NCBI GenBank assembly: GCA_012295275.1
Contig: CM022670.1
Location: 8,370,001 to 8,434,000, forward strand
Reading direction: 5' to 3'
Source: Chrysomallon squamiferum
Lineage: Eukaryota; Animalia; Mollusca
Length of the DNA stretch: 64,000 nt
The notes under the pieces are model-generated. The model saw only the letters and a list, made by a program, of their open reading frames with translations. It did no database searches and had not been told where the DNA came from. The translations under genes were made by a program, and so were the position numbers. Shown here piece by piece: positions 1 through 64,000 of this stretch. Every line of letters starts with the position of its first letter. The stretch's first letter is position 1.

Positions 1-36
1 TTTTATTACTACTACTATTACAAATTCTGTATCTAA

Positions 37-67
<31 letters not shown>

Positions 68-102
68 ACGATGTTGGATGGATAAAATCATATAGAGACA
101 GA

Positions 103-133
<31 letters not shown>

Positions 134-580
134 ACAGTCAAAACCAAATAAAATCAACTAATATAAATTCAAATCAAATAATCTTTACGACTAACAACTG
201 AACAATAACAACAATCGGAAGCGGGTATCTGTATTCTGAATTTCCTCCTTATTCGGGTGCAGCACCATAGCGCTCCGCTATTGTCGTGTACCCAGGATAT
301 TGGCATGGATCAGACTTAATTCACTGGCAAGGCTGTATCTAATTAAAAACTGGAGTAGGATAAGCTGGTATTTCTGTAACAAACGACTGAACGAATGGAG
401 GTCGTATAGCATAACAGTGTTCGCGTGGAAATGTTTATTATATCGTGTTAAGTGAAGCGAAATGAATTAAAATCTGGACAAGGAGAATTAGTGTAGTCAC
501 ACAGTCAATATTAGTAGCTAGTCGAAGATAAGCCAATTATCAGTCGCGACCATTCAGGAAAAAAAACCCCGTTTATCCTG

Positions 581-851
581 CAGTGGCGGATCTAGAAAGG
601 TAGTTTTGTTGGTGGGGGTATGGATAAAAATTACTTTTTGTTTTTAAATGCCGAAAATAAAATGAGTCTGCACTCATCTGCCGTAATAGAAGATTATGCT
701 TTGCTTCAGTACCACTTGAATCTTTATTTCAGTTTTTCTCCACATCAAACATTCTAAATGTGAAGAACTTACAATTAATTTTGTGGCTTTGTAAACATAC
801 AGTGGTATAGACGCTTTAAATGAGCTTTTCAAAGTGTTAGATCTGCCCCTA
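581..851. mobile_element. Possible short non-autonomous DNA transposon (MITE) remnant
   Basis: Imperfect terminal inverted repeats: CAGTGGCGGATCTA (581) and TAGATCTGCCCCTA (838-851). No clean target-site duplication seen. Confidence 0.35.
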
Positions 852-1560
852 CTTTATGCAGTAACAGTAAAAAGTAATAACGAAATAAATACGTTGACAT
901 CGACTGCAATATTAATTTTTTTACTATACGATAGGTGAAATAGCAACAGAGATTGTTTCAGGCAAAACAAAGCAATAAAAATAACACTGTACTAGTCATT
1001 CAGAACGGCTACATTTACGCATTTCCCGAAACGAATCCCTTTTATTAGAATTCAACTGCATTAATGTCGTTCTTTCTTGAAAAAAAAAAAAAAAAAAAAA
1101 AGAAAGAAAGAAAAAGCATATTCAACTGGTATTATGAAATATTAATACTGTGATTAGTTTCAGTTTTAATTTTGATCAGAAATGAAACTGATATGACAGG
1201 AGAGATGATATTTTCATAGATCACATCAAATAATATTAAAATACAACAATGATGCGCAGTCAACTGTAACGTGTAGACGTGGAACAGTGTGGAAAAAATA
1301 AATATAAATACATTCATAGATAAAACACATAGTTGTGTAGTTGTGTATGTATATATATATACAGTTATATACGTGTTTGTGTGTATGTTTTTGTGTGTGT
1401 TTGTATGTATGTTGTATGTATGTATGTATGTATGTATAATAAATTCATCAACATTTAAGTAGAAGAAAACAAACAAGAAATTACTGTAAACAAACAAACA
1501 AAATGAAATATAAAATAATATAATAATAATAATAACAACAACAACAACAACAACAACAAC

Positions 1561-1602
<42 letters not shown>

Positions 1603-3661
1603 CAGATTTTATAAAACAACAATCAAAAAAAAATATATCAGCTACAGCAAAACAACAACAGCTATATTAATTTTATTTCAGACAATTCTAAGTATATAAA
1701 ATATTATTACAAACTGAGCATTTGTTTTAGTATAATAACAGAGTCACTGAATACAAAACAATAGATTTTTAAGGTTGTAATAAGTAAAGTTTTTGTCAAA
1801 CATAGCAGTTCCTGGCTAGATATTAACAAACAAAACAAAAAAAAAACACTGCATCCATACCAACATGAAAAATAGTTTTGCCAGCATCTGCTATTAATAC
1901 CGTTTAAACATTTCCTATTTTCAGATTTTACGATTGTGAATTTGAAAATTCAGTTCTTTGTATCTAGTTTCTCAAGAGATGTATTCATTCTGTCACGCCT
2001 GTTTAGTCAGTGCAATAATAAAGAGTTACCAATCAAAACAAATTTATTGTCCAAGCTGTCCGTTTTAAGTTTCTAAATATTTTTGTTTCGCCAGATCTCT
2101 ACACGCCTAGTGAACAAAACGCGACTCCCATTGTAATGTGATGGTAAAACTGTATCAGCATATACAAAAAAGAATACAGAAAAAAAAAAATCATGTGTTT
2201 ATACCAAAATGGTTATTCACATCATTTGGCCTTCTGAACCAAATCATCATATGAGAACGTTTGTACCAAGTTGTCTGTTTGCTAACAACCTCCTGTTCTT
2301 GTTGGCATTTCAATTAAAATAGAAGGTCGCCTTAAACAAATTAATTCAAACCCGATTTCTTCGGTTGTCGTACAGGTATTGCTGTCCTAGGCAGGTAATG
2401 TGGGGAAGATGCCAAGCATTGATGGATTTGTTGACACGGGGACGTCACCCTGACACCTGTAACCACGTCTTCTGTTGGAAAGAAGATCTGGAGAGAGAAT
2501 TACTTTTCTAGTTCGACAGTCCATTATTTTCAAATCTTGTAATCAACGATTAATCCCAAACCAATAATTACCTCGTCGAGATTGCTTTTTTTTTCTTTTC
2601 AGTTTTCACTCTTTTCTCTCTTTTGTCAGTTTTCTAAATAGTGTACACGTTATCGGTCCATGACGTCGTTTGCAATGTTACGTCATCGTTATTACATCGA
2701 GGCAGATGGAATGTTCAGAGGCTGAAATCCAACGTAACATGCTGCCCTGTTATTTCAAAGGTTTTTACAAATTGAAAAAACATAATTATGGAGAGGAAAT
2801 TGTTTCCATGCCAAAGATAATAAACACGATGGCGATGTTCCCATAACTAATGTAGCTGCAGGCATCTTAGTGATGTCAGCTGGGAAAGGCTGCCGTGAAA
2901 TCAGTGAAAAAGATAACACGAGATAAGATGAAATGACTTCCTATTGTCGCTTTGTGTCACGAGTTCAAACTGTGACTGTCATTACTGGTAAATCCTTTTG
3001 TTTCCCGGACAGGTGAAATACAGGTGTTGTAAAGACTTTACTCGCCAGTTGCAATGATTAAGACTTGATGGTCTTAAACACATCCTCGTAAACCCAAGAG
3101 TTGAATTAACAAGTCAGAATAGAAACCATTCTTCAAAATAATTTTCTTGCAAATTAACATAAACTAATCTTTTTTTTAATGAAAGAAAAAATGTTTTTTT
3201 TTTAACAGATTTACGTTGACTAGTATGCTGATATAAAACTTCATTTTAAATTAAAACGAATTAATTTCTTAATATTGCATTTCGCGAATTTTATATACAA
3301 TCTCGATTTTTCATTTCTGTCCTTTGAAAAATATATTTAAAATAACCATAATAAGTTATTAATTTTATTATTGTTGAATATTTTATTTATTTACTTCTTG
3401 TTAATAAGCATTTAGTTTATTTAAGTTTACAGTGAATTAAAATAAGTAAATATAACCAGATGTTTCAAACTAAAACAAATAGAATCTGAACCACAATCAG
3501 TGCATAAAGCTGTATACAGATAAATAGGTAGGTATGTTCATTATCACTGTTTTCCCCATTCAGTAACCAAAGTTTCTTTTCAACAAGGATATCGATAAAT
3601 GTTAGTATATAAAAAAAAGAACATAGAAAAAGAAAAGAAAAACACACAAAAAGTTAAACAA

Positions 3662-3719
<58 letters not shown>

Positions 3720-3849
3720 AAAAGAGAACTGAAAAGGAAAGAAAGAAAGAAAAGAGAAATAGAAAAATAATCGACAAATTTATTTATGATATCTATTTGT
3801 GTTTGTTTATATTTTTCTATTTATTTATTTCATTCTGCACGCCCTGTAA

Positions 3850-3889
<40 letters not shown>

Positions 3890-4356
3890 CTCTATTCTCC
3901 AAAGTTGGATAAGTTTATATTTAATTGTGTCTGACTGTCTAGCAGACATCACATACACCATGTTAACGTCAATAAAACTATTATAAAGATAAAATATGGC
4001 AGAAACGCGGCGGGATCATGTTTTAAGATCATTTTTACGACTTGTGGGATATACAAACTTTATTGTTCGAGAGCAGTGACATTTCAGTTAGGGCCATTTT
4101 GAAAACGGAACCTGCACACGTTCGTGGCTTTATTGCAGAATTAAAACTGAAGTGTTCTGAAGAGGGGTAGGAAACCTCGACCTGGTGTGGCTGATATTTC
4201 GATTTTAAAGCTTAGAATTTCTCTAAACGAAATCTCAGATTTCTTAGACGATCATTGTGGAATTCGTTACCAATAGTGATGTAAAGCAGATAAAGGAAAA
4301 CGTTTTAGCACACACCTCACTCGTGTTGCTACAGTAATACGAACTGAATAAAAAGG

Positions 4357-4387
<31 letters not shown>

Positions 4388-5203
4388 AAAATAATTATAA
4401 TGGTTGTTGCTATTGTTATTATTATTATTGTTGTTTTTGTTATTATTATTATTATATTTTTTTTTTTTTTTGTTGATGTTGTTGATATTATTATTATTGT
4501 TGTTATTGTTGTTATTATTATTATTATTATTATTATTTTTTTTATTATTAGTAGTAGAAGTAGTAGTAGTATTAGTGGTAGTATATTTAGTGTTGGTTTG
4601 CAAAGGTTTTTGTTAATTAACAATAACTTGTATTAGTTTCAGAACTGATGTTTTAATATAAATTTACTTCCTTAGCAGGAACAGAAAGTTCATGATTGCA
4701 ACAATAATAATAACAACAAATACGACAAGCACATTATCATGTCACTTATATTTCTCTATGGATATTTTTGTCAAAAACAATTTTCACATATTAAAATATA
4801 AGACAATAATATTATTTCTTCATCGTATTAAAACCAAAAGAAAAAGGAATATTGCAACAACAGTGGTAGAACATATAACTTTAGCTGATCGAAAAAGCAA
4901 TTTTTCCATTCAGGCGATATTAGTATTCTTCATTATCAATTATTTTGTTTGTATTTGCTATTCTTCCTTTATTATTCTCTCCTTTTTCTTTTTCTTCGTA
5001 TTATAGTTACCATCTACTTAATAATGATCATCACCATTGTCGTAATTCTTATTATTAAATTCATGTTCTTTTATCTGTTATTCAGTTAAAGTGATTCTTA
5101 AGAATAACAAAACGTCTTTCTATTATTATAGATAACAAATGCCCTAGTGAGACACTGTTATTGAAAATCTTGGTCTCAACCATTTAGAAGCTGCCACTGC
5201 AAA

Positions 5204-7921
5204 ATGAAAAACTTGTGTCAGTCCATTCCGTTGACTTTATTTCTGACTATCTATTCAAGCGTGGCACAAAACGTATTATTCCGGGTAAAAGAGGAAAAGT
5301 CATCTCCCGTGTTACTAGGCAACGTGGCAATAAGTTCGGGTCTTCTAGACTCCATGGACACAACACAGATTGGATTTTTACGTTACACTGTGGTGTCTAA
5401 TGAAGCCAAATCACATTTACTGTTCAGTATCAATGAAACTTCTAGTGATCTGTACACATCACGGAGTTTGAACAGAGAGACGTTGTGTCAGTCATCAACA
5501 ACATGCCTTCTCCATCTGGACGTCGCTATGCAGTCGTTGAAAAGCACGTTCTTCAAAAAAATTCCCATCACTATTGAAGTTCAGGACATCAACGATAACT
5601 CACCTCAGTTTTCGTTATCTCAGTTTAAGTTCTCCATTCGGGAAGGCGTTGCCATAGGAACGTCATATTCGCTTCCTGTAGCGTCAGACAAGGATTCTGA
5701 TTTAGAGAACAAGGTAAAAGAATATCAGCTGGTACCAAATCAAAAACAGTTTTCACTGGAAGTATCAACATCAGATGGAATTATAACCCGAGTTTGGTTA
5801 GTAGTCAAAGATGAGGTGGATAGGGAATCTGTTGGTATGTTTAGGTTTAATCTTGTCGTTCGTGATGGCGGCGAACCCACTCATTCCGGATCTGTGTCTG
5901 TTGAAATCAGCGTGGAGGACAAAAACGACAACAGACCAGAGTTTCTGAAACAATACTACTCCCTCAACGTCCCAGAAGGTGTTTCTGTTAACACAATCAT
6001 CTTACATGTAGCCGCGAGAGACAAAGACGTCGGGCAGAATGCCAAAATCTCGTACAACTTCCACGGATCGACTGACGAGACTGTCTTGGAACACTTCGAA
6101 ATTGGGAAAGATTCTGGAGATATTAAAGTAAAATCTGCCCTGGATAAGACGGGCGGATCTGTGTTCAGTTTCACTGTTGTAGCGAAAGACGGCGGCAATC
6201 CTTTCTTGAGTTCGACAACCAACGTCTCGGTGACCGTTCTTGACACCGTCAACGACGCGCCTGAAATACGCGTCAACCCTCTCTTCAGCCGCGACAACGT
6301 TGCCACGGTTCTAGAGTCGGCTATCGTAGGAAGGGTGGTTGCCTTGGTGACTGTTCGAGACACCGACAGCGGTGCTAACGGTAAAGTTAACTGTTCTCTT
6401 CCGAGCGGAGATTTTCTCGTTCAAAGCCTACAGCAGTCCGAGTACAAAATTATCGTTGCCAAGCAACTTAACAGAGAAGATGTTTCCTTATACAATTTGA
6501 CAATCACGTGTCAAGATGAAGGGAATCCTCCGCAAGTAGCTTCTTCTTTCTTCCAGATTCTGGTCCTGGACGTAAACGAGTTCGCGCCTGGATTTCTACA
6601 GGAGAAATATTTCTTTAGTCTGGAAGAGAACAACAACCATCCAATGTTCCTGGGTCGAGTGTCTGCTGTAGATGGTGATTCCGGTGTCAATGCAGAGATT
6701 TCCTATTCGTTAGAACAAAGTGCTGACAGAGATTTCAGTATTAATGAAAAATCAGGGGAGATTACCATCCTAGAACAGCTGGACAGGGAGAAAATGCCTA
6801 AACGAATATTCAGGGTATTCGCGTCGGATAAAGGGTTAACGCCATTAACAGGAACGACAACTGTTGTCGTAAACGTAGGAGATCAAAACGACAACGCTCC
6901 TGTATTTGAAAATCTGCCCATCAGATTGACAGTGAAGGAGAATGTCGAGATCGGATACACGGTGGGGCGGGTTTTGGCGGATGACCCGGATCTGGGTGTG
7001 AACGGAGACGTGAGGTACTTTTCTAAAGACCAGACTCACTCGGGTTTGAGTTCTTTCACTGTGTTCGAAAACGGGACAATTGTCACTAAGCGAAAGATCG
7101 ACTTTGAAGAGGCGCAGTCGTACACTTTGGAAATATTCGCAAGAGATAATGGCGTCGTGCCCCAGACGTCTTCGACTTCAGTTACTGTCGCCATTGAGGA
7201 CGAAAACGACAACGACCCTAGAATTGTTTTTCCATTCCCAGACAACGAGTCGATCACCGTTCCCCACGACATGGACCCCGGCAGCGAGGTGGCAATCGTG
7301 CAAGCCTACGACATCGACAGCGGTCTCAACGGCAAATTTACCTTTTCTTTGGTGGTTCTAAACTCAACTAACCTTTTTCAGATTGGCGTTCAGAACGGAG
7401 TCATTTTTCTGAACAGAAAAATCACAGATGACGACATTCGACTTTACAAAGCTATCATCAGCGTCCAAGACAGAGGAATTCCTCAGAGGGAAACACAAGC
7501 GCTGCTGCATATAGACATCTACTTCAACGACGGCAGCAAATCTGTGCTCGCCAGTAGTGACAGCAACATGAAAATTGTCATCGTTCTGGTCTGCATAACA
7601 GTAAGCCTTGCCATAGCGGTTTTAACGACTTTGTGCATCCTGAAACACATAGACAGGACTAGAAAACAACCGCCTCAAAAAGACTCCAATGACAGTTATC
7701 AAACAAGAGTCTGTGAGACTGTGGAAGTCAAACTGGACACGTATCCACCTTCAGTGTTTCAAGTGTCAGAGACAGTCAGATCGCCCAAAAAATCAGTGAC
7801 GTTTAAAACGGACAAATCGCAAAAACACCCTACAGACTGTACAGAAAATAACAAATATAAAGAACTCAAACAGCCCAGGAAAGAAAATATTATAAACGAT
7901 TCTACACCTCATTCATACCAT
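5204..7921 (+). CDS. Protocadherin, large first coding exon: signal peptide, 7 cadherin repeats, TM helix, start of cytoplasmic tail
   Basis: 917-aa ORF with cadherin Ca-binding linkers (DINDNSPQF, DKNDNRPEF, DTVNDAPEI, DVNEFAPGF, DQNDNAPVF, DENDNDPRI), AxDxD/LDRE motifs and TM IVIVLVCITVSLAIAVLTTLCIL. Phase-0 donor CAT|GTAAGT at 7921/7922, so the last 11 ORF codons are intronic. Upstream 5'UTR acceptor ttattcag at 5085. Confidence 0.96.
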
Positions 7922-8290
7922 GTAAGTGTTATTATTTATTTATTTATTTGTATATGATAGCTGTTTTGTTATTGTTTAGGAGTTTTTAAATCAGGAGGGT
8001 TCGGCAGTTACAAACTATCCCCATTGAAAGGGAAAAAAAAAAATAAAAAAATAAAACATAAACACACATACATACGATTTTATTGTAACAACAACAAAAA
8101 GGAAAATAAAAAAACAACAACAAATCAAGAAAATGACCGAAAGTTAATGATAACAACAAACAAACAATGACACAAAACAAAGAACAAAATAATAATATCA
8201 AACAGAAGGCTTAAACCTTGAAAAACAACGCTAACAAGGCTCTGTTTGTGGCTTGCTATCTTCATTAATTATAAATCTTTTGTCTTCAAG

Positions 8291-8416
8291 TTTGTCAGAC
8301 CAGATTACGGCAAACAAGCGCCACCTGGCGGCCGTGAAGTGAGCGTGGGAGATATTCTAGAGCAGCACCAAGCCCTTGTGAGATCCATTAAGTCAAAGGG
8401 TAGAAGAAATTATCAG
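8291..8416 (+). CDS. Protocadherin cytoplasmic exon 2 (FVRPDYGKQ...GRRNYQ)
   Basis: Acceptor tgtcttcaag|, donor CAG|GTAAAA, 126 nt, phase 0-0, open frame continuing exon 1. Confidence 0.8.
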
Positions 8417-8797
8417 GTAAAAATCAATATTTCATACAGGTTTACCTTGATTAATTTACCTGGCAAATACCGTATTTAGTATTTCATATACAGTTTCAGT
8501 ATGGGTTGGAGTGGAAACAACAATACGGCGAAAATATTCTATGTTTGATTTGCAAATAATAAATATGTAGTACCACTGAAAATAAGTGTATATTATTTAA
8601 TATTAATTCAAAATGCATATAAAGTGTTTGTACAATGGAAGTGTATGTGTGAGAGTGCACCTGTGTATATTTTATGACTTATGTATCTTGCCTAATTAAT
8701 TCATTACCTACTTTTAAGCGTGCATGCTAATGTATATATGTGTATGTGTATTAATGTTTCGAATCGTTTACATAAAAAAAATAAAACATTAATTTAG

Positions 8798-8833
<36 letters not shown>

Positions 8834-8883
8834 ATCTAACTTGAAATTTATGTTTTTAATTAAATAAATTAATATTATTTTAG

Positions 8884-9000
8884 GCTAAAGATATATCAGA
8901 ACTGGACCCGGATGTGTGGAGCGACACATCGCGCGAGACTATAGGAAGTGATAGTGGGCATGGCGGAAGTGACGTAGACGTCAATCAAAATAGTTTGAAG
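8884..9000 (+). CDS. Protocadherin cytoplasmic exon 3 with CM1-like motif (AKDISELDPDVWSDTSRETIGSDSGHGGSDVDVNQNSLK)
   Basis: Acceptor atttttag|, donor AAG|GTAAGC, 117 nt, phase 0-0. SDSGHGGSD resembles the DSGxGDS core of the delta-protocadherin CM1 motif. Confidence 0.85.
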
Positions 9001-9154
9001 GTAAGCTACTTTTCTTTATACAAAACAAATTTTCAACCGAAAATTATTTATTTATTCTTACTGTGAATGTATGGTCATAATCCAGGGTAAATAAATTTCT
9101 TGTCTATTTTATTTCATTTGAACAAAGACAACAATATCGAAAAATAGTAGTAAA

Positions 9155-9155
<1 letters not shown>

Positions 9156-9221
<66 letters not shown>

Positions 9222-9253
9222 TAACAATAACAATAATAATAATAATAATAATA

Positions 9254-9320
<67 letters not shown>
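9156..9320. repeat. (AAT)n microsatellite
   Basis: Direct reading; explains the poly-N/I/Y/L ORFs. Confidence 0.95.
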
Positions 9321-9323
<3 letters not shown>

Positions 9324-9484
9324 CAACAATAAACAAATAAATAAATAAATGTATTCTTTGTAAGTAATAAAAGATTCAAAACAAATAAGTCTGGGATCGA
9401 AGCACGTTATTCCTACTTTTTAACGAAACTGTACTGTTAAAACATTAAGTATCTCTGGAACAGATGTAATTTATTCTTACTCAG

Positions 9485-9550
9485 CACTGTTCAAAGCTGA
9501 CCTGTTTAATCTCAGGTGACAATATGATGCCACTAAAATATTTTCCATAA
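9485..9550 (+). CDS. Probable protocadherin terminal coding exon (HCSKLTCLISGDNMMPLKYFP*)
   Basis: Acceptor ttcttactcag|, phase 0, TAA at 9548-9550. An alternative acceptor at 9515/9516 would give VTI*. Confidence 0.55.
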   Translation, partial: HCSKLTCLISGDNMMPLKYFP

Positions 9551-9706
9551 AAAAGCATCCAGCAGTGAAATGACCAAAGCAACACGTTTATACGCTTATC
9601 CACACGACATATCTTGTTTTATGACAAAATAAAAACGTGCTATCCAAAACCACCATAAAAGCATTTTATATTCTCGGAAACAGTAGAAACTTTTGTTCAA
9701 CATCCC

Positions 9707-9737
<31 letters not shown>

Positions 9738-10813
9738 TTATAATAATAATAATAAAGAAAAGGAAAATAAAATAAATATCTAAATTTAGATGACATTTTA
9801 TATTAAGCTTTTTTTCTTTTTTTTTCTGTAAATTTTGTTTTAATGGATGGAGGGAGCTGGATAATGAATAAATGAATGTATGATGGAAGAATGTAAAACT
9901 GATGAATGAGCGCATAATAGCAAGAATAAATGGATGAATTAATGAATAATTTATTATAGAACCCAAAGCACATGTTTTTGTATTAAAATTTTTGGCATTA
10001 ATTTCCTCTAAATTAAAAATAATAATAAATGTAAACAATATGATACCACATACCACAATCTTCGTTAAGCCAGTTTTGGGGTACTGAATGGAAAGAGTAG
10101 CAGATATAAATTATTATACATTTTAGATGTACTTCGGATATGTTTATGTATATATACACGTAATATTGTAAATATAATACTGTAGGTATAACACTGTAGG
10201 CATAATATTCTAGATATAATATTACAGGTGTAATGTTCTATGTAGAAATAATACTGTAGATACAATATTATAGGTTAATACTGTAGGTATAATATTTTAA
10301 ATATAGTAATGTAAATATAATGTTTAAATATCATGTTGAAGATGTAATACTGTTAGTATAATAATGTGTATATAAATACAGTTAGCATTATTTTGTAGTT
10401 GTAATACTGTAAAAATAACACATCTTCTTTACATATTCGTATGCTGTATTTTGTTCAAATGTAAAGCTCAAACGGTTTGTTTTTTCTTTTTATCTATTTA
10501 TTACCATACATTACAAAAATTACTTACTGTATAAACACATCATTATCCATTTGTAAGTAGTATTTACTAATTTCCTATCTTTTTATTTTTATTTTCAGAT
10601 ACAAGTGTAGCAGATTCACAGGGCATGCGCTGTCAGATCTATTACCGGTGCCTTTTTTTTTTTTTTCATAGACATATATCAGAATTCTTCTACATCTTAA
10701 AATTAACAGCATCAACGTGTTCAGACTGAGAAGGAGAGAGAAAAAAATCATTTTTAAGTTGATAAAACTGCGTTTAATCAAAGCGGTCACATGAACCAGT
10801 TTATCAGAAAGAG

Positions 10814-10996
<183 letters not shown>

Positions 10997-12447
10997 ATTC
11001 ATTATCAAACACAGCAAACGTGGAACATTACTTTTTTTTTTGTATATGACATTTAAAAAAAATTATATGTCGAAAACAATATCATCAGGAATTTTGTTCT
11101 TAATATCCAGTGTGCCTCTTAAGCAATCGGGTATTGTATAATTACAAAATATGTATATTAATCATTTAAAAAAAAAATACAGAAGATATTTAATGTAATA
11201 CGTATATTTACAAATTATATTCGAAGTGCTGTCCATTAACTTTGAAGCATTATTTAACTCGTTCTTCGAACGAATAACATTTCAATGGAAATTTCTCAGT
11301 CAAGTCAACTGGGCTATGAAAGTTTTCATCATGAATCATTGACTCCATGCTATAAGCAAATATTTCCTAACACATTAGTAACACGTTACTTGCCACAATG
11401 TCACACTATAGTAATGCATCTACACTATAATAATATTTACATTCACTTTTTAAAACTAAGGTAGCAGACCCTCATTGGTGATTTTAACTTTCAAGACGAA
11501 CCTAGTTTATGATAATTATGAAGAAAAACAGAAAGCTGATCCAGACGGAAGCTTGCTTAAGAAATTATGCTAAATTTTTATATAACGACATTTTATTAGT
11601 AATGGATTTTAAAATGTACCCCTAGAGTAATCAGGAAACTGTATTTTACATGAAAGAAAAGATGTGGGCAAAACCTGTAATACTTGAAACCAAACTGAGA
11701 TTGTTATAATATTATTGTAAATAGAAATCAAAAAGTGCTATTTAAACACATACGTATTTTTTGTGTTTTTTTTCCTTCACAGTGCATAGTCATTGTGTCT
11801 AGTCTTTCTTTTGGAACGGCACTTTTGTTCCACGCCAAAGATTGTCATACTGTTTGAAACGACAGGGAATTTATTGTTTGTCTTCAATTGTTCATCAACG
11901 TGTTGCATTACATTCTGTTTTTATTACTCAGGGAATTTTCATAGTGTTTCGTTAATTATTATCTTTAATTATTATTGGTTAACGAAGGAAAACACAAGTG
12001 CAAAATGACCACAAACACACTATCTTACAGTCGAGGTCCAATTAAGAAAACCCTTTTTTCTTCCAGAAAATGCATATGTTCAGAAAATACTGATTCCATA
12101 TACATTTTTGTTATTAAAGTCTAACTTGTCTGTAAAAAAACGAGAAATTCCAGGTCAGATAACATTTGAACGTGTTCATAATAAATATTGTTATAACTGT
12201 ATATAAGTTGTAAAAATGTCATAATAAATATGTTATTTATATACTGCCTCTTTGTTATGTTGTTTGTAGGTTCAAGATTTAGCCACATTTTCATGAAATC
12301 TGTTAGATCCAAAGAGTTATAAATGATATCTAATACGTAAACAATTATAATAGTCAAAATACACATATGTATAAATCTGAGACATAGAGACGACACGGTA
12401 TAAAAACACACCAACGAATCACTTTTCATATACGTGTGTGTGTGTGT

Positions 12448-12479
<32 letters not shown>

Positions 12480-12998
12480 GCATGCATGCATGTATGTATG
12501 TATGCATATATGTGTGTATGTTTGTACGTATGTACGTATGTATTTTTGTATATATGTATGTATGATATATTTGTGTGTATGTATGTGTGTGTATATTGTC
12601 TGTCTGTCTGTATGTATGTCTGTGTGGGAATGTAAACGTAATTATATATAAAAAAACAAAAACAAAACAACAACAACACCAAAAACAAAACAAAATAAAA
12701 CCCAGCAAAGCAGAAAACAGTTTTATCTGACCTTACTGATAAGTATCACATCACTACATGAAATAAACAAACTCAGTTTTTATTAATGTATGCAACAGCT
12801 AGGGCTTTTGGCAGCAAATACTGTTTCTGCAGATTTCGAACTGTTCTGTTTTAAGAACAAAATATTTAATCACTGGAATATGCCGTATAATATACAGCCT
12901 AGTGAACTGATTGTTCGACCGTGTGACATACACTGTTGGTATATTCAGATAAGTAAAAATCATATTGATTGTTTATAAATAACGTAGATGATCGCTCT

Positions 12999-13098
<100 letters not shown>

Positions 13099-13664
13099 AT
13101 TTATTTATTTATTTACGAAAGTAATTTTTGCATTACATCAGTATCCACTAAATATATCAAAGGTTTGTTTACAAGCCAGGACAATAATTATGTTTTTCAT
13201 TAATTTTTAAAATACATCATCCAATTCATTTGCAGACTGCAATGCATTATGTAATAATAATTATAGAAAAAAAAAAAACTTGAAAATAAATTCTTTTAAC
13301 TTTATCTTACTCTGATTCTAACCATCCTTAGAAAAGCACAGAAGAAAAAGAATTTATTGTTAATACAATTATAAATAAATAAGTTCGAGTTCTGCGTTTG
13401 AGAAACGTAATTTAAATGGAAAAATTTTGTATACAGAAATATAATAGTTTTTGAATTGGATTTTTTGTGTTATCAACAGCAAAACGAAAAGTGTTAATTC
13501 TTTCGTTCTTTTATTCAGTCATTCATTCTTTCACCCGCATACGCATTCATTCATTTGTTAACTCATTCACTCATTCCTTCTCTCAGTCATTCACTCACAC
13601 GCATCGACTCATTCATTCATTCATTCATTCAGTCAGTCAGTCAGTCACTTTTTCATTTAATGTA

Positions 13665-13860
13665 AAAAAAGATGATTTATCTAAAATCAGTAGATTAGTG
13701 ATAAAACGTAGAAAAACAACACCGTAGGCGTCTAATTTCGATTTATGATCAATTCTGAGAGGTTGTCGGGGCTATCACATGACACAGATGACCACGTTTC
13801 ACTTAAACAAATATAGATAACATCTGTAGTGAGGGACGACGTCACCATCATGTAAGTGTG
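13665..13860 (+). repeat. Dispersed ~190-bp element; inverted copy at 60120-60305
   Basis: TCTAAAATCAGTAGATTAGTGATAAAACGTAG..CAACACCGTAGGCGTCTA..TTCGATTTATGAT.AATTCTGAGAGG is the reverse complement of ~60203-60290. Both copies run into a TG-rich microsatellite. Confidence 0.85.
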
Positions 13861-16620
13861 TGTATGTGTGTGTGTGTGTGTAAAAAAACCACTTCTATAA
13901 TAATATTTTCTGAATAACATTATAATTATTATTATTGTTGTTGTTGTTTTTATTTAATTTTGTAAAAAAAAAAGAAAAATAAATTTAAATAGTAAGAAAT
14001 CGAATCGGTCACTATGAAAAGAAATGAAGATGAACCTGTTTTTTTGTGTGTTTTTTTATTGCACTGACATGGTAATATGAACACGCCTCCTGCTCAGCCC
14101 TCGCTGTTCAAACCCGGCAGTGTTTTCAAATAGAGGGGACCTCAAAGTGTCTCCCTGGCTCAGACCTTCTCTCTCTCAAATTTAAAAACTCCACGGGACT
14201 CGACTCGTTGAAGATTACAGAAGTTGCCCTGCTTGTTGGTGGGCGATGATTATCAGAGTTTCCCGCTGAACTGTCCATTGTCCAGCTTTTCCGACAGTAC
14301 GCACACAAACGACCCCTAGAGCTTGGCGATTGTTATGTTATTTTACAGCATGCGTTCAACGTTAATAAACACATCGTCGCTTTGTGGAGATAAACTCAGA
14401 AAAACACGGCAACTGGAGAACTGGTTGTTTGAGAAGAAGAATGATAAAGAATAAAAAAATAAAAAATAAATCTTTCTGAATGACATTACTTGTTGGTGGT
14501 GTAGAAGCTGATTACAGCAAACACTTCAGGCTTGAGCTAATTTTAAAGAAATATGATTTCGTCGCCCGTTGAGCTAAAGAGTAAAACTTTATATCTGTCA
14601 GTCTAAATCCACCATTCTCTGTCTTTCTGTTGGTCACTTTTAAAGCGTTGTATAATTTTTGTTCCTTCAAAAATGAATATACAATTAGACCCACTCGTTA
14701 AGCAGACTGACAGAAAGAAAAAGAGTAAAGACTGCAACTACTTGAAAAGCTTGCAAATGTATCAGAAAGGTAGAAGAGATGCAGACAAAGGGACATGGAT
14801 AATTGAAGACTTGGAAACTGATAGATAGGATGAGCAAGACAACGGGAAAATTAAGTTGGATCTATTTTCTTTCCTTCATTTTTTTCAACAGCTAATCTGT
14901 CCGTACATCTATCTGTATATATGTATGTTTTCGCTAAATAATTAACATTCAGTTAAAACCAGTGATTATCAAGAATAAAATACATTATTTGCTTTACAAT
15001 CATCACATTATAAGAGAAGAAACTCGCTGCATGTGGCGTTTTTCTATATATTTTCTATATAAATGTTCATATCAATAGGTGTATCAATAGTGTTGATGTA
15101 CTTTCCTATCCTATGTGCATATAAAATATCTCGTGGTTTTAAACAGTTCAAATTGAACCATGGATTCTCGACAGTGGGTGTCCACACGCAGATTTCAAGC
15201 TTTCAAAACACGAACAATTAATATCAGATTGCGTTATTCATTCACTGAACACATTTTCTTTTTCTTTAAGCAATATAATTTCTGAAAACCAATTAAATTA
15301 CTCTAGAACGTCATCGACAATCCTCTGTGTTAACACAGCCTACAGCGAATAATGACAATTTACCAACGAAATAAAGACCATCTTGTGTTTGTTTGACGAC
15401 GCAGTATTTAAAAAACACAAACAGACTTGGATGAAATTTTATCCTTGGAATCTGATAAAATATGGCTTACGGCAGTTTTGTCATTTGCGGCAGAGAGCAC
15501 ATTAAATTCGTTTAAACAACTTTATTGGATTACGAAAGCGACATGTGGTTAGAAGCAGTAAGGCCTTCAAAGATTTCTCAAGACCCTTAACAATTTGGTC
15601 GATGAAAAGTATGCAGGTGGCCTGTGTTAGAAGCAGGCATCATAAAACCGAGTGAAAACAGAGGCCCTCAAGAAAAAGCTCGAAAAAAATAAAAAATAAA
15701 AAAATAAAAATAAAGATGATTCGTGTTCTCTGGATTTCATAATAGTAAATTGCTGGAGAGAGTAACGATACATTTGAAGTGGAATAATAACCCTATCTCT
15801 CTGTCTCTCTATCTGTTTTTCATAGCTTGTGTCGCTTTCCTACCCACTCTCTCTGACTGTCTCTCTCTCTCTCTCTCTCTCTCTTTGACTCTCTTTTTAT
15901 ATTTTAATATTATATATTATGTTCTGTAAGTTAAATAATTTAAAAGATAATATTTATAGTGATATATGATATAACATACAAGTTTCTTTACTTGTTAATT
16001 TGCAAAATAACGTTTACAAAAGAATATATGTTAAGGTATATCTCTCTATGTAGCGTGTGCTTATAAGTGTACGCTGTTTAACTAATAATATTCATTTGGA
16101 TAACTGTGGCGAGCAGATAACGTAGTGGTAAGGACGACAGGATTGTCTCCCCTCACAATGCATCAGTAACTGCTTCATTACAGTTTAGTTTATTAGGTTT
16201 CATTTGAATAATTTTGATTCTTGGATGTCAGTCACAGATTACTGCAGAATGTTGAGAGGAGATGAAATGCACATGCCTGCAAATCTTCTCTCGATTACCA
16301 GGAAGGGATGTCACACACAGTGTCTTCCCATCTGCTAGAATTCCCAGTTCGTAGAAAAAAATCGTCTACCGCAAAACCTGATTACCTCTGTATATAATGA
16401 ACTTGGCCTGTACATAGTTCATTATAATGACTGAGGTAAAGACATGCATGTCAGTAAGACCACGGAACCACATTTAGCCTTTCGACGAAATGGGAATTCT
16501 ACCCGATGGGAGTAAACCTCACACACACACTCACACAAGATATAAAATAACAGTATTGTTAATATCGGTTTTCAGATATATAATAGGACACGGTTGTACA
16601 CTATGTGAATACAGCTGGCG

Positions 16621-16652
<32 letters not shown>

Positions 16653-16877
16653 GCTATATTAACAATAATATTAAAAATTCAATTGAATAAAAATAAAAAG
16701 CGCGGATATGATTAAAGTAACAAATTAGGTTACGCAATTTCAAGTCAGTAGTATAACAATAAAAGAAGTGGATGTAATTAAGTACAATTTGTAACGCAAT
16801 CTGAATCCGGTGACATGAGTCACGACACTACTTCTCGAAAAAGGACCCGGATGTCTCTAAACGTATGTGTGTGTGTT

Positions 16878-16915
<38 letters not shown>

Positions 16916-16963
16916 CTAGTAGATACTGGACGACATTAGGGATTTTTGCATATTACAGCTCTC

Positions 16964-17023
16964 ATGGATGTAAGGCTGATATTTATACTGGTTATATCAC
17001 ACTTAGGTTTTTCTCAAGAAACA
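16964..17023 (+). CDS. First coding exon (signal peptide MDVRLIFILVISHLGFSQET) of the secreted mosaic-protein gene
   Basis: Acceptor gcatattacag| at 16958, ATG at 16964, 20 codons with n/h/c signal-peptide pattern, donor ACA|GTAAGT in phase 0 matching the phase-0 VNNNN exon at 19384. A same-length, same-phase paralogue lies at 63493. Confidence 0.75.
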
Positions 17024-17149
17024 GTAAGTACTAGTTTATATTGAACGTTATAATCAATAATATGTGTGTAAGTGAAACACTATTTAGAAAGTTTTATTTC
17101 TACAAAAATTCAACTTCAACGTGGGAGCGATTGTAAATTATTGGGAAAT

Positions 17150-18940
17150 TTTTTTATCTCTCTCTTTGCATTTGCCCGAGTCAACATTTATTCCAAATGG
17201 TTTTGGGGTTTGTAACGTGCGAATCCGAAACGCTTCTCGTTCAAGTCTAAAGACTCGAGAATGGCGTTTGTTCTATTGGGATTATTTCAAAATTTCCAAT
17301 ATATGACCAGGTAGATTAAAATGTTTGGCGACAGGAATGTCAACTTCATGCCTAATATCGTATTTGCGGACAAGCAGTTCTAACTCGTAACATACTTTGT
17401 GTTTGGACGACATACAGTTTTTTGCACAAGCTGCATATTGTCAAATACAAAACGTTTTTGGAATCGCAGTCTAGGTTAGTTCGGATCTGATGTTCACTTT
17501 TTGTTTTCCGCTACTGAACATAGACAGAGATTTTATTATGTTGTGAAGCCTGCATCTGGTCTTTTTGGAGATCGATGTAGATCCGCTACCCAAGTCAGGT
17601 GGAATATTATGTTGGATTTTATATGGTTTGAATGTGTCTGTTGGATGCAAGTGTTTTTCTAATTCTTTGACGATTTCAGATTTAACTTTCCTTAGAACTC
17701 GTTTGGAGTAACCTCTCGATTTCAGAGCGCAAAATAGAACTGAACAGGCATTGCTAAAATTTTCTTTGTTACTCGAATTTCTGTGGAACCTAATGACTTG
17801 ATATTTTACGATATCTTTAAATGTATGATGGAGATGAACGATTTAAATTGCAGCAGCTGGTTAGTGTCCGTCATTTTTCAAACTGTATACTTTGTAAATG
17901 GTTACATCCAAAAAGTCTACCGTTCGATTTGATATTGTGGCTTAAAGTTTTATATTATCATTTAATAATTTAAAATATATCGATAATTCGTCTTCAGAAT
18001 GCTGCCAAATAAAAAGAATGTTATCTAGATATCTGAGATATAAAAATGGTTTCATGGTTGCTGTGTTTAGTGCCGCTTCTTCCTATTCTGCGATATAAAT
18101 GGAGGACACCAATAAATGGGCTGAAACGCTTGCCCATGGCGCACCACAAACCTGCTGATACATTTCCCCGTTATATTCAAAGTCATTGCCCTTTAAGCTT
18201 AATTCAAGTAATTCACTAATGCTTTCTGTTGGTCTATCTGTGTCTGGATATTTTTCGAACGCTCTCTCAACTGATTCTATGCCCGCATCTATGTTTATGT
18301 TAGTGTACATGGAATCAGTATCCATGGTGACTAAAAAGGAGTTTGGTGCTATTTTTGTTTTAGATATTTTAGATAAAGGATCATCTTTATTTTTAACAAA
18401 ACTAGCATGTCTATTTGCAATTGGTTTTAAATAAGAGTCAGTGTATTCGGAAAAGTTATAAGATTCCGATCCACAATCGGAGATGATTGGTCGACTTGGT
18501 AGTGTGTTAATATCTGTCCATGTTTCAGCTGGCTTGTGTATCTTTGGGAGTAAATAAAATTTCTAGACTGAGAATCAAATCGTGATGCAAGATAGTTCGT
18601 CTGTTTTTTTTTATTTATATGATCCTTTTCCTATGGACGAACAATAATTGTGGTGAATTTATTTTTTGTTGGTTGGCCAAATGGCTATTCTCTTGATAAA
18701 ATAAGAGTTGCTGATCCTTTTTCTGCGTGTACTTTTCTGTAAGTTTTAAAGATCTCGGGATCAATTTTTGAATTATCGGGTGTCCAACCGGAATTTTCTA
18801 TTAATGGTATTTTTTCTCCACTTGAGTTTCTAAAATAACCGGCTAGTTTCATCTTATATTCTTTGGAGTGAGGGCGAATGGGTACCATACGTTCGAGTCT
18901 CGTCAGCGGCATCTGAGTGGATTGTGAGGTCGTGATTAGA
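17150..18940 (-). mobile_element. Degenerate Penelope-like retroelement (RT + GIY-YIG endonuclease) in intron 1
   Basis: Minus-strand peptides: FYLLPKIHKP, RPIISDCGSESY, LVTMDTDSMYTNI, LELSLKGNDFEYNGEMYQQ, YLRYLDN (catalytic DD mutated), VDFLDVTIYK, ALKSRGY, PVAKHFNLPGH, RLEREAFRIRTLQTPKPFGIN. Many frameshifts and stops. Confidence 0.9.
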
Positions 18941-19383
18941 CATTGTCCTCCTGTGCCAATGCGTTCCCGAATATTATCTATGTGCAGAGTCTATTTCAGA
19001 CGTACATACGTCAGAGAATATTCAAACTCCTGAACTACATGCTTGCCAGTGCCAGATTTCCCCCCCCCCCAAAAAATATATATATGCGCACAAAAATGAT
19101 AAAAGACAAAGAACAGGGAAGCGATGATTATGCTCGGTTATTGCGCAACCTAGTTTTTCTTCGGGGTTCATGGTTAAATCACTTCATAGAACATGTTACA
19201 GATGATATGTATAGTCCAACGCTTATGTTTTAACTAATCCTGATGAAAAGTACTAGAAAATGTGTACAATAAAGTGATATAAATATTATCTCATTATACA
19301 GATTTACTGTAACATATATATATATATATATATATATATAGCAATAAATTCGCATCTAAATAAATATATTTTATTACTTACAG

Positions 19384-19399
19384 GTGAATAACAACAATG
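19384..19399 (+). CDS. 16-nt micro-exon (VNNNN, phase 0 to 1), cassette 1
   Basis: ttacag|GTGAATAACAACAATG|gtaagt. Identical copies at 31508, 40965 and 53200. Confidence 0.75.
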
Positions 19400-19819
19400 G
19401 TAAGTTTCTACTTAATTACTTAACTTCAATTGGAAAAATAATACATGGCTATTCAATAGATTTGACCTTATCGTAATTATTATCTCAGTGTCTTATGCAT
19501 ACATAGACACAGACAAACAAAGATAATACAAATATAGACAGATATTTTATAGTGAGACAGAAAATTACACAGAGAACGAAAGTAAGAGACGGAGTAAAAA
19601 AACTACACATAAAAAGAAATATTGAAAGAAGGAAAGGAAAACAGAGAAAAGAATATGAGAAAAAATATTTGTGACAGCGATTTCTTAATTCATGTTCAAT
19701 TATCTATTAATAAATATAAAATATTTCACTTTACAACAAAACATACGTTTTGTAAACAAATAGAAGTTTTTCACATGTTACTGAAGAAATGATTGAATCA
19801 ATAATTTATTTTATTTCAG

Positions 19820-20628
19820 TGACAAACTGTCTGAATTCAAAAGACTGCTGGGTGCAGCACAATTTTCAGTTTGAAGATAACTGGAACGACTGTCATGGAA
19901 AACAATACGTGAGAAAAACCACTTACGAAGTTGGGAAATATGTTGGAGTAGTTCTGTGTTCATCTACAAGGTAATCATTAAAGTATTTATGTCTGTCTGT
20001 CTGTCTCTCTAAATTCTCCATGTTCTCTTGCTGTGACATACATACACATACACACACGTACACGCATACATGTGCAGATCCAATATTCTGACCACTACAG
20101 TTGTATTTTGCAGATATAAGCTGTTTTTGTCTGACTCGCTCAGTGACCGTTTTCTCAACATCGGAGACGGCAGTGGACATGGTCAGGATCATTGTGAGTT
20201 TATAGGAAGCAAAAATGATTCAACTTCTATAGACAGCAATTTCTGGAATTCGACAGGAACTACAGGTGTGATTTTCTTTTAAAAAAAAAAACATTTTAAG
20301 AGGCACATTTCCTTTAGAAACCTTCCTTAAATTGTTACAAAATGACGGAAAACAGTAAAACAGAATTGTTTTAAAGGGTGTCTGCAATTTATATTTTAGT
20401 GTTTAAACCGACATTTATTGATAACAATATATAATAAATGTAATTCTGATTCAGTTATTTATATCATTTTAGGATACATACGATCAAAGCGTGGTGAAAC
20501 GCCTGTCAAGGGCAGAATTGGTGAAGGCACGGGATCCTCGTGGACTGGAAAGTATTATGGAAAATGGATAGAATGTGGAGTCAGGATTCCAGGAAACAGC
20601 AGAGTGGTTTTATCGTCTGGTACAAAAG
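19820..20628 (+). CDS. ABI3BP/TARSH-FNDC1 C-terminal-like domain, copy 1 (exons 19820-19970, 20114-20265, 20473-20628)
   Basis: Canonical AG/GT, phases 1-2-1-1. Spliced peptide [74 protein letters not shown] matches the remembered ABI3BP C-terminus ([56 protein letters not shown]). Confidence 0.88.
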
Positions 20629-20852
20629 GTAATTCGTCTTGTCTTAAAGAAAGTTATATTTCTAGAAAGGATGTTTCTAATAGTTATTCTCTATAAGTAT
20701 GTCTGTGATGAAGTAATTATGTAACTAGTAAATTGAATCTGATCGAATATTTTGAGTTGATTATTTCAGATTTTAGATTTTTCAAATTACCAACATATCA
20801 AATAAATTACCTGAGTTATTATTTGTTGTAAATATTCGCTTTAACATTTTAG

Positions 20853-21239
20853 GATCGGAAACCACAAGTGAAAATGTGTCATGGGACAAGGTTAAATATG
20901 AAAAAAAAGTGTTTTTAAAAGATGAAATATTCACAGTGCCCAGCGGAGTGACGAAAATTGATGTCATTTGTGTTGGTACGTTCGTGTTAAAATTGCACAT
21001 TTTAGTACTATAATTTTTGTTTTAAAGATTTTATCTATTTGATTTACGATTAACAAAAATAACAGTAAGAGCTACAACAACAACAACAACAACAACAACA
21101 ACACTAATAATAATATCAACGAGCAAGGTGATGCAATGAATAAAAAAGAAAGAAAGAAAATAAATAAATAAATAGGTAAATAAAGAAACAAAGAATTAAA
21201 CAAAAAATCCCCCAAACAAACAAATTAAATCTGTTCAAA

Positions 21240-21270
<31 letters not shown>

Positions 21271-22307
21271 ATATTTTTGTAATTCACGTTATTAATTACT
21301 GACAGGAGGAGGTGGGGGCGGTAAAGATGGACATTCGAGTTCAGGGTCGGGTGCATACGGTGGGGATGGTGGAATGTCACAGTTTGGTGAATACCTCAAA
21401 GCAGAAGGCGGGAAAGGTGCCAAGTCAGATAATTCAGGTTTGTTATAAAAAAGTTTATGTAAGTAAATTAGCAAAGGTTTTGTTAAATGCACAAACGGAA
21501 TGTTTACCACAAATACATATCTTTTTTTTTCTGCAGTAATAAACTGACAACGAAGAAAGAAAGAAAGAAAAGAAATAATTAAATGCAATTAATTTTTCAA
21601 AAATAAATAACAATCGTCTCTTGTTTATTATCGAATTCTATATAGAGCAAATGTATCATACAACCACAGTTTGTTTAATATATCAACATTTAATAACTAT
21701 AAACATAGGTTCTTTGATTTATTTCATTGACAACTGTTAATGATAATATGGCAATTTCTAAGTGTTACACTATCAAAATTAAGAAGATCAAAAAAATAAA
21801 ATAAAACAATAATGGAATCTACTTTACACGTAGGAGGTGAAGGTGGACATGGTACAGTCGCCAATGGAGGCCAGGGAGGGATTGGTGGGGGTTGCAGCGC
21901 AGGTGCAGGAGCTGCAGGTCAGACAAGTGGAGGTGGGGGTGGAAAGGTTCCAGGATCATCCACATATCCCTACTGTGGCGGCGGGGGCAGTTCTGGAGGC
22001 AGTTCTTGCGGCAATGAATTTGCATCAATTCCCCCAGGAAAGTCAGGACCAGGAGGTGTTGATCCCGCGGGCAGATCTGGAGGTCTTTATGGGGGAGGTG
22101 GGGGAAGCAGAGCTGGTGGACGTGCTGGGGGAGGTGGTGGGTATTCCAGGAAAGTTATAAATGTGTCTCCAGGAGAGAACATCGCTATCAAAGTGGGAAA
22201 GGCAGGATCTCCAAGTTACTGGGCTGGAAAAGCTGCTCAAGGAATCGTTGTCGTGTCCTGGGGAGGACCTATTGATAATTTTGTCAACACATCAGCAATA
22301 TCAACAG
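20853..22307 (+). CDS. Glycine-rich domain, phage-tail/bacterial Gly-rich type (exons 20853-20975, 21306-21437, 21834-22307)
   Basis: All exons are phase 1-1 with canonical sites. Peptide FTVPSGVTKIDVICVGGGGGG...SQFGEYLKAEGGKG...GGGGGYSRKVINVSPGENIAIKVGKAG...GIVVVSW. Confidence 0.85.
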
Positions 22308-22329
22308 GTATCTATAGTTTGAAAAGAAT

Positions 22330-25300
22330 CGTACAAACTGTAACTAAAACAAAGATTTAAAAGTAAGAAACAAAAAAACTTGGTTAACTGTAAGCAAAAA
22401 AATACATTCCACCTTTGACTGTATTGCATCTTATTCTATATACCCTAGTACTTTTTAACACCGACCTTTCAGAAAAAATATATACAAGCTGGAACGGTAA
22501 ATATCTCAATGGTAATTCGGTATGCTTTTAGATCATTTGATGTTTCATAATCTTTTTACATTAAGCATTTACTCGTCTTAAAATATATTTATTTTATTTC
22601 ATTTTTCTATTATTTTTTATTTTCTGTTTTTAAAAGTTGTAATATATATTTTATCATTAAGATTTGAAAAAGATTGAAATATAATTTTTAATATTTAAAA
22701 AAAAAAAACTAACACAGATGTTAAAGTATAGCAAACAACACATAATTAGTGTATATACATTTTGTTCTTGTTTTGTCTTCTGTTATCTTAATCTGTTGTG
22801 CCAAATGTATTTTATCTGACAAAACTTTATCCATTACTTCTTACTGTTTTATGTTAAAATGACTCATTTTATCATGTAATTTACCTGATTTTACTTTGCT
22901 TTGTGCTTTTATTATCATAATCATCATCATTATCATTTTCATACCTACCATCATCATCTATGTATTCAGTTATAATAATAATAATTAGTAGTAGTAGTAG
23001 TATATGTAGTAATATTTGTATTATTATTATTATTACTACTATTATTGATAAGGTTATAATTATTTTGTTGTTGTTACTGTTATTATAATTACATGTATTG
23101 TTATTAGTAAATATCAATAACTAAATATTAAATATCAATAAGTCATTCATTTTAAAGTGTATTATATCTAAACACTGCATTTATTTCTGACTGTATGTAC
23201 TATTATTCTTATGACAGAACCAAGCTCTACAAGAACATCAGCAACTCCAGGTATTTATTTGAAAACTATCTCTCAGTTAGACACACACACTCTCTGTCTT
23301 TCTCTCTCCTTTTCATTTCTCTTCCTCTATCACTCTCTCTCACTGTCTCTCTTTCCATCTGTTTTTCTTACACATGCAGTCTCATTGAAAGTATGCATGT
23401 CAGTGTATGTATGTATGTATGTATGTATGTATGTATCTGTATGACAAGTTTTTATTTTAAAACTATCTCTTAGTGAGAAAAATACATTAGCAACATAAAT
23501 ATGTATGACTAATTTGAAAAAAAACATTCATAGAAACTGTGGATAAAACAAAAATTTGAAAATAAGAAATAAAAGATTGATTAACTGTAAACGAACAAAT
23601 AAATTCCAAGTTTGAGTGTATTACATTTTATTCTACATACCCTAGTACATTTTAACACCGACCTTTCAGAAACAGTATATACAAGCTGGAACGGTAAATA
23701 TCTCAATGGTAATTCGGTATTCTTTTAGATCATTTGATGTTTCATAATCTATTTACATTAAGCATTTACTCGTCTTAAAATATATTTATTTTATTTCATT
23801 TTTCTATTATTTTTTATTTTCTGTTTTTAAAAGTTGTAATATATATTTTATCATTAAGATTTGAAAAAGATTGAAATATAATTTTTAATATTTAAAAAAA
23901 AAAAAACTAACATAGACGTTAAAGTACAGCAAACAACACATAATTAGTGTATATACATTTTGTTCTTGTTTTGTCTTCTGTTATCTTAATCTGTTGTGCC
24001 AAATGTATTTTATCTGACAAAACTTTATCCATTACTTCTTACTGTTTTATGTTAAAATGACTCATTTTATCATGTAATTTACCTGATTTTACTTTGCTTT
24101 GTGCTTTTATTATCATAATCATCATCATTATCATTTTCATACCTACCATCATCATCTATGTATTCAGTTATAATAATAATAATTAGTAGTAGTAGTAGTA
24201 TATGTAGTAATATTTGTATTATTATTATTATTACTACTATTATTGATAAGGTTATAATTATTTTGTTGTTGTTACTGTTATTATAATTACATGTATTGTT
24301 ATTAGTAAATATCAATAACTAAATATTAAATATCAATAAGTCATTCATTTTAAAGTGTATTATATCTAAACACTGCATTTATTTCTGACTGTATGTACTA
24401 TTATTCTTATGACAGAACCAAGCTCTACAAGAACATCAGCAACTCCAGGTATTTATTTGAAAACTATCTCTCAGTTAGACACACACACTCTCTGTCTTTC
24501 TCTCTCCTTTTCATTTCTCTTCCTCTATCACTCTCTCTCACTGTCTCTCTTTCCATCTGTTTTTCTTACACATGCAGTCTCATATTGAAAGTATGCATGT
24601 CAGTGTATGTATGTATGTATGTATGTATGTATGTATCTGTATGACAAGTTTTTATTTTAAAACTATGACTCAGTGAGAAAAATACATTAGCAACATAAAT
24701 AGGTATGACTAATTTGAAAAAAACATTCATAGAAACTGTGGATAAAACAAAAATTTGAAAATAAGAAATAAAAGATTGATTAACTGTAAACGAACAAATA
24801 AATTCCAAGTTTGAGTGTATTACATTTTATTCTACATACCCTAGTACATTTTAACACCGACCTTTCAGAAACAGTATATACAAGCTGGTACGGTAAATAT
24901 CTCAATGGTAATTCGGTATTCTTTTAGATCATTTGATGTTTCATAATCTTTTTACATTAAGCATTTACTCGTCTTAAAATATATTTATTTTATTTCATTT
25001 TTCTATTATTTTTTATTTTCTGTTTTTAAAAGTTGTAATATATATTTTATCATTAAGATTTGAAAAAGATTGAAATATAATTTTTAATATTTAAAAAAAA
25101 AAAAACTAACACAGATGTTAAAGTATAGCAAACAACACATAATTAGTGTATATACATTTTGTTCTTGTTTTGTCTTCTGTTATCTTAATCTGTTGTGCCA
25201 AATGTATTTTATCTGACAAAACTTTATCCATTACTTCTTACTGTTTTATGTTAAAATGACTCATTTTATCATGTAATTTACCTGATTTTACTTTTGCTTT

Positions 25301-27940
25301 TGTGCTTTTATTATCATAATCATCATCATTATCATTTTCATACCTACCATCATCATCTATGTATTCAGTTATAATAATAATAATTAGTAGTAGTAGTAGT
25401 ATATGTAGTAATATTTGTATTATTATTATTATTACTACTATTATTGATAAGGTTATAATTATTTTGTTGTTGTTACTGTTATTATAATTACATGTATTGT
25501 TATTAGTAAATATCAATAACTAAATATTAAATATCAATAAGTCATTCATTTTAAAGTGTATTATATCTAAACACTGCATTTATTTCTGACTGTATGTACT
25601 ATTATTCTTATGACAGAACCAAGCTCTACAAGAACATCAGCAACTCCAGGTATTTATTTGAAAACTATCTCTCAGTTAGACACACACACTCTCTGTCTTT
25701 CTCTCTCCTTTTCATTTCTCTTCCTCTATCACTCTCTCTCACTGTCTCTCTTTCCATCTGTTTTTCTTACACATGCAGTCTCATATTGAAAGTATGCATG
25801 TCAGTGTATGTATGTATGTATGTATGTATGTATCTGTATGACAAGTTTTTATTTTAAAACTATGACTCAGTGAGAAAAATACATTAGCAACATAAATAGG
25901 TATGACTAATTTGAAAAAAACATTCATAGAAACTGTGGATAAAACAAAAATTTGAAAATAAGAAATAAAAGATTGATTAACTGTAAACGAACAAATAAAT
26001 TCCAATAAAATATATTTAATTTTATTTTACTTTGCTTTGTGCTTTTATTATCATAATCATCATCATTATCATTTTCATACCTACCATCATCATCTATGTA
26101 TTCAGTTATAATAATAATAATTAGTAGTAGTAGTAGTATATGTAGTAATATTTGTATTATTATTATTATTACTACTATTATTGATAAGGTTATAATTATT
26201 TTGTTGTTGTTACTGTTATTATAATTACATGTATTGTTATTAGTAAATATCAATAACTAAATATTAAATATCAATAAGTCATTCATTTTAAAGTGTATTA
26301 TATCTAAACACTGCATTTATTTCTGACTGTATGTACTATTATTCTTATGACAGAACCAAGCTCTACAAGAACATCAGCAACTCCAGGTATTTATTTGAAA
26401 ACTATCTCTCAGTTAGACACACACACTCTCTGTCTTTCTCTCTCCTTTTCATTTCTCTTCCTCTATCACTCTCTCTCTCTCACTGTCTCTCTTTCCATCT
26501 GTTTTTCTTACACATGCAGTCTCATTGAAAGTATGCATGTCAGTGTATGTATGTATGTATGTATGTATGTATCTGTATGACAAGTTTTTATTTTAAAACT
26601 ATCTCTTAGTGAGAAAAATACATTAGCAACATAAATATGTATGACTAATTTGAAAAAAAACATTCATAGAAACTGTGGATAAAACAAAAATTTGAAAATA
26701 AGAAATAAAAGATTGATTAACTGTAAACGAACAAATAAATTCCAAGTTTGAGTGTATTACATTTTATTCTACATACCCTAGTACATTTTAACACCGACCT
26801 TTCAGAAACAGTATATACAAGCTGGAACGGTAAATATCTCAATGGTAATTCGGTATTCTTTTAGATCATTTGATGTTTCATAATCTTTTTACATTAAGCA
26901 TTTACTCGTCTTAAAATATATTTATTTTATTTCATTTTTCTATTATTTTTTATTTTCTGTTTTTAAAAGTTGTAATATATATTTTATCATTAAGATTTGA
27001 AAAAGATTGAATAATATTTTTTAATATTTAAAAAAACAAAAACTAACATAGACGTTAAAGTGCAGCAAACAACACATAATTAGTGTATATACATTTTGTT
27101 CTTGTTTTGTCTTCTGTTATCTTAATCTGTTGTGCCAAATGTATTTTATCTGACAAAACTTTATCCATTACTTCTTACTGTTTTATGTTAAAATGACTCA
27201 TTTTATCATGTAATTTACCTGATTTTACTTTGTTTTGTGCTTTTATTATCATAATCATCATCATTATCATTTTCTACCTACCATCATCATCTATGTATTC
27301 AGTTATAATAATAATAATTAGTAGTAGTAGTAGTATATGTAATAATATTTATTATTATTATTATTATTACTATTATTGATAAGGTTATAATTATTTTGTT
27401 GTTGTTACTGTTATTATAATTACATGTATTGTTATTAGTAAATATCAATAACTAAATATTAAATATCAATAAGTCATTCATTTTAAAGTGTATTATATCT
27501 AAACACTGCATTTATTTCTGACTGTATGTACTATTATTCTTTGACAGAACCAAGCTCTACAAGAACATCAGCAACTCCAGGTATTTCTTTTTGAAAACTA
27601 TCTCTCAGTTAGACACACACACTCTCTGTCTTTTTCTCTCCTTTTCATTTCTCTTCCTCTATAACTCTCTCTCACTGTCTCTCTTTCCATTTTTTTCTTA
27701 AACATGCAGTCTCATTGAAAGTATGCATGTCAGTGTATGTATGTATGTATGTATGTATGTATGTATCTGTATGACAAGTTTTTTTTATTTTAAAACTATC
27801 TCTTAGTGAGAAAAATACATTAGCAACATAAATATGTATGACTAATTTGAAAAAAAACATTCATAGAAACTGTGGATAAAACAAAAATTTGAAAATAAGA
27901 AATAAAAGATTGATTAACTGTAAACAGAACAAATAAATTG
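22330..27940 (+). repeat. Tandem array 1: ~1.2 kb/0.74 kb units carrying five 33-nt micro-exons (23218, 24416, 25617, 26354, 27548) encoding EPSSTRTSATP
   Basis: tgacag|AACCAAGCTCTACAAGAACATCAGCAACTCCAG|gtattt in every unit. Spacings 1198, 1201, 737, 1194. Confidence 0.9.
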
Positions 27941-28468
27941 TCTGGTACAAAAGGTAATTCGTTTTTTCTTAAACCGTAGTACATTTTAACATCGATTTTC
28001 AGAAACAATATATACAAGCTGGAATGGGAAATATCTCAATGGTAATTCGGTATATTTTTTATATTAAACATTTGTTCGACATAAAACATATTTCTTAAAA
28101 TTATTTTTTTATTTCATTTTTCTATGTTATTTTTATTTTCGGTTTTTAAAAGTTGTAATATATATTTTATAATTAAGATTTGAAAAAGAAATCATAATAT
28201 ATATATATATATATTTTAATTAACACAAATACTGAAGTACAACAAACTATTGTAAGTAGCATGTGTAAATTTTCTTCTTTTATTTCTTGCATCTATTGTT
28301 CTTGTTGTTCTTCTTCTTCTTCCTCTCCTTGTTCTTGTTGTTCTTATTATTATTATTGTTCATAATGTTATTATTATTATTAAATTTAATACATGATAAA
28401 TTAAATGCAGAATTCTATTTGAAGACTGTATTTATTTCTGACTGTGTTTACATTTATTCTTTTTACAG

Positions 28469-28501
28469 AACTAACTACTACAACGACAACAGCCACTCCA
28501 A
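28469..28501 (+). CDS. 33-nt Thr-rich micro-exon (ELTTTTTTATP); copies at 37896, 50174 and 54662
   Basis: tttttacag|AACTAACTACTACAACGACAACAGCCACTCCAA|gtattt, phase 1-1. Flanks are paralogous to the EPSS-exon flanks. Confidence 0.75.
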
Positions 28502-28694
28502 GTATTTATTTTAAAACTATCTCTCTGTGAGTTAGAGATTCTCTGTCTCTGTCGCTTTGTCTCTTTATTCCATTTCTCACTCTATCACTCTGTCTCCTGC
28601 CCTGAGTCTCTCTCTTTCTCTTTCTCTACACGCACATCCAATCACATATGAAATGTATGCATGTCAGTGTATATATGTGTGAGATAACTATACT

Positions 28695-28784
<90 letters not shown>

Positions 28785-28946
28785 AATTTGAAAGCATGCA
28801 TAAACATGTAGGTGTTTGAAAATGCATGTACGTTTGTAAACAAAATGAATTTTGTTTATAAGAAATGTGTATATGTGTTTCTATGTAAACGAACAAATAT
28901 GTAGATGTATATTTTGTTTCTAAACATTTATTATAATCATTTAAAG

Positions 28947-30125
28947 CTACTCGATGCATGGGAACGTATTGTTCAGTTTTTATATCTGAGTGGAGCCAAA
29001 TTTGTCAACGGATACTGTGTTTGTACAAAAACTGGATACAACTACTATACGTGCCTACTCAATGCACTATATATAACTAAATATATCTATTCAGAAACGA
29101 TCAGGTTCACACACAAACATACAGATACACATACATACCCACATATACATATACACATGCACATACTCAGGCCTGCAAACACAAATATACAGATGCACAT
29201 GCACATAAACACACAGACACATTCACACAGACTGAGTCAGAGGCAATATTTGTAACAGGGAAATACTCGAATCGATAAAGTAAAGGAACATAGTTGAAAT
29301 ATTTTAAAATTATTTTTTACACTGATTATGCTGGTTGTTTAGTACAAAGAAACAAAGGAAACCAGGGCTGTTCCATCTTACCACGGCAGAAAGCGATCGT
29401 CTGTGTATGGTTGTATCAACAAAAGCAGTCTGAATCTGTCGCCCGAAGTTCATGTATTTGGATGCTATGAGAACATCAATCGAAGGCCACCTAAAGCTGG
29501 GAATACAACTGTGGACATTGTGGGACACACAACCAAACCTGTTGTTCTGGTTTTGACCTCTTATGAACCTGTAGCCTGGATGATTAATGTTGCTGGAATG
29601 ATTATCCAGAAAATCATGCCATAAAATTTCTCTAATTTTAAGAAAGCTTGTGTAGAATTTTTGGAATCTCATCACTTTGTAATAGTATGTGTTATATATA
29701 TATAGCCTACACATTACGGTGTAGAGTCATTTTATCAGTTAGCAATAGCGTATATTTATATATAACTTTTGATAAAGTAGACTGATAAAGCGTTTTTGGA
29801 CTGCTAAGTAAAATGGGAAGTAACTTGATGTCTGTATGTGTTTGTATGCAGTATGTATGTGCATATTTAAAACTTTATATGTTAAAATCAAAATGAAATT
29901 GTTTTTGCTTTCTTGCAGTATTCTTACTATCTGGATAAGAGTTCTGTAGTGGTGGATCAAACCCTCCAGTTGAGAAAAGCAGAAAGAGTGTTTATGGATA
30001 TTTAAAGTGACAGCGGAGGTCACACGCTCAAGTTACTGGCTGAAGTCAAGAAACTCTTTGGTCATGTGACTTCCTTTTCTGGAACCTACAAAGTTGACCA
30101 CTGGTCACTCACGGTGGGCATCTAG
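28947..30125 (+). pseudogene. Damaged copy (or assembly-error copy) of the EGF-like and SYEPV-domain exons, cassette 1
   Basis: Compared with 38400-39585: donor lost after TGCCTAC (29058), AG acceptor lost (~29320), donor lost at ~29620, small deletions at ~29590 and ~29948. Confidence 0.7.
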
Positions 30126-30419
30126 CTTATCATTTGACTGTGCAAATACATATTTTAATCAGGGTAAGAACCATGAGATCATCTGGAATCCAGTGTTTCT
30201 TATCTATAACGGCTCCTAGTAAAACACCACTCTCTATTAATCGCCCAAAACATGTTTGTCTTCCTGCGCCAATGCGTTTCCCTAATATTGTCTATGTACA
30301 GAGTCTAATCAGACATATATAAGAAAGAGAATATTCAAATCCTAAAATACATACATACATGAACACATACACACATATAATCATTAACACATATAGACAT
30401 ACATACATAAGTACTTAGC

Positions 30420-31394
30420 TAAGAAAAAGCCGAGGAAAGTTGATCACTAATTTTTATTCTCCAGTTTTCCTCCAAGGTTAATGGCAACATGGTTAATAAC
30501 TATACGGGAAATGATAGAGAGGAGAGGTGTTGGCCATGTAATCTTGAGACTTTTATCGTGTCAACTACAGCGATTCTGAGGCCTGCTTGTTCTTCTATCT
30601 TCCTTTTTTCGTTCTAGAGAAGCTATTTTTTATTTGTTTCTTGACCGGGGTGCTTGTCAGAACTTCTTAGGCCTACCCTTCCCAAATCCTTCCTTGTTTA
30701 TTCGTGCCTTTCGAAAATAATTTATCTCCTCTGGATTGACGATGATCGACTTTATATTTGAAGTTGATGAGACTGGTTCGAATGTTGCTGATGTTCCTGT
30801 AGCTGCATTTGGGGCTGGATTTGTTATATCTAGTTCATGTGATTGATGCATTTCGTGTTGTTTTCGGTCTGTCGCAGAGGAAAAAAGGAGGACCTCATCA
30901 CCTAACGCATTAGGAAGGAGTATAAAACACCTTTGTTCTTGAAAGCAGCTGTGATGTTCATGGAAGTGAAGGAAAGTGTGTAAGCACTGCCTATAATCTT
31001 GCAAAAGTTATGCACCGTTCCCTACATGCACTTTATACAAGCATGTGACCTTCTAAAATGGCGGACTGAAGACTAAAGAGCAGATATTGATAATCTTCAC
31101 AAAAAATACCTCTAATCGAAACATAATGAATAGTTTCATAGTCTTTGATGATCCATACTATATCACAAACAAATATTAGTCCTAAAAATTTACTTTTGAT
31201 GGTTGAAAAGCAAACTTTACCTTGCTAATTTTCCAAATACAAGCCTCGGTTAAAACAAAACAAATTTCTTCACTGAGGATTCACCATAGATTTTTAATGA
31301 TGTCATCACTTCGGGATCCAATTTATTTTTCATTATCTATAAATGCTCATTGATCCACAGTGCTCCATGTTCCACTGTGCCCCGACTCCCCCTA
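30420..31394 (-). mobile_element. Degenerate pogo/Tc1-mariner-type DNA transposon fragment; copies at ~39880-40851 and ~52140-53088
   Basis: Minus-strand peptide IIGSAYTLSFTSMNI(T/A)A(A/G)FKNKGV..PNAFGD..SSATDR resembles the region just C-terminal of DDE_1 transposases. TIR-like end TAGGGGGAGTCGGGGCACAGTGG on the minus strand. Confidence 0.6.
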
Positions 31395-31507
31395 GTACAC
31401 ACACATATATATATACTTCACACATACACATTCGCATAAAGATATACACACATACAAATATATATATACATATTCGCATCTAACTGAATATATTTTAATA
31501 CTTACAG

Positions 31508-31523
31508 GTGAATAACAACAATG
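31508..31523 (+). CDS. 16-nt VNNNN micro-exon, cassette 2
   Basis: cttacag|GTGAATAACAACAATG|gtaagt. Confidence 0.65.
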
Positions 31524-31699
31524 GTAAGTTTCTACTTAATTACTTAACTTCAGTTAGAGAAACCAAAACATGGTTATTAAATAGATTTGACATTATCATA
31601 ACTGTTATCTCAGTAATTTATGTTAAACGTATTATCACGTTATCTTATCTTACCTTATCTTTCTCTTATCTTCTCTTATCTTAATCTATTGTGTATAAT

Positions 31700-34600
31700 A
31701 TATATTATGTGACAAAACTTTATCCATTACTTCTTACTGTTTTATGTTAAAATGACTCAGTTTATCATGTAATTTACCTTATTTTACTCTGCTTTGTGCT
31801 TTTATTATTTTATTGTTGTTACTGTTATTATAATTACATGTATTGTTATTAGTAAATATCAATAACTAAATATTAGATATCAATAAGTCATTCATTTTAA
31901 AGTGTATTATATCTAAACACTGCATTTATTTCTGACTGTATGTACTATTATTCTTATGACAGAACCAAGTTCTACAACAACATCAGCAACTCCAGGTATT
32001 TATTTGAAAACTATCTCTCAGTTAGACACACACACTCTCTGTCTTTCTCTCTCCTTTTTATTTCTCTTACTCTCTCACTCTCTCTCACTGTCTCTCTTTC
32101 CATCTGTTTTTCTTACACATGCAGTCTCACATTGAAAGTATGCGTGTCAGTGTATGTATGTATGTATGAATGTATGTATCTGTATGACAAGATTTTCTTT
32201 TAAAACTATCTCTTTGGTGAGACAAATACATTGGGAACATCAATGGGTATAACTAATTTAAAAAAAAAAAAAACATTCATAGAAATTGTGGATAAAACAA
32301 AGATTTGAAAATAAGAAACAAAAGATTGATTAACTGTATAAAACAAATAAATTCCAAGTTTGAGTGTATTACATCTTATTCTATATACCCTAGTACTTTT
32401 TAACACCGACCTTTCAGAAACAACATATACAAGCTGGAACAGTAAAATATCTCAATGGTAATTCGGTATGCTTTTAGATCATTTGATGTTTCATAATCCT
32501 TTTACATTAAGCATTTACTCGTCTTAAAATATATTTATTTTATTTCATTTTTCTATTATTTTTTTATTTTCTGTTTTTAAAAGTTGTAATATATATTTTA
32601 CCATTAAGATTTGAAAAGATTGAATAGTATTTTTAATATTTAAAAAAAAAAAAAACTAACACAGACATTAAAGTACAGCAAACAACACATAATTAGTGTA
32701 TATACGTTTTGTTCTTGTTTTGTCTTCTGTTATCTTAATCTGTTGTGCCAAATGTATTTTATCTGACAAAACTTTATCCATTCCTTCTTACTGTTTTATG
32801 TTAAAATGACTCATTTTATCATGTAATTTATTTTATTTTACTTTGCTAAGTGCTTTTATTATCATAATCATCATCATTATCATGTTCATTCCTATCATCA
32901 TCATCTATGTATTCAGTTATAATAATAATAATTAGTAGTAGTAGTAGTATATGTAGTAATATTTGTTGTATTATTATTATTACTACTATTATTGATAAGG
33001 TTATAATTATTTTGTTGTTGTTACTGTTATTATAATTACATGTATTGTTATTAGTAAATATCAATAACTAAATATTAAATATCAATAAGTCATTCATTTT
33101 AAAGTGTATTATATCTAAACACTGCATTTATTTCTGACTGTATGTACTATTATTCTTATGACAGAACCAAGCTCTACAAGAACATCAGCAACTCCAGGTA
33201 TTTATTTGAAAACTATCTCTCAGTTAGACACACACACATTCTCTGTCTTTTCTCTCTCCTTTTATTTCTCTTCCTTTCTCACTCTCTCTCACTGTCTCTC
33301 TTTCCATCTGTTTTTTTACACATGCAGTCTCATATTGAAAGTATGCATGTCAGTGTATGTATGTATGTATGTATGTATGTATCTGTATGACAAGTTTTTA
33401 TTTTAAAACTATGACTCAGTGAGAAAAATACATTAGCAACATAAATAGGTATGACTAATTAAAAAAAAAACATTCATAGAAACTGTGGATAAAACAAAAA
33501 TTTGAAAATAAGAAATAAAAGATTGATTAACTGTAAACGAACAAATAAATTCCAAGTTTGAGTGTATTACATCTTATTCTACATACCCTAGTACATTTTA
33601 ACACCGACCTTTCAGAAACAGTATATACAAGCGGGAACGGTAAATATCTCAATGGTAATTCGGTATTCTTTTAGATCATTTGATGTTTCATAATCTTTTT
33701 ACATTAAGCATTTACTCGTCTTAAAATATATTTATTTTATTTCATTTTTCTATTATTTTTTATTTTCTGTTTTTAAAAGTTGTAATATATATTTTATCAT
33801 TAAGATTTGAAAAAGATTGAAATATAATTTTTAATATTTAAAAAAAAAAAACTAACACAGACGTTAAAAGTACAGCAAACAACACATAATTAGTGTATAT
33901 ACATTTAGTTCTTGTTTTGTCTTCTGTTATCTTAATCTGTTGTGCCAAATGTATTTTATCTGACAAAACTTTATCCATTACTTCTTACTGTTTTATGTTA
34001 AAATGACTCATTTTATCATGTAATTTACCTGATTTTACTTTGCTTTGTGCTTTTATTATCATAATCATCATCATTATCATTTTCATACCTACTATCATCA
34101 TCTGTGTATTCAGTTATAATAATAATAATTAGTAGTAGTAGTAATATATGTAGTAATATTTGTATTATTATTATTATTACTACTATTATTGATAAGGTTA
34201 TAATTATTTTGTTGTTGTTACTGTTATTATAATTACATGTATTGTTATTAGTAAATATCAATAACTAAATATTAAATATCAATAAGTCATTCATTTTAAA
34301 GTGTATTATATCTAAACACTGCATTTATTTCTGACTGTATGTACTATTATTCTTATGACAGAACCAAGCTCTACAAGAACATCAGCAACTCCAGGTATTT
34401 ATTTGAAAACTATCTCTCAGTTAGACACACACACTCTCTGTCTTTCTCTCTCCTTTTTATTTCTCTTACTCTCTCACTCTCTCTCACTGTCTCTCTTTCC
34501 ATCTGTTTTTCTTAAACATGCAGTCTCATATTGAAAGTATGCATGTCAGTGTATGTATGTATGTATGAATGAAGGTATCCCTATGACAAGTTTTTATTTT

Positions 34601-36420
34601 AAAACTATCTCTTAGTCAGAAAAATACATTAGCAACATAAATATGTATGACTAATTTGAAAAAAAAACATTCATAGAAACTGTGGATATAACAAAAATTT
34701 GAAAATAAGAAATAAAAGATTGATTAACTGTAAACGAACAAATAAATTCCAATAAAATATATTTAATTTTATTTTACTTTTGCTTTGTGCTTTTATTATC
34801 ATAATCATCATCATTATCATTTTCATACCTACTATCATCATCTGTGTATTCAGTTATAATAATAATAATTAGTAGTAGTAGTAATATATGTAGTAATATT
34901 TGTATTATTATTATTATTACTACTATTATTGATAAGGTTATAATTATTTTGTTGTTGTTACTGTTATTATAATTACATGTATTGTTATTAGTAAATATCA
35001 ATAACTAAATATTAAATATCAATAAGTCATTCATTTTAAAGTGTATTATATCTAAACACTGCATTTATTTCTGACTGTATGTACTATTATTCTTATGACA
35101 GAACCAAGCTCTACAAGAACATCAGCAACTCCAGGTATTTATTTGAAAACTATCTCTCAGTTAGACACACACACTCTCTGTCTTTCTCTCTCCTTTTTAT
35201 TTCTCTTACTCTCTCACTCTCTCTCACTGTCTCTCTTTCCATCTGTTTTTCTTAAACATGCAGTCTCATATTGAAAGTATGCATGTCAGTGTATGTATGT
35301 ATGTATGAATGAAGGTATCCCTATGACAAGTTTTTATTTTAAAACTATCTCTTAGTGAGAAAAATACATTAGCAACATAAATATGTATGACTAATTTGAA
35401 AAAAAACATTCATAGAAACTGTGGATAAAACAAAAATTTGAAAATAAGAAATAAAAGATTGATTAACTGTAAACGAACAAATAAATTCCAATAAAATATA
35501 TTTAATTTTATTTTACTTTGCTTTGTGCTTTTATTATCATAATCATCATCATTATCATTTTCATACCTACTATCATCATCTGTGTATTCAGTTATAATAA
35601 TAATAATTAGTAGTAGTAGTAATATATGTAGTAATATTTGTATTATTATTATTATTACTACTATTATTGATAAGGTTATAATTATTTTGTTGTTGTTACT
35701 GTTATTATAATTACATGTATTGTTATTAGTAAATATCAATAAGTCATTCATTTTAAAGTGTATTATATCTAAACACTGCATTTATTTCTGACTGTATGTA
35801 CTATTATTCTTATGACAGAACCAAGCTCTACAAGAACATCAGCAACTCCAGGTATTTATTTGAAAACTATCTCTCAGTTAGACACACACACTCTCTGTCT
35901 TTCTCTCTCCTTTTTATTTCTCTTCCTCTATCACTCTCTCTCACTGTCTCTCTTTCCGTCTGTTTTTCTTACACATGCAGTCTCATATTGAAAGTATGCG
36001 TTTCAGTGTATGTATATATGTATGAGAAGATTTTCTTTTAAAACTATCTCTCTGTGAGAAAAATACATTAGCAACATCAATGGGTATGACTAATTTGAAA
36101 AAACAAAAACATTCATAGAAATTGTGGAGAAAACAAAGATTTGAAAATAAGAAACAAAAGATTGATTACCTGTATAACACAAATCAATTCCAAGTTTGAG
36201 TATATAACATCTTATTCTATATACCCTAGTACTTTTTAACACCGGCCTTTCATAAATAATACATAGCGTTTATATGGGAAATATCTCAGTGTTAATTCCG
36301 TATGCTTTGTATGATCATATGACGTCTTTAATAATCTTTTTCTGTTAAGTATTTGGTCGTGTTAAAATATGTTTATTTTATTTCATTTCATTGTATTATT
36401 ATTCTATTTTCTGTTTTGAA
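31700..36420 (+). repeat. Tandem array 2 with five 33-nt micro-exons (31963, 33165, 34362, 35102, 35819)
   Basis: Same unit as array 1; the first exon is the variant EPSSTTTSATP. Spacings 1202, 1197, 740, 717. Confidence 0.9.
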
Positions 36421-36595
36421 AAAGAATATGAGACAAAAAGATTTGTGACAGCGATTTCTTAATTCATGTTCAATTATTTATTAACAAATATATAAAATAT
36501 TTCACATTACAACAAAACATACGTTTTGTAAACAAATAGAAATTTTTCACATGATACCGAAGAAATGATTGAAACAATCATTTATTTTATTTCAG

Positions 36596-37387
36596 TGACA
36601 AACTGTCTGAATTCAAAAGACTGCTGGGTGCAGCACAATTTTCAGTTTGATGATAACTGGAACGACTGTCATGGAGAACAATACGTGAGAAAAACCACTT
36701 ACGAAGTTGGGAAATATGTTGGAGTAGTTCTGTGTTCATCTACCAGGTATTCATGTGTATCTCTCTAAATCTGTCTCAATCTCGATGTCTCTTGGCTATG
36801 ACATACATACACAAACGTACACGCACACATGTGCAGATCCAATATTCTGACCACTACAGTTGTATTTTGCAGATATAAGCTGTTTTTGTCTGATTCGCTC
36901 AGTGACCGTTTTCTCAACATCGGAGACGGCAGTGGACATGGTCAGGATCATTGTGAGTTTATAGGAAGCAAAAATGATGCAACTTCTATAGACAGGAATT
37001 TCTGGAATTCGCCAGGAACTACAGGTCAGATTTTCTTTTAAAAAAAAAAACATTTTAAGAGGCACATTTCCTTTAGAAACCTTTCTTAAATTGTTACAAA
37101 ATGACGGAAAACGGTAATACAGAATTGTTTTAAAGGGTGTCTGTAATTTATATTTTAGTGTCTAAACCGAGATTTATTGATCACAACATATGATAAATGT
37201 AATTCTGATTCAGTTCTTTATATCGTTTTAGGATACATACGATCAAAGCGTGGTGAAACGCCTGCCAAGGGCAGAATTGGAGGAGGCACGGGATCCTCGT
37301 GGACTGGAAATTATTATGGAAAATGGATAGAATGTGGAGTCAGGATTCCAGGAAACAGCAGAGTGGTATTATGGTCTGGTAGAAAAG
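36596..37387 (+). CDS. TARSH C-terminal-like domain, copy 2 (exons 36596-36746, 36873-37024, 37232-37387)
   Basis: Same exon lengths (151/152/156) and phases as copy 1; open frame. Confidence 0.85.
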
Positions 37388-37617
37388 GTAATTCGTCTTT
37401 TCTTAAACCGTCTTGTTTCTAACATCGATTTTTTCATAAAGAATATATACAAGCTGGAATGGGAAATATCTCAAAAGTAATTCGGTATGCTTTTATATTA
37501 AACATTTGTTCGACATAAAACATATTTATTTTATTTAAGTTCATTCTATGTTGATTAATTTTCGGTTTTTAAAAGTTGTAATATATATTTTATAATTAAG
37601 ATTTGAAAAAGATCGAA

Positions 37618-37648
<31 letters not shown>

Positions 37649-38118
37649 AATTAACACAAATACTGAAGTACAGCAAACTACACGTAAGTAGCATGTGTAA
37701 ATTTTCTTCTTTTATTTCTTGCATCTATTGTTCTTGTTCTTCTTCTTCCTCTCCTTGTTCTTGTTGTTCTTATTATTATTATTGTTCATAATGTTATTAT
37801 TATTATTAAATATTAATACATGATAAATTAAATGCAGAATTCTATTTGAAGACTGTATTTATTTCTGACTGTGTTTACATTTATTCTTTTTACAGAACTA
37901 ACTACTACAACGACAACAGCCACTCCAAGTATTTATTTTAAAACTATCTCTCTGTGAGCCACGAATTCTCTGTCTCTGTCGCCTTTGTCTCTTTATTCCT
38001 CTTTCTCACTCTATCACTCTGTCTCCCGCCCTGAGTCTCTCTCTTTCTCTTTCTCTACACGCACATCCAATCACATATGTATGTATATTAATGTATATAT
38101 GTGTGAGATAACTATACT

Positions 38119-38228
<110 letters not shown>

Positions 38229-38399
38229 GTCTGTCTGTATGACAGCATGCATACATGTAGGTGTACATGCATGTACGTTTGTATGTATGTATGAATTTTG
38301 TTTATAAGTATGTGTGTATATGTGTTTCTATGTGTACGTATGTATGTAAATATGTAGATGTATATTTTGTTTCTAAACATTTATTATAATCATTTAAAG

Positions 38400-38510
38400 C
38401 TACTCGATGCATGGGAACGTATTGTTCCGGTTCGTATACGAGTGGAGCCAAATGTGTCAACGGATACTGTGTTTGTACAAAAACTGGATACAACTACTAT
38501 ACGTGCCTAC
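38400..38510 (+). CDS. 6-Cys EGF/EB-like module exon (TRCMGTYCSGSYTSGAKCVNGYCVCTKTGYNYYTCL)
   Basis: ttaaag|...TGCCTAC|gtaagc, 111 nt, phase 1-1. C-C-C-CxC-GY-C spacing. Confidence 0.8.
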
Positions 38511-38774
38511 GTAAGCACTATATATAACTAAATATATCTATTCAGAAACGATCAGGTTCACACACAAACATACAGATACACATACATACCCACATATACA
38601 TATACACACATGCACATACTCAGGCCTGCAAACACAAATATACAGATGCACATGCACATATACACACAGACACATTCACACAGACTGAGTCAGAGACAAT
38701 ATTTGTAACGGGAAATACTCCGAATCGATAAAGTAAAGGAACATAGTTGAAATATTTTAAAATTATTTTTACAG

Positions 38775-39585
38775 CTGATTATGCTGGTTGTTTAGTACAA
38801 AGAAACAAGGAAACCAGGGCTGTTCCATCTTACCACGGCAGAAAGCGATCGTCTGTGTATGGTTGTATCAACAAAAGCAGTCTGAATCTGTCGCCCGAAG
38901 TTCATGTACTTGGATGCTATGAGAACATCAATCGAAGGCCACCTAAAGCTGGGAATACAACTGTGGACATTGTGGGACACACAACCAAACCTGTTGTTCT
39001 GGTTTTGACCTCTTATGAACCTGTAGCCTGGATGATTAATGTGCCTGCTGGAATGATTATCCAGAAAATCATGCTGGTAAAATTTCTCTAATTTTAAGAA
39101 AGCTTGTGTAGAATTTTGGAATCTCATCACTTTGTAATAGTATGTGTTATATATATATAGCCTACACATTACGGTGTAGAGTCATTTTATCGGTTAGCAA
39201 TAGCGTATATTTATATATAACTTTTGATAAAGTAGACTGATAAAGCGTTTTTGGACTGCTAAGTAAAATGGGAAGTAACTTGATGTCTGTATGTGTTTGT
39301 ATGCAGTATGTATGTGCATATTTAAAACTTTATATGTTAAAATCAAAATGAAATTGTTTTGCTTTCTTGCAGTATTCTTACTATCTGGATAAGAGTTCTG
39401 TAAGCGTGAGTGGTGGATCAAACCCTCCAGTTGAGAAAAGCAGAAAGAGTGTTTATGGATATGGTAGTGACAGCGGAGGTCACACGCTCAAGTTACTGGC
39501 TGAAGTCAAGAAACTCTTTGGTCATGTGACTTCCTTTTCTGGAACCTACAAAGTTGACCACTGGTCACTCACGGTGGGCATCTAG
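38775..39585 (+). CDS. Uncharacterised 'EVHVLGCYE...KPVVLVLTSYEPVAW...SFSGTY' domain, type A (exons 38775-39076 and 39373-39573/39585)
   Basis: Canonical sites, phases 1-0-0. The second exon ends WSLTVGI* (TAG 39583-39585) or could splice at ACG|GTGGGC. Confidence 0.8.
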
Positions 39586-40964
39586 CTTATCATTTGACTG
39601 TGCAAATACATATTTTAATCAGGGTAAGAACCATGAGATCATCTGGAATCCAGTGTTTCTTATCTATAACGGCTCCTAGTAAACACCACTCTCTATTAAT
39701 CGCCCAAAACATGTTTGTCTTCCTGCGCCAATGCGTTCCCTAATATTGTCTATGTACAGAGTCTAATCAGACATATATAAGAAAGAGAATATTCAAATCC
39801 TAAAATACATACATACATGAACACATACACACATATAATCATTAACACATATAGACATACATACATAAGTACTTAGCTAAGGAAAGCCGAGGAAAGTTGA
39901 TCACTAATTTTTATTCTCCAGTTTTCCTCCAAGGTTAATGGCAACATGGTTAATAACTATACGGGAAATGATAGAGAGGAGAGGTGTTGGCCATGTAATC
40001 TTGAGACTTTTATCGTGTCAACTACAGCGATTCTGAGGCCTGCTTGTTCTTCTATCTTCCTTTTTCGTTCTAGAGAAGCTATTTTTATTTGTTTCTTGAC
40101 CGGGGTGCTTGTCAGAACTTCTTAGGCCTACCCTTCCCAAATCCTTCCTTGTTTATTCGTGCCTTTCGAAAATAATTTATCTCCTCTGGATTGACGATGA
40201 TCGACTTTATATTTGAAGTTGATGAGACTGGTTCGAATGTTGCTGATGTTCCTGTAGCTGCATTTGGGGCTGGATTTGTTATATCTAGTTCATGTGATTG
40301 ATGCATTTCGTGTTGTTTTCGGTCTGTCGCAGAGGAAAAAAGGAGGACCTCATCACCTAACGCATTAGGAAGGAGTATAAAAACACCTTTGTTCTTGAAA
40401 GCAGCTGTGATGTTCATGGAAGTGAAGGAAAGTGTGTAAGCACTGCCTATAATCTTGCAAAAGTTATGCACCGTTCCCTACATGCACTTTATACAAGCAT
40501 GTGACCTTCTAAAATGGCGGACTGAAGACTAAAGAGCAGATATTGATAATCTTCACAAAAAATACCTCTAATCGAAACATAATGAATAGTTTCATAGTCT
40601 TTGATGATCCATACTATATCACAAACAAATATTAGTCCTAAAAAATTTACTTTTGATGGTTGAAAAGCAAACTTTACCTTGCTAATTTTCCAAATACAAG
40701 CCTCGGTTAAAACAAAACAAATTTCTTCACTGAGGATTCACCATAGATTTTTAATGATGTCATCACTTCGGGATCCAATTTATTTTTCATTATCTATAAA
40801 TGCTCATTGATCCACAGTGCTCCATGTTCCACTGTGCCCCGACTCCCCCTAGTACACACACATATATATATACTTCACACATACACATTCGCATAAAGAT
40901 ATACACACATACAAATATATATATACATATTCGCATCTAACTGAATATATTTTAATACTTACAG

Positions 40965-40980
40965 GTGAATAACAACAATG
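40965..40980 (+). CDS. 16-nt VNNNN micro-exon, cassette 3
   Basis: cttacag|GTGAATAACAACAATG|gtaagt. Confidence 0.65.
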
Positions 40981-41159
40981 GTAAGTTTCTACTTAATTAC
41001 TTAACTTCAGTTAGAGAAACCAAAACATGGTTATTAAATAGATTTGACATTATCATAACTGTTATCTCAGTAATTTATGTTAAACGTATTATCACGTTAT
41101 CTTATCTTACCTTATCTTTCTCTTATCTTCTCTTATCTTAATCTATTGTGTATAATATA

Positions 41160-44100
41160 TATTATGTGACAAAACTTTATCCATTACTTCTTACTGTTTT
41201 ATGTTAAAATGACTCAGTTTATCATGTAATTTACCTTATTTTACTCTGCTTTGTGCTTTTATTATTTTATTGTTGTTACTGTTATTATAATTACATGTAT
41301 TGTTATTAGTAAATATCAATAACTAAATATTAGATATCAATAAGTCATTCATTTTAAAGTGTATTATATCTAAACACTGCATTTATTTCTGACTGTATGT
41401 ACTATTATTCTTATGACAGAACCAAGTTCTACAACAACATCAGCAACTCCAGGTATTTATTTGAAAACTATCTCTCAGTTAGACACACACACTCTCTGTC
41501 TTTCTCTCTCCTTTTTATTTCTCTTACTCTCTCACTCTCTCTCACTGTCTCTCTTTCCATCTGTTTTTCTTACACATGCAGTCTCACATTGAAAGTATGC
41601 GTGTCAGTGTATGTATGTATGTATGAATGTATGTATCTGTATGACAAGATTTTCTTTTAAAACTATCTCTTTGGTGAGACAAATACATTGGGAACATCAA
41701 TGGGTATAACTAATTTAAAAAAAAAAAAAACATTCATAGAAATTGTGGATAAAACAAAGATTTGAAAATAAGAAACAAAAGATTGATTAACTGTATAAAA
41801 CAAATAAATTCCAAGTTTGAGTGTATTACATCTTATTCTATATACCCTAGTACTTTTTAACACCGACCTTTCAGAAACAACATATACAAGCTGGAACAGT
41901 AAAATATCTCAATGGTAATTCGGTATGCTTTTAGATCATTTGATGTTTCATAATCCTTTTACATTAAGCATTTACTCGTCTTAAAATATATTTATTTTAT
42001 TTCATTTTTCTATTATTTTTTATTTTCTGTTTTTAAAAGTTGTAATATATATTTTACCATTAAGATTTGAAAAAGATTGAATAGTATTTTTTAATATTTA
42101 AAAAAAAAAAAAACTAACACAGACATTAAAGTACAGCAAACAACACATAATTAGTGTATATACGTTTTGTTCTTGTTTTGTCTTCTGTTATCTTAATCTG
42201 TTGTGCCAAATGTATTTTATCTGACAAAACTTTATCCATTCCTTCTTACTGTTTTATGTTAAAATGACTCATTTTATCATGTAATTTACCTTATTTTACT
42301 TTTGCTAAGTGCTTTTATTATCATAATCATCATCATTATCATTTTCATTCCTATCATCATCATCTATGTATTCAGTTATAATAATAATAATTAGTAGTAG
42401 TAGTAGTATATGTAGTAATATTTGTATTATTATTATTATTACTACTATTATTGATAAGGTTATAATTATTTTGTTGTTGTTACTGTTATTATAATTACAT
42501 GTATTGTTATTAGTAAATATCAATAACTAAATATTAAATATCAATAAGTCATTCATTTTAAAGTGTATTATATCTAAACACTGCATTTATTTCTGACTGT
42601 ATGTACTATTATTCTTATGACAGAACCAAGCTCTACAAGAACATCAGCAACTCCAGGTATTTATTTGAAAACTATCTCTCAGTTAGACACACACACTCTC
42701 TGTCTTTCTCTCTCCTTTTCATTTCTCTTCCTCTATCACTCTCTCTCACTGTCTCTCTTTCCATCTGTTTTTCTTACACATGCAGTCTCATATTGAAAGT
42801 ATGCATGTCAGTGTATGTATGTATGTATGTATGTATGTATCTGTATGACAAGTTTTTATTTTAAAACTATCTCTTAGTGAGAAAAATACATTAGCAACAT
42901 AAATATGTATGACTAATTTGAAAAAAAACATTCATAGAAACTGTGGATAAAACAAAAATTTGAAAATAAGAAATAAAAGATTGATTAACTGTAAACGAAC
43001 AAATAAATTCCAAGTTTGAGTGTATTACATTTTATTCTACATACCCTAGTACATTTTAACACCGACCTTTCAGAAACAGTATATACAAGCTGGAACGGTA
43101 AATATCTCAATGGTAATTCGGTATTCTTTTAGATCATTTGATGTTTCATAATCTTTTTTTACATTAAGCATTTACTCGTCTTAAAATATATTTATTTTAT
43201 TTCATTTTTCTATTATTTTTTATTTTCTGTTTTTAAAAGTTGTAATATATATTTTATCATTAAGATTTGAAAAAGATTGAAATATAATTTTTAATATTTA
43301 AAAAAAAAAAAACTAACACAGATGTTAAAGTATAGCAAACAACACATAATTAGTGTATATACATTTTGTTCTTGTTTTGTCTTCTGTTATCTTAATCTGT
43401 TGTGCCAAATGTATTTTATCTGACAAAACTTTATCCATTACTTCTTACTGTTTTATGTTAAAATGACTCATTTTATCATGTAATTTACCTGATTTTACTT
43501 TGCTTTGTGCTTTTATTATCATAATCATCATCATTATCATTTTCATACCTACCATCATCATCTATGTATTCAGTTATAATAATAATAATTAGTAGTAGTA
43601 GTAGTATATGTAGTAATATTTGTATTATTATTATTATTACTACTATTATTGATAAGGTTATAATTATTTTGTTGTTGTTACTGTTATTATAATTACATGT
43701 ATTGTTATTAGTAAATATCAATAACTAAATATTAAATATCAATAAGTCATTCATTTTAAAGTGTATTATATCTAAACACTGCATTTATTTCTGACTGTAT
43801 GTACTATTATTCTTATGACAGAACCAAGCTCTACAAGAACATCAGCAACTCCAGGTATTTATTTGAAAACTATCTCTCAGTTAGACACACACACTCTCTG
43901 TCTTTATCTCTCCTTTTTATTTCTCTTCTTTTCTCACTCTCTCTCACTGTCTCTCTTTCCATCTGTTTTTCTTACACATGCAGTCTCATATTGAAAGTAT
44001 GCATGTCAGTGTATGTATGTATGTATGTATGTATGTATGTATCTGTATGACAAGTTTTTATTTTAAAACTATCTCTTAGTGAGAAAAATACATTAGCAAC

Positions 44101-47100
44101 ATAAATATGTATGACTAATTTGAAAAAAAAAAAAACATTCATAGAAACTGTGGATAAAACAAAAATTTGAAAATAAGAAATAAAAGATTGATTAACTGTA
44201 AACGAACAAATAAATTCCAATAAAATATATTTAATTTTATTTTACCTTGCTTTGTGCTTTTATTATCATAATCATCATCATTATCATTTTCATACCTACC
44301 ATCATCATCTATGTATTCAGTTATAATAATAATAATTAGTAGTAGTAGTAATATATGTAGTAATATTTGTATTATTATTATTATTACTACTATTATTGAT
44401 AAGGTTATAATTATTTTGTTGTTGTTACTGTTATTATAATTACATGTATTGTTATTAGTAAATATCAATAACTAAATATTAAATATCAATAAGTCATTCA
44501 TTTTAAAGTGTATTATATCTAAACACTGCATTTATTTCTGACTGTATGTACTATTATTCTTATGACAGAACCAAGTTCTACAACAGCATCAGCAATTCCA
44601 GGTATTTATTTGAAAACTATCTCTCAGTTAGACACACACACTCTCTGTCTTTATCTCTCCTTTTTCGTTCTCTTCCTTTCTAACTCTCTCTCACTGTCTC
44701 TCTTTCCATCTGTTTTTCTTAAACATGCAGTCTCATATTGAAAGTATGCATGTCAGTGTATGTATGTATGTATGAATGTGTGTATCGCTATGACAAGTTT
44801 TTATTTTAAAACTATCTCTTAGTGAGAAAAATACATTAGCAACATAAATATGTATGACTAATTTGAAAAAAAACATTCATAGAAACTGTGGATAAAACAA
44901 AAATTTGAAAATAAGAAATAAAAGATTGATTAACTGTAAACGAACAAATAAATTCCAATAAAATATATTTAATTTTATTTTACTTTGCTTTGTGCTTTTA
45001 TTATCATAATCATCATCATTATCATTTTCATACCTACCATCATCATCTATGTATTCAGTTATAATAATAATAATTAGTAGTAGTAGTAGTATATGTAGTA
45101 ATATTTGTATTATTATTATTATTACTACTATTATTGATAAGGTTATAATTATTTTGTTGTTGTTACTGTTATTATAATTACATGTATTGTTATTAGTAAA
45201 TATCAATAACTAAATATTAAATATCAATAAGTCATTCATTTTAAAGTGTATTATATCTAAACACTGCATTTATTTCTGACTGTATGTACTATTATTCTTA
45301 TGACAGAACCAAGCTCTACAAGAACATCAGCAACTCCAGGTATTTATTTGAAAACTATCTCTCAGTTAGACACACACACTCTCTGTCTTTCTCTCTCCTT
45401 TTATTTCTCTTCCTTTATCACTCTCTCTCACTGTCTCTCTTTCCATCTGTTTTTCTTAAACATGCAGTCTCATATTGAAAGTATGCATGTCAGTGTATGT
45501 ATGTATGTATGAATGTATGTATCCCTATGACAAGTTTTTATTTTAAAACTATCTCTTAGTGAGAAAAATACATTAGCAACATAAATATGTATGACTAATT
45601 TGAAAAAAAACATTCATAGAAACTGTGGATAAAACAAAAATTTGAAAATAAGAAATAAAAGATTGATTAACTGTAAACGAACAAATAAATTCCAATAAAA
45701 TATATTTAATTTTATTTTACCTTTGCTTTGTGCTTTTATTATCATAATCATCATCATTATCATTTTCATACCTACCATCATCATCTATGTATTCAGTTAT
45801 AATAATAATAATTAGTAGTAGTAGTAGTACATGTAGTAATATTTGTATTATTATTATTATTACTACTATTATTGATAAGGTTATAATTATTTTGTTGTTG
45901 TTACTGTTATTATAATTACATGTATGTTTATTAGTAAATATCAATAAGTCATTCATTTTAAAGTGTATTATATCTAAACACTGCATTTATTTCTGACTGT
46001 TTGTACTATTATTCTTATGACAGAACCAAGTTCTACAAGGACATCAGAAACTCCAGGTATTTATTTGAAAACTATCTCTCAGTTAGACACACACACTCTC
46101 TGTCTTTCTCTCTCTTTTTTATTTCTCTTCCTTTATCACTCTCTCTCTTTTCATCTGTTTTTCTTACACATGCAGTCTCATATTGACAGTATGCATGTCA
46201 GTGTATGTATGTATGTATGTATGTATCTGTATGACAAGTTTTTATTTTAAAACTATGTCTCAGTGAGGAAAATACATTAGCAACATAAATATGTATGACT
46301 AATTTGAAAAAAACATTCATAGAAACTGTGGATAAAACAAAAATTTGAAAATAAGAAATAAAAGATTGATTAACTGTAAACGAACAAATAAATTCCAATA
46401 AAATATATTTATTTTATTTCATTTTTTATTATTTTTTTATTTTCTGTTTTTAAAAAAAATATATATTTTGTTTTGTTTTGACTTCTGTTATCTTAATCTG
46501 TTGTGCCAAATGTATTTTAATTTGAAAAAACTTTATCCAGAAACTGTGGATCAAAAATTTGAAAATGTTTTATGTTAAAATGAACAAATCATTTAAAATA
46601 TGTAATTTTTTATTTTACTTTGCTTTGTGCTTTTATTATCATAATCATCATCATTATCATGTTCATTCCTATCATCATCATCTATGTATTCAGTTATAAT
46701 AATAAAAATTAGTAGTAGTAGTATTATATGCATTATTATTATTATTGATAAGGTTATAATTATTTTGTTGTTGTTACTGTTATTATAATTACATGTATTG
46801 TTATTAGTAAATATCAATAACTAAATATAAAATATCAATAAGTCATTCATTTTAAAGTGTATTATATCTAAACACTGCATTTATTTCTGACTGTATGTAC
46901 TATTATTCTTATGACAGAACCAAGTTCTACAAGGACATCAGAAACTCCAGGTATTTATTTGAAAACTATCTCTCAGTTAGACACACACACTCTCTGTCTT
47001 TCTCTCTCCTTTTTATTTCTCTTCCTCTATCACTCTCTCTCACTGTCTCTCTTTCCGTCTGTTTTTCTTACACATGCAGTCTCATATTGAAAGTATGCAT

Positions 47101-48710
47101 GTCAGTGTATGTATGTATATATGTATGTATCTGTATGACAAGTTTTTATTTTAAAACTATGACTCAGTGAGAAAAATACATTAGCAACATAAATAGGTAT
47201 GACTAATTTGAAAAAAACATTCATAGAAACTGTGGATAAAACAAAAATTTGAAAATAAGAAATAAAAGATTGATTAACTGTAAACGAACAAATAAATTCC
47301 AAGTTTGAGTGTATTACATCTTATTCTACATACCCTAGTACATTTTAACACCGACCTTTCAGAAACAATATATACAAGCTGGAACGGTAAATATTTCAAT
47401 GGTAATTCGGTATTCTTTTAGATCATTTGATGTTTCATAATCTTTTTATATTAAGCATTTACTCGTCTTAAAATATATTTATTTTATTTCATTTTTCTAT
47501 TATTTTTTATTTTCTGTTTTTAAAAGTTGTAATATATATTTTATCATTAAGATTTGAAAAAGATTGAAATATAATTTTTAATATTTAAAAAAAAAAAAAA
47601 ACTAACACAGACGTTAAAGTACAGCAAACAACACATAATTAGTGTATATACATTTTGTTCTTGTTTTGTCTTCTGTTATCTTAATCTGTTGTGCCAAATG
47701 TATTTTATCTGACAAAACTTTATCCATTACTTCTTACTGTTTTATGTTAAAATGACTCATTTTATCATGTAATTTACCTGATTTTACTTTGCTTTGTGCT
47801 TTTATTATAATAATCATCATCATTATCATTTTCATACCTACCATCATCATCTATGTATTCAGTTATAATAATAATAATTAGTAGTAGTAGTATATGTAGT
47901 AATATTTGTATTATTATTATTATTACTACTATTATTGATAAGGTTATAATTATTTTGTTGTTGTTACTGTTATTATAATTACATGTATTGTTATTAGTAA
48001 ATATCAATAACTAAATATTAAATATCAATAAGTCATTCATTTTAAAGTGTATTATATCTAAACACTGCATTTATTTCTGACTGTTTGTACTATTATTCTT
48101 ATGACAGAACCAAGTTCTACAAGAACATCAGAAACTCCAGGTATTTATTTGAAAACTATCTCTCAGTTAGACACACACACTCTCTGTCTTTCTCTCTCCT
48201 TTTTATTTCTCTTCCTCTATCACTCTCTCTCACTGTCTCTCTTTCCGTCTGTTTTTCTTACACATGCAGTCTCATATTGAAAGTATGCGTTTCAGTGTAT
48301 GTATATATGTATGAGAAGATTTTCTTTTAAAACTATCTCTCTGTGAGACAAATACATTAGCAACATCAATGGGTATGACTAATTTGAAAAAAAAAAACAT
48401 TCATAGAAATTGTGGATAAAACAAAGATTTGAAAATAAGAAACAAAAGATTGATTACCCGTATAACACAAATCAATTCCAAGTTTGAGTGTATAACATCT
48501 TATTCTATATACCCTAGTACTTTTTAACACCGGCCTTTCATAAATAATACATAGCGTTTATATGGGAAATATCTCAGTGTTAATTCCGTATGCTTTGTAT
48601 GATCATATGACGTCTTTAATAATCTTTTTCTGTTAAGTATTTGGTCGTGTTAAAATATGTTTATTTTATTTCATTTCATTGTATTATTATTCTATTTTCT
48701 GTTTTGAAAA
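41160..48710 (+). repeat. Tandem array 3 with eight 33-nt micro-exons (41420, 42624, 43822, 44569, 45307, 46024, 46918, 48108)
   Basis: Same unit. Variants EPSSTTTSATP, EPSSTRTSATP, EPSSTTASAIP and EPSSTRTSETP all keep 33 nt and AG/GT. Confidence 0.9.
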
Positions 48711-48883
48711 AGAATATGAGACAAAAAGATTTGTGACAGCGATTTCTTAATTCATGTTCAATTATTTATTAACAAATAAATAAAATATTTCACATTACAA
48801 CAAAACATACGTTTTGTAAACAAATAGAAATTTTTCACATGATACCGAAGAAATGATTGAAACAATCATTTATTTTATTTCAG

Positions 48884-49670
48884 TGACAAACTGTCTGAAT
48901 TCAAAAGACTGCTGGGTGCAGCACAATTTTCAGTTTGATGATAACTGGAACGATTGTCATGGAGAACAATACGTGAGAAAAACCACTTACGAATTTGGGA
49001 AATATGTTGGAGTAGTTCTGTGTTCATCTACCAGGTATTCATGTGTATCTCTCTAAATCTGTCTCAATCTCGATGTCTCTTGGCTATGACATACATACAC
49101 AAACGTACACGCACACATGTGCAGATCCAATATTCTGACCACTACAGTTGTATTTTGCAGATATAAGCTGTTTTTGTCTGATTCGCTCAGTGACCGTTTT
49201 CTCAACATCGGAGACGGCAGTGGACATGGTCAGGATCATTGTGAGTTTATAGGAAGCAAAAATGATGCAACTTCTATAGACAGGAATTTCTGGAATTCGC
49301 CAGGAACTACAGGTCAGACTTTCTTTAAAAAAAAACATTTTAAGAGGCACATTTCCTTTAGAAACCTTTCTTAAATTGTTACAAATTGACTGAAAACAGT
49401 AAAACAGAATTATTTTAAAGGGTGTCTGCAATTTATATTTTGGTCTAAACCGAGATTTATTGATCACAACATATGATAAATGTAATTCTGATTCAGTTAT
49501 TTATATCGTTTTAGGATACATACGATCAAGGCGTGGTGAAACGCCTGCCAAGGGCAGAATTGGGGGAGGCACGGGATCCTCGTGGACTGGAAATTATTAT
49601 GGAAAATGGATAGAATGTGGAGTCAGGATTCCAGGAAACAGCAGAGTGGTATTATTGTCTGGTACAAAAG
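48884..49670 (+). CDS. TARSH C-terminal-like domain, copy 3 (exons 48884-49034, 49161-49312, 49515-49670)
   Basis: Same lengths and phases as copies 1 and 2; open frame. Confidence 0.85.
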
Positions 49671-50396
49671 GTAATTCGTCTTTTCTTAAACCGTCTTGTT
49701 TCTAACATCGATTTTTCATAAAGAATATATACAAGCTGGAATGGGAAATATCTCAAAAGTAATTCGGTATGCTTTTATATTAAACATTTGTTCGACATAA
49801 AACATATTTATGTTATTTAAGTTCATTCTATGTTATTTAAGTTCATTCGGTTTTTAAAAGTTGTAATATATATTTTATAATTAAGATTTGAAAAAGATCG
49901 AAATATATATATATATATATTTTAATTAACACAAATACTGAAGTACAGCAAACTACACGTAAGTAGCATGTGTAAATTTTCTTCTTTTATTTCTTGCATC
50001 TATTGTTCTTGTTGTTCTTCTTCTTCCTCTCCTTGTTCTTGTTGTTCTTATTATTATTATTGTTCATAATGTTATTATTATTATTAAATATTAATACATG
50101 ATAAATTAAATGCAGAATTCTATTTGAAGACTGTATTTATTTCTGACTGTGTTTACATTTATTCTTTTTACAGAACTAACTACTACAACGACAACAGCCA
50201 CTCCAAGTATTTATTTTAAAACTATCTCTCTGTGAGCCAAGAATTCTCTGTCTCTGTCGCCGTTGTCTCTTTATTCCTCTTTCTCACTCTATCACGCTGT
50301 CTCCCGCCCTGAGTCTCTCTCTTTCTCTTTCTCTACACGCACATCCAATCACATATGTATGTATATTAATGTATATATGTGTGAGATAACTATACT

Positions 50397-50488
<92 letters not shown>

Positions 50489-50655
50489 GTCTGTATGACA
50501 GCATGCATACATGTAGGTGTACATGCATGTACGTTTGTATGTATGTATGAATTTTGTTTATAAGTATGTGTGTATATGTGTTTCTATGTGTACGTATGTA
50601 TGTAAATATGTAGATGTATATTTTGTTTCTAAACATTTATTATAATCATTTAAAG

Positions 50656-51848
50656 CTACTCGATGCATGGGAACGTATTGTTCCGGTTCGTATACGAGTG
50701 GAGCCAAATGTGTCAACGGATACTGTGTTTGTACAAACTGGATGGATACAACTACTATACGTGCCTACGTAAGCACTATATATAACTAAATATATCTATT
50801 CAGAAACGATCAGGTTCACACACAAACATACAGATACACATACATACCCACATATACATATACACACATGCACATACTCAGGCCTGCAAACACAAATATA
50901 CAGATGCACATGCACATAAACACACAGACACATTCACACAGACTGAGTCAGAGGCAATATTTGTAACGGGAAATACTCCGAATCGATAAAGTAAAGGAAC
51001 ATAGTTGAAATATTTTAAAATTATTTTTACAGCTGATTATGCTGGTTGTTTAGTACAAAGAAACAAGGAAACCAGGGCTGTTCCATCTTACCACGGCAGA
51101 AAGCGATCGTCTGTGTATGGTTGTATCAACAAAAGCAGTCTGAATCTGTCGCCCGAAGTTCATGTACTTGGATGCTATGAGAACATCAATCGAAGGCCAC
51201 CTAAAGCTGGGAATACAACTGTGGACATTGTGGGACACACAACCAAACCTGTTGTTCTGGTTTTGACCTCTTATGAACCTGTAGCCTGGAGGATTAATGT
51301 GCCTGCTGGAATGATTATCCAGAAAATCATGCTGGTAAAATTTCTCTAATTTTAAGAAAGCTTGTGTAGAATTTTTGGAATCTCATCACTTTGTAATAGT
51401 ATGTGTTATATATATATAGCCTACACATTACGGTGTAGAGTCATTTTATCGGTTAGCAATAGCGTATATATATATATATATAACTTTTGATAAAGTAGAC
51501 TGATAAAGCGTTTTTGGACTGCTAGGTAAAATGGGAAGTAACTTGATGTCTGTATGTGTTTGTATGCAGTATGTATGTGCATATTTAAAACTTTATATGT
51601 TAAAATCAAAATGAAATTGTTTTGCTTTCTTGCAGTATTCTTACTATCTGGATAAGAGTTCTGTAAGCGTGAGTGGTGGATCAAACCCTCCAGTTGAGAC
51701 AAGCAGAAAGAGTGTTTATGGATATGGTAGTGACAGCGGAGGTCACACGCTCAAGTTACTGGCTGAAGTCAAGAAACGCTTTGGTCATGTGACTTCCTTT
51801 TCTGGAACCTACAAAGTTGACCACTGGTCACTCACGGTGGGCATCTAG
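50656..51848 (+). CDS. Cassette 3 EGF-like exon (50656-50768, +2 nt frameshift) and SYEPV domain type A exons (51033-51334, 51636-51836/51848)
   Basis: Near-identical to 38400-39585. The EGF exon is 113 nt instead of 111 (ACAAACTGGATGGATAC vs ACAAAAACTGGATAC). Confidence 0.7.
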
Positions 51849-53199
51849 CTTATCATTTGACTGTGCAAATAAATATTTTAATCAGGGTAAGAACCATGAG
51901 ATCATCTGGAATCCAGTGTTTCTTATCTATAACGGCTCCTAGTAAACACCACTCTCTATTAATCGCCCAAAACATGTTTGTCTTCCTGCGCCAATGCGTT
52001 CCCTAATATTGTCTATGTACAGAGTCTAATCAGACATATATAAGAAAGAGAATATTCAAATCCTAAAATACATACATACATGAACACATACACACATATA
52101 ATCATTAACACATATAGACATACATACATAAGTACTTAGCTAAGGAAAGCCGAGACACCGTTGATCACTAATTTTTATTCTCCAGTTTTCCTCCAAGGTT
52201 AATGGCAACATGGTTAATAACTATACGGGAAATGATAGAGACGAGAGGTGTTGGCCATGTAATCTTGAGACTTTTATCGTGTCAACTACAGCGATTCTGA
52301 GGCCTGCTTGTTCTTCTATCTTCCTTTTTCGTTCTAGAGAAGCTATTTTTATTTGTTTCTTGACCGGGGTGCTTGTCAGAACTTCTTAGGCCTACCCTTC
52401 CTAAATCCTTCCTTGTTTATTCGTGCCTTTCGAAAATAATTGACGATGATCGACTTTATATTTGAAGTGAATGAGACTGGTTCGAATGTTGCTGATGTTC
52501 CTGTAGCTGCATTTGGGGCTCGATTTGGCATATCTGGTTCATGTGACTGATGCATTTCGTGTTGTTTTCGGTCTGTCGCAGAGGAAAAAAGGAGGACCCC
52601 ATCACCAAATGCATTAGGAAGGAGTAGATAAACACCTTTGTTCTTGAAACCAGCTGCGATGTTCATGGAAGTGAAGGAAAGTGTGTAAGCACTGCCTATA
52701 ATCTTGCAAAAATCATCGAAATTCCCTACATGCGCTTCATACAAGCAGGTGAGCTTATGCAAATGGCGGTCTGAGGACCAAAGAGGAGATATTGATAATC
52801 TTCACAAAAACTACCTCTAATCGAAACATAATGAATAGTTTCTTATTCCTTGATGATCCATACTATATCACAAACAAATATTAGTCCTAAAAATGTACTT
52901 TTGATGGTTGAAAAGAAAACTTTACCTTGCTAATTTTCAAAATGGAAGCCTCGGTTAAAACAAAACAGATTTCTTCACTGATGATTCACCATGATGATAT
53001 CACTTCGGGATTCCTTTTTTTTTTCATTATCTATAAATAGTCACAGATCCACAGTGCTCCATGTTCCACAGTGCCCCGACTCACACTAGTACACACATAT
53101 ATATACTTCACACATACACATTCGCATAAAGATATACACACATACAAATATATATATATACATATTCGCATCTAACTGAATATATTTTAATATTTACAG

Positions 53200-54694
53200 G
53201 TGAATAACAACAATGGTAAGTTTCTACTTAATTACTTAACTTCAGATAGAGAAACCAAAACATGATTATTGAATAGATTTGTCATTATCATGACTATTAT
53301 CTCAGTATCTTATGCTAAACGTATTATGACGTTATCTTATATTACCTTATCTTTCTCTTATCTTCTCTTCTCTTAATCTATTGTGTCAAATGTATTTTAT
53401 TTGACCAAACTTTATCCATTACTTCTTACTGTTTAATGTTAAAATGACTCATCTTATCATGTAATTTACATTATTTTACTTTGCTTTGTGCTTTTATTAT
53501 CATAATCATCATCATTATCATGTTCGTACCTACTATCATCATCTATGTATTCAGTTATAATAATAATAATTAGTAGTAGTAGTAGTATATGTATTATTAT
53601 TATTATTATTATTAATATTATTGATACGGTTATAAATATTTTGTTGTTGTTACTGTTATTATAATTACATGTATTGTTATTAGTAAATATCAATAACTAA
53701 ATATTAAATATCAATAAGTCATTCATTTTAAAGTGTATTATATCTAAACACTGCATTTATTTCTGACTGTATGTACTATTATTCTTATGACAGAACCAAG
53801 TTCTACAAGGACATCAGAAACTCCAGGTATTTATTTGAAAACTATCTCTCAGTTAGACACACACACTCTCTGTCTTTATCTTTCCTTTTTATCTCTCTTA
53901 CTCTCTCACTCTCCCTCACTGTCTCTCTTTCCATCTGTTTTTCTTACACATGCAGTCTCATATTGAAAGTATGCATGTCAGTGTATGTATGTATGTATGA
54001 ATGTATGTATCCCTATGACAAGTTTTTATTTTAAAACTATCTCTCTGTGAGACAAATACATTAGCAACCTCAATGGGTCGTACTAATTTGAAAAAAACAT
54101 TCATAGAAACTGTGGATATTACAAAGATTTGAAAATAAGAAACAAAAGATTGATTACCTGTATAACACAAATCAATTTCAAGTTTGAGTATATAACATCT
54201 TATTCTATATACGCTAGTACTTTTTAACACCGGCCTTTCATAAATAATACATAGCGTTTATATGGGAAATATCTCAGTGGTAATTCCGTATGCTTTGTAT
54301 GTTCATATGACGTCGTCAATAATCTTTTTCTGTTAAGTATTTGGTCGTGTTAAAATATGTTTATTTTATTTCATTTCATTGTATTATTATTCTATTTTCT
54401 GTTTTGAAAAGTTGTAATAAATATTATATCTTTAACATTTGATAATGATCGAACTATAAATTTTAATTTTTCTTATTTTAATTAACACAGATGCTGAAGC
54501 CCAGCAATAATGTTTGATTTCTTGCATGTTTTGTTGTTGTTTTTTATTATAATTATTGACAATGTTATTATTATTATTAAATATTAATACATAATACACT
54601 GTAAACTGAATTTGAAGGCTGTATTTATTTCTGACTATATTTAGATTTATTCTTTTTACAGAACTAACTACTACAACGACAACAGCCACTTCAA
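53200..54694 (+). CDS. Cassette 4 micro-exons: VNNNN (53200-53215), EPSSTRTSETP (53794-53826), ELTTTTTTATS (54662-54694)
   Basis: Canonical AG/GT, lengths 16/33/33, compatible phases. Confidence 0.7.
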
Positions 54695-54913
54695 GTATTT
54701 ATTTTAAAACTCTCTGTGAGCCAAGAATTCTCTATCTCTGTCGCCTTTGTCTCTTTATTCCTCTTTCTCACTCTATCACTCTGTCTCTCTCCCCAAGTCT
54801 CTGTCTTTCTCTTTCCCTTACACGCACATCGAATCGCATATCGAATGTATGTATGTGTATGACGTCAGAAACCCCAAGTAATTATTTCAAAACTCTCCCT
54901 GTGTGAGATTCCT

Positions 54914-55036
<123 letters not shown>

Positions 55037-55485
55037 TGGCTATTCAATAGATTTGACATTATCATAACTATGATCTTAGTAATCTATGCTAAACGTATTA
55101 TCACGTTATCTTATCTTACCTTATCTTTCTCTTGTCTTCTCTTATCTTAATCTGTTGTGTCAAATGTATTTTATCTCACCAAATATTATCCATTACTTCA
55201 CGTAGTTTTATATTTTCATGGCTTATTTTATCATCTAATTTACTGGTTTGAATTTTTCTTTTTTCTATTATTATCATAATAATCATCATTATCATTATCA
55301 TCTTCGTTATCATCATCATCTTCTTCATCTTCATCATGATAATCGCCATCGTCCCCCTTCTTCCCCTTTTCCCCCTTCTCCCTCTTCATTCTTCTTTTTC
55401 TTCTTGTTTTTGGTTATTCCTATTGATATCTTTGTTCAAAGTTAAAAAAATACATTCCATATAATTATATATAATTATGTTTCAG

Positions 55486-56856
55486 ATCTTCCCAGAAAAT
55501 CGTGCACGCGATATTGTTCTGGTTCATATAAAACAGGAGCTAAATGTATAAATGGATTCTGTGAGTGCAACAAACCCGGATACAACAAATATACCTGTTT
55601 ACGTGAGTGAAATATCGTTTTTATTATACTGGTAGGAGGGGAAAATCCACAAACAAACCCAAACACAAGAATGAAACAAAAAAGTAGAAAAACTATTTGA
55701 GCGAGTTACTAAAAATATGTCCAGTCGTTGTGAGACCGCTGTATATTTGTATTAGTATCATTTCTATTGTAGCTGGTATTGCTGTTATTCTTGTTGTTCA
55801 TATTATTATTATTATTTTTATTATTATTGTTGTTGTTGTTGTTGTTGTTGTTATTATTATTATTACTGTCATTATTATTGGCATTATTTTTACTAGTACT
55901 ACTATTATGTAGAAAACTTAAATTTTGTGACACTATAATATTCATAACAAAAGCTAAAATTGATTAATAGTAAAAGTCTTTTGTGTGATTGTTAACTACA
56001 TCAAGGAATGTTTCACCGGTTGTTGACCTAGTACTATTTTTTTTTTTTTTTTTTTTTTTTTATTGATTATTTATTTATTTAGTGGTACTTTGACTTACGA
56101 GTTTAATTATTTTAACGCCTTTGACTGAGTTACAGCCTGTATCGACTCCTTCTGCTTTTGTATGGTACTACGCTAGCACTGGCTAGCCAAGTGGACTATA
56201 TGCACACCTAGCTCATGTTTCTCTATGATTTCATGCTTTAATTCAATGGACATCATTCGCTTTTTCATCTCAGCACTGTCTTTTGCACTCACTTTCTTAC
56301 GATCCAAGGTCAGAAAGAAAAGAAAAGTTGGCAAAATATTGCACAAAACGGAAAAACAACACAAAAGACATGCTTCCGCGACGTTGTGTTGTTTGTTGCA
56401 CTAACTAGCGCCGGCGTAAATGCAGCTCACTCGTAACTCGATTTCGGCTCGCCACTCAAAGCAAAAAATCGATATAAATATAAATGAGGAATTTTAAAGT
56501 GATAAATATTCTCCATATCTGTTTTCTAAAATTATCTTTTAACCTTCCGGTATTTATCGATCTTTCTATCGTTGTTTGTTTATTTGTTTCTTTATTTTTT
56601 CGAACACTCAGTTTCCTCTTCTTTTTCGCTTTTTCTATAAAAGAAAAAGAAATTCTGGACAAATACTTTTAATATGATAGAGATACTATTTTTGAATATA
56701 CATTAATTTTATAGTTTAAAATCAAAGCAATGGAAATGGACACTGACCAGTGTGTATAACATTTACAAATATCACTGCCCACGAGTCGGGCAAATTATTA
56801 TTATTACAGCTGTTATTGTTGCTGTTGTTTCTGTTGTTATTGTTTCTATCATTATT

Positions 56857-56887
<31 letters not shown>

Positions 56888-57867
56888 TTAGTTTTCTCAG
56901 ACACTTTAGATATATCTATTCTTGTTTTCACAGCCGATGTAGGAAACTGTAGGATAATTCCTGGTAATTCCAGAGCAATTGCTATAGCAAAGTATAACGA
57001 TGTTACTCAAAAGCTCCGCAGCTGCGTCAACAACGTCGAACAAGGAAAATACGATGTCCACGTCCTCGGCAACTACGAGGGCAATGTTCACACAAGACCT
57101 GCATCAGCGGGAACGACAAGTGTGTACATCAAAGGAGAAAGTTCAAAACCTGTTGTTTTAGTTTTGTCAAGTTATGAACCAGTGAAATGGGTCATTCATT
57201 GTGACAGCCGTGTCAAAATGCATGCTGTACTGATGGTATTTATTTATTTATTTACATTTGTTTACTCAATTATTTGCTGATTCATTAATCAATCAGTTGC
57301 TAGATCTGCGAGTTAGTCAGAAGATCCTTCATCGTGAGTCAGTAATAGCTCAGTTATTAAGTTTGCCAATGTCTGTATAAGCCAATTAGCAGCTCACTCG
57401 GTTGTTGAATCAAAACGTGTTAGTGACAGATATAGAGGCAGAGAGACCTATAAACAAAGATTATAGAAATATAGATACTGTTATTAGTGCACAGTTAGAT
57501 GGTTAAAATCTAATTTGTTGGTCAAACCTTTCTGAACGTGACACTTTAAACATCGGATATATTTACATCATCTTTTACGCACTTTGAAATAATTTCTTTC
57601 AGTTCAGCTATTACCATACTATCAGCTCTGTGGATGTCAGTGACGTGGATAACTCAGGGTCAGTTATGATTGAGAAGGCGAGAAGATCATCTGCGATTGG
57701 TGACGACTCAGGAGGTGGAGACACAGTCGGCTTGTTGAAGTATCTCGACTTTAGATGGGGATCTGTAAAATCATTTTCCGGATGTTACAGAGCGGATGAG
57801 TGGACTCTCAAAGTATCCAAAGTGGAAGAGAAACCTAAAGGAAACATCTCAGTCAAATCATCGGCAG
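55486..57867 (+). CDS. Divergent (type B) EGF-like and SYEPV domain exons (55486-55602, 56934-57235, 57603-57867)
   Basis: SCTRYCSGSYKTGAKCINGFCECNKPGYNKYTCL | DVGNC..DVHVLGNYEG..KPVVLVLSSYEPVKW | FSYY..GDDSGGGDTVGLL..SFSGCYRADEWTLKV... Intron positions are conserved with type A (middle exon is 302 nt in both). Ends at the phase-1 donor CAG|GTAAGG. Confidence 0.85.
56080..56465 (-). mobile_element. Internally deleted Tigger/pogo fragment in an intron
   Basis: Minus-strand DRKKVSAKDSAEMKKRMMSIELKHEIIEKHELGV resembles the Tigger N-terminal HTH. TIR-like AGTGGTACTTTGACTTACGAGTTTAATT at 56081. Confidence 0.75.
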
Positions 57868-58165
57868 GTAAGGTTTCTAGTCTTAATTGCAACACAGAGA
57901 GATATACACACAGAGACACAGGCAAAGAAAGATAACAGAAATATAGACAGATATTTTATAGTAAAACAGAAAATTACAGAGTGAACGAAAGTGAGAGACG
58001 GAGTAAAAAACTATACATAAAAAGAAAAATTGAAAGAAGCGATTTCTTAATTCATGTTCAATTATTTATTATCAAATATATAAAATATTTCACATTACAA
58101 CAAAACATACATTTTTCAACATGTTACTGATGAAATGATTGAAACAATAATTTATTTTATTTCAG

Positions 58166-58218
58166 TGACAAACTGTCCGAATTCAAAAGACTGCTGGATG
58201 AATCTCATCACTTTGTAG
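58166..58218 (+). CDS. Truncated TARSH-type exon ending in a stop (VTNCPNSKDCWMNLITL*)
   Basis: Acceptor ttatttcag| as at 19820. After ~34 nt it is fused to intron sequence GAATCTCATCACTTTG (cf. 39120); TAG at 58216-58218. Confidence 0.55.
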
Positions 58219-58540
58219 TAATATTTGTTATATACTTTACATACACACATACATACATACATACGTACATACATACACATACATAGATACATACATACAT
58301 ACATACATACGTACATATACATTTGTGTATATATATATATATATATATATATAGTCATTTTATCGGTTAGCAGTAATGTATATTTATATATAACTTTTGA
58401 TGAAGAAGGCTGATAAAGTGGTTTTGGGCTGCTAGGTAAAATGGGAAATACCTTGATGTCTGTGTGTGTTTTACATGCAGTATGTGTTTGATTATTTAAA
58501 ACATTATGTGTTGAAAGGAAATTATTTTGCTTTCTTGCAG

Positions 58541-58755
58541 TATTCTTACTATCTGGATAAGAGTCCAGTAAGCGTGAGTGGCGGATCAAACCCTCCAGTT
58601 GAGAAAAGCAAAAAGAGTCATTGGATATGGTAGTGACAGTGGCGGAGGTGACACACTCAAGTTACTGGCTGAAGTCAAGAAACTCTTTTGTCATGTGACT
58701 TCCTTTTCTTGAACTTACCAAGTTGACCACTGTTCACTCACGGTGGGCATCTAGC
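58541..58755 (+). pseudogene. Frameshifted orphan copy of the terminal YSYYLDK...LTVGI* exon
   Basis: Similar to 39373-39585 but with indels and a TGA; followed by the 3' flank that is not joined to intron-1 sequence. Confidence 0.75.
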
Positions 58756-60119
58756 TTATCATTTGACTGTGCAAAGTCTCTGTTGTCCCACTGTCTAACG
58801 AATATTTTAATCAGAGTAATAATCATGAGTTCTTGTTCAATACAGTCAAACCTCTTTATAACGGCTCCCAGGAAACAGCATCTATTTATCGCTCACACAT
58901 GTTAGAACATCGACCGCCTGTATTTAAATATATATTAATTTAACCCCTATTTTCGCCCCCTGCCCAGATATCCGCATTGTGTATTATAAAATTGTAACAA
59001 ATAGCTGATTCATCTATTGGTACTTCCTCATTGCCAGAGAGATATTGTGGAAATAATGAAGAAACGAGGAACCGTTCTGCTTTGTGACAGTGAACGGTCA
59101 CTCGAGATCTAATATATAATTCAAAACAAAGTTTTCATACCTTCTAACAATTATATTACTTTTAAAAATTAAGACTTCCCCGTTCAAATTGCATGTACTT
59201 CAGTATCTGTATAAATAAACATGCTGAAAACCGCAATCAAGGCTCTTTCCTCATGGCTTGTCTTTCAAAACAACATGTATTGAAACCCAAATATCATTAA
59301 GTTCAAAACAAATACATCATTCATTTCTTCGAGAGAAAGTGAAGACAAAACAAGATATAAACACTTCAACAATCAGCGTTTTTTGTAATTTAAATTTTTT
59401 CTTTGACACCCGCTTATCGAACTACCCAAATAAACCATCTATAATTCAGCATACAGTTAGTAATTCTCTAAGACAATCGTGCTAACTCTGGGGTATTTTT
59501 AGGCCAGTTCTGATATTTGGTATGTGTAGTACCTAATAATCTCAGAAAACATCTACCGTCCAGTTCATTATAAACACAAAAATCAACTGAGCAACTCTAT
59601 CAGTGTTATAAACTGGTTTGACTGTATTTCATGTTTTCTTATTTCCTACTTGTAATAGAATTCTTTTCAAATAAATTCACTCAGAAATATGAATATTTGT
59701 TGTCTTTGTGAATACCTTTCCGTATTTAACAGACGATTGCTAGATTTCGTTCTTGCGAATGAGCTTATGCTTAAATAACATCTTTTCATATACATATTAC
59801 TTTAACATGAAAAATGTTTCAATATTAAATTTTTGGCTTCCATTCACAACACACATACACATGCATAGATATGGACACAAAAAGGCATAGATGTATACTA
59901 CACACACTCACGCACACACACATATACAGACACACACACATATACAAACATACACACATGCACACACATATACATACATACACACATATACATACATACA
60001 CAGATGCACACACACATATACATGCACACACACACATACATACATACACACACATATACATACATTCACACACATATACATACATACACACATGCACACA
60101 CACATACTTACATACATAC

Positions 60120-60305
60120 ATACATATATGATTACAATGTCATCCGTTACTATAGATGTTCTCTGAGACGTCGTCATCTGTGCCAAATAATACCCCCGGT
60201 CACGACATCCTCTCAGAATTTATCATAAATCGAAGTAGACGCCTACGGTGTTGTTTTCCTACGTTTTATCACTAATCTACTGATTTTAGATAAACTATCT
60301 CGTTT
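60120..60305 (-). repeat. Inverted copy of the 13665-13860 element
   Basis: Reverse-complement match read directly. Confidence 0.85.
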
Positions 60306-60551
60306 TTGGAGCGTTTTAAATTAAAGGATGAAGATCTTAAAACGTTTTAATATTAAGAATTAAATCTGTTTTAGTTTTCTCACCGTTAATACTGTCAAAA
60401 TCATTTATTCTATTTCTATACACAAACTTTTCTGATTAATCTAAACTTTTTGAAAATAAAGATAAACATAAAGATAAATATGAAAGCATGAAATTAAAAG
60501 TGTTGAATACAATTTACTCATACGATCAAACAACTAATAATAATCACAATA

Positions 60552-60582
<31 letters not shown>

Positions 60583-60614
60583 AATAATAATAATAATAGT
60601 AGTAATAATAATAA

Positions 60615-61500
60615 TGACAACAATAAACGAATAAATAAATAAATGTATTCTTTGTAAGTAATAAAAGATTCAAAACAAATAATTCTAGTGTCTGGGATCG
60701 AAGCACGTTATTCCTACTTAAACTGTACCGTTAAAACATTAAGTGTCTCTGGAACAGATGTAATTTATTCTTACTCAGCACTGTTCAAAGCTGACCTGTT
60801 TAATCTCAGGTGACAATATGATGCCACTAAAATATTTTCCATAAAAAAGCATCCAGCAGTGAAATGACCAAAGCAACACGTTTATACGCTTATCCACACG
60901 ACATATCTTGTTTTATGACAAAATAAAAACGTGCTATCCAAAAACACCATAAAAGCATTTTATATTCTCGGAAACAGTAGAAACTTTTGTTCAACATCCC
61001 AAATTTTTTGTTAAAAAATACAAAAAAAAAAAAAAAATAATAATAATAAAAATAAATAAATAATAATAATAATAATAAAGAAAAGGAAAATAAAAATAAA
61101 TATGTAAATTTAGATGACATTTTATATTAAGCTTTTTTTTCTCTTTTTTCTTTTTGTTCTGTAAATAATTTTTTTTAATGGATGGAGAGAGCTGGATAAT
61201 GAACAAATGAATGTATGATGGAAGGATGTAAAATTGATGAATGAGCGCATAATAGCAAGAATAAATGGATGAATTAATAAATAATTTATTACAGAACCCA
61301 AAGCACATGTTTTTGTATTAAATTTTTTGGCATTAATTTCCTCTAAATTAAAAATATTAGTTTAGGAAGACTCTCGCTTTGCTACATGTAAACAACATGA
61401 CACCACATACCACAGTTTTGGGGTACTGAATGAATGAAAAGAGGAGTAGATATAAATTATTATACATTTTCGATGTACTTAGGATATGTTTATGTATATA
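60615..61500 (+). repeat. Duplicate of the protocadherin last intron end, terminal exon (60779-60844) and 3'UTR (9320-10160)
   Basis: Colinear, highly similar sequence; the 66-nt exon and its acceptor are identical. No upstream protocadherin exons precede it. Confidence 0.92.
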
Positions 61501-61573
61501 CACATACATACATAAACATATCCGAAGTAAAAAAAAATTCTAACAGTCTTTGCAAAAAACGAATTTCGACAGT

Positions 61574-61621
<48 letters not shown>

Positions 61622-62304
61622 CAATAATAATAATAATGGCAATAACAACGAAATTCACATTGTTCGTTTCTATGTCAGTTTCTGTGAGTAACGTCAGTGT
61701 TGTTTTCAAATGACTGAACTCGTGTCGGTTGATTTCAAGTGAAAAAATTCGTATCTCTCTATCAGTTGTATTGAATAAATAGTGTCTTGTTTCCGAGTGA
61801 AAATACTCCTGTTTCAGAACTGATTTAAATGAATAAACATTTACATCCATAATGATTTCAAATGATTTAACTTGTGTCAACTTATTAAATACTCCTGAAT
61901 AGTATTCCTTTACTCGTCACACGGTAATCTAAAAGTAAATAAAAATATATGTTTTATTAATTAATTAATGTAAAAATATAGCAAGGAGTTTAAAAAGATG
62001 CAAATAATACTGAATAACATAAAACATAATAATCAATTAAATTAAATTAAATTTAATTAAAAATTAAATAAATAAATAAATACATAAAAGAATATATAAA
62101 TAAATAAATAACATTAACCAAAACCACAGCACCGATAATAATGACAACAACAATAAAATAGTGACGATAAATTAAAAACAATACCATGTTCAGCAGGAAT
62201 AAACTAATAATAAAATAACAACAATAACAGAAAATCAACAACAATAATAATAAAACAACATCCTATAATAAAAAATAGTATTAGTAATGGAAGTAGTAGT
62301 AGTA

Positions 62305-62362
<58 letters not shown>

Positions 62363-62374
62363 TAATAATAATAA

Positions 62375-62649
62375 TGTATTAGTATTTGTTTGATCTATTT
62401 TATAATCAGACAAACATCTAGTTGCTGGAGGCAAATGACCTGATGTTTTTAATCTTGGTGAAACCAGGCCCAGATAACCTTCTGGACGAGTGACCCAATA
62501 AACTTTTGTACTTTTACTTCTAATATTTAAATATACACATCACGTATTTGTAGATCTTCACATTTCTGATATTTATATTAAATAATAGTAACAACAGCAG
62601 CAATAACAACAATAACCACAAAAACAACAATAACAACTACAACATCAGC

Positions 62650-62683
<34 letters not shown>

Positions 62684-62920
62684 GTAATAATAATAATAAT
62701 AATAATAACAATAATAATGTATTAGTAGTTGTTTTATCTGTTTTATCATCAGACAAACATCTAGTTGTTGGAGGTAAATGACCTGATGTTTTTAATCTTG
62801 GTGAAACCAGGTGGAGATAATGTTCTGCACGAGTGAACCAATAAACTTTTACTTCTAATATTTAAATATACACATCACGTATCTGTAGGCCTTCACCTTT
62901 CTGACATTTATATTAAATAA
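62375..62920. repeat. Two ~200-bp direct repeats (period 343 bp) separated by AAC/AAT microsatellite
   Basis: ATCAGACAAACATCTAGTTG.TGGAGG.AAATGACCTGATGTTTTTAATCTTGGTGAAACCAGG at ~62405 and ~62748. Confidence 0.9.
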
Positions 62921-63224
62921 TAATAATAATAATAATAATAATACTAATAATAGCAATAAAAATAATTTTAATAATAGCAGTAAAACCTTTTTTAATAATA
63001 ATAATAAAAGTAATAATAATAATAGAAATAATAATAGCAATTATGCTAATAATAATAGCTATAACAACAATAATAACAGCGATAATAACAACAGTAATAA
63101 TAATAAAAATAGTAATAATGATAATTATAATAAGAACAAACAACAACTACAACAACACTAATAATAATAATGATAAAAATTAACGACAACAACAACAACA
63201 ACAATAATAATAATAATAATAATA

Positions 63225-63272
<48 letters not shown>

Positions 63273-63492
63273 AAGAAGAAGAAGAAGAAGAAGAAGAAAC
63301 AACAATTACCCAAAAAGGTAATACAATACATAAACACACACATTCTTAATATCAATTTTGTCACGTTCAACTTTGAAAATTCAGGTGAATACCTTTTAGG
63401 CAAATCACAAACAATAAAAAAAAATTTCAGGTTTATAAATAACAGAGATCGCTATACACCTTTTACAGATGATATTCAGTTTAGTTAAAGAC

Positions 63493-63552
63493 ATGGATGT
63501 TTCGATCTTATTTCTACTTGTTTTTTCCCAGTCTCTATTTGTTTCGGCAACG
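63493..63552 (+). CDS. Signal-peptide exon (MDVSILFLLVFSQSLFVSAT) of a probable paralogous secreted-protein gene continuing beyond the window
   Basis: Acceptor ccttttacag| at 63468, 20 codons from ATG 63493, donor ACG|GTAAGT in phase 0. Same MDV start, length, terminal Thr and phase as 16964-17023. An in-frame upstream ATG is at 63469. Confidence 0.7.
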
Positions 63553-63772
63553 GTAAGTTTTATCTTAGTTTTATGCTGTCTACATGTATATGTATATATG
63601 TATTTATGTATGTATGTATGTATGTATGTATGTTTGTATGTAAGCATATGTGTATATATGTATATATGTATGTATGTATGTATGACAAAAATATCATTTT
63701 TTCTTATGTACTAAGCAAAAAAATGTAGCAATCTTTAATAGAATTACTTCTTTCTCTTCTTTTTAAAAATAT

Positions 63773-63807
<35 letters not shown>

Positions 63808-64000
63808 TGAACTTGTAGATCATCGGGTGGCTTACTTTATCATTCAAGTAAACCCAAAAGTATGAATTAATTTTATTTGTTTATTATAAATATATTTTGT
63901 ATATACCGAAATGTTAGGAATCCTTATATCTGCGGAATTTATACTGGTATATTATATATGACAATGAATTTAGAAAAAATAATTATATAAAATGAAACCA

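Follow-up and report, generated by a model that had tools for sequence, protein, structure and literature searches.

The region between positions 16964 and 58754 of the 64,000-nucleotide stretch of Chrysomallon squamiferum DNA analyzed here (the window) consists of one signal-peptide exon and four duplicated cassettes, each headed by a VNNNN micro-exon and lacking a leader of its own (Table 1). In the reading that we favor, held with middling confidence, every cassette is terminated by a stop codon of its own, and several secreted proteins likely arise through joining of the leader to alternative cassettes. The original prediction had described a single gene of ~42 kb encoding one protein. TAG codons that close the second SYEPV exons at 30125, 39585, and 51848 contradict it, because these internal terminal exons divide the region into cassettes. 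Its description of a secreted-type mosaic of TARSH_C, Gly-rich, and 6-Cys modules, Ser/Thr-rich micro-exon stalks, and a further domain was borne out.

Table 1. Features of the cassette region (positions within the window)
Feature	Position	Strand	Exons and content
Signal-peptide exon	16964..17023	+	20 codons, phase-0 donor; sole such exon upstream of the cassettes
VNNNN micro-exon 1, head of cassette 1	19384..19399	+	16 nt, phase 0 in, phase 1 out
TARSH_C copy 1	19820..20628	+	exons 19820-19970, 20114-20265, 20473-20628
Gly-rich domain, PF21722-like	20853..22307	+	exons 20853-20975, 21306-21437, 21834-22307
Cassette-1 stalk	22473..28501	+	5 EPSS (33 nt), 4 candidate 24-nt exons, 1 ELTT (33 nt)
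Damaged copy	27937..30125	+	TARSH exon-3 tail, 6-Cys exon (28947), SYEPV exons (29322, 29919); TAG end
Cassette 2, intact	31508..39585	+	VNNNN, stalk (5 EPSS), TARSH_C (36596-37387), ELTT, 6-Cys (38400-38510), orphan-like type 1
Cassette 2 orphan-like domain type 1	38775-39076, 39373-39585	+	TAG end
Cassette 3	40965..51848	+	VNNNN, stalk (8 EPSS), TARSH_C (48884-49670), ELTT, 6-Cys (50656-50768), orphan-like type 1
Cassette 3 orphan-like domain type 1	51033-51334, 51636-51848	+	TAG end
Cassette 4	53200..57867	+	VNNNN, EPSS, ELTT, 6-Cys (55486-55602), orphan-like type 2; open frame
Cassette 4 orphan-like domain type 2	56934-57235, 57603-57867	+	only type-2 domain in the region
Cassette-4 tail	58166..58754	+	truncated TARSH exon (58166-58217), broken type-1 end exon (58541-58754)

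In total, 62 candidate exons were mapped, and the proposed dozens of small exons with canonical splice sites were recovered: AG precedes 60 of them (it is lacking at the first coding exon and at 29322), and GT follows 56 (it is lacking at four end exons and at the damaged exons 28947 and 29322). The phases were said to chain from the leader to the SYEPV domain. An open chain of 519 codons does run from the signal-peptide exon to 28501, taking in VNNNN, the three exons of TARSH_C, the three of the Gly-rich domain, and the micro-exons. The whole chain does not hold: with all exons joined in order, the frame stops at codon 558, and 68 stops are present in total. One giant protein over the 42 kb would have to skip all internal terminal exon pairs and the VNNNN exons. 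The predominance of phase 1-1 exons allows a formal chain of this kind (1344 aa, 52 exons), but that chain passes over intact exon pairs with good splice sites and leaves out the type-1 orphan-like domain. No such junction was seen in the RNA contigs, and relatives end at the internal stop. Together with the early stop of the in-order chain, this makes the giant protein very improbable.

The three-exon TARSH-C-like domain was confirmed by the Pfam family TARSH_C (PF21731), which matched exons 1, 2, and 3 of copy 1 with E values of 6e-14, 2e-14, and 3e-3, respectively; exons 1 and 2 (53.3 and 55.0 bits) exceeded the gathering score of 27, and exon 3 alone was weak (18.8 bits). ABI3BP (TARSH) and FNDC1 have FN3 domains, with TARSH_C at the C terminus. 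The locus resembles them in that TARSH_C adjoins Ser/Thr/Pro-rich sequence in a secreted protein. However, as had been anticipated, TARSH_C is here repeated and N-terminal or internal, with further domains after all three intact copies, and FN3 was found neither among the mapped exons nor by Pfam on the 12 exons scanned. Fold matches of TARSH_C were of the SRCR type and weak (Z of 3.1 to 4.5), and they serve as a lead at most.

The Gly-rich domain had been called phage-like, and a PF21722 (Gly_rich_2) type is indeed indicated by the Atlas, in which the amphioxus homologue scored 0.91 to PF21722 clusters (24 of 30 matches there), and by Foldseek (E value of 9e-8 to a giant-virus protein, followed closely by phage proteins), although the Pfam scores of the amphioxus homologues (19.1 and 16.1 bits) were below the gathering score of 24.3 and single window exons gave no PF21722 match. 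Its jelly-roll core, in a model with a mean pLDDT of 56, weakly matched TNF-family chains, ALK 7nx3 (Z of 5.0), and phage fiber tips, all solved-structure matches having a Z of <8. The domain resembles PF21722 of phages and bacteria and the glycine-rich domain of ALK/LTK, but here it is split by two introns. These introns, together with 71 to 76% identity to Branchiostoma proteins, argue for a long animal history of the domain and against its recent acquisition from phage. A Gly exon had no match among PDB sequences, and the Gly alignment against the PDB was swamped by trypsin. PHROGs gave weak tail-fiber matches, for homologues only.

The 6-Cys module has six cysteines with EGF-like spacing, as proposed, but no EGF Pfam family was returned for either of the two 6-Cys exons tested, and the module was not among the fold matches. 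A scorpion short toxin was discarded as its identity because the match was subthreshold (22.3 versus 25.1 bits). An Atlas query with the 6-Cys and SYEPV part was uninformative (best, 0.78). The Ser/Thr/Pro micro-exon arrays are predicted from their composition to form O-glycosylated mucin-type stalks. That of cassette 1 is arranged in tandem repeats of 0.74 to 1.2 kb and encodes 97 aa (Ser plus Thr, 49%; Pro, 11%), which is short beside gel-forming mucins. Across the region there are nine candidate 24-nt “YTSWN” micro-exons, with AG/GT present and symmetric phase; none of them had support from the RNA examined.

The SYEPV domain, previously considered unknown, is by profile and model comparison a homologue of one betaglycan/endoglin orphan subdomain. 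A profile search (hmmsearch) gave E values of 9e-9 to 2e-8 against four betaglycan entries, Foldseek gave an E value of 1e-7 for the orphan-like domain model, and VIA aligned 153 residues to 6mzn with a Z of 18.0 and an rmsd of 2.4. The model is that of a Gigantopelta relative (P0012, 72% identical to the window's protein), with a pLDDT of ~90 to 98 over the domain. It has the beta-helix-like fold with one helix of an OD1/OD2 homologue. PF26060, which we take to be the TGFBR3/endoglin-like N-terminal family, was in the precomputed lists of homologues P0002 to P0005, P0008, and P0009, was absent for P0001, and was not returned by the Pfam scan of window exons.

Fold and detectable sequence homology are thus shared with the orphan region of betaglycan (TGFBR3) and endoglin (PDB 6MZN, 9B9F, 9FDY, 7LBG, and 5I04), but the setting differs. 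In the co-receptors, two subdomains are intertwined and are accompanied by a ZP module and a transmembrane helix, while here there is one domain per cassette, after the 6-Cys module and ending in a stop or short tail, and neither ZP nor a transmembrane helix is among the mapped exons. In its best alignment, the free single domain runs unbroken along betaglycan residues 30 to 359, which suggests an OD1-order ancestor, followed by tandem duplication and strand swapping; the orphan region is described in PMC5464963 as a duplicated OR2-like ancestor with circular permutation. A conserved RPPxAG loop aligns with, but differs in sequence from, the betaglycan loop described as essential for TGF-beta binding in PMC11865472. 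Betaglycan requires both subdomains for TGF-beta, and endoglin OR2 alone does not bind BMP9. Some proteins with bacterial sigma-70 domains also contain an orphan-like homologue, and thus a free single domain need not bind growth factors. With small secreted proteins, the ancestral ligand of the orphan fold becomes directly testable.

We then considered the leader. A hydrophobic-leader scan of 10700 to 64000, outside (TG/TA)n repeats, was passed only by the exon at 16964 and a paralogue at 63493. The four VNNNN exons are identical copies with AG/GT intact in all. They begin in phase 0, and no phase-0 donor upstream other than that of the leader comes with a start codon, so cassettes 2 to 4 would be secretable only through the leader at 16964. 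It seems improbable that the cassettes are small independent genes, each with a leader exon or promoter that the assembly lost or misplaced. Such genes would agree with the second leader exon at 63493, with Gigantopelta, where types 1 and 2 belong to distinct genes that lie on different contigs and of which one has a signal peptide of its own, and with mosaic zones in the assembly (92 of 230 11-mers at 46401 to 46640 are absent elsewhere in the window, versus 0 to 7 in four control zones). Against them, the three inter-cassette spacers are mutually alike (1.35 to 1.38 kb) and none contains a leader-like exon; the assembly would have to have lost such sequence three times independently. We rejected a duplication breakpoint for the sequence common to intron 1 (~18955) and the spacers, which is a high-copy repeat with a depth of ~50,000 in run X4, whose depths were not taken as copy number.

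RNA was examined over 16300 to 22600 in a subset of the rows at a depth of ~6, all runs coming from one study. The junction between TARSH exons 1 and 2 was present in contigs of all three runs (X1, X2, and X3), and an X1 contig terminated exactly at the donor at 22307. At position 20220, X1 RNA carried both the cassette-2/3 letter and the cassette-1 form, X3 the former, and X2 the latter. The loose ends of X1 contigs matched 57835 to 57864 before and 58198 to 58217 plus 58541 behind, showing that the cassette-4 tail is spliced in this run. In X2, a mixed loose end before TARSH exon 1 (two contigs, agreement of 0.68) appeared by eye to blend the end of an EPSS exon with that of a cassette-4 exon. 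None of the reads or contigs in the rows examined (16300 to 22600, depth of ~6, one study) connected the leader to a VNNNN exon. Missing cover at this junction and on parts of the Gly exons was not counted as evidence. Within 900 nt 3′ of the stops at 30125 and 39585, there is no AATAAA or ATTAAA, and a GTAAG donor lies 38 nt after each of them, so read-through transcripts could carry downstream cassettes, in spliced form, within the 3′ untranslated region.

The cassettes differ in their state of preservation. Cassette 2 is open over 468 aa if joined to the leader. The 6-Cys exon of cassette 3 (50656) has a +2 frameshift, with a stop at codon 346 as assembled. Cassette 4 carries a deletion from TARSH exon 1 to the last intron, and its spliced frame encodes 302 aa, with a stop at codon 303, ten codons into the last exon. 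At 28947 to 30125, the 6-Cys and SYEPV exons have frameshifts and miss one donor and one acceptor. Comparison among the window's own copies, on which the artifact reading of these lesions depends, indicates that the damaged copy (27937 to 30125) is likely a mosaic consensus error. The stretch from 30126 to 33000 and its twin are set apart by 6 substitutions and 11 gaps, all 11 in homopolymers. Of the 9-mers private to each copy, those that match the stalk repeat number 70 of 435 in the damaged copy, 24 of 432 in its intact twin, and 1 of 120 in the third copy. About 9 kb looks to have been assembled twice, with mosaic errors, and because 27937 to 36200 resembles the next unit assembled twice, there are probably three real cassettes instead of four. 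The locus illustrates clearly that arrays of this kind can be both inflated and damaged in repeat-rich long-read assemblies. TARSH copies differ by 10 to 11 nonsynonymous versus 4 to 5 synonymous codons and type-1 copies by 3 versus 0, too few to demonstrate purifying selection on the duplicates.

These same lesions would fit one working gene (leader, VNNNN, TARSH_C, Gly-rich, stalk, TARSH_C, 6-Cys, and orphan-like domain, up to 962 aa, to the first intact stop) accompanied by leaderless duplicates. The damaged 9-kb unit would then be an assembly duplicate, and cassettes 3 and 4 would be partial duplicates, transcribed by read-through and untranslated. A 962-aa frame is indeed open to 39585 when the three damaged exons and the VNNNN exon at 31508 are skipped, and the homopolymer gaps, the private 9-mers, the frameshift of cassette 3, and the deletion in cassette 4 are in keeping with it. 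Nevertheless, cassette 4 has the only type-2 domain, which is fully open and orthologous to a separate Gigantopelta gene; the tail of the cassette is spliced, and all four VNNNN exons keep their splice sites. We regard this single gene as a possible but less probable arrangement.

In the favored reading, that of a leader shared among cassettes, joining the leader to one cassette or another would yield secreted proteins of ~300 to 960 residues. Stalk length could vary because every micro-exon is phase 1-1, and in matrix or mucus the stalks would present three binding modules: an orphan-like beta-helix, TARSH_C, and a Gly-rich jelly-roll. Recognition, broadly, of matrix or of microbe surfaces is a reasonable guess for their role; capture of TGF-beta/BMP-family ligands is a more doubtful one, and other roles together carry about the same weight as ligand capture. 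The full combination of a leader-sharing repertoire, length-tunable stalks, a domain that keeps the unswapped, OD1-order ancestral form of the betaglycan/endoglin ligand-binding region, and a soluble TGF-beta/BMP or symbiont-surface trap is put forward only tentatively. Loci with a common 5′ and variable 3′ part include lola and the immunoglobulin heavy-chain constant genes. Drosophila mod(mdg4) is another (PMC6237743 and PMC12692577). The likeness lies in a shared 5′ exon with tandem alternative 3′ units, but here the shared part, if sharing occurs as we infer, is the leader alone and the variable part a whole multiexon protein. A shared leader would amount to common-5′/variable-3′ diversification of secreted proteins in a mollusc.

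Relatives place the modules in a wider context. Cassette 2 is 68% identical to Gigantopelta XP_041368724.1, which ends at the same residue as the TAG of the cassette, and cassette 4 is 72% identical to XP_041357720.1, with which it groups in a quick tree (46 rows, cluster members P0157, P0159 to P0164, and P0166 left out). The nearest named relative being a gastropod at 68 to 78% identity, the cephalopod tissues first suggested are probably the wrong place to look. The orphan-like module had 864 representatives at an E value of ≤0.001, and homologues are common in corals, molluscs, hemichordates, echinoderms, amphioxus, and some bacteria. A lineage-specific architecture had been proposed, but TARSH_C is paired with the orphan-like domain in 8 of 166 proteins (two of Gigantopelta; Pinctada, Glandiceps, Saccoglossus, Amphiura, Lytechinus, and one further record), and in amphioxus the order is Gly-rich domain, linker, 6-Cys, and orphan-like domain. 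Their presence in snails, oyster, echinoderms, hemichordates, and amphioxus indicates that the modules and pairings are old. Relatives sharing sub-architectures thus exist, which in part counts against the original prediction by the refuting criterion that it set itself. TARSH_C, Gly-rich, and orphan-like domains together were found in 0 of the 166 proteins screened; by these comparisons, only the three-way mix and the cassette layout were not encountered elsewhere. Proteins that share the 6-Cys plus orphan-like module (from Gigantopelta, Branchiostoma [XP_019626214.1], Paramuricea [CAB4002788.1], Oculina, Saccoglossus, Glandiceps, Amphiura, Lytechinus, and Pinctada) are uncharacterized and were compared as proteins only. 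A literature search, thin on subscription journals, found no paper on PF26060, invertebrate orphan-domain proteins, or this locus, and the accessible part of PMC7895826 makes no mention of endoglin, TARSH, mucin, or betaglycan. In a scan of 64 family proteins (37 without any Pfam family), partner domains were mostly extracellular: lectins, trypsin, WAP, antistasin, Reeler, VWD, TSP1, Sushi, and EGF.

The original prediction had placed a single gene of ~42 kb over this region, a claim that fails on the 62 candidate exons mapped in the window. Joined in order, they remained open from the leader (signal-peptide exon) to 28501 (519 codons), stopped at codon 558 and contained 68 stops in total. TAG closed three second exons of the SYEPV domain, in each case at the residue that is also the last of Gigantopelta XP_041368724.1, and a new VNNNN exon followed ~1.4 kb past each of these internal ends. 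The region therefore consists of four cassettes, each a VNNNN-headed exon set. No poly(A) hexamer was found within 900 nt of two of the three internal stops.

Candidate exons and other features of the locus (n, exons among the 62 mapped from 16964 to 58754)
Feature	Position	n	Remark
Leader exon	16964	1	
VNNNN exons		4	
TARSH_C sets, intact		3	three exons each
Gly-rich exons	21834-22307 (one)	3	
EPSS micro-exons		19	
ELTT micro-exons		4	
Candidate 24-nt micro-exons		9	
6-Cys exons		4	six-cysteine module
SYEPV first exons		4	
SYEPV second exons		5	
Truncated TARSH exon	58166		extra to the 62
Internal TAG stops	30125, 39585, 51848		
GTAAG donors	30163, 39623, 51886		38 nt past each internal stop
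Second signal-peptide exon	63493-63552 (+)		60 nt, phase 0, begins MDV
Duplicated ~1-kb stretch	9240-10158; 60535-61504		87% identity; each upstream of one leader exon
Intron 1/spacer repeat	~18880-19030; near 30268, 39727, 51990		intron 1 and all three spacers
Second high-copy repeat	16300-16510		
Long repeat pair	27937-36193; 37371-45695		
Mosaics of two repeat parents	46401-46640; 28780-28930		
Protocadherin-type gene	~5139-10640 (+)		upstream

Read from the leader, cassette 1 was open to 519 aa and damaged beyond, cassette 2 was intact (468 aa), cassette 3 had a frameshift at the 6-Cys exon, and cassette 4 gave 302 aa. None of the spacers held a leader-like exon, the sole other one in 10700-64000 lying downstream, at 63493. 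Since the VNNNN exon takes phase 0 only and, upstream, a start codon and a phase-0 donor come together in the leader alone, four options are left for cassettes 2 to 4. We give about an even chance to their being alternative splice partners of the leader, which would be joined to one cassette or another to yield alternative products, presumably secreted, with binding modules borne on a Ser/Thr-rich stalk of adjustable length. That they are untranslated read-through duplicates behind one gene is rather unlikely; improbable, that they are genes whose leaders are absent from the assembly; and very improbable, that they are parts of one giant product with skipped exons.

Contigs from three RNA runs of one study (X1 to X3) and from a run of unrecorded type, probably DNA (X4), were compared with 16300-22600. 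TARSH exon 1 was joined to exon 2 in all three RNA runs (junction depth ~6), and X1 carried both the cassette-1 and the cassette-2/3 forms of exon 2. In X1, loose ends before TARSH exon 1 matched the end of the type-2 SYEPV exon (57835-57864) and those behind it matched 58541 together with the truncated exon; hence the tail of cassette 4 undergoes splicing and carries a genuine deletion. A contig of X1 terminated at the last Gly-exon donor, and one ran unspliced across the leader exon-intron boundary; no leader junction occurred among the contigs listed for this interval in X1 to X4. In X4, TARSH exon 3 was followed by a cassette-2/3-type junction; this run departs from the window at many sites, however, and may come from another individual.

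Assembly quality bears on the damaged cassettes. Between the long repeats, 30126-33000 was separated from its twin by 6 substitutions plus 11 gaps, every gap falling in a homopolymer, and 27937-30125 by 55 substitutions and 47 gaps (second versus third copy, 15 and 12). Stalk-repeat matches made up 70 of 435 private 9-mers in the damaged copy, 24 of 432 in the twin and 1 of 120 in a control, and alignments of the damaged copy showed two parent repeats finely interleaved. Since interleaving and stalk-repeat enrichment are the expected effect of mis-mapped reads on a consensus, the lesions and one whole repeat unit are likely assembly artefacts; a very recent real duplication is possible. The mosaic stretches, in the first of which 92 of 230 11-mers were unique within the window, are likely consensus errors. 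With the duplicate unit removed or its exons skipped, the first gene kept an open frame up to the earliest intact stop, encoding up to 962 aa and two copies of TARSH_C. This nearly recovers the domain list of the original prediction.

The SYEPV domain, initially described as unknown, is a homologue of the betaglycan/endoglin orphan domain. Sequence searches with a SYEPV exon found relatives in a snail, a coral and a bacterium, a profile search collected 864 representatives, and an 88-sequence profile matched four betaglycan entries (E ~1e-8). An AlphaFold model (mean pLDDT 80) of P0012, a Gigantopelta protein with 72% identity to the cassette-4 module, matched the betaglycan and endoglin orphan domains in Foldseek and, in VIA, with Z of 18.0, 13.5 and 12.1 (next row, 4.5). 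The best VIA match placed model residues 65 to 234 on chain residues 30 to 359 (range ends only), a span that would fit continuous subdomain OD1 minus inserted OD2. In a quick tree, the type-1 (cassettes 2 and 3) and type-2 (cassette 4) domains had separate Gigantopelta genes as their partners (support 95 and 100), which dates both types, on this tree, to before the split of these lineages. We found no description of the free orphan subdomain across invertebrates in the literature searched, and its recognition there is new; Pfam appears to have a family for it. Protein P0002 (CAB4002788.1) is entered at source as "myosin light chain kinase-like" but is made up of 6-Cys and orphan-like repeats, with no kinase-domain match. 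In P0003, P0124 and P0146, sigma-70 domains are joined to multiple orphan-like repeats; bacteria, too, appear to have a betaglycan-type domain.

As to function, we favour matrix or microbe-surface recognition over growth-factor capture, with middling confidence. Capture seems doubtful: although a conserved RPPxAG loop occupies the position of the betaglycan loop described in PMC11865472 as essential for TGF-beta binding, betaglycan is there said to employ both subdomains, endoglin OR2 by itself does not bind, and the domain appears to be present in bacteria too.

Pfam bore out the TARSH_C identity. The predicted fold of this domain (P0012 ~248-392) gave repeated weak matches to SRCR-containing chains, namely enteropeptidase, CD163, CD5, CD6 and hepsin (Z 3.1-4.5). 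The Gly-rich domain resembles PF21722; its model (pLDDT 56) had a jelly-roll core and weak matches among solved structures. The closest named relatives of the locus were two Gigantopelta aegis proteins (68-78% identity), which points to a gastropod as the likely source, and amphioxus proteins showed the order Gly-rich domain, Thr/Pro linker, 6-Cys and the same orphan-like domain. Over the tabulated exon, the Gly-rich domain was 71-76% identical to amphioxus P0004 and P0005 versus ~41% to two other gastropod proteins, which could reflect either unusually strong conservation or patchy inheritance. Among 166 screened proteins, TARSH_C occurred with the orphan-like domain in 8 (molluscs, echinoderms and hemichordates) and with the Gly-rich domain in none. 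Judged from these relatives, domains and pairings alike are old; the three-domain combination and the apparent shared-leader cassette layout are new.

The window is AT-rich animal DNA with abundant microsatellites. A big exon of the protocadherin-type gene encodes six repeats of the cadherin family (PF00028, E 1e-95) as well as a hydrophobic stretch; small exons, read by eye, follow near 8292, 8885 and 10600. Both the intron 1/spacer repeat and 16300-16510 are high-copy in the genome (X4 depth ~50,000 and ~14,000), and the former could have seeded unequal crossing-over. The ~1-kb duplicates suggest that the locus underwent segmental duplication at an earlier time, and the next paralogue probably begins at the second signal-peptide exon, which resembles the leader.

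What the first reader, a model, noticed from the sequence alone, without database searches (positions are those of the whole stretch)
16964..53215. One signal-peptide exon in front of four headless gene cassettes: alternative 3' cassette choice or a read-through polyprotein
Seen: only one signal-peptide exon (phase-0 donor), but four identical phase-0 VNNNN entry exons (19384, 31508, 40965, 53200). At each cassette junction (~30256, ~39715, ~51978), the 3' flank of the stop exon (cf. 58755-58903) is fused to intron-1-like sequence (cf. 18943-19050), so the duplicates carry no recognisable start exon. The cassettes differ in content: Gly-rich domain only in 1, type-B domain only in 4, and 5/5/8/1 mucin exons. 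Inference, three options: (a) the shared leader exon splices to any cassette, a mirror image of vertebrate clustered Pcdh/UGT1 loci; (b) a phase-0 donor ACG|GTGGGC just before the stop (WSLT|VNNNN) concatenates cassettes into one giant protein; (c) downstream cassettes are silent. Cassette 4 type B does run on through a strong donor, showing the domain can be internal.
Basis: inference. Interest (0 to 1): 0.8.

Follow-up and report, generated by a model that had tools for sequence, protein, structure and literature searches.

The report
Decaying headless gene copies, partly misassembled
A mollusc gene for a predicted secreted, modular protein is followed by leader-less partial copies that are mostly broken, and one of the four apparent copies is likely a genome-assembly error, so this is probably ordinary duplication debris rather than a new way of choosing gene endings.

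Summary
The leader exon, four identical 16-nt entry exons and 5/5/8/1 mucin exons are real. But only cassette 2 has an intact end. Cassette 1's last three exons are frameshifted and lack splice sites, cassette 3 has a frameshift, and cassette 4 ends in a deleted exon. Cassette 1's broken end (27937 to about 30050) is a patchwork of cassette-2/3 sequence and in-register mucin-intron pieces (20 of the top 20 windows; controls 1 and 0 of 20). The next 2.5 kb differs from the cassette 2/3 junction by 1 substitution. That block is likely an assembly duplicate. Skipping it gives one 892-aa open frame: leader, TARSH_C, Gly-rich, mucin, TARSH_C, EGF-like, betaglycan-orphan-like domain. RNA contigs show cassette 4's broken end spliced, so it is not silent (one contig). 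No RNA covered a leader junction, so option (a) is untested. Option (b) is unlikely: a snail homolog stops at the same position. The 'intron-1-like' junction is a high-copy repeat. Shared 5' exons with variable 3' exons are known from mod(mdg4) and lola. Low interest.

The parts
16964..17023 (+). Signal-peptide-like coding exon (20 codons), phase-0 donor; preceded by an AG acceptor, so it may not be the first exon
18943..19040 (+). High-copy interspersed repeat; the 'intron-1-like' sequence also found at 30256, 39715 and 51978
   Evidence: 84-85% over about 98 nt; bin depth 49,784 vs 94.7 in X2
19384..19399 (+). Entry exon 1 (16 nt, phase 0 to 1)
19820..20628 (+). TARSH_C domain copy 1, three exons (19820-19970, 20114-20265, 20473-20628)
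   Evidence: PF21731: 53.3 and 55 bits against cut-off 27; third exon 18.8; spliced RNA contigs
20853..22307 (+). Gly-rich region, three exons (20853-20975, 21306-21437, 21834-22307), single copy
   Evidence: no Pfam hit; last exon spliced to a mucin exon in X1
23218..27580 (+). Mucin array 1: five 33-nt phase-1 exons in 0.7-1.2 kb repeat units
27937..30125 (+). Broken end of cassette 1 (tail of a TARSH exon, Thr-rich exon 28469, disrupted EGF-like, A1 and A2 exons); mosaic of cassette-2/3 and mucin-intron sequence, likely a blended assembly consensus
30126..32600 (+). Junction 1, entry exon 2 (31508-31523) and mucin exon 31963; near-exact copy of 39586-42058, likely written twice
33165..35851 (+). 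Rest of mucin array 2 (four exons); inferred true continuation of array 1
36596..39585 (+). Only intact cassette end: TARSH_C (36596-37387), Thr-rich exon 37896, EGF-like exon 38400-38510, orphan-like domain exons A1 38775-39076 and A2 39373-39585 with stop
   Evidence: same module order as Gigantopelta P0001, 66-77% identity per exon
40965..51848 (+). Cassette 3, leader-less: entry exon 40965, eight mucin exons (second mosaic patch at about 46400-46620), TARSH_C 48884-49670, frameshifted EGF-like exon 50656-50768, intact A1 and A2
53200..58754 (+). Cassette 4, leader-less: entry exon 53200, mucin 53794, Thr-rich 54662, EGF-like 55486-55602, type-B domain exons 56934-57235 and 57603-57867, TARSH fragment 58166-58217 with a cryptic donor, out-of-frame A2 58541-58754 (stop at 58571)
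   Evidence: splice chain in one X1 RNA contig; module order as in Gigantopelta P0004
59214..59219 (+). First AATAAA after cassette 4; it lies beyond the part copied into the junctions. None within 1.3 kb after the cassette 1 and 2 stops; one at 51868 after cassette 3
63493..63552 (+). Second signal-peptide-like exon with a phase-0 donor, probably the start of the next related gene

Best explanation
This is likely one ordinary gene for a predicted secreted modular protein, followed by two leader-less, decaying tandem partial copies, with the block at about 27.9-32.6 kb likely an assembly duplicate. Shown: every module after the entry exon joins in phase 1, and only cassette 2's end is intact. 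Leader + cassette 1 + mucin exons + cassette 2 reads open for 892 codons, or 914 if no intact phase-1 exon is skipped. Inferred: that is the real gene (leader, TARSH_C, Gly-rich, about 9 mucin repeats, TARSH_C, EGF-like, betaglycan-orphan-like domain). Unequal crossing-over between the homologous introns would have copied the part from the entry exon onward, without the leader and without the downstream poly(A) signal. Cassette 3 then gained a frameshift (real or a base error) and cassette 4 an internal deletion. Cassette 4 is transcribed and spliced (one contig), probably by read-through from upstream; which upstream exon joins it is not known.
For: Broken exons in cassettes 1, 3 and 4. Cassette 1's end has 185 private alignment columns against 44 and 19 for cassettes 2 and 3. 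Its private letters in 28781-28946 fit mucin-intron windows: 20 of the top 20 of 2192 windows (background 15%; controls 1/20 and 0/20), and the top windows lie in one register 232-285 nt after a mucin exon. The patches alternate at a 5-15 nt scale in sequence where cassette 2 and the mucin intron align poorly. 30130-32600 vs 39590-42058: 1 substitution, where the cassette 2/3 tails differ by 2-13 per 500 nt. A second mosaic patch at 46400-46620. 892-aa frame. Gigantopelta P0001 has TARSH_C, linker, EGF-like, A domain and stops at the same column; P0004 has signal peptide, EGF-like, B domain, TARSH_C. RNA joints: Gly-rich to mucin, mucin to mucin, T1 to T2, and B2 to T1 fragment to A2'. No AATAAA within 1.3 kb of the cassette 1 and 2 stops. 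5'-truncated duplicates are often still transcribed (5 of 7 in PMC6169893, passages).
Against: No raw long reads and no genome were available, so the misjoin is inferred from sequence pattern alone. The mosaic test is strong only for 28781-28946. For EGF to A2 it is moderate (10 of the top 12 windows; best 51 vs 37 for others), and for the two sub-segments alone it shows nothing. A very recent real duplication would also be near-identical. No RNA contig spans mucin array 1 into cassette 2's TARSH exons, so the 892-aa model is not observed. In X1 the mucin exon after the Gly-rich exon is of the type found at 46024, 46918 and 53794, not the one at 23218; this fits an allele or a consensus error, but also long-range skipping. 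The cassette-4 contig could come from a paralog elsewhere in the genome. Entry exons and their splice sites are perfect in all copies.
Confidence: 0.55

Rival explanations
1. One reading: the shared leader exon is alternatively spliced in cis to several entry exons, and this is a used way of making distinct secreted proteins.
For: Intact phase-0 entry exons 2.4, 14.5, 23.9 and 36.2 kb from the leader donor. No leader-like exon in the junctions. Cassette 4 is spliced in RNA yet has no leader of its own. Upstream last exons of cassettes 1 and 2 lack AATAAA.
Against: Only 1 of 4 cassettes has an intact end. The cassette 3 and 4 products would be frameshifted or truncated (321 and 302 aa). Entry exon 2 is probably a duplicate of entry exon 3. 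Perfect splice sites are expected from recent copying alone.
Confidence: 0.17
2. The assembly is right: four cassettes exist, cassette 1's end really decayed after a recent duplication, and its exons are skipped so that mucin exons splice on into cassette 2.
For: Skipping gives an open 914-aa frame. Mucin and Thr-rich introns are homologous, so crossing-over or conversion is possible there.
Against: Heavy damage in 2.1 kb sits directly beside 2.5 kb with 1 substitution. The damage copies mucin-intron letters in register in poorly alignable sequence.
Confidence: 0.13
3. The assembly is inflated further: cassettes 2 and 3 are two haplotypes, or a copy-number variant, of one unit, leaving one gene plus cassette 4. 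This can hold together with the best explanation.
For: Cassette 2 and 3 tails differ by about 1%, within the differences between run X2 and the window at single-copy sites (6 in 553 nt to 17 in 294 nt). X2 depth on TARSH exons is 148 and 175 against 95 for the single-copy Gly-rich exon, where the window has three copies. A second mosaic patch lies inside array 3.
Against: The tool states that contig depth is no copy number, and contigs over single-copy parts range from about 13 to 115. Junctions 2 and 3 differ by 35-39 substitutions per 500 nt in their repeat part and lead into different cassettes.
Confidence: 0.25
4. One reading: a donor just before the stop of the A2 exon splices to the next entry exon and chains cassettes into one giant protein.
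For: The site is phase 0 and in frame. It scores at the 85th percentile of 2575 GT sites, above 3 of 22 other donors, including the cryptic one seen used in RNA. Coral homologs have tandem EGF-like/A modules.
Against: 4 of 9 U1 matches. The gastropod homolog P0001 ends at the same column with the same Val-Gly pair. The chain would break at cassette 1's disrupted exons and cassette 3's frameshift. Type B runs on through a different, phase-1 donor after a linker, as in P0004.
Confidence: 0.04

Closest known systems
5'-truncated (promoter-less) partial segmental duplicates such as ROCK1P1, HYDIN2 and GTF2IP1 (PMC6169893, passages read)
   Same: The copy lacks the ancestral first exons, is highly similar to its source, is often still transcribed, and lies in regions that are hard to annotate.
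   Different: Here the copies lie in tandem downstream of the source gene on the same strand, so the source's own leader could in principle be reused.
Drosophila mod(mdg4) and lola (PMC6237743, abstract and introduction read)
   Same: Common 5' exons with a cluster of alternative 3' exons: the architecture that option (a) proposes.
   Different: Those loci have 20 to 31 or more variants, own promoters and trans-splicing, conserved across insects. Here at most 1 of 4 cassettes is intact and no leader junction has been seen.
Vertebrate clustered protocadherins and UGT1 (recalled, no call)
   Same: Tandem cassettes and shared exons in one locus.
   Different: Their variable part is 5', with one promoter per variable exon and constant 3' exons. 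This locus is the reverse, and no choice has been shown.
Gigantopelta aegis LOC121383034 (P0001) and LOC121374683 (P0004), uncharacterized
   Same: Same modules in the same order as cassette 2 (TARSH_C, EGF-like, A) and cassette 4 (EGF-like, B, TARSH_C); best exon matches 62-88% identical.
   Different: Two separately annotated proteins whose records list different longest contigs (91.7 and 102.9 Mb). Neither has the Gly-rich region. P0001's annotated N-terminus is different.
TARSH/ABI3BP C-terminal domain (PF21731) and the betaglycan/endoglin orphan domain
   Same: TARSH_C passes the Pfam cut-off. A model of the coral homolog P0002 matches orphan domains (Foldseek E 7.6e-8; VIA Z 11.5, rmsd 2.7, 128 aligned).
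   Different: The fold was tested on a homolog model of mean pLDDT 59.7, not on the window's protein. No ZP domain or membrane anchor was noticed in the exons modelled here. Ligand binding is untested.

Membership tests
Common-5'/variable-3' locus (mod(mdg4), lola type) | Common 5' exon(s) upstream of several alternative acceptors in a compatible phase | tested here: met
   Phase-0 leader donor and four phase-0 entry exons; one of them is probably an assembly duplicate
Common-5'/variable-3' locus (mod(mdg4), lola type) | Several intact alternative 3' units | tested here: not met
   1 of 4 cassette ends is intact; some breaks may be assembly errors
Common-5'/variable-3' locus (mod(mdg4), lola type) | Transcripts joining the common exon to different 3' units | tested here: inconclusive
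   No spliced leader contig in 3 RNA runs; the leader is covered only by one unspliced contig
Common-5'/variable-3' locus (mod(mdg4), lola type) | Independent promoters and trans-splicing | not testable with these tools
   Needs CAGE and allele-resolved long cDNA
Clustered Pcdh/UGT1 type | Variable first exons, each with a promoter, spliced to constant 3' exons (recalled) | tested here: not met
   The repeated part is 3' and no leader-like exon lies in the junctions
5'-truncated tandem partial duplicate | Copy lacks the ancestral leader exon | tested here: met
5'-truncated tandem partial duplicate | High identity to the source unit, with reading-frame decay | tested here: met
5'-truncated tandem partial duplicate | Exists outside this assembly | tested here: met
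   For cassette 4's deletion junction: RNA contig of run X1. For the TARSH-without-Gly-rich form: joint 20648 to 22452 in run X2. Copy number and order not shown
False duplication in an assembly | Near-zero divergence from another copy and a blended consensus at the join | tested here: met
False duplication in an assembly | No spanning raw reads, reduced read depth | not testable with these tools
   No raw reads of the assembled individual and no genome; X2 contig depth is only a weak hint
TARSH_C domain (PF21731) | Score above the Pfam gathering cut-off | tested here: met
   53.3 and 55 bits against 27 for exons 1 and 2 separately
Betaglycan/endoglin orphan domain | Fold match | tested here: inconclusive
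   Met for a homolog model (top 10 Foldseek rows; 3 of 48,161 chains at Z>=5, all orphan domains). Not tested on the window's own spliced domain; no significant sequence match to PDB

The most novel reading that the evidence does not exclude
A young cis-spliced 'one head, several bodies' locus: read-through past last exons that lack a poly(A) signal lets the single leader exon, or the upstream phase-1 mucin exons, splice into alternative downstream cassettes. One promoter would then yield secreted proteins ending in different betaglycan-orphan-like domains (type A or type B). It would be a mollusc locus caught at the birth of a mod(mdg4)/lola-like architecture without trans-splicing. The spliced, leader-less cassette 4 is the lead.
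Probability: 0.2. Interest if true: 0.55.

Novelty: new member of a known kind. Interest (0 to 1): 0.25.

Why it matters
As most likely read, it matters little: an uncharacterized secreted-type mollusc protein that combines TARSH_C, Gly-rich, mucin, EGF-like and betaglycan-orphan-like modules, plus a clear example of how a blended consensus in a repeat array can create an extra 'cassette'. If leader sharing were shown, it would be a rare early stage of a common-5'/variable-3' locus made by partial tandem duplication, testable with one long-read cDNA library.

Tried and rejected
No genome is held, so paralogs elsewhere and the gene behind the second leader could not be examined. RNA evidence over the A2 exon, junction 3 and entry exon 4 was not obtained, so (b) has no read-level test. 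Leader junctions: no RNA cover, which is no evidence either way. X2 depth over mucin introns (14-283, window copies 7-18) is far below the window's copy count, but repeats are skipped and AT-rich parts run low, so I did not use it. Mosaic test on EGF-to-A1 and A1-to-A2 separately: no signal. My first donor matrix had three misplaced donors and was redone. I first took the organism for a cephalopod because of the protocadherin and AT-richness; the high identity to Gigantopelta proteins makes a gastropod more likely (inference; not resolved). Single-sequence model of P0004: pLDDT 43, not used. ESM Atlas: best feature score 0.77, uninformative. PDB sequence searches: nothing below E 0.2. A sub-threshold Pfam Toxin_2 match of the cassette-4 EGF-like exon (22.3 bits, cut-off 25.1) was read as a generic cysteine pattern. 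The HMMER search of representatives was still queued and was not collected, so the family's range of architectures rests on 5 proteins. Papers: TARSH + cephalopod gave 2 unrelated papers; 'Target of Nesh-SH3' + mollusc 0; PF26060 0; two multi-term searches on false or partial duplication 0; some searches were seen as listings only. Supplements were not opened. Earlier scan findings: none.
Full report
Setting. The window is AT-rich animal DNA with many microsatellites. A protocadherin-type gene lies at about 5.2-10.6 kb (six cadherin repeats). The locus in question runs from 16964 to about 58750. Its closest protein relatives found are two uncharacterized Gigantopelta aegis proteins, 63-68% identical to the query exons, so a gastropod is the likelier source (inference). 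No genome is held.

Anatomy. After the entry exon every module begins and ends in phase 1. The three-exon domain at 19820, 36596 and 48884 is TARSH_C (PF21731). The terminal type-A and type-B domains are paralogous. A model of their coral homolog P0002 matches the betaglycan/endoglin orphan domain; this was tested on the homolog only. Cassette 2 has the module order of P0001 and cassette 4 that of P0004.

Only cassette 2 ends intact. Cassette 1's EGF-like, A1 and A2 exons carry frameshifts and have lost three splice dinucleotides. Cassette 3's EGF-like exon is 2 nt too long. In cassette 4 a deletion fuses the first TARSH exon to the A1-A2 intron, and A2 is frameshifted. The 'intron-1-like' sequence is about 98 nt at 84-85% identity, in a bin with depth 49,784 against 94.7 for a single-copy exon in run X2, which covers all 30 bins and so is taken as DNA. 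It is a high-copy repeat. A second leader-like exon lies downstream at 63493.

The first junction is probably not real. Cassette 1's end starts abruptly at 27937 with the tail of a TARSH exon inside a mucin intron. It has 185 private columns against 44 and 19 in cassettes 2 and 3. The private letters are not random. For 28781-28946, windows that fit cassette 1 better than cassettes 2 and 3 are mucin-array windows in 20 of the top 20 of 2192 (background 15%); with cassette 2 or 3 as the suspect the count is 1 and 0 of 20. The best windows share one register after a mucin exon. The patches alternate every 5-15 nt where the two sources align poorly. That is what a consensus of two wrongly overlapped reads looks like (inference) and is hard to explain by gene conversion. 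For the EGF-to-A2 stretch the signal is weaker (10 of the top 12 windows), and it is absent in its two sub-segments tested alone. The next 2.5 kb, holding junction 1 and entry exon 2, differs from junction 2 and entry exon 3 by 1 substitution and single-base indels, while the cassette 2 and 3 tails differ by 2-13 substitutions per 500 nt. A second mosaic patch lies at 46400-46620. Without the suspect block, leader + cassette 1 + nine mucin exons + cassette 2 is an 892-codon open frame. Raw reads were not available, so this remains inferred.

RNA. Four public runs were found; one RNA run holds 7% of the words and two were added from the same study. All four were laid on 16920-23300 as contigs; RNA depth was about 2-9 on the exons and the tables were cut. 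Seen: T1-to-T2 joints (X1, X4); Gly-rich to mucin to mucin (X1); mucin to mucin (X4). One X1 contig carries the end of B2, the TARSH fragment and the start of the degenerate A2, which are positions 57835-57867, 58166-58217 and 58541 onward. So cassette 4's deletion exists outside this assembly and is spliced, unless it comes from an unseen paralog. Difference counts fit cassette-2/3 TARSH exons in all three RNA runs: X1 record 5 has 3 differences where 3 are expected, and record 6 has 0, the cassette-1 form; X4 record 29 has 3 of 4 expected; X3 record 23 has 3, ends at the exon edge and does not continue on the Gly-rich exon. Not all letters were listed, so this assignment is by count. No RNA contig joined the leader to anything. 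X2 shows a TARSH exon followed directly by mucin-type intron (joint 20648 to 22452), so the form without Gly-rich exons is real.

The three options. (c) fails for cassette 4. (b) is unlikely: P0001 ends at the same column with the same Val-Gly pair, the site matches U1 at 4 of 9 positions, and the chain would hit broken exons. It is not excluded, since 3 of 22 other donors score lower and no reads over A2 were obtained. (a) is possible and untested; its products from cassettes 3 and 4 would be 321 and 302 aa, frameshifted or truncated. No AATAAA lies within 1.3 kb of the cassette 1 and 2 stops, cassette 3 has one 20 nt after its stop, and the first after cassette 4 is at 59214, outside the copied part. 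Read-through is therefore plausible (inference), and any upstream phase-1 exon could then join cassette 4 without the entry exon.

Comparison. Promoter-less partial duplicates that remain transcribed are well known (5 of 7 in PMC6169893; passages). Common 5' exons with many alternative 3' exons are known from mod(mdg4) and lola (PMC6237743; abstract and introduction), so even (a) would be a variant of a known kind. This locus fails that family's test of several intact 3' units. I found no paper on this protein family in molluscs; the library lacks most subscription journals.

Verdict. Observation partly confirmed; interpretation partly supported. Best reading: one intact modular gene, two decaying leader-less copies and one likely assembly duplicate (0.55). 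A used shared-leader choice gets about 0.17, and any meaningful alternative use of downstream cassettes about 0.2. Interest 0.25.

Noticed in passing
window 5207-10640 (+): Protocadherin-type gene: one 2.7-kb exon with six cadherin repeats and a membrane-like segment, then short exons near 8290-8416, 8885-9000 and 10600.
   Followed up: partly
window 9240-10158 and 60535-61504: About 1 kb of a protocadherin intron recurs at 87% identity 2 kb upstream of the second leader exon; either a low-copy repeat or a trace of an older duplication.
   Followed up: no
window 63493-63552 (+): Second signal-peptide-like exon with a phase-0 donor; its gene runs off the window.
   Followed up: partly
window 16945-16963 and 63458-63492: Both leader exons are preceded by a pyrimidine-rich AG acceptor, so the true first exon may be non-coding and further upstream.
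   Followed up: no
window 17130-18990 (-): Intron 1 holds a repeat at depth about 400-1700 in X2 with reverse-transcriptase-like open-frame fragments (18083-18562, 18685-18990). The Penelope-like label is recalled; Pfam gave no supporting hit.
   Followed up: partly
window 30657-31007, 40112-40477, 52376-52801 (-): Open frames of 116-141 codons in the junction regions, possibly a transposon remnant (recalled resemblance); no Pfam hit for the one tested.
   Followed up: partly
window 46400-46620: Second mosaic patch mixing two parts of the mucin repeat unit; possible second misjoin.
   Followed up: partly
window 58166-58217: A very weak cryptic donor, created where a deletion fused exon to intron, is used in one RNA contig.
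   Followed up: yes
window 19820-20628 vs 36596-37387: The TARSH_C copies of cassettes 1 and 2 differ at 10 non-synonymous and 4 synonymous codons of 152.
   Followed up: partly

Follow-up and report, generated by a model that had tools for sequence, protein, structure and literature searches.

Blood-fluke and chicken mucins already provide examples of genes that devote one exon to each repeat of the protein, and in the frog mucin FIM-B.1 every 11-residue repeat has a small cassette exon of its own. In the polymorphic mucins of Schistosoma mansoni (SmPoMuc), tandem units of ~1 kb carry one 27-bp exon and an intron each, in up to ~20 copies; the introns are more than 93–94% alike, having been homogenised while exon types differ, and assembly is hard. 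As far as the available sections of the same source go, SmPoMuc clusters include truncated or probably pseudogenic genes, the family is described as S. mansoni-specific, and both transcript-level repeat variation and glycosylation have been demonstrated (PMC2576457). Chicken Muc13 encodes its Pro/Thr/Ser region as one 20-aa repeat per exon, and its description, in the sections available, already proposed that length is controlled by recombination together with splicing (PMC1552070). Available portions of further sources report a Pro/Thr/Ser repeat region spread over many exons in Xenopus tropicalis Otogl/MucXS (PMC5789918), high polymorphism through alternative splicing in Xenopus laevis FIM-C.1 (PMC7177656), and schistosome micro-exon genes (MEGs) that have a signal peptide and place most of their coding region in very small symmetrical exons (PMC4350168).

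In the window, by which is meant the whole 64,000-nt stretch of Chrysomallon squamiferum contig CM022670.1 analysed here, what looks like satellite DNA holds a set of tandem in-frame 33-nt exons, some of which are joined in RNA. Searching the entire window with as many as 13 mismatches allowed gave 43 rows, of which 23 are true copies (19 of EPSS type, grouped 5 + 5 + 8 + 1, and four of ELT type; Table 1); the remaining 20 are simple-repeat or unrelated matches that lack AG/GT and were set aside. The copy numbers given in the initial annotation, 19 and four, were thereby confirmed; all 23 are phase 1, with AG before and GT after, and have a CTGAC branch-point-like motif at −30/−31. The sequence ELTTTTTTATP that it gave for the ELT type does not hold for the last copy, which reads ...ATS. 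Spacing within the arrays is 1190–1204 or 717–747 nt, with a single exception of 894, from which a coding share of 2.8–4.5% per unit was computed, in agreement with the earlier figure of ~3–4%. The short unit had been attributed to a single ~460-bp deletion; in the one long/short pair aligned, there are instead two deletions (166 and 275 nt) flanking a short kept stretch. The intron of the long unit is itself like that between TARSH_C and the ELT exon, at 328 of 422 aligned positions.

Eight of the 11 residues of the repeat are Pro, Thr or Ser (Ser/Thr, 6–7 of 11) and each array amounts to 55–88 aa, giving a Pro/Thr/Ser-rich tandem repeat region of the kind by which mucins are recognised. On the + strand of 22330–54694 there are 22 P/T/S-rich AG-33nt-GT segments, the 23rd being cut by the region end, as against none on the − strand, none elsewhere in the window, and 0.02 on average (maximum 1) over 100 block shuffles; because the copies are duplicates of one another, this control is worth about two independent observations, and RNA is therefore the real test of exon status.

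Contigs of three RNA runs from one study (X1, X2 and X3) were compared with positions 16900–23380. Among the matches listed, TARSH exon 1 is spliced to exon 2 in all three runs, and micro-exon junctions occur in two of the three, in three contigs of low depth. After the end of the Gly-rich exon at 22307, one X1 contig (180 nt, depth 2.94) has an insertion of 30 letters and then follows the window from 23215 onwards; the inserted letters match the start of an ETP-variant exon that is present at 46024, 46918 and 53794. Two X3 contigs run on behind 23250 into another 33-mer variant, which matches no copy in the window (the nearest has two mismatches), so that array content differs between individuals. 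The exon–exon junction word itself has no occurrence in the window on either strand. Such junctions were the check proposed in the initial annotation, which held that the 33-mers are exons and named their consistent absence from transcripts as the contrary outcome; since the Gly-rich exon is joined to a 33-mer and this to a second (X1), and 33-mer to 33-mer (X3), some 33-mers are included in transcripts and that outcome is contradicted. The joins are not assignable to single copies, and the number of copies used is not readable from the contigs. Unspliced intron pieces are also present in these libraries. The RNA libraries of this animal are filed as metatranscriptomes.

The best explanation of the arrays, with a probability of roughly 0.8, is that the repeats are tandem units of an intron and a 33-nt in-frame exon, that every included copy would lengthen a linker between folded domains by one Pro/Thr/Ser repeat of 11 residues, and that crossing-over would vary their number. 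The array would stem from the linker exon between TARSH_C and the EGF-like module, because the ELT-type paralogue is still there; copy number would then have been altered mainly by unequal crossing-over, and whole cassettes would have been duplicated later, in blocks of 9–12 kb. The unequal crossing-over that had been suggested before fits the history of the array, as read from the mosaic unit 2 and the divergence among copies. The linker is probably O-glycosylated, and may serve as a spacer or stalk for the TARSH_C, Gly-rich and betaglycan-orphan-like domains. The product of the host gene is likely secreted and modular, and a model isoform that runs through arrays A and B is 903 aa long without a stop, with consistent exon phases.

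Table 1. Features of the host gene and its four cassettes, in window coordinates.
Feature	Span	Strand	Components and remarks
First coding exon, signal-peptide-like (predicted)	16964–17023	+	20 aa; phase-0 donor; hydrophobicity by inspection
VNNNN exon, copy 1 (predicted from splice sites)	19384–19399	+	16 nt; phase 0 to 1
VNNNN exon, further copies		+	31508, 40965, 53200
TARSH_C, copy 1	19820–20628	+	exons 19820–19970, 20114–20265, 20473–20628
Glycine-rich domain	20853–22307	+	exons 20853–20975, 21306–21437, 21834–22307; last spliced to a 33-mer in X1
Array A	23218–27580	+	five 33-nt exons at 23218, 24416, 25617, 26354, 27548
ELT-type exon, copy 1	28469–28501	+	from the copy scan
Unit-1 EGF-like and orphan-like module	28947–30125	+	broken by frameshifts and by loss of donors and an acceptor
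VNNNN copy 2 and array B	31508–35851	+	exons at 31963, 33165, 34362, 35102, 35819
Unit-2 module	36596–39585	+	intact; TARSH_C 36596–37387; ELT exon 37896–37928; EGF-like exon 38400–38510; orphan-like exons 38775–39076 and 39373–39585 (with stop)
VNNNN copy 3 and array C	40965–48140	+	eight exons at 41420, 42624, 43822, 44569, 45307, 46024, 46918, 48108
Unit-3 module	48884–51848	+	TARSH_C 48884–49670; ELT exon 50174–50206; EGF-like exon 50656–50768, with 2-nt frameshift; orphan-like exons 51033–51334 and 51636–51848 (with stop), open
VNNNN copy 4 and last 33-nt exons	53200–54694	+	single EPSS-type exon 53794–53826; ELT-type exon 54662–54694
Unit-4 module	55486–57867	+	second EGF-like exon 55486–55602; second orphan-like domain 56934–57235, 57603–57867
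Deletion remnant as last exons	58166–58570	+	52-nt TARSH fragment 58166–58217, then degenerate orphan-like exon

SmPoMuc and chicken Muc13 are, by analogy of gene architecture, the best precedents for this design, and stand much closer to it than the parallels drawn in the initial annotation. As in SmPoMuc, tandem units of ~1 kb each hold one small in-frame exon (33 nt here) and these exons are spliced to each other; unlike SmPoMuc, where they make up the N-terminal part of proteins of a parasite-specific family, the repeats here make short linkers between domains that are common to other marine invertebrates. The likeness is one of architecture, and homology is not implied. Muc13 and Otogl belong to the vertebrate mucins and carry SEA or VWD-type domains, whereas this locus has an 11-aa repeat, and FIM-B.1 and FIM-C.1 are frog gel-forming mucins whose TFF or VWD modules are unrelated to the domains found here. 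The parallel with schistosome MEGs drawn in the initial annotation extends to small symmetrical exons and perhaps to a signal peptide, in that the predicted first exon is signal-peptide-like. However, the exons here are near-identical tandem copies, and in the two isoforms modelled only 14–16% of the coding sequence lies in them; this is therefore not a micro-exon gene of the schistosome type.

Divergence among the copies does not set the exon apart. The mean distance between pairs of copies is 0.049 for the exon, as compared with 0.047 over the 330 nt downstream and 0.006 over the 155 nt upstream, the upstream flank but not the downstream one resembling the homogenised introns of SmPoMuc; the downstream intron is no more variable than the exon (Fisher p 1.0), and the exon has more variable columns than the upstream flank (6/33 versus 6/176, p 0.005), with the residue altered at four of the six variable exon sites. 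The earlier view that the intron drifts while the exon is kept was thus not borne out, the exon being no better conserved than its flanking introns, and the 19 EPSS copies bear no mark of purifying selection when the divergence of exon and flank is compared. Freedom from indels, which had been read as a mark of selection, is insufficient alone, given that 124 of 614 intronic 37-column windows (20%) are gap-free too, in an alignment that takes in non-homologous flank from the first copy of each of arrays B and C. Comparison of the EPSS with the ELT paralogue shows no gap positions in the exon, as against 10–34 per 150 nt of flank, and the splice signals are kept across this split.

Such neutral-looking divergence agrees with the alternative that the exon is real but the majority of its 23 copies are passengers. 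On this view, which is unlikely although the likeliest of the rivals, the cassettes that start at 31508 have no first exon of their own and are largely unexpressed duplication debris, and a single array or a few copies would matter. The arrays sit in segmental duplications served by one signal-peptide-like exon, that at 16964 being the only one upstream of the four cassettes and the next, at 63493, lying downstream. Two cassettes are broken, at the unit-3 EGF exon and at the unit-1 terminal module, where 6 indels per 639 exon nt compare with 29 per 3199 non-coding nt, a neutral-looking rate. A search for polyadenylation signals over the 1.5 kb that follow the stops at 30125 and 39585 found no AATAAA, and ATTAAA is absent from the first 1.4 kb. 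Against this reading, the farthest cassette, unit 4, is spliced in X1 and X2: the end of its last exon is found in RNA contigs of both runs, and their loose ends match the remnant join letter for letter over 30 nt. Moreover, a unit-2/3 letter at TARSH position 20220 occurs in X1 and X3 RNA, although it could be a unit-1 allele, and a unit-1 transcript would need a downstream module, behind further arrays, because unit 1's own end is broken.

Somewhat less probable is an assembly artefact, in which ~30650–40100 and 40100–52400 would be two alleles (of five and eight copies) placed in tandem, leaving fewer real arrays. Positions 30657–31995 and 40112–41452 have no substitution in 1339 nt, the remaining corresponding stretches of units 2 and 3 differ by 0.6–1.9%, and arrays B and C begin with copies that agree fully across the 518-nt core; with 0–2% divergence between the two segments, a false haplotype duplication therefore comes into question. 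Unit 2 is nevertheless a mosaic of a unit-1-like and a unit-3-like half, and a very recent unequal crossover would yield the same mosaic pattern. In X4, a DNA-like run, TARSH exon 2 has a depth of 175 and the Gly-rich exon one of 95, about 2x rather than 3x, with the reservation that contig depth is not copy number; the same reservation applies to the summed depth of the repeat unit (48–419, with single-copy bins at ~95–240), the ratio of which lies far below the 6–15 exact copies per repeat word in the window, a point against the preferred reading. Since some introns of X4 differ by several percent from the window, this run may also carry another haplotype.

A third alternative, distinctly unlikely, makes regulated or stochastic skipping of symmetric exons the chief cause of variation, with a ladder of isoforms in every animal, as in schistosome MEGs. 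Skipping could occur, as each 33-mer is phase 1 and a stop cannot arise at any junction between them, and the first exon after the Gly-rich exon in X1 is a variant first found 23.7 kb downstream, behind 15 EPSS copies. Another haplotype, however, accounts equally well for this contig, and the X3 variant shows that other haplotypes exist; the nearly invariant 155 nt upstream of the exon, which would suit skipping, could also reflect gene conversion, by which introns are homogenised in SmPoMuc (PMC2576457, available sections). No exon-skipping junction is present among the RNA matches listed.

An improbable extension of these ideas is a combinatorial gene in which the single signal-peptide exon would feed all four duplicated cassettes, with skipping and copy number together setting stalk length. 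Choice among the four VNNNN entry exons, or read-through of the phase-1 arrays past broken modules, would then let each snail secrete its own set of TARSH_C, Gly-rich and betaglycan-orphan-like proteins. One form could be tethered to the membrane via a tail recruited from deletion debris: read in another frame, the degenerate orphan-like last exon gives a short tail, hydrophobic by hydropathy, followed by a stop. If true, such a gene would be a host-side counterpart of the parasite polymorphic mucins. Plain satellite DNA in which the 33-mers are never exons can be dismissed as extremely improbable: the lack of extra conservation in the exons would suit it, but exact exon–exon joins that are absent from the window occur in RNA contigs of two samples, and the splice signals have outlasted the EPSS/ELT split.

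With tandem exons of the linker as the preferred reading, RNA-supported coding sequence lies within DNA that repeat masking would label as satellite, and gene models at such loci are therefore likely to miss or truncate the linker. The locus takes the exon-per-repeat design beyond SmPoMuc and chicken Muc13, to the linker of an uncharacterised modular family of marine invertebrates with a betaglycan-orphan-like fold; for a specialist in mucins or splicing it is a good example rather than a surprise. Because the copies differ by single diagnostic letters, with variant exons at 31963, 41420, 44569, 46024, 46918, 48108 and 53794, the proposal that splicing as well as recombination sets repeat length within one individual, as made in the available sections of the Muc13 paper (PMC1552070), is directly testable here; the initial annotation made the same suggestion for this linker. 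No published description of the locus or of the protein family appeared among the literature listings searched.

The closest proteins to the product of the host gene are those of the snail Gigantopelta aegis. TARSH_C, 72–75% identical to G. aegis proteins, matches Pfam PF21731 with E values of 5.9e-14, 1.7e-14 and 0.0027 for its three exons, the first two above and the third below the curated cut-off. The unit-2 EGF and orphan-like domains are 69% identical to G. aegis P0001 (XP_041368724/LOC121383034), and the unit-4 module is 72% identical over 212 aa to P0003 (LOC121374683). Both relatives are uncharacterised and share the modules found here as well as a Pro/Thr-rich linker after TARSH_C, but they lack the Gly-rich domain and their linker sequences are unlike those described above; at the protein level, the linker from TARSH_C to EGF contains three Pro/Thr/Glu repeats in P0003 and one in P0001. 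Pfam scans of 12 exon translations and of P0001 and P0003 gave no SEA or VWD match. Toxin_2 matches of the EGF-like exon, weak at 22.3 and 17.6 bits (cut-off 25.1), were set aside as reflecting a cysteine pattern.

Two Branchiostoma proteins share 71% identity with the Gly-rich domain over 214 aa, and the domain has a Gly_rich_2-like lead (feature-level score 0.93, with PF21722 on 15% of cluster members). Pattern matches to its exon in JGI metagenomes and IMG/VR yielded no confirmed relative (0/600 and 0/602), and a 24-nt exon motif had no match in JGI metagenomes. In a tblastn search of phages, matches of the amphioxus protein P0167 were limited to its Ig region at ~25% identity, so that, the feature-level lead apart, nothing supports a viral origin of the Gly-rich domain.

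ABI3BP/TARSH has fibronectin type III domains with TARSH_C at its C-terminus, and in vertebrates its Pro/Thr region is built of small exons. The link to ABI3BP made in the initial annotation narrows to the TARSH_C domain, which is N-terminal or internal in the present gene models; no FN3 Pfam match was found in the 12 exons scanned, and the gene is not an ABI3BP orthologue. In ABI3BP, the disordered region 391–818 was partly spliced out in one study, according to the available parts of the reports (PMC6426741, PMC13518942).

The host gene carries a domain with the predicted fold of the betaglycan/endoglin orphan region, as judged from a model of its G. aegis homologue (P0001 356–527, pLDDT 92.7), which matches betaglycan/endoglin orphan domains with a Foldseek E of 4e-7 and a VIA Z of 19.1 (rmsd 2.2 over 151 residues). 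Betaglycan and endoglin themselves combine a ZP domain with a transmembrane anchor, whereas no ZP match was found by Pfam in the exons scanned, units 2 and 3 stop directly after the orphan-like domain, and a single subdomain is present here, with an EGF-like partner, in place of the arrangement in betaglycan (TGFBR3) and endoglin. A single-sequence PDB search with P0001 gave no match, and in the ESM Atlas all scores of the orphan-like domain were below 0.9 with TM below 0.5; the family profile of betaglycan/endoglin matches with an E of 5.7e-4. Sequence identity to the betaglycan and endoglin orphan domains is 17–19%. The likeness is one of predicted fold, and a shared fold does not show function. 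The betaglycan-orphan fold family is widespread in unrelated proteins too.

The repeat exons at this locus are real, transcribed and used. The locus is present, always as contigs, in four runs: three RNA runs of one study (X1, X2 and X3) and one of unknown kind (X4) that covers introns like DNA. RNA junctions were read over 16900-23380 among the matches listed (16 joints, 287 loose ends and 1620 pieces outside them), at low depth, from libraries that also hold intron pieces. In a 180-nt X1 contig (depth 2.94), the first 92 letters stop exactly at the donor of the glycine-rich domain (22307); next come 30 letters that agree with the beginning of the ETP variant, a form of the EPSS-type 33-nt exon, and then, as far as the contig's letters are listed, the 33-mer at 23218, letters 23215-23217 being common to exon end and acceptor; two X3 contigs run on behind 23250 into another 33-mer variant. 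The possibility raised in the initial annotation, that transcripts never include the 33-mers, is contradicted by these X1 and X3 contigs. The junction word has no occurrence on either strand of the window. X2 covers the 33-mer exon bin, with no X2 junction among the matches listed, and the first TARSH_C exon is spliced to the second in all three RNA runs.

The exons lie in AT-rich animal DNA with numerous microsatellites, where 22.3-54.7 kb is taken up by a family of nearly identical units that recur at intervals of ~1.2 or 0.74 kb. Scanning for the 33-mer returned the same 19 EPSS-type copies (5, 5 and 8 in arrays A, B and C, plus 1) and four copies of the paralogous ELT type that had been counted initially, and the reported AG/GT flanks and phase 1 hold for every one of the 23. 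All 23 also carry a CTGAC branch-point-like motif at -30/-31, which the older split between the EPSS and ELT types has left in place; most module borders likewise have phase 1 in a gene model assembled from splice sites and reading frames. The plus strand of the region contains 22 P/T/S-rich AG-33nt-GT segments (with a 23rd truncated at the region's end); the minus strand and the rest of the window contain none, and 100 shuffles give a mean of 0.02, a weak control because the copies are duplicates, so that RNA is the real test. The earlier argument for selection, that the exon is kept while the intron drifts, does not stand: the exon, at a distance of 0.049, varies as much as the downstream intron (0.047) and more than the upstream 155 nt (0.006), and a fifth of equal-size intron windows (124/614) are gap-free too. 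Frame preservation appears more clearly in the older EPSS/ELT comparison, a single one, where the exon has no gap and every 150 nt of flank has 10-34 gap positions.

Features of the locus and its surroundings
Feature	Position	Description
Cadherin-type exon	5165-7921	large; cadherin-type repeats and transmembrane stretch; upstream of host gene
Candidate constant-region exons	near 8290-8417, 8884-9001, 10600-10650	short; after cadherin-type exon
Direct duplicate	9240-10158 and 60535-61504	87%, ~1 kb; both sides of whole gene
Inverted match	13664-13881 and 60096-60306	76%; nearby
Signal-peptide-like exon	16964-17023	gene start
Retroelement-like pieces	17100-19100	first intron; degenerate; minus-strand ORFs 17471-17842, 18083-18562, 18685-18990
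High-copy retroelement-like part	18853-19069	X4 depth ~51000
Glycine-rich domain	20853-22307	three exons
Unit 1		behind the signal-peptide-like exon: 16-nt VNNNN exon, three TARSH_C (PF21731) exons, three glycine-rich-domain exons, array A, ELT exon, EGF-like and two-exon domain module (broken)
Units 2 and 3 (each)		VNNNN, array, TARSH_C, ELT, EGF-like, domain, stop
Unit 4		VNNNN, one EPSS exon, one ELT exon, second EGF-like and domain module, deletion remnant
Deletion remnant	57603-58570	spliced (X1, X2); new 27-aa end of unit 4, partly out of ancestral frame
Second signal-peptide-like exon	63493-63552	45% identical to first; equal length; phase-0 donor

These exons belong to four duplicated cassettes (units 1-4), upstream of which there is only one signal-peptide-like exon. 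Unit 2 is intact, the EGF-like exon of unit 3 has a 2-nt frameshift, and the terminal module of unit 1 decays at equal rates in exons and non-coding DNA, which fits pseudogenisation or a local consensus error. In X1 and X2 the end of the unit-4 domain (57867) is joined to a TARSH fragment (58166-58217) and then to 58541, this second join agreeing with the model over 30 letters. The last stretch of the resulting tail is hydrophobic (mean hydropathy up to 2.35), and the tail could be accidental or a GPI-like signal. The second signal-peptide-like exon probably starts a paralogue reaching beyond the window.

The closest proteins are two uncharacterised ones from the snail Gigantopelta aegis, 69-75% identical per module, which makes a gastropod source probable, and the same modules occur in shuffled order in coral, echinoderm, hemichordate, brachiopod, nemertean and amphioxus proteins. 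The unnamed two-exon domain is predicted to match the betaglycan/endoglin orphan-domain fold, a likeness that shows no function. A profile of 92 homologues matches the betaglycan orphan domain (E 5.7e-4), and the predicted structure of the G. aegis domain (pLDDT 92.7, pTM 0.90) retrieves solely betaglycan/endoglin orphan domains at Foldseek E <0.001 (10 rows, best 4e-7), with a VIA Z of 19.1 and rmsd of 2.2 over 151 residues (best unrelated row, Z 4.0). Four relatives carry the precomputed accession PF26060, which we take to be the TGFBR3 N-terminal family; the Pfam scan did not return PF26060.

Outside Gigantopelta, TARSH_C and the orphan-like domain are only ~40-60% identical. In a search among longer proteins, two Branchiostoma proteins match the glycine-rich domain with 71% identity over 214 aa, versus only 42-43% for the two gastropod matches (Nucella, Biomphalaria), which may reflect unusual conservation or transfer; the domain also shows feature-level likeness to phage Gly_rich_2 clusters. 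In the G. aegis relative P0003 (LOC121374683), TARSH_C and EGF are separated by a linker with three tandem Pro/Thr/Glu repeats (residues 403-457), whose sequence has no relation to that of the window's repeat; they may have expanded independently at this site. Two proteins that look bacterial by their N-termini contain two TARSH_C-like domains (P0020) and one orphan-like domain (P0002), so these modules may occur outside animals too.

The intron of the long unit is homologous to the one that separates TARSH_C from the ELT exon, and a portion of the long-unit intron also matches the glycine-rich exon's end together with the intron that follows that exon. The starting point of the array was, we infer, the linker exon of an ancestral TARSH-linker-EGF-orphan-like gene resembling G. 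aegis P0001. The glycine-rich exon's final 22 nt (22286-22307), together with its donor, align with the intron at ~23481 and in every later unit; therefore either this exon contains the edge of the unit or its end was taken over from the repeat. The short unit, previously ascribed to a single ~460-bp deletion, aligns with two adjacent deletions instead in the long/short pair compared. Units do not group by array, and the left part of unit 2 resembles unit 3, its right part unit 1, a mosaic that would fit unequal crossing-over. Matching parts of segments ~30650-40100 and 40100-52400 differ by 0-1.9%, as would fit either a duplication of very recent date or two alleles that the assembly placed one after the other. 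Summed X4 depth over the repeat unit is 48-419, versus ~95-240 in single-copy bins, for words with 6-15 exact copies in the window; this hints at fewer copies in the X4 animal, contig depth being no copy number and X4 differing at many intron letters.

Most likely, each included exon would contribute 11 residues, with Ser/Thr at 6 or 7 positions, to a putatively O-glycosylated spacer between folded domains of a presumably secreted protein, array length being set chiefly by recombination. The order of exons in X1 bears on how else length might vary: there the ETP variant directly follows the glycine-rich exon, and in the assembly it first appears at 46024, behind 15 other EPSS copies. Another haplotype suffices to explain this, since the X3 variant equals no window copy (the nearest differs by 2 mismatches) and other haplotypes therefore exist. 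Long-range exon skipping also fits, and both skipping of 33-mers and a single leader serving four cassettes are possible; a combinatorial gene with one leader and isoform ladders particular to each animal is an unlikely reading of the whole.

Comparable arrangements are described in the cited portions of several reports. SmPoMuc of S. mansoni comprises ~1-kb units with one 27-bp exon each, in up to 20 copies, with introns that have been homogenised, exon types that diverge, and differences in copy number attributed to unequal crossing-over and gene conversion (PMC2576457); in chicken Muc13 each repeat has its own exon, splicing and recombination being proposed as length control (PMC1552070); the mucin domain of X. 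tropicalis Otogl spans multiple exons (PMC5789918), and FIM-C.1 shows splicing-derived polymorphism (PMC7177656). By analogy, the locus would work like these four, outside all their families. The parallel drawn in the initial annotation with schistosome micro-exon genes fails, as these are defined, in the part cited, by having most coding sequence in very small symmetrical exons (PMC4350168), which make up only 14-16% here; with ABI3BP (PMC6426741, PMC13518942) the locus has just TARSH_C in common among the exons scanned. PMC3056801 and PMC4948705 contributed nothing further to this comparison, and among the papers listed in our literature search none treats the locus or its protein family.

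The direct and inverted matches flanking the gene suggest that a larger region may have been duplicated too. Motifs of the retroelement-like pieces in the first intron presumably indicate reverse transcriptase, and a 98-nt piece is found again upstream of VNNNN copies 2-4. The gene upstream, judged by its sequence motifs, appears protocadherin-like.
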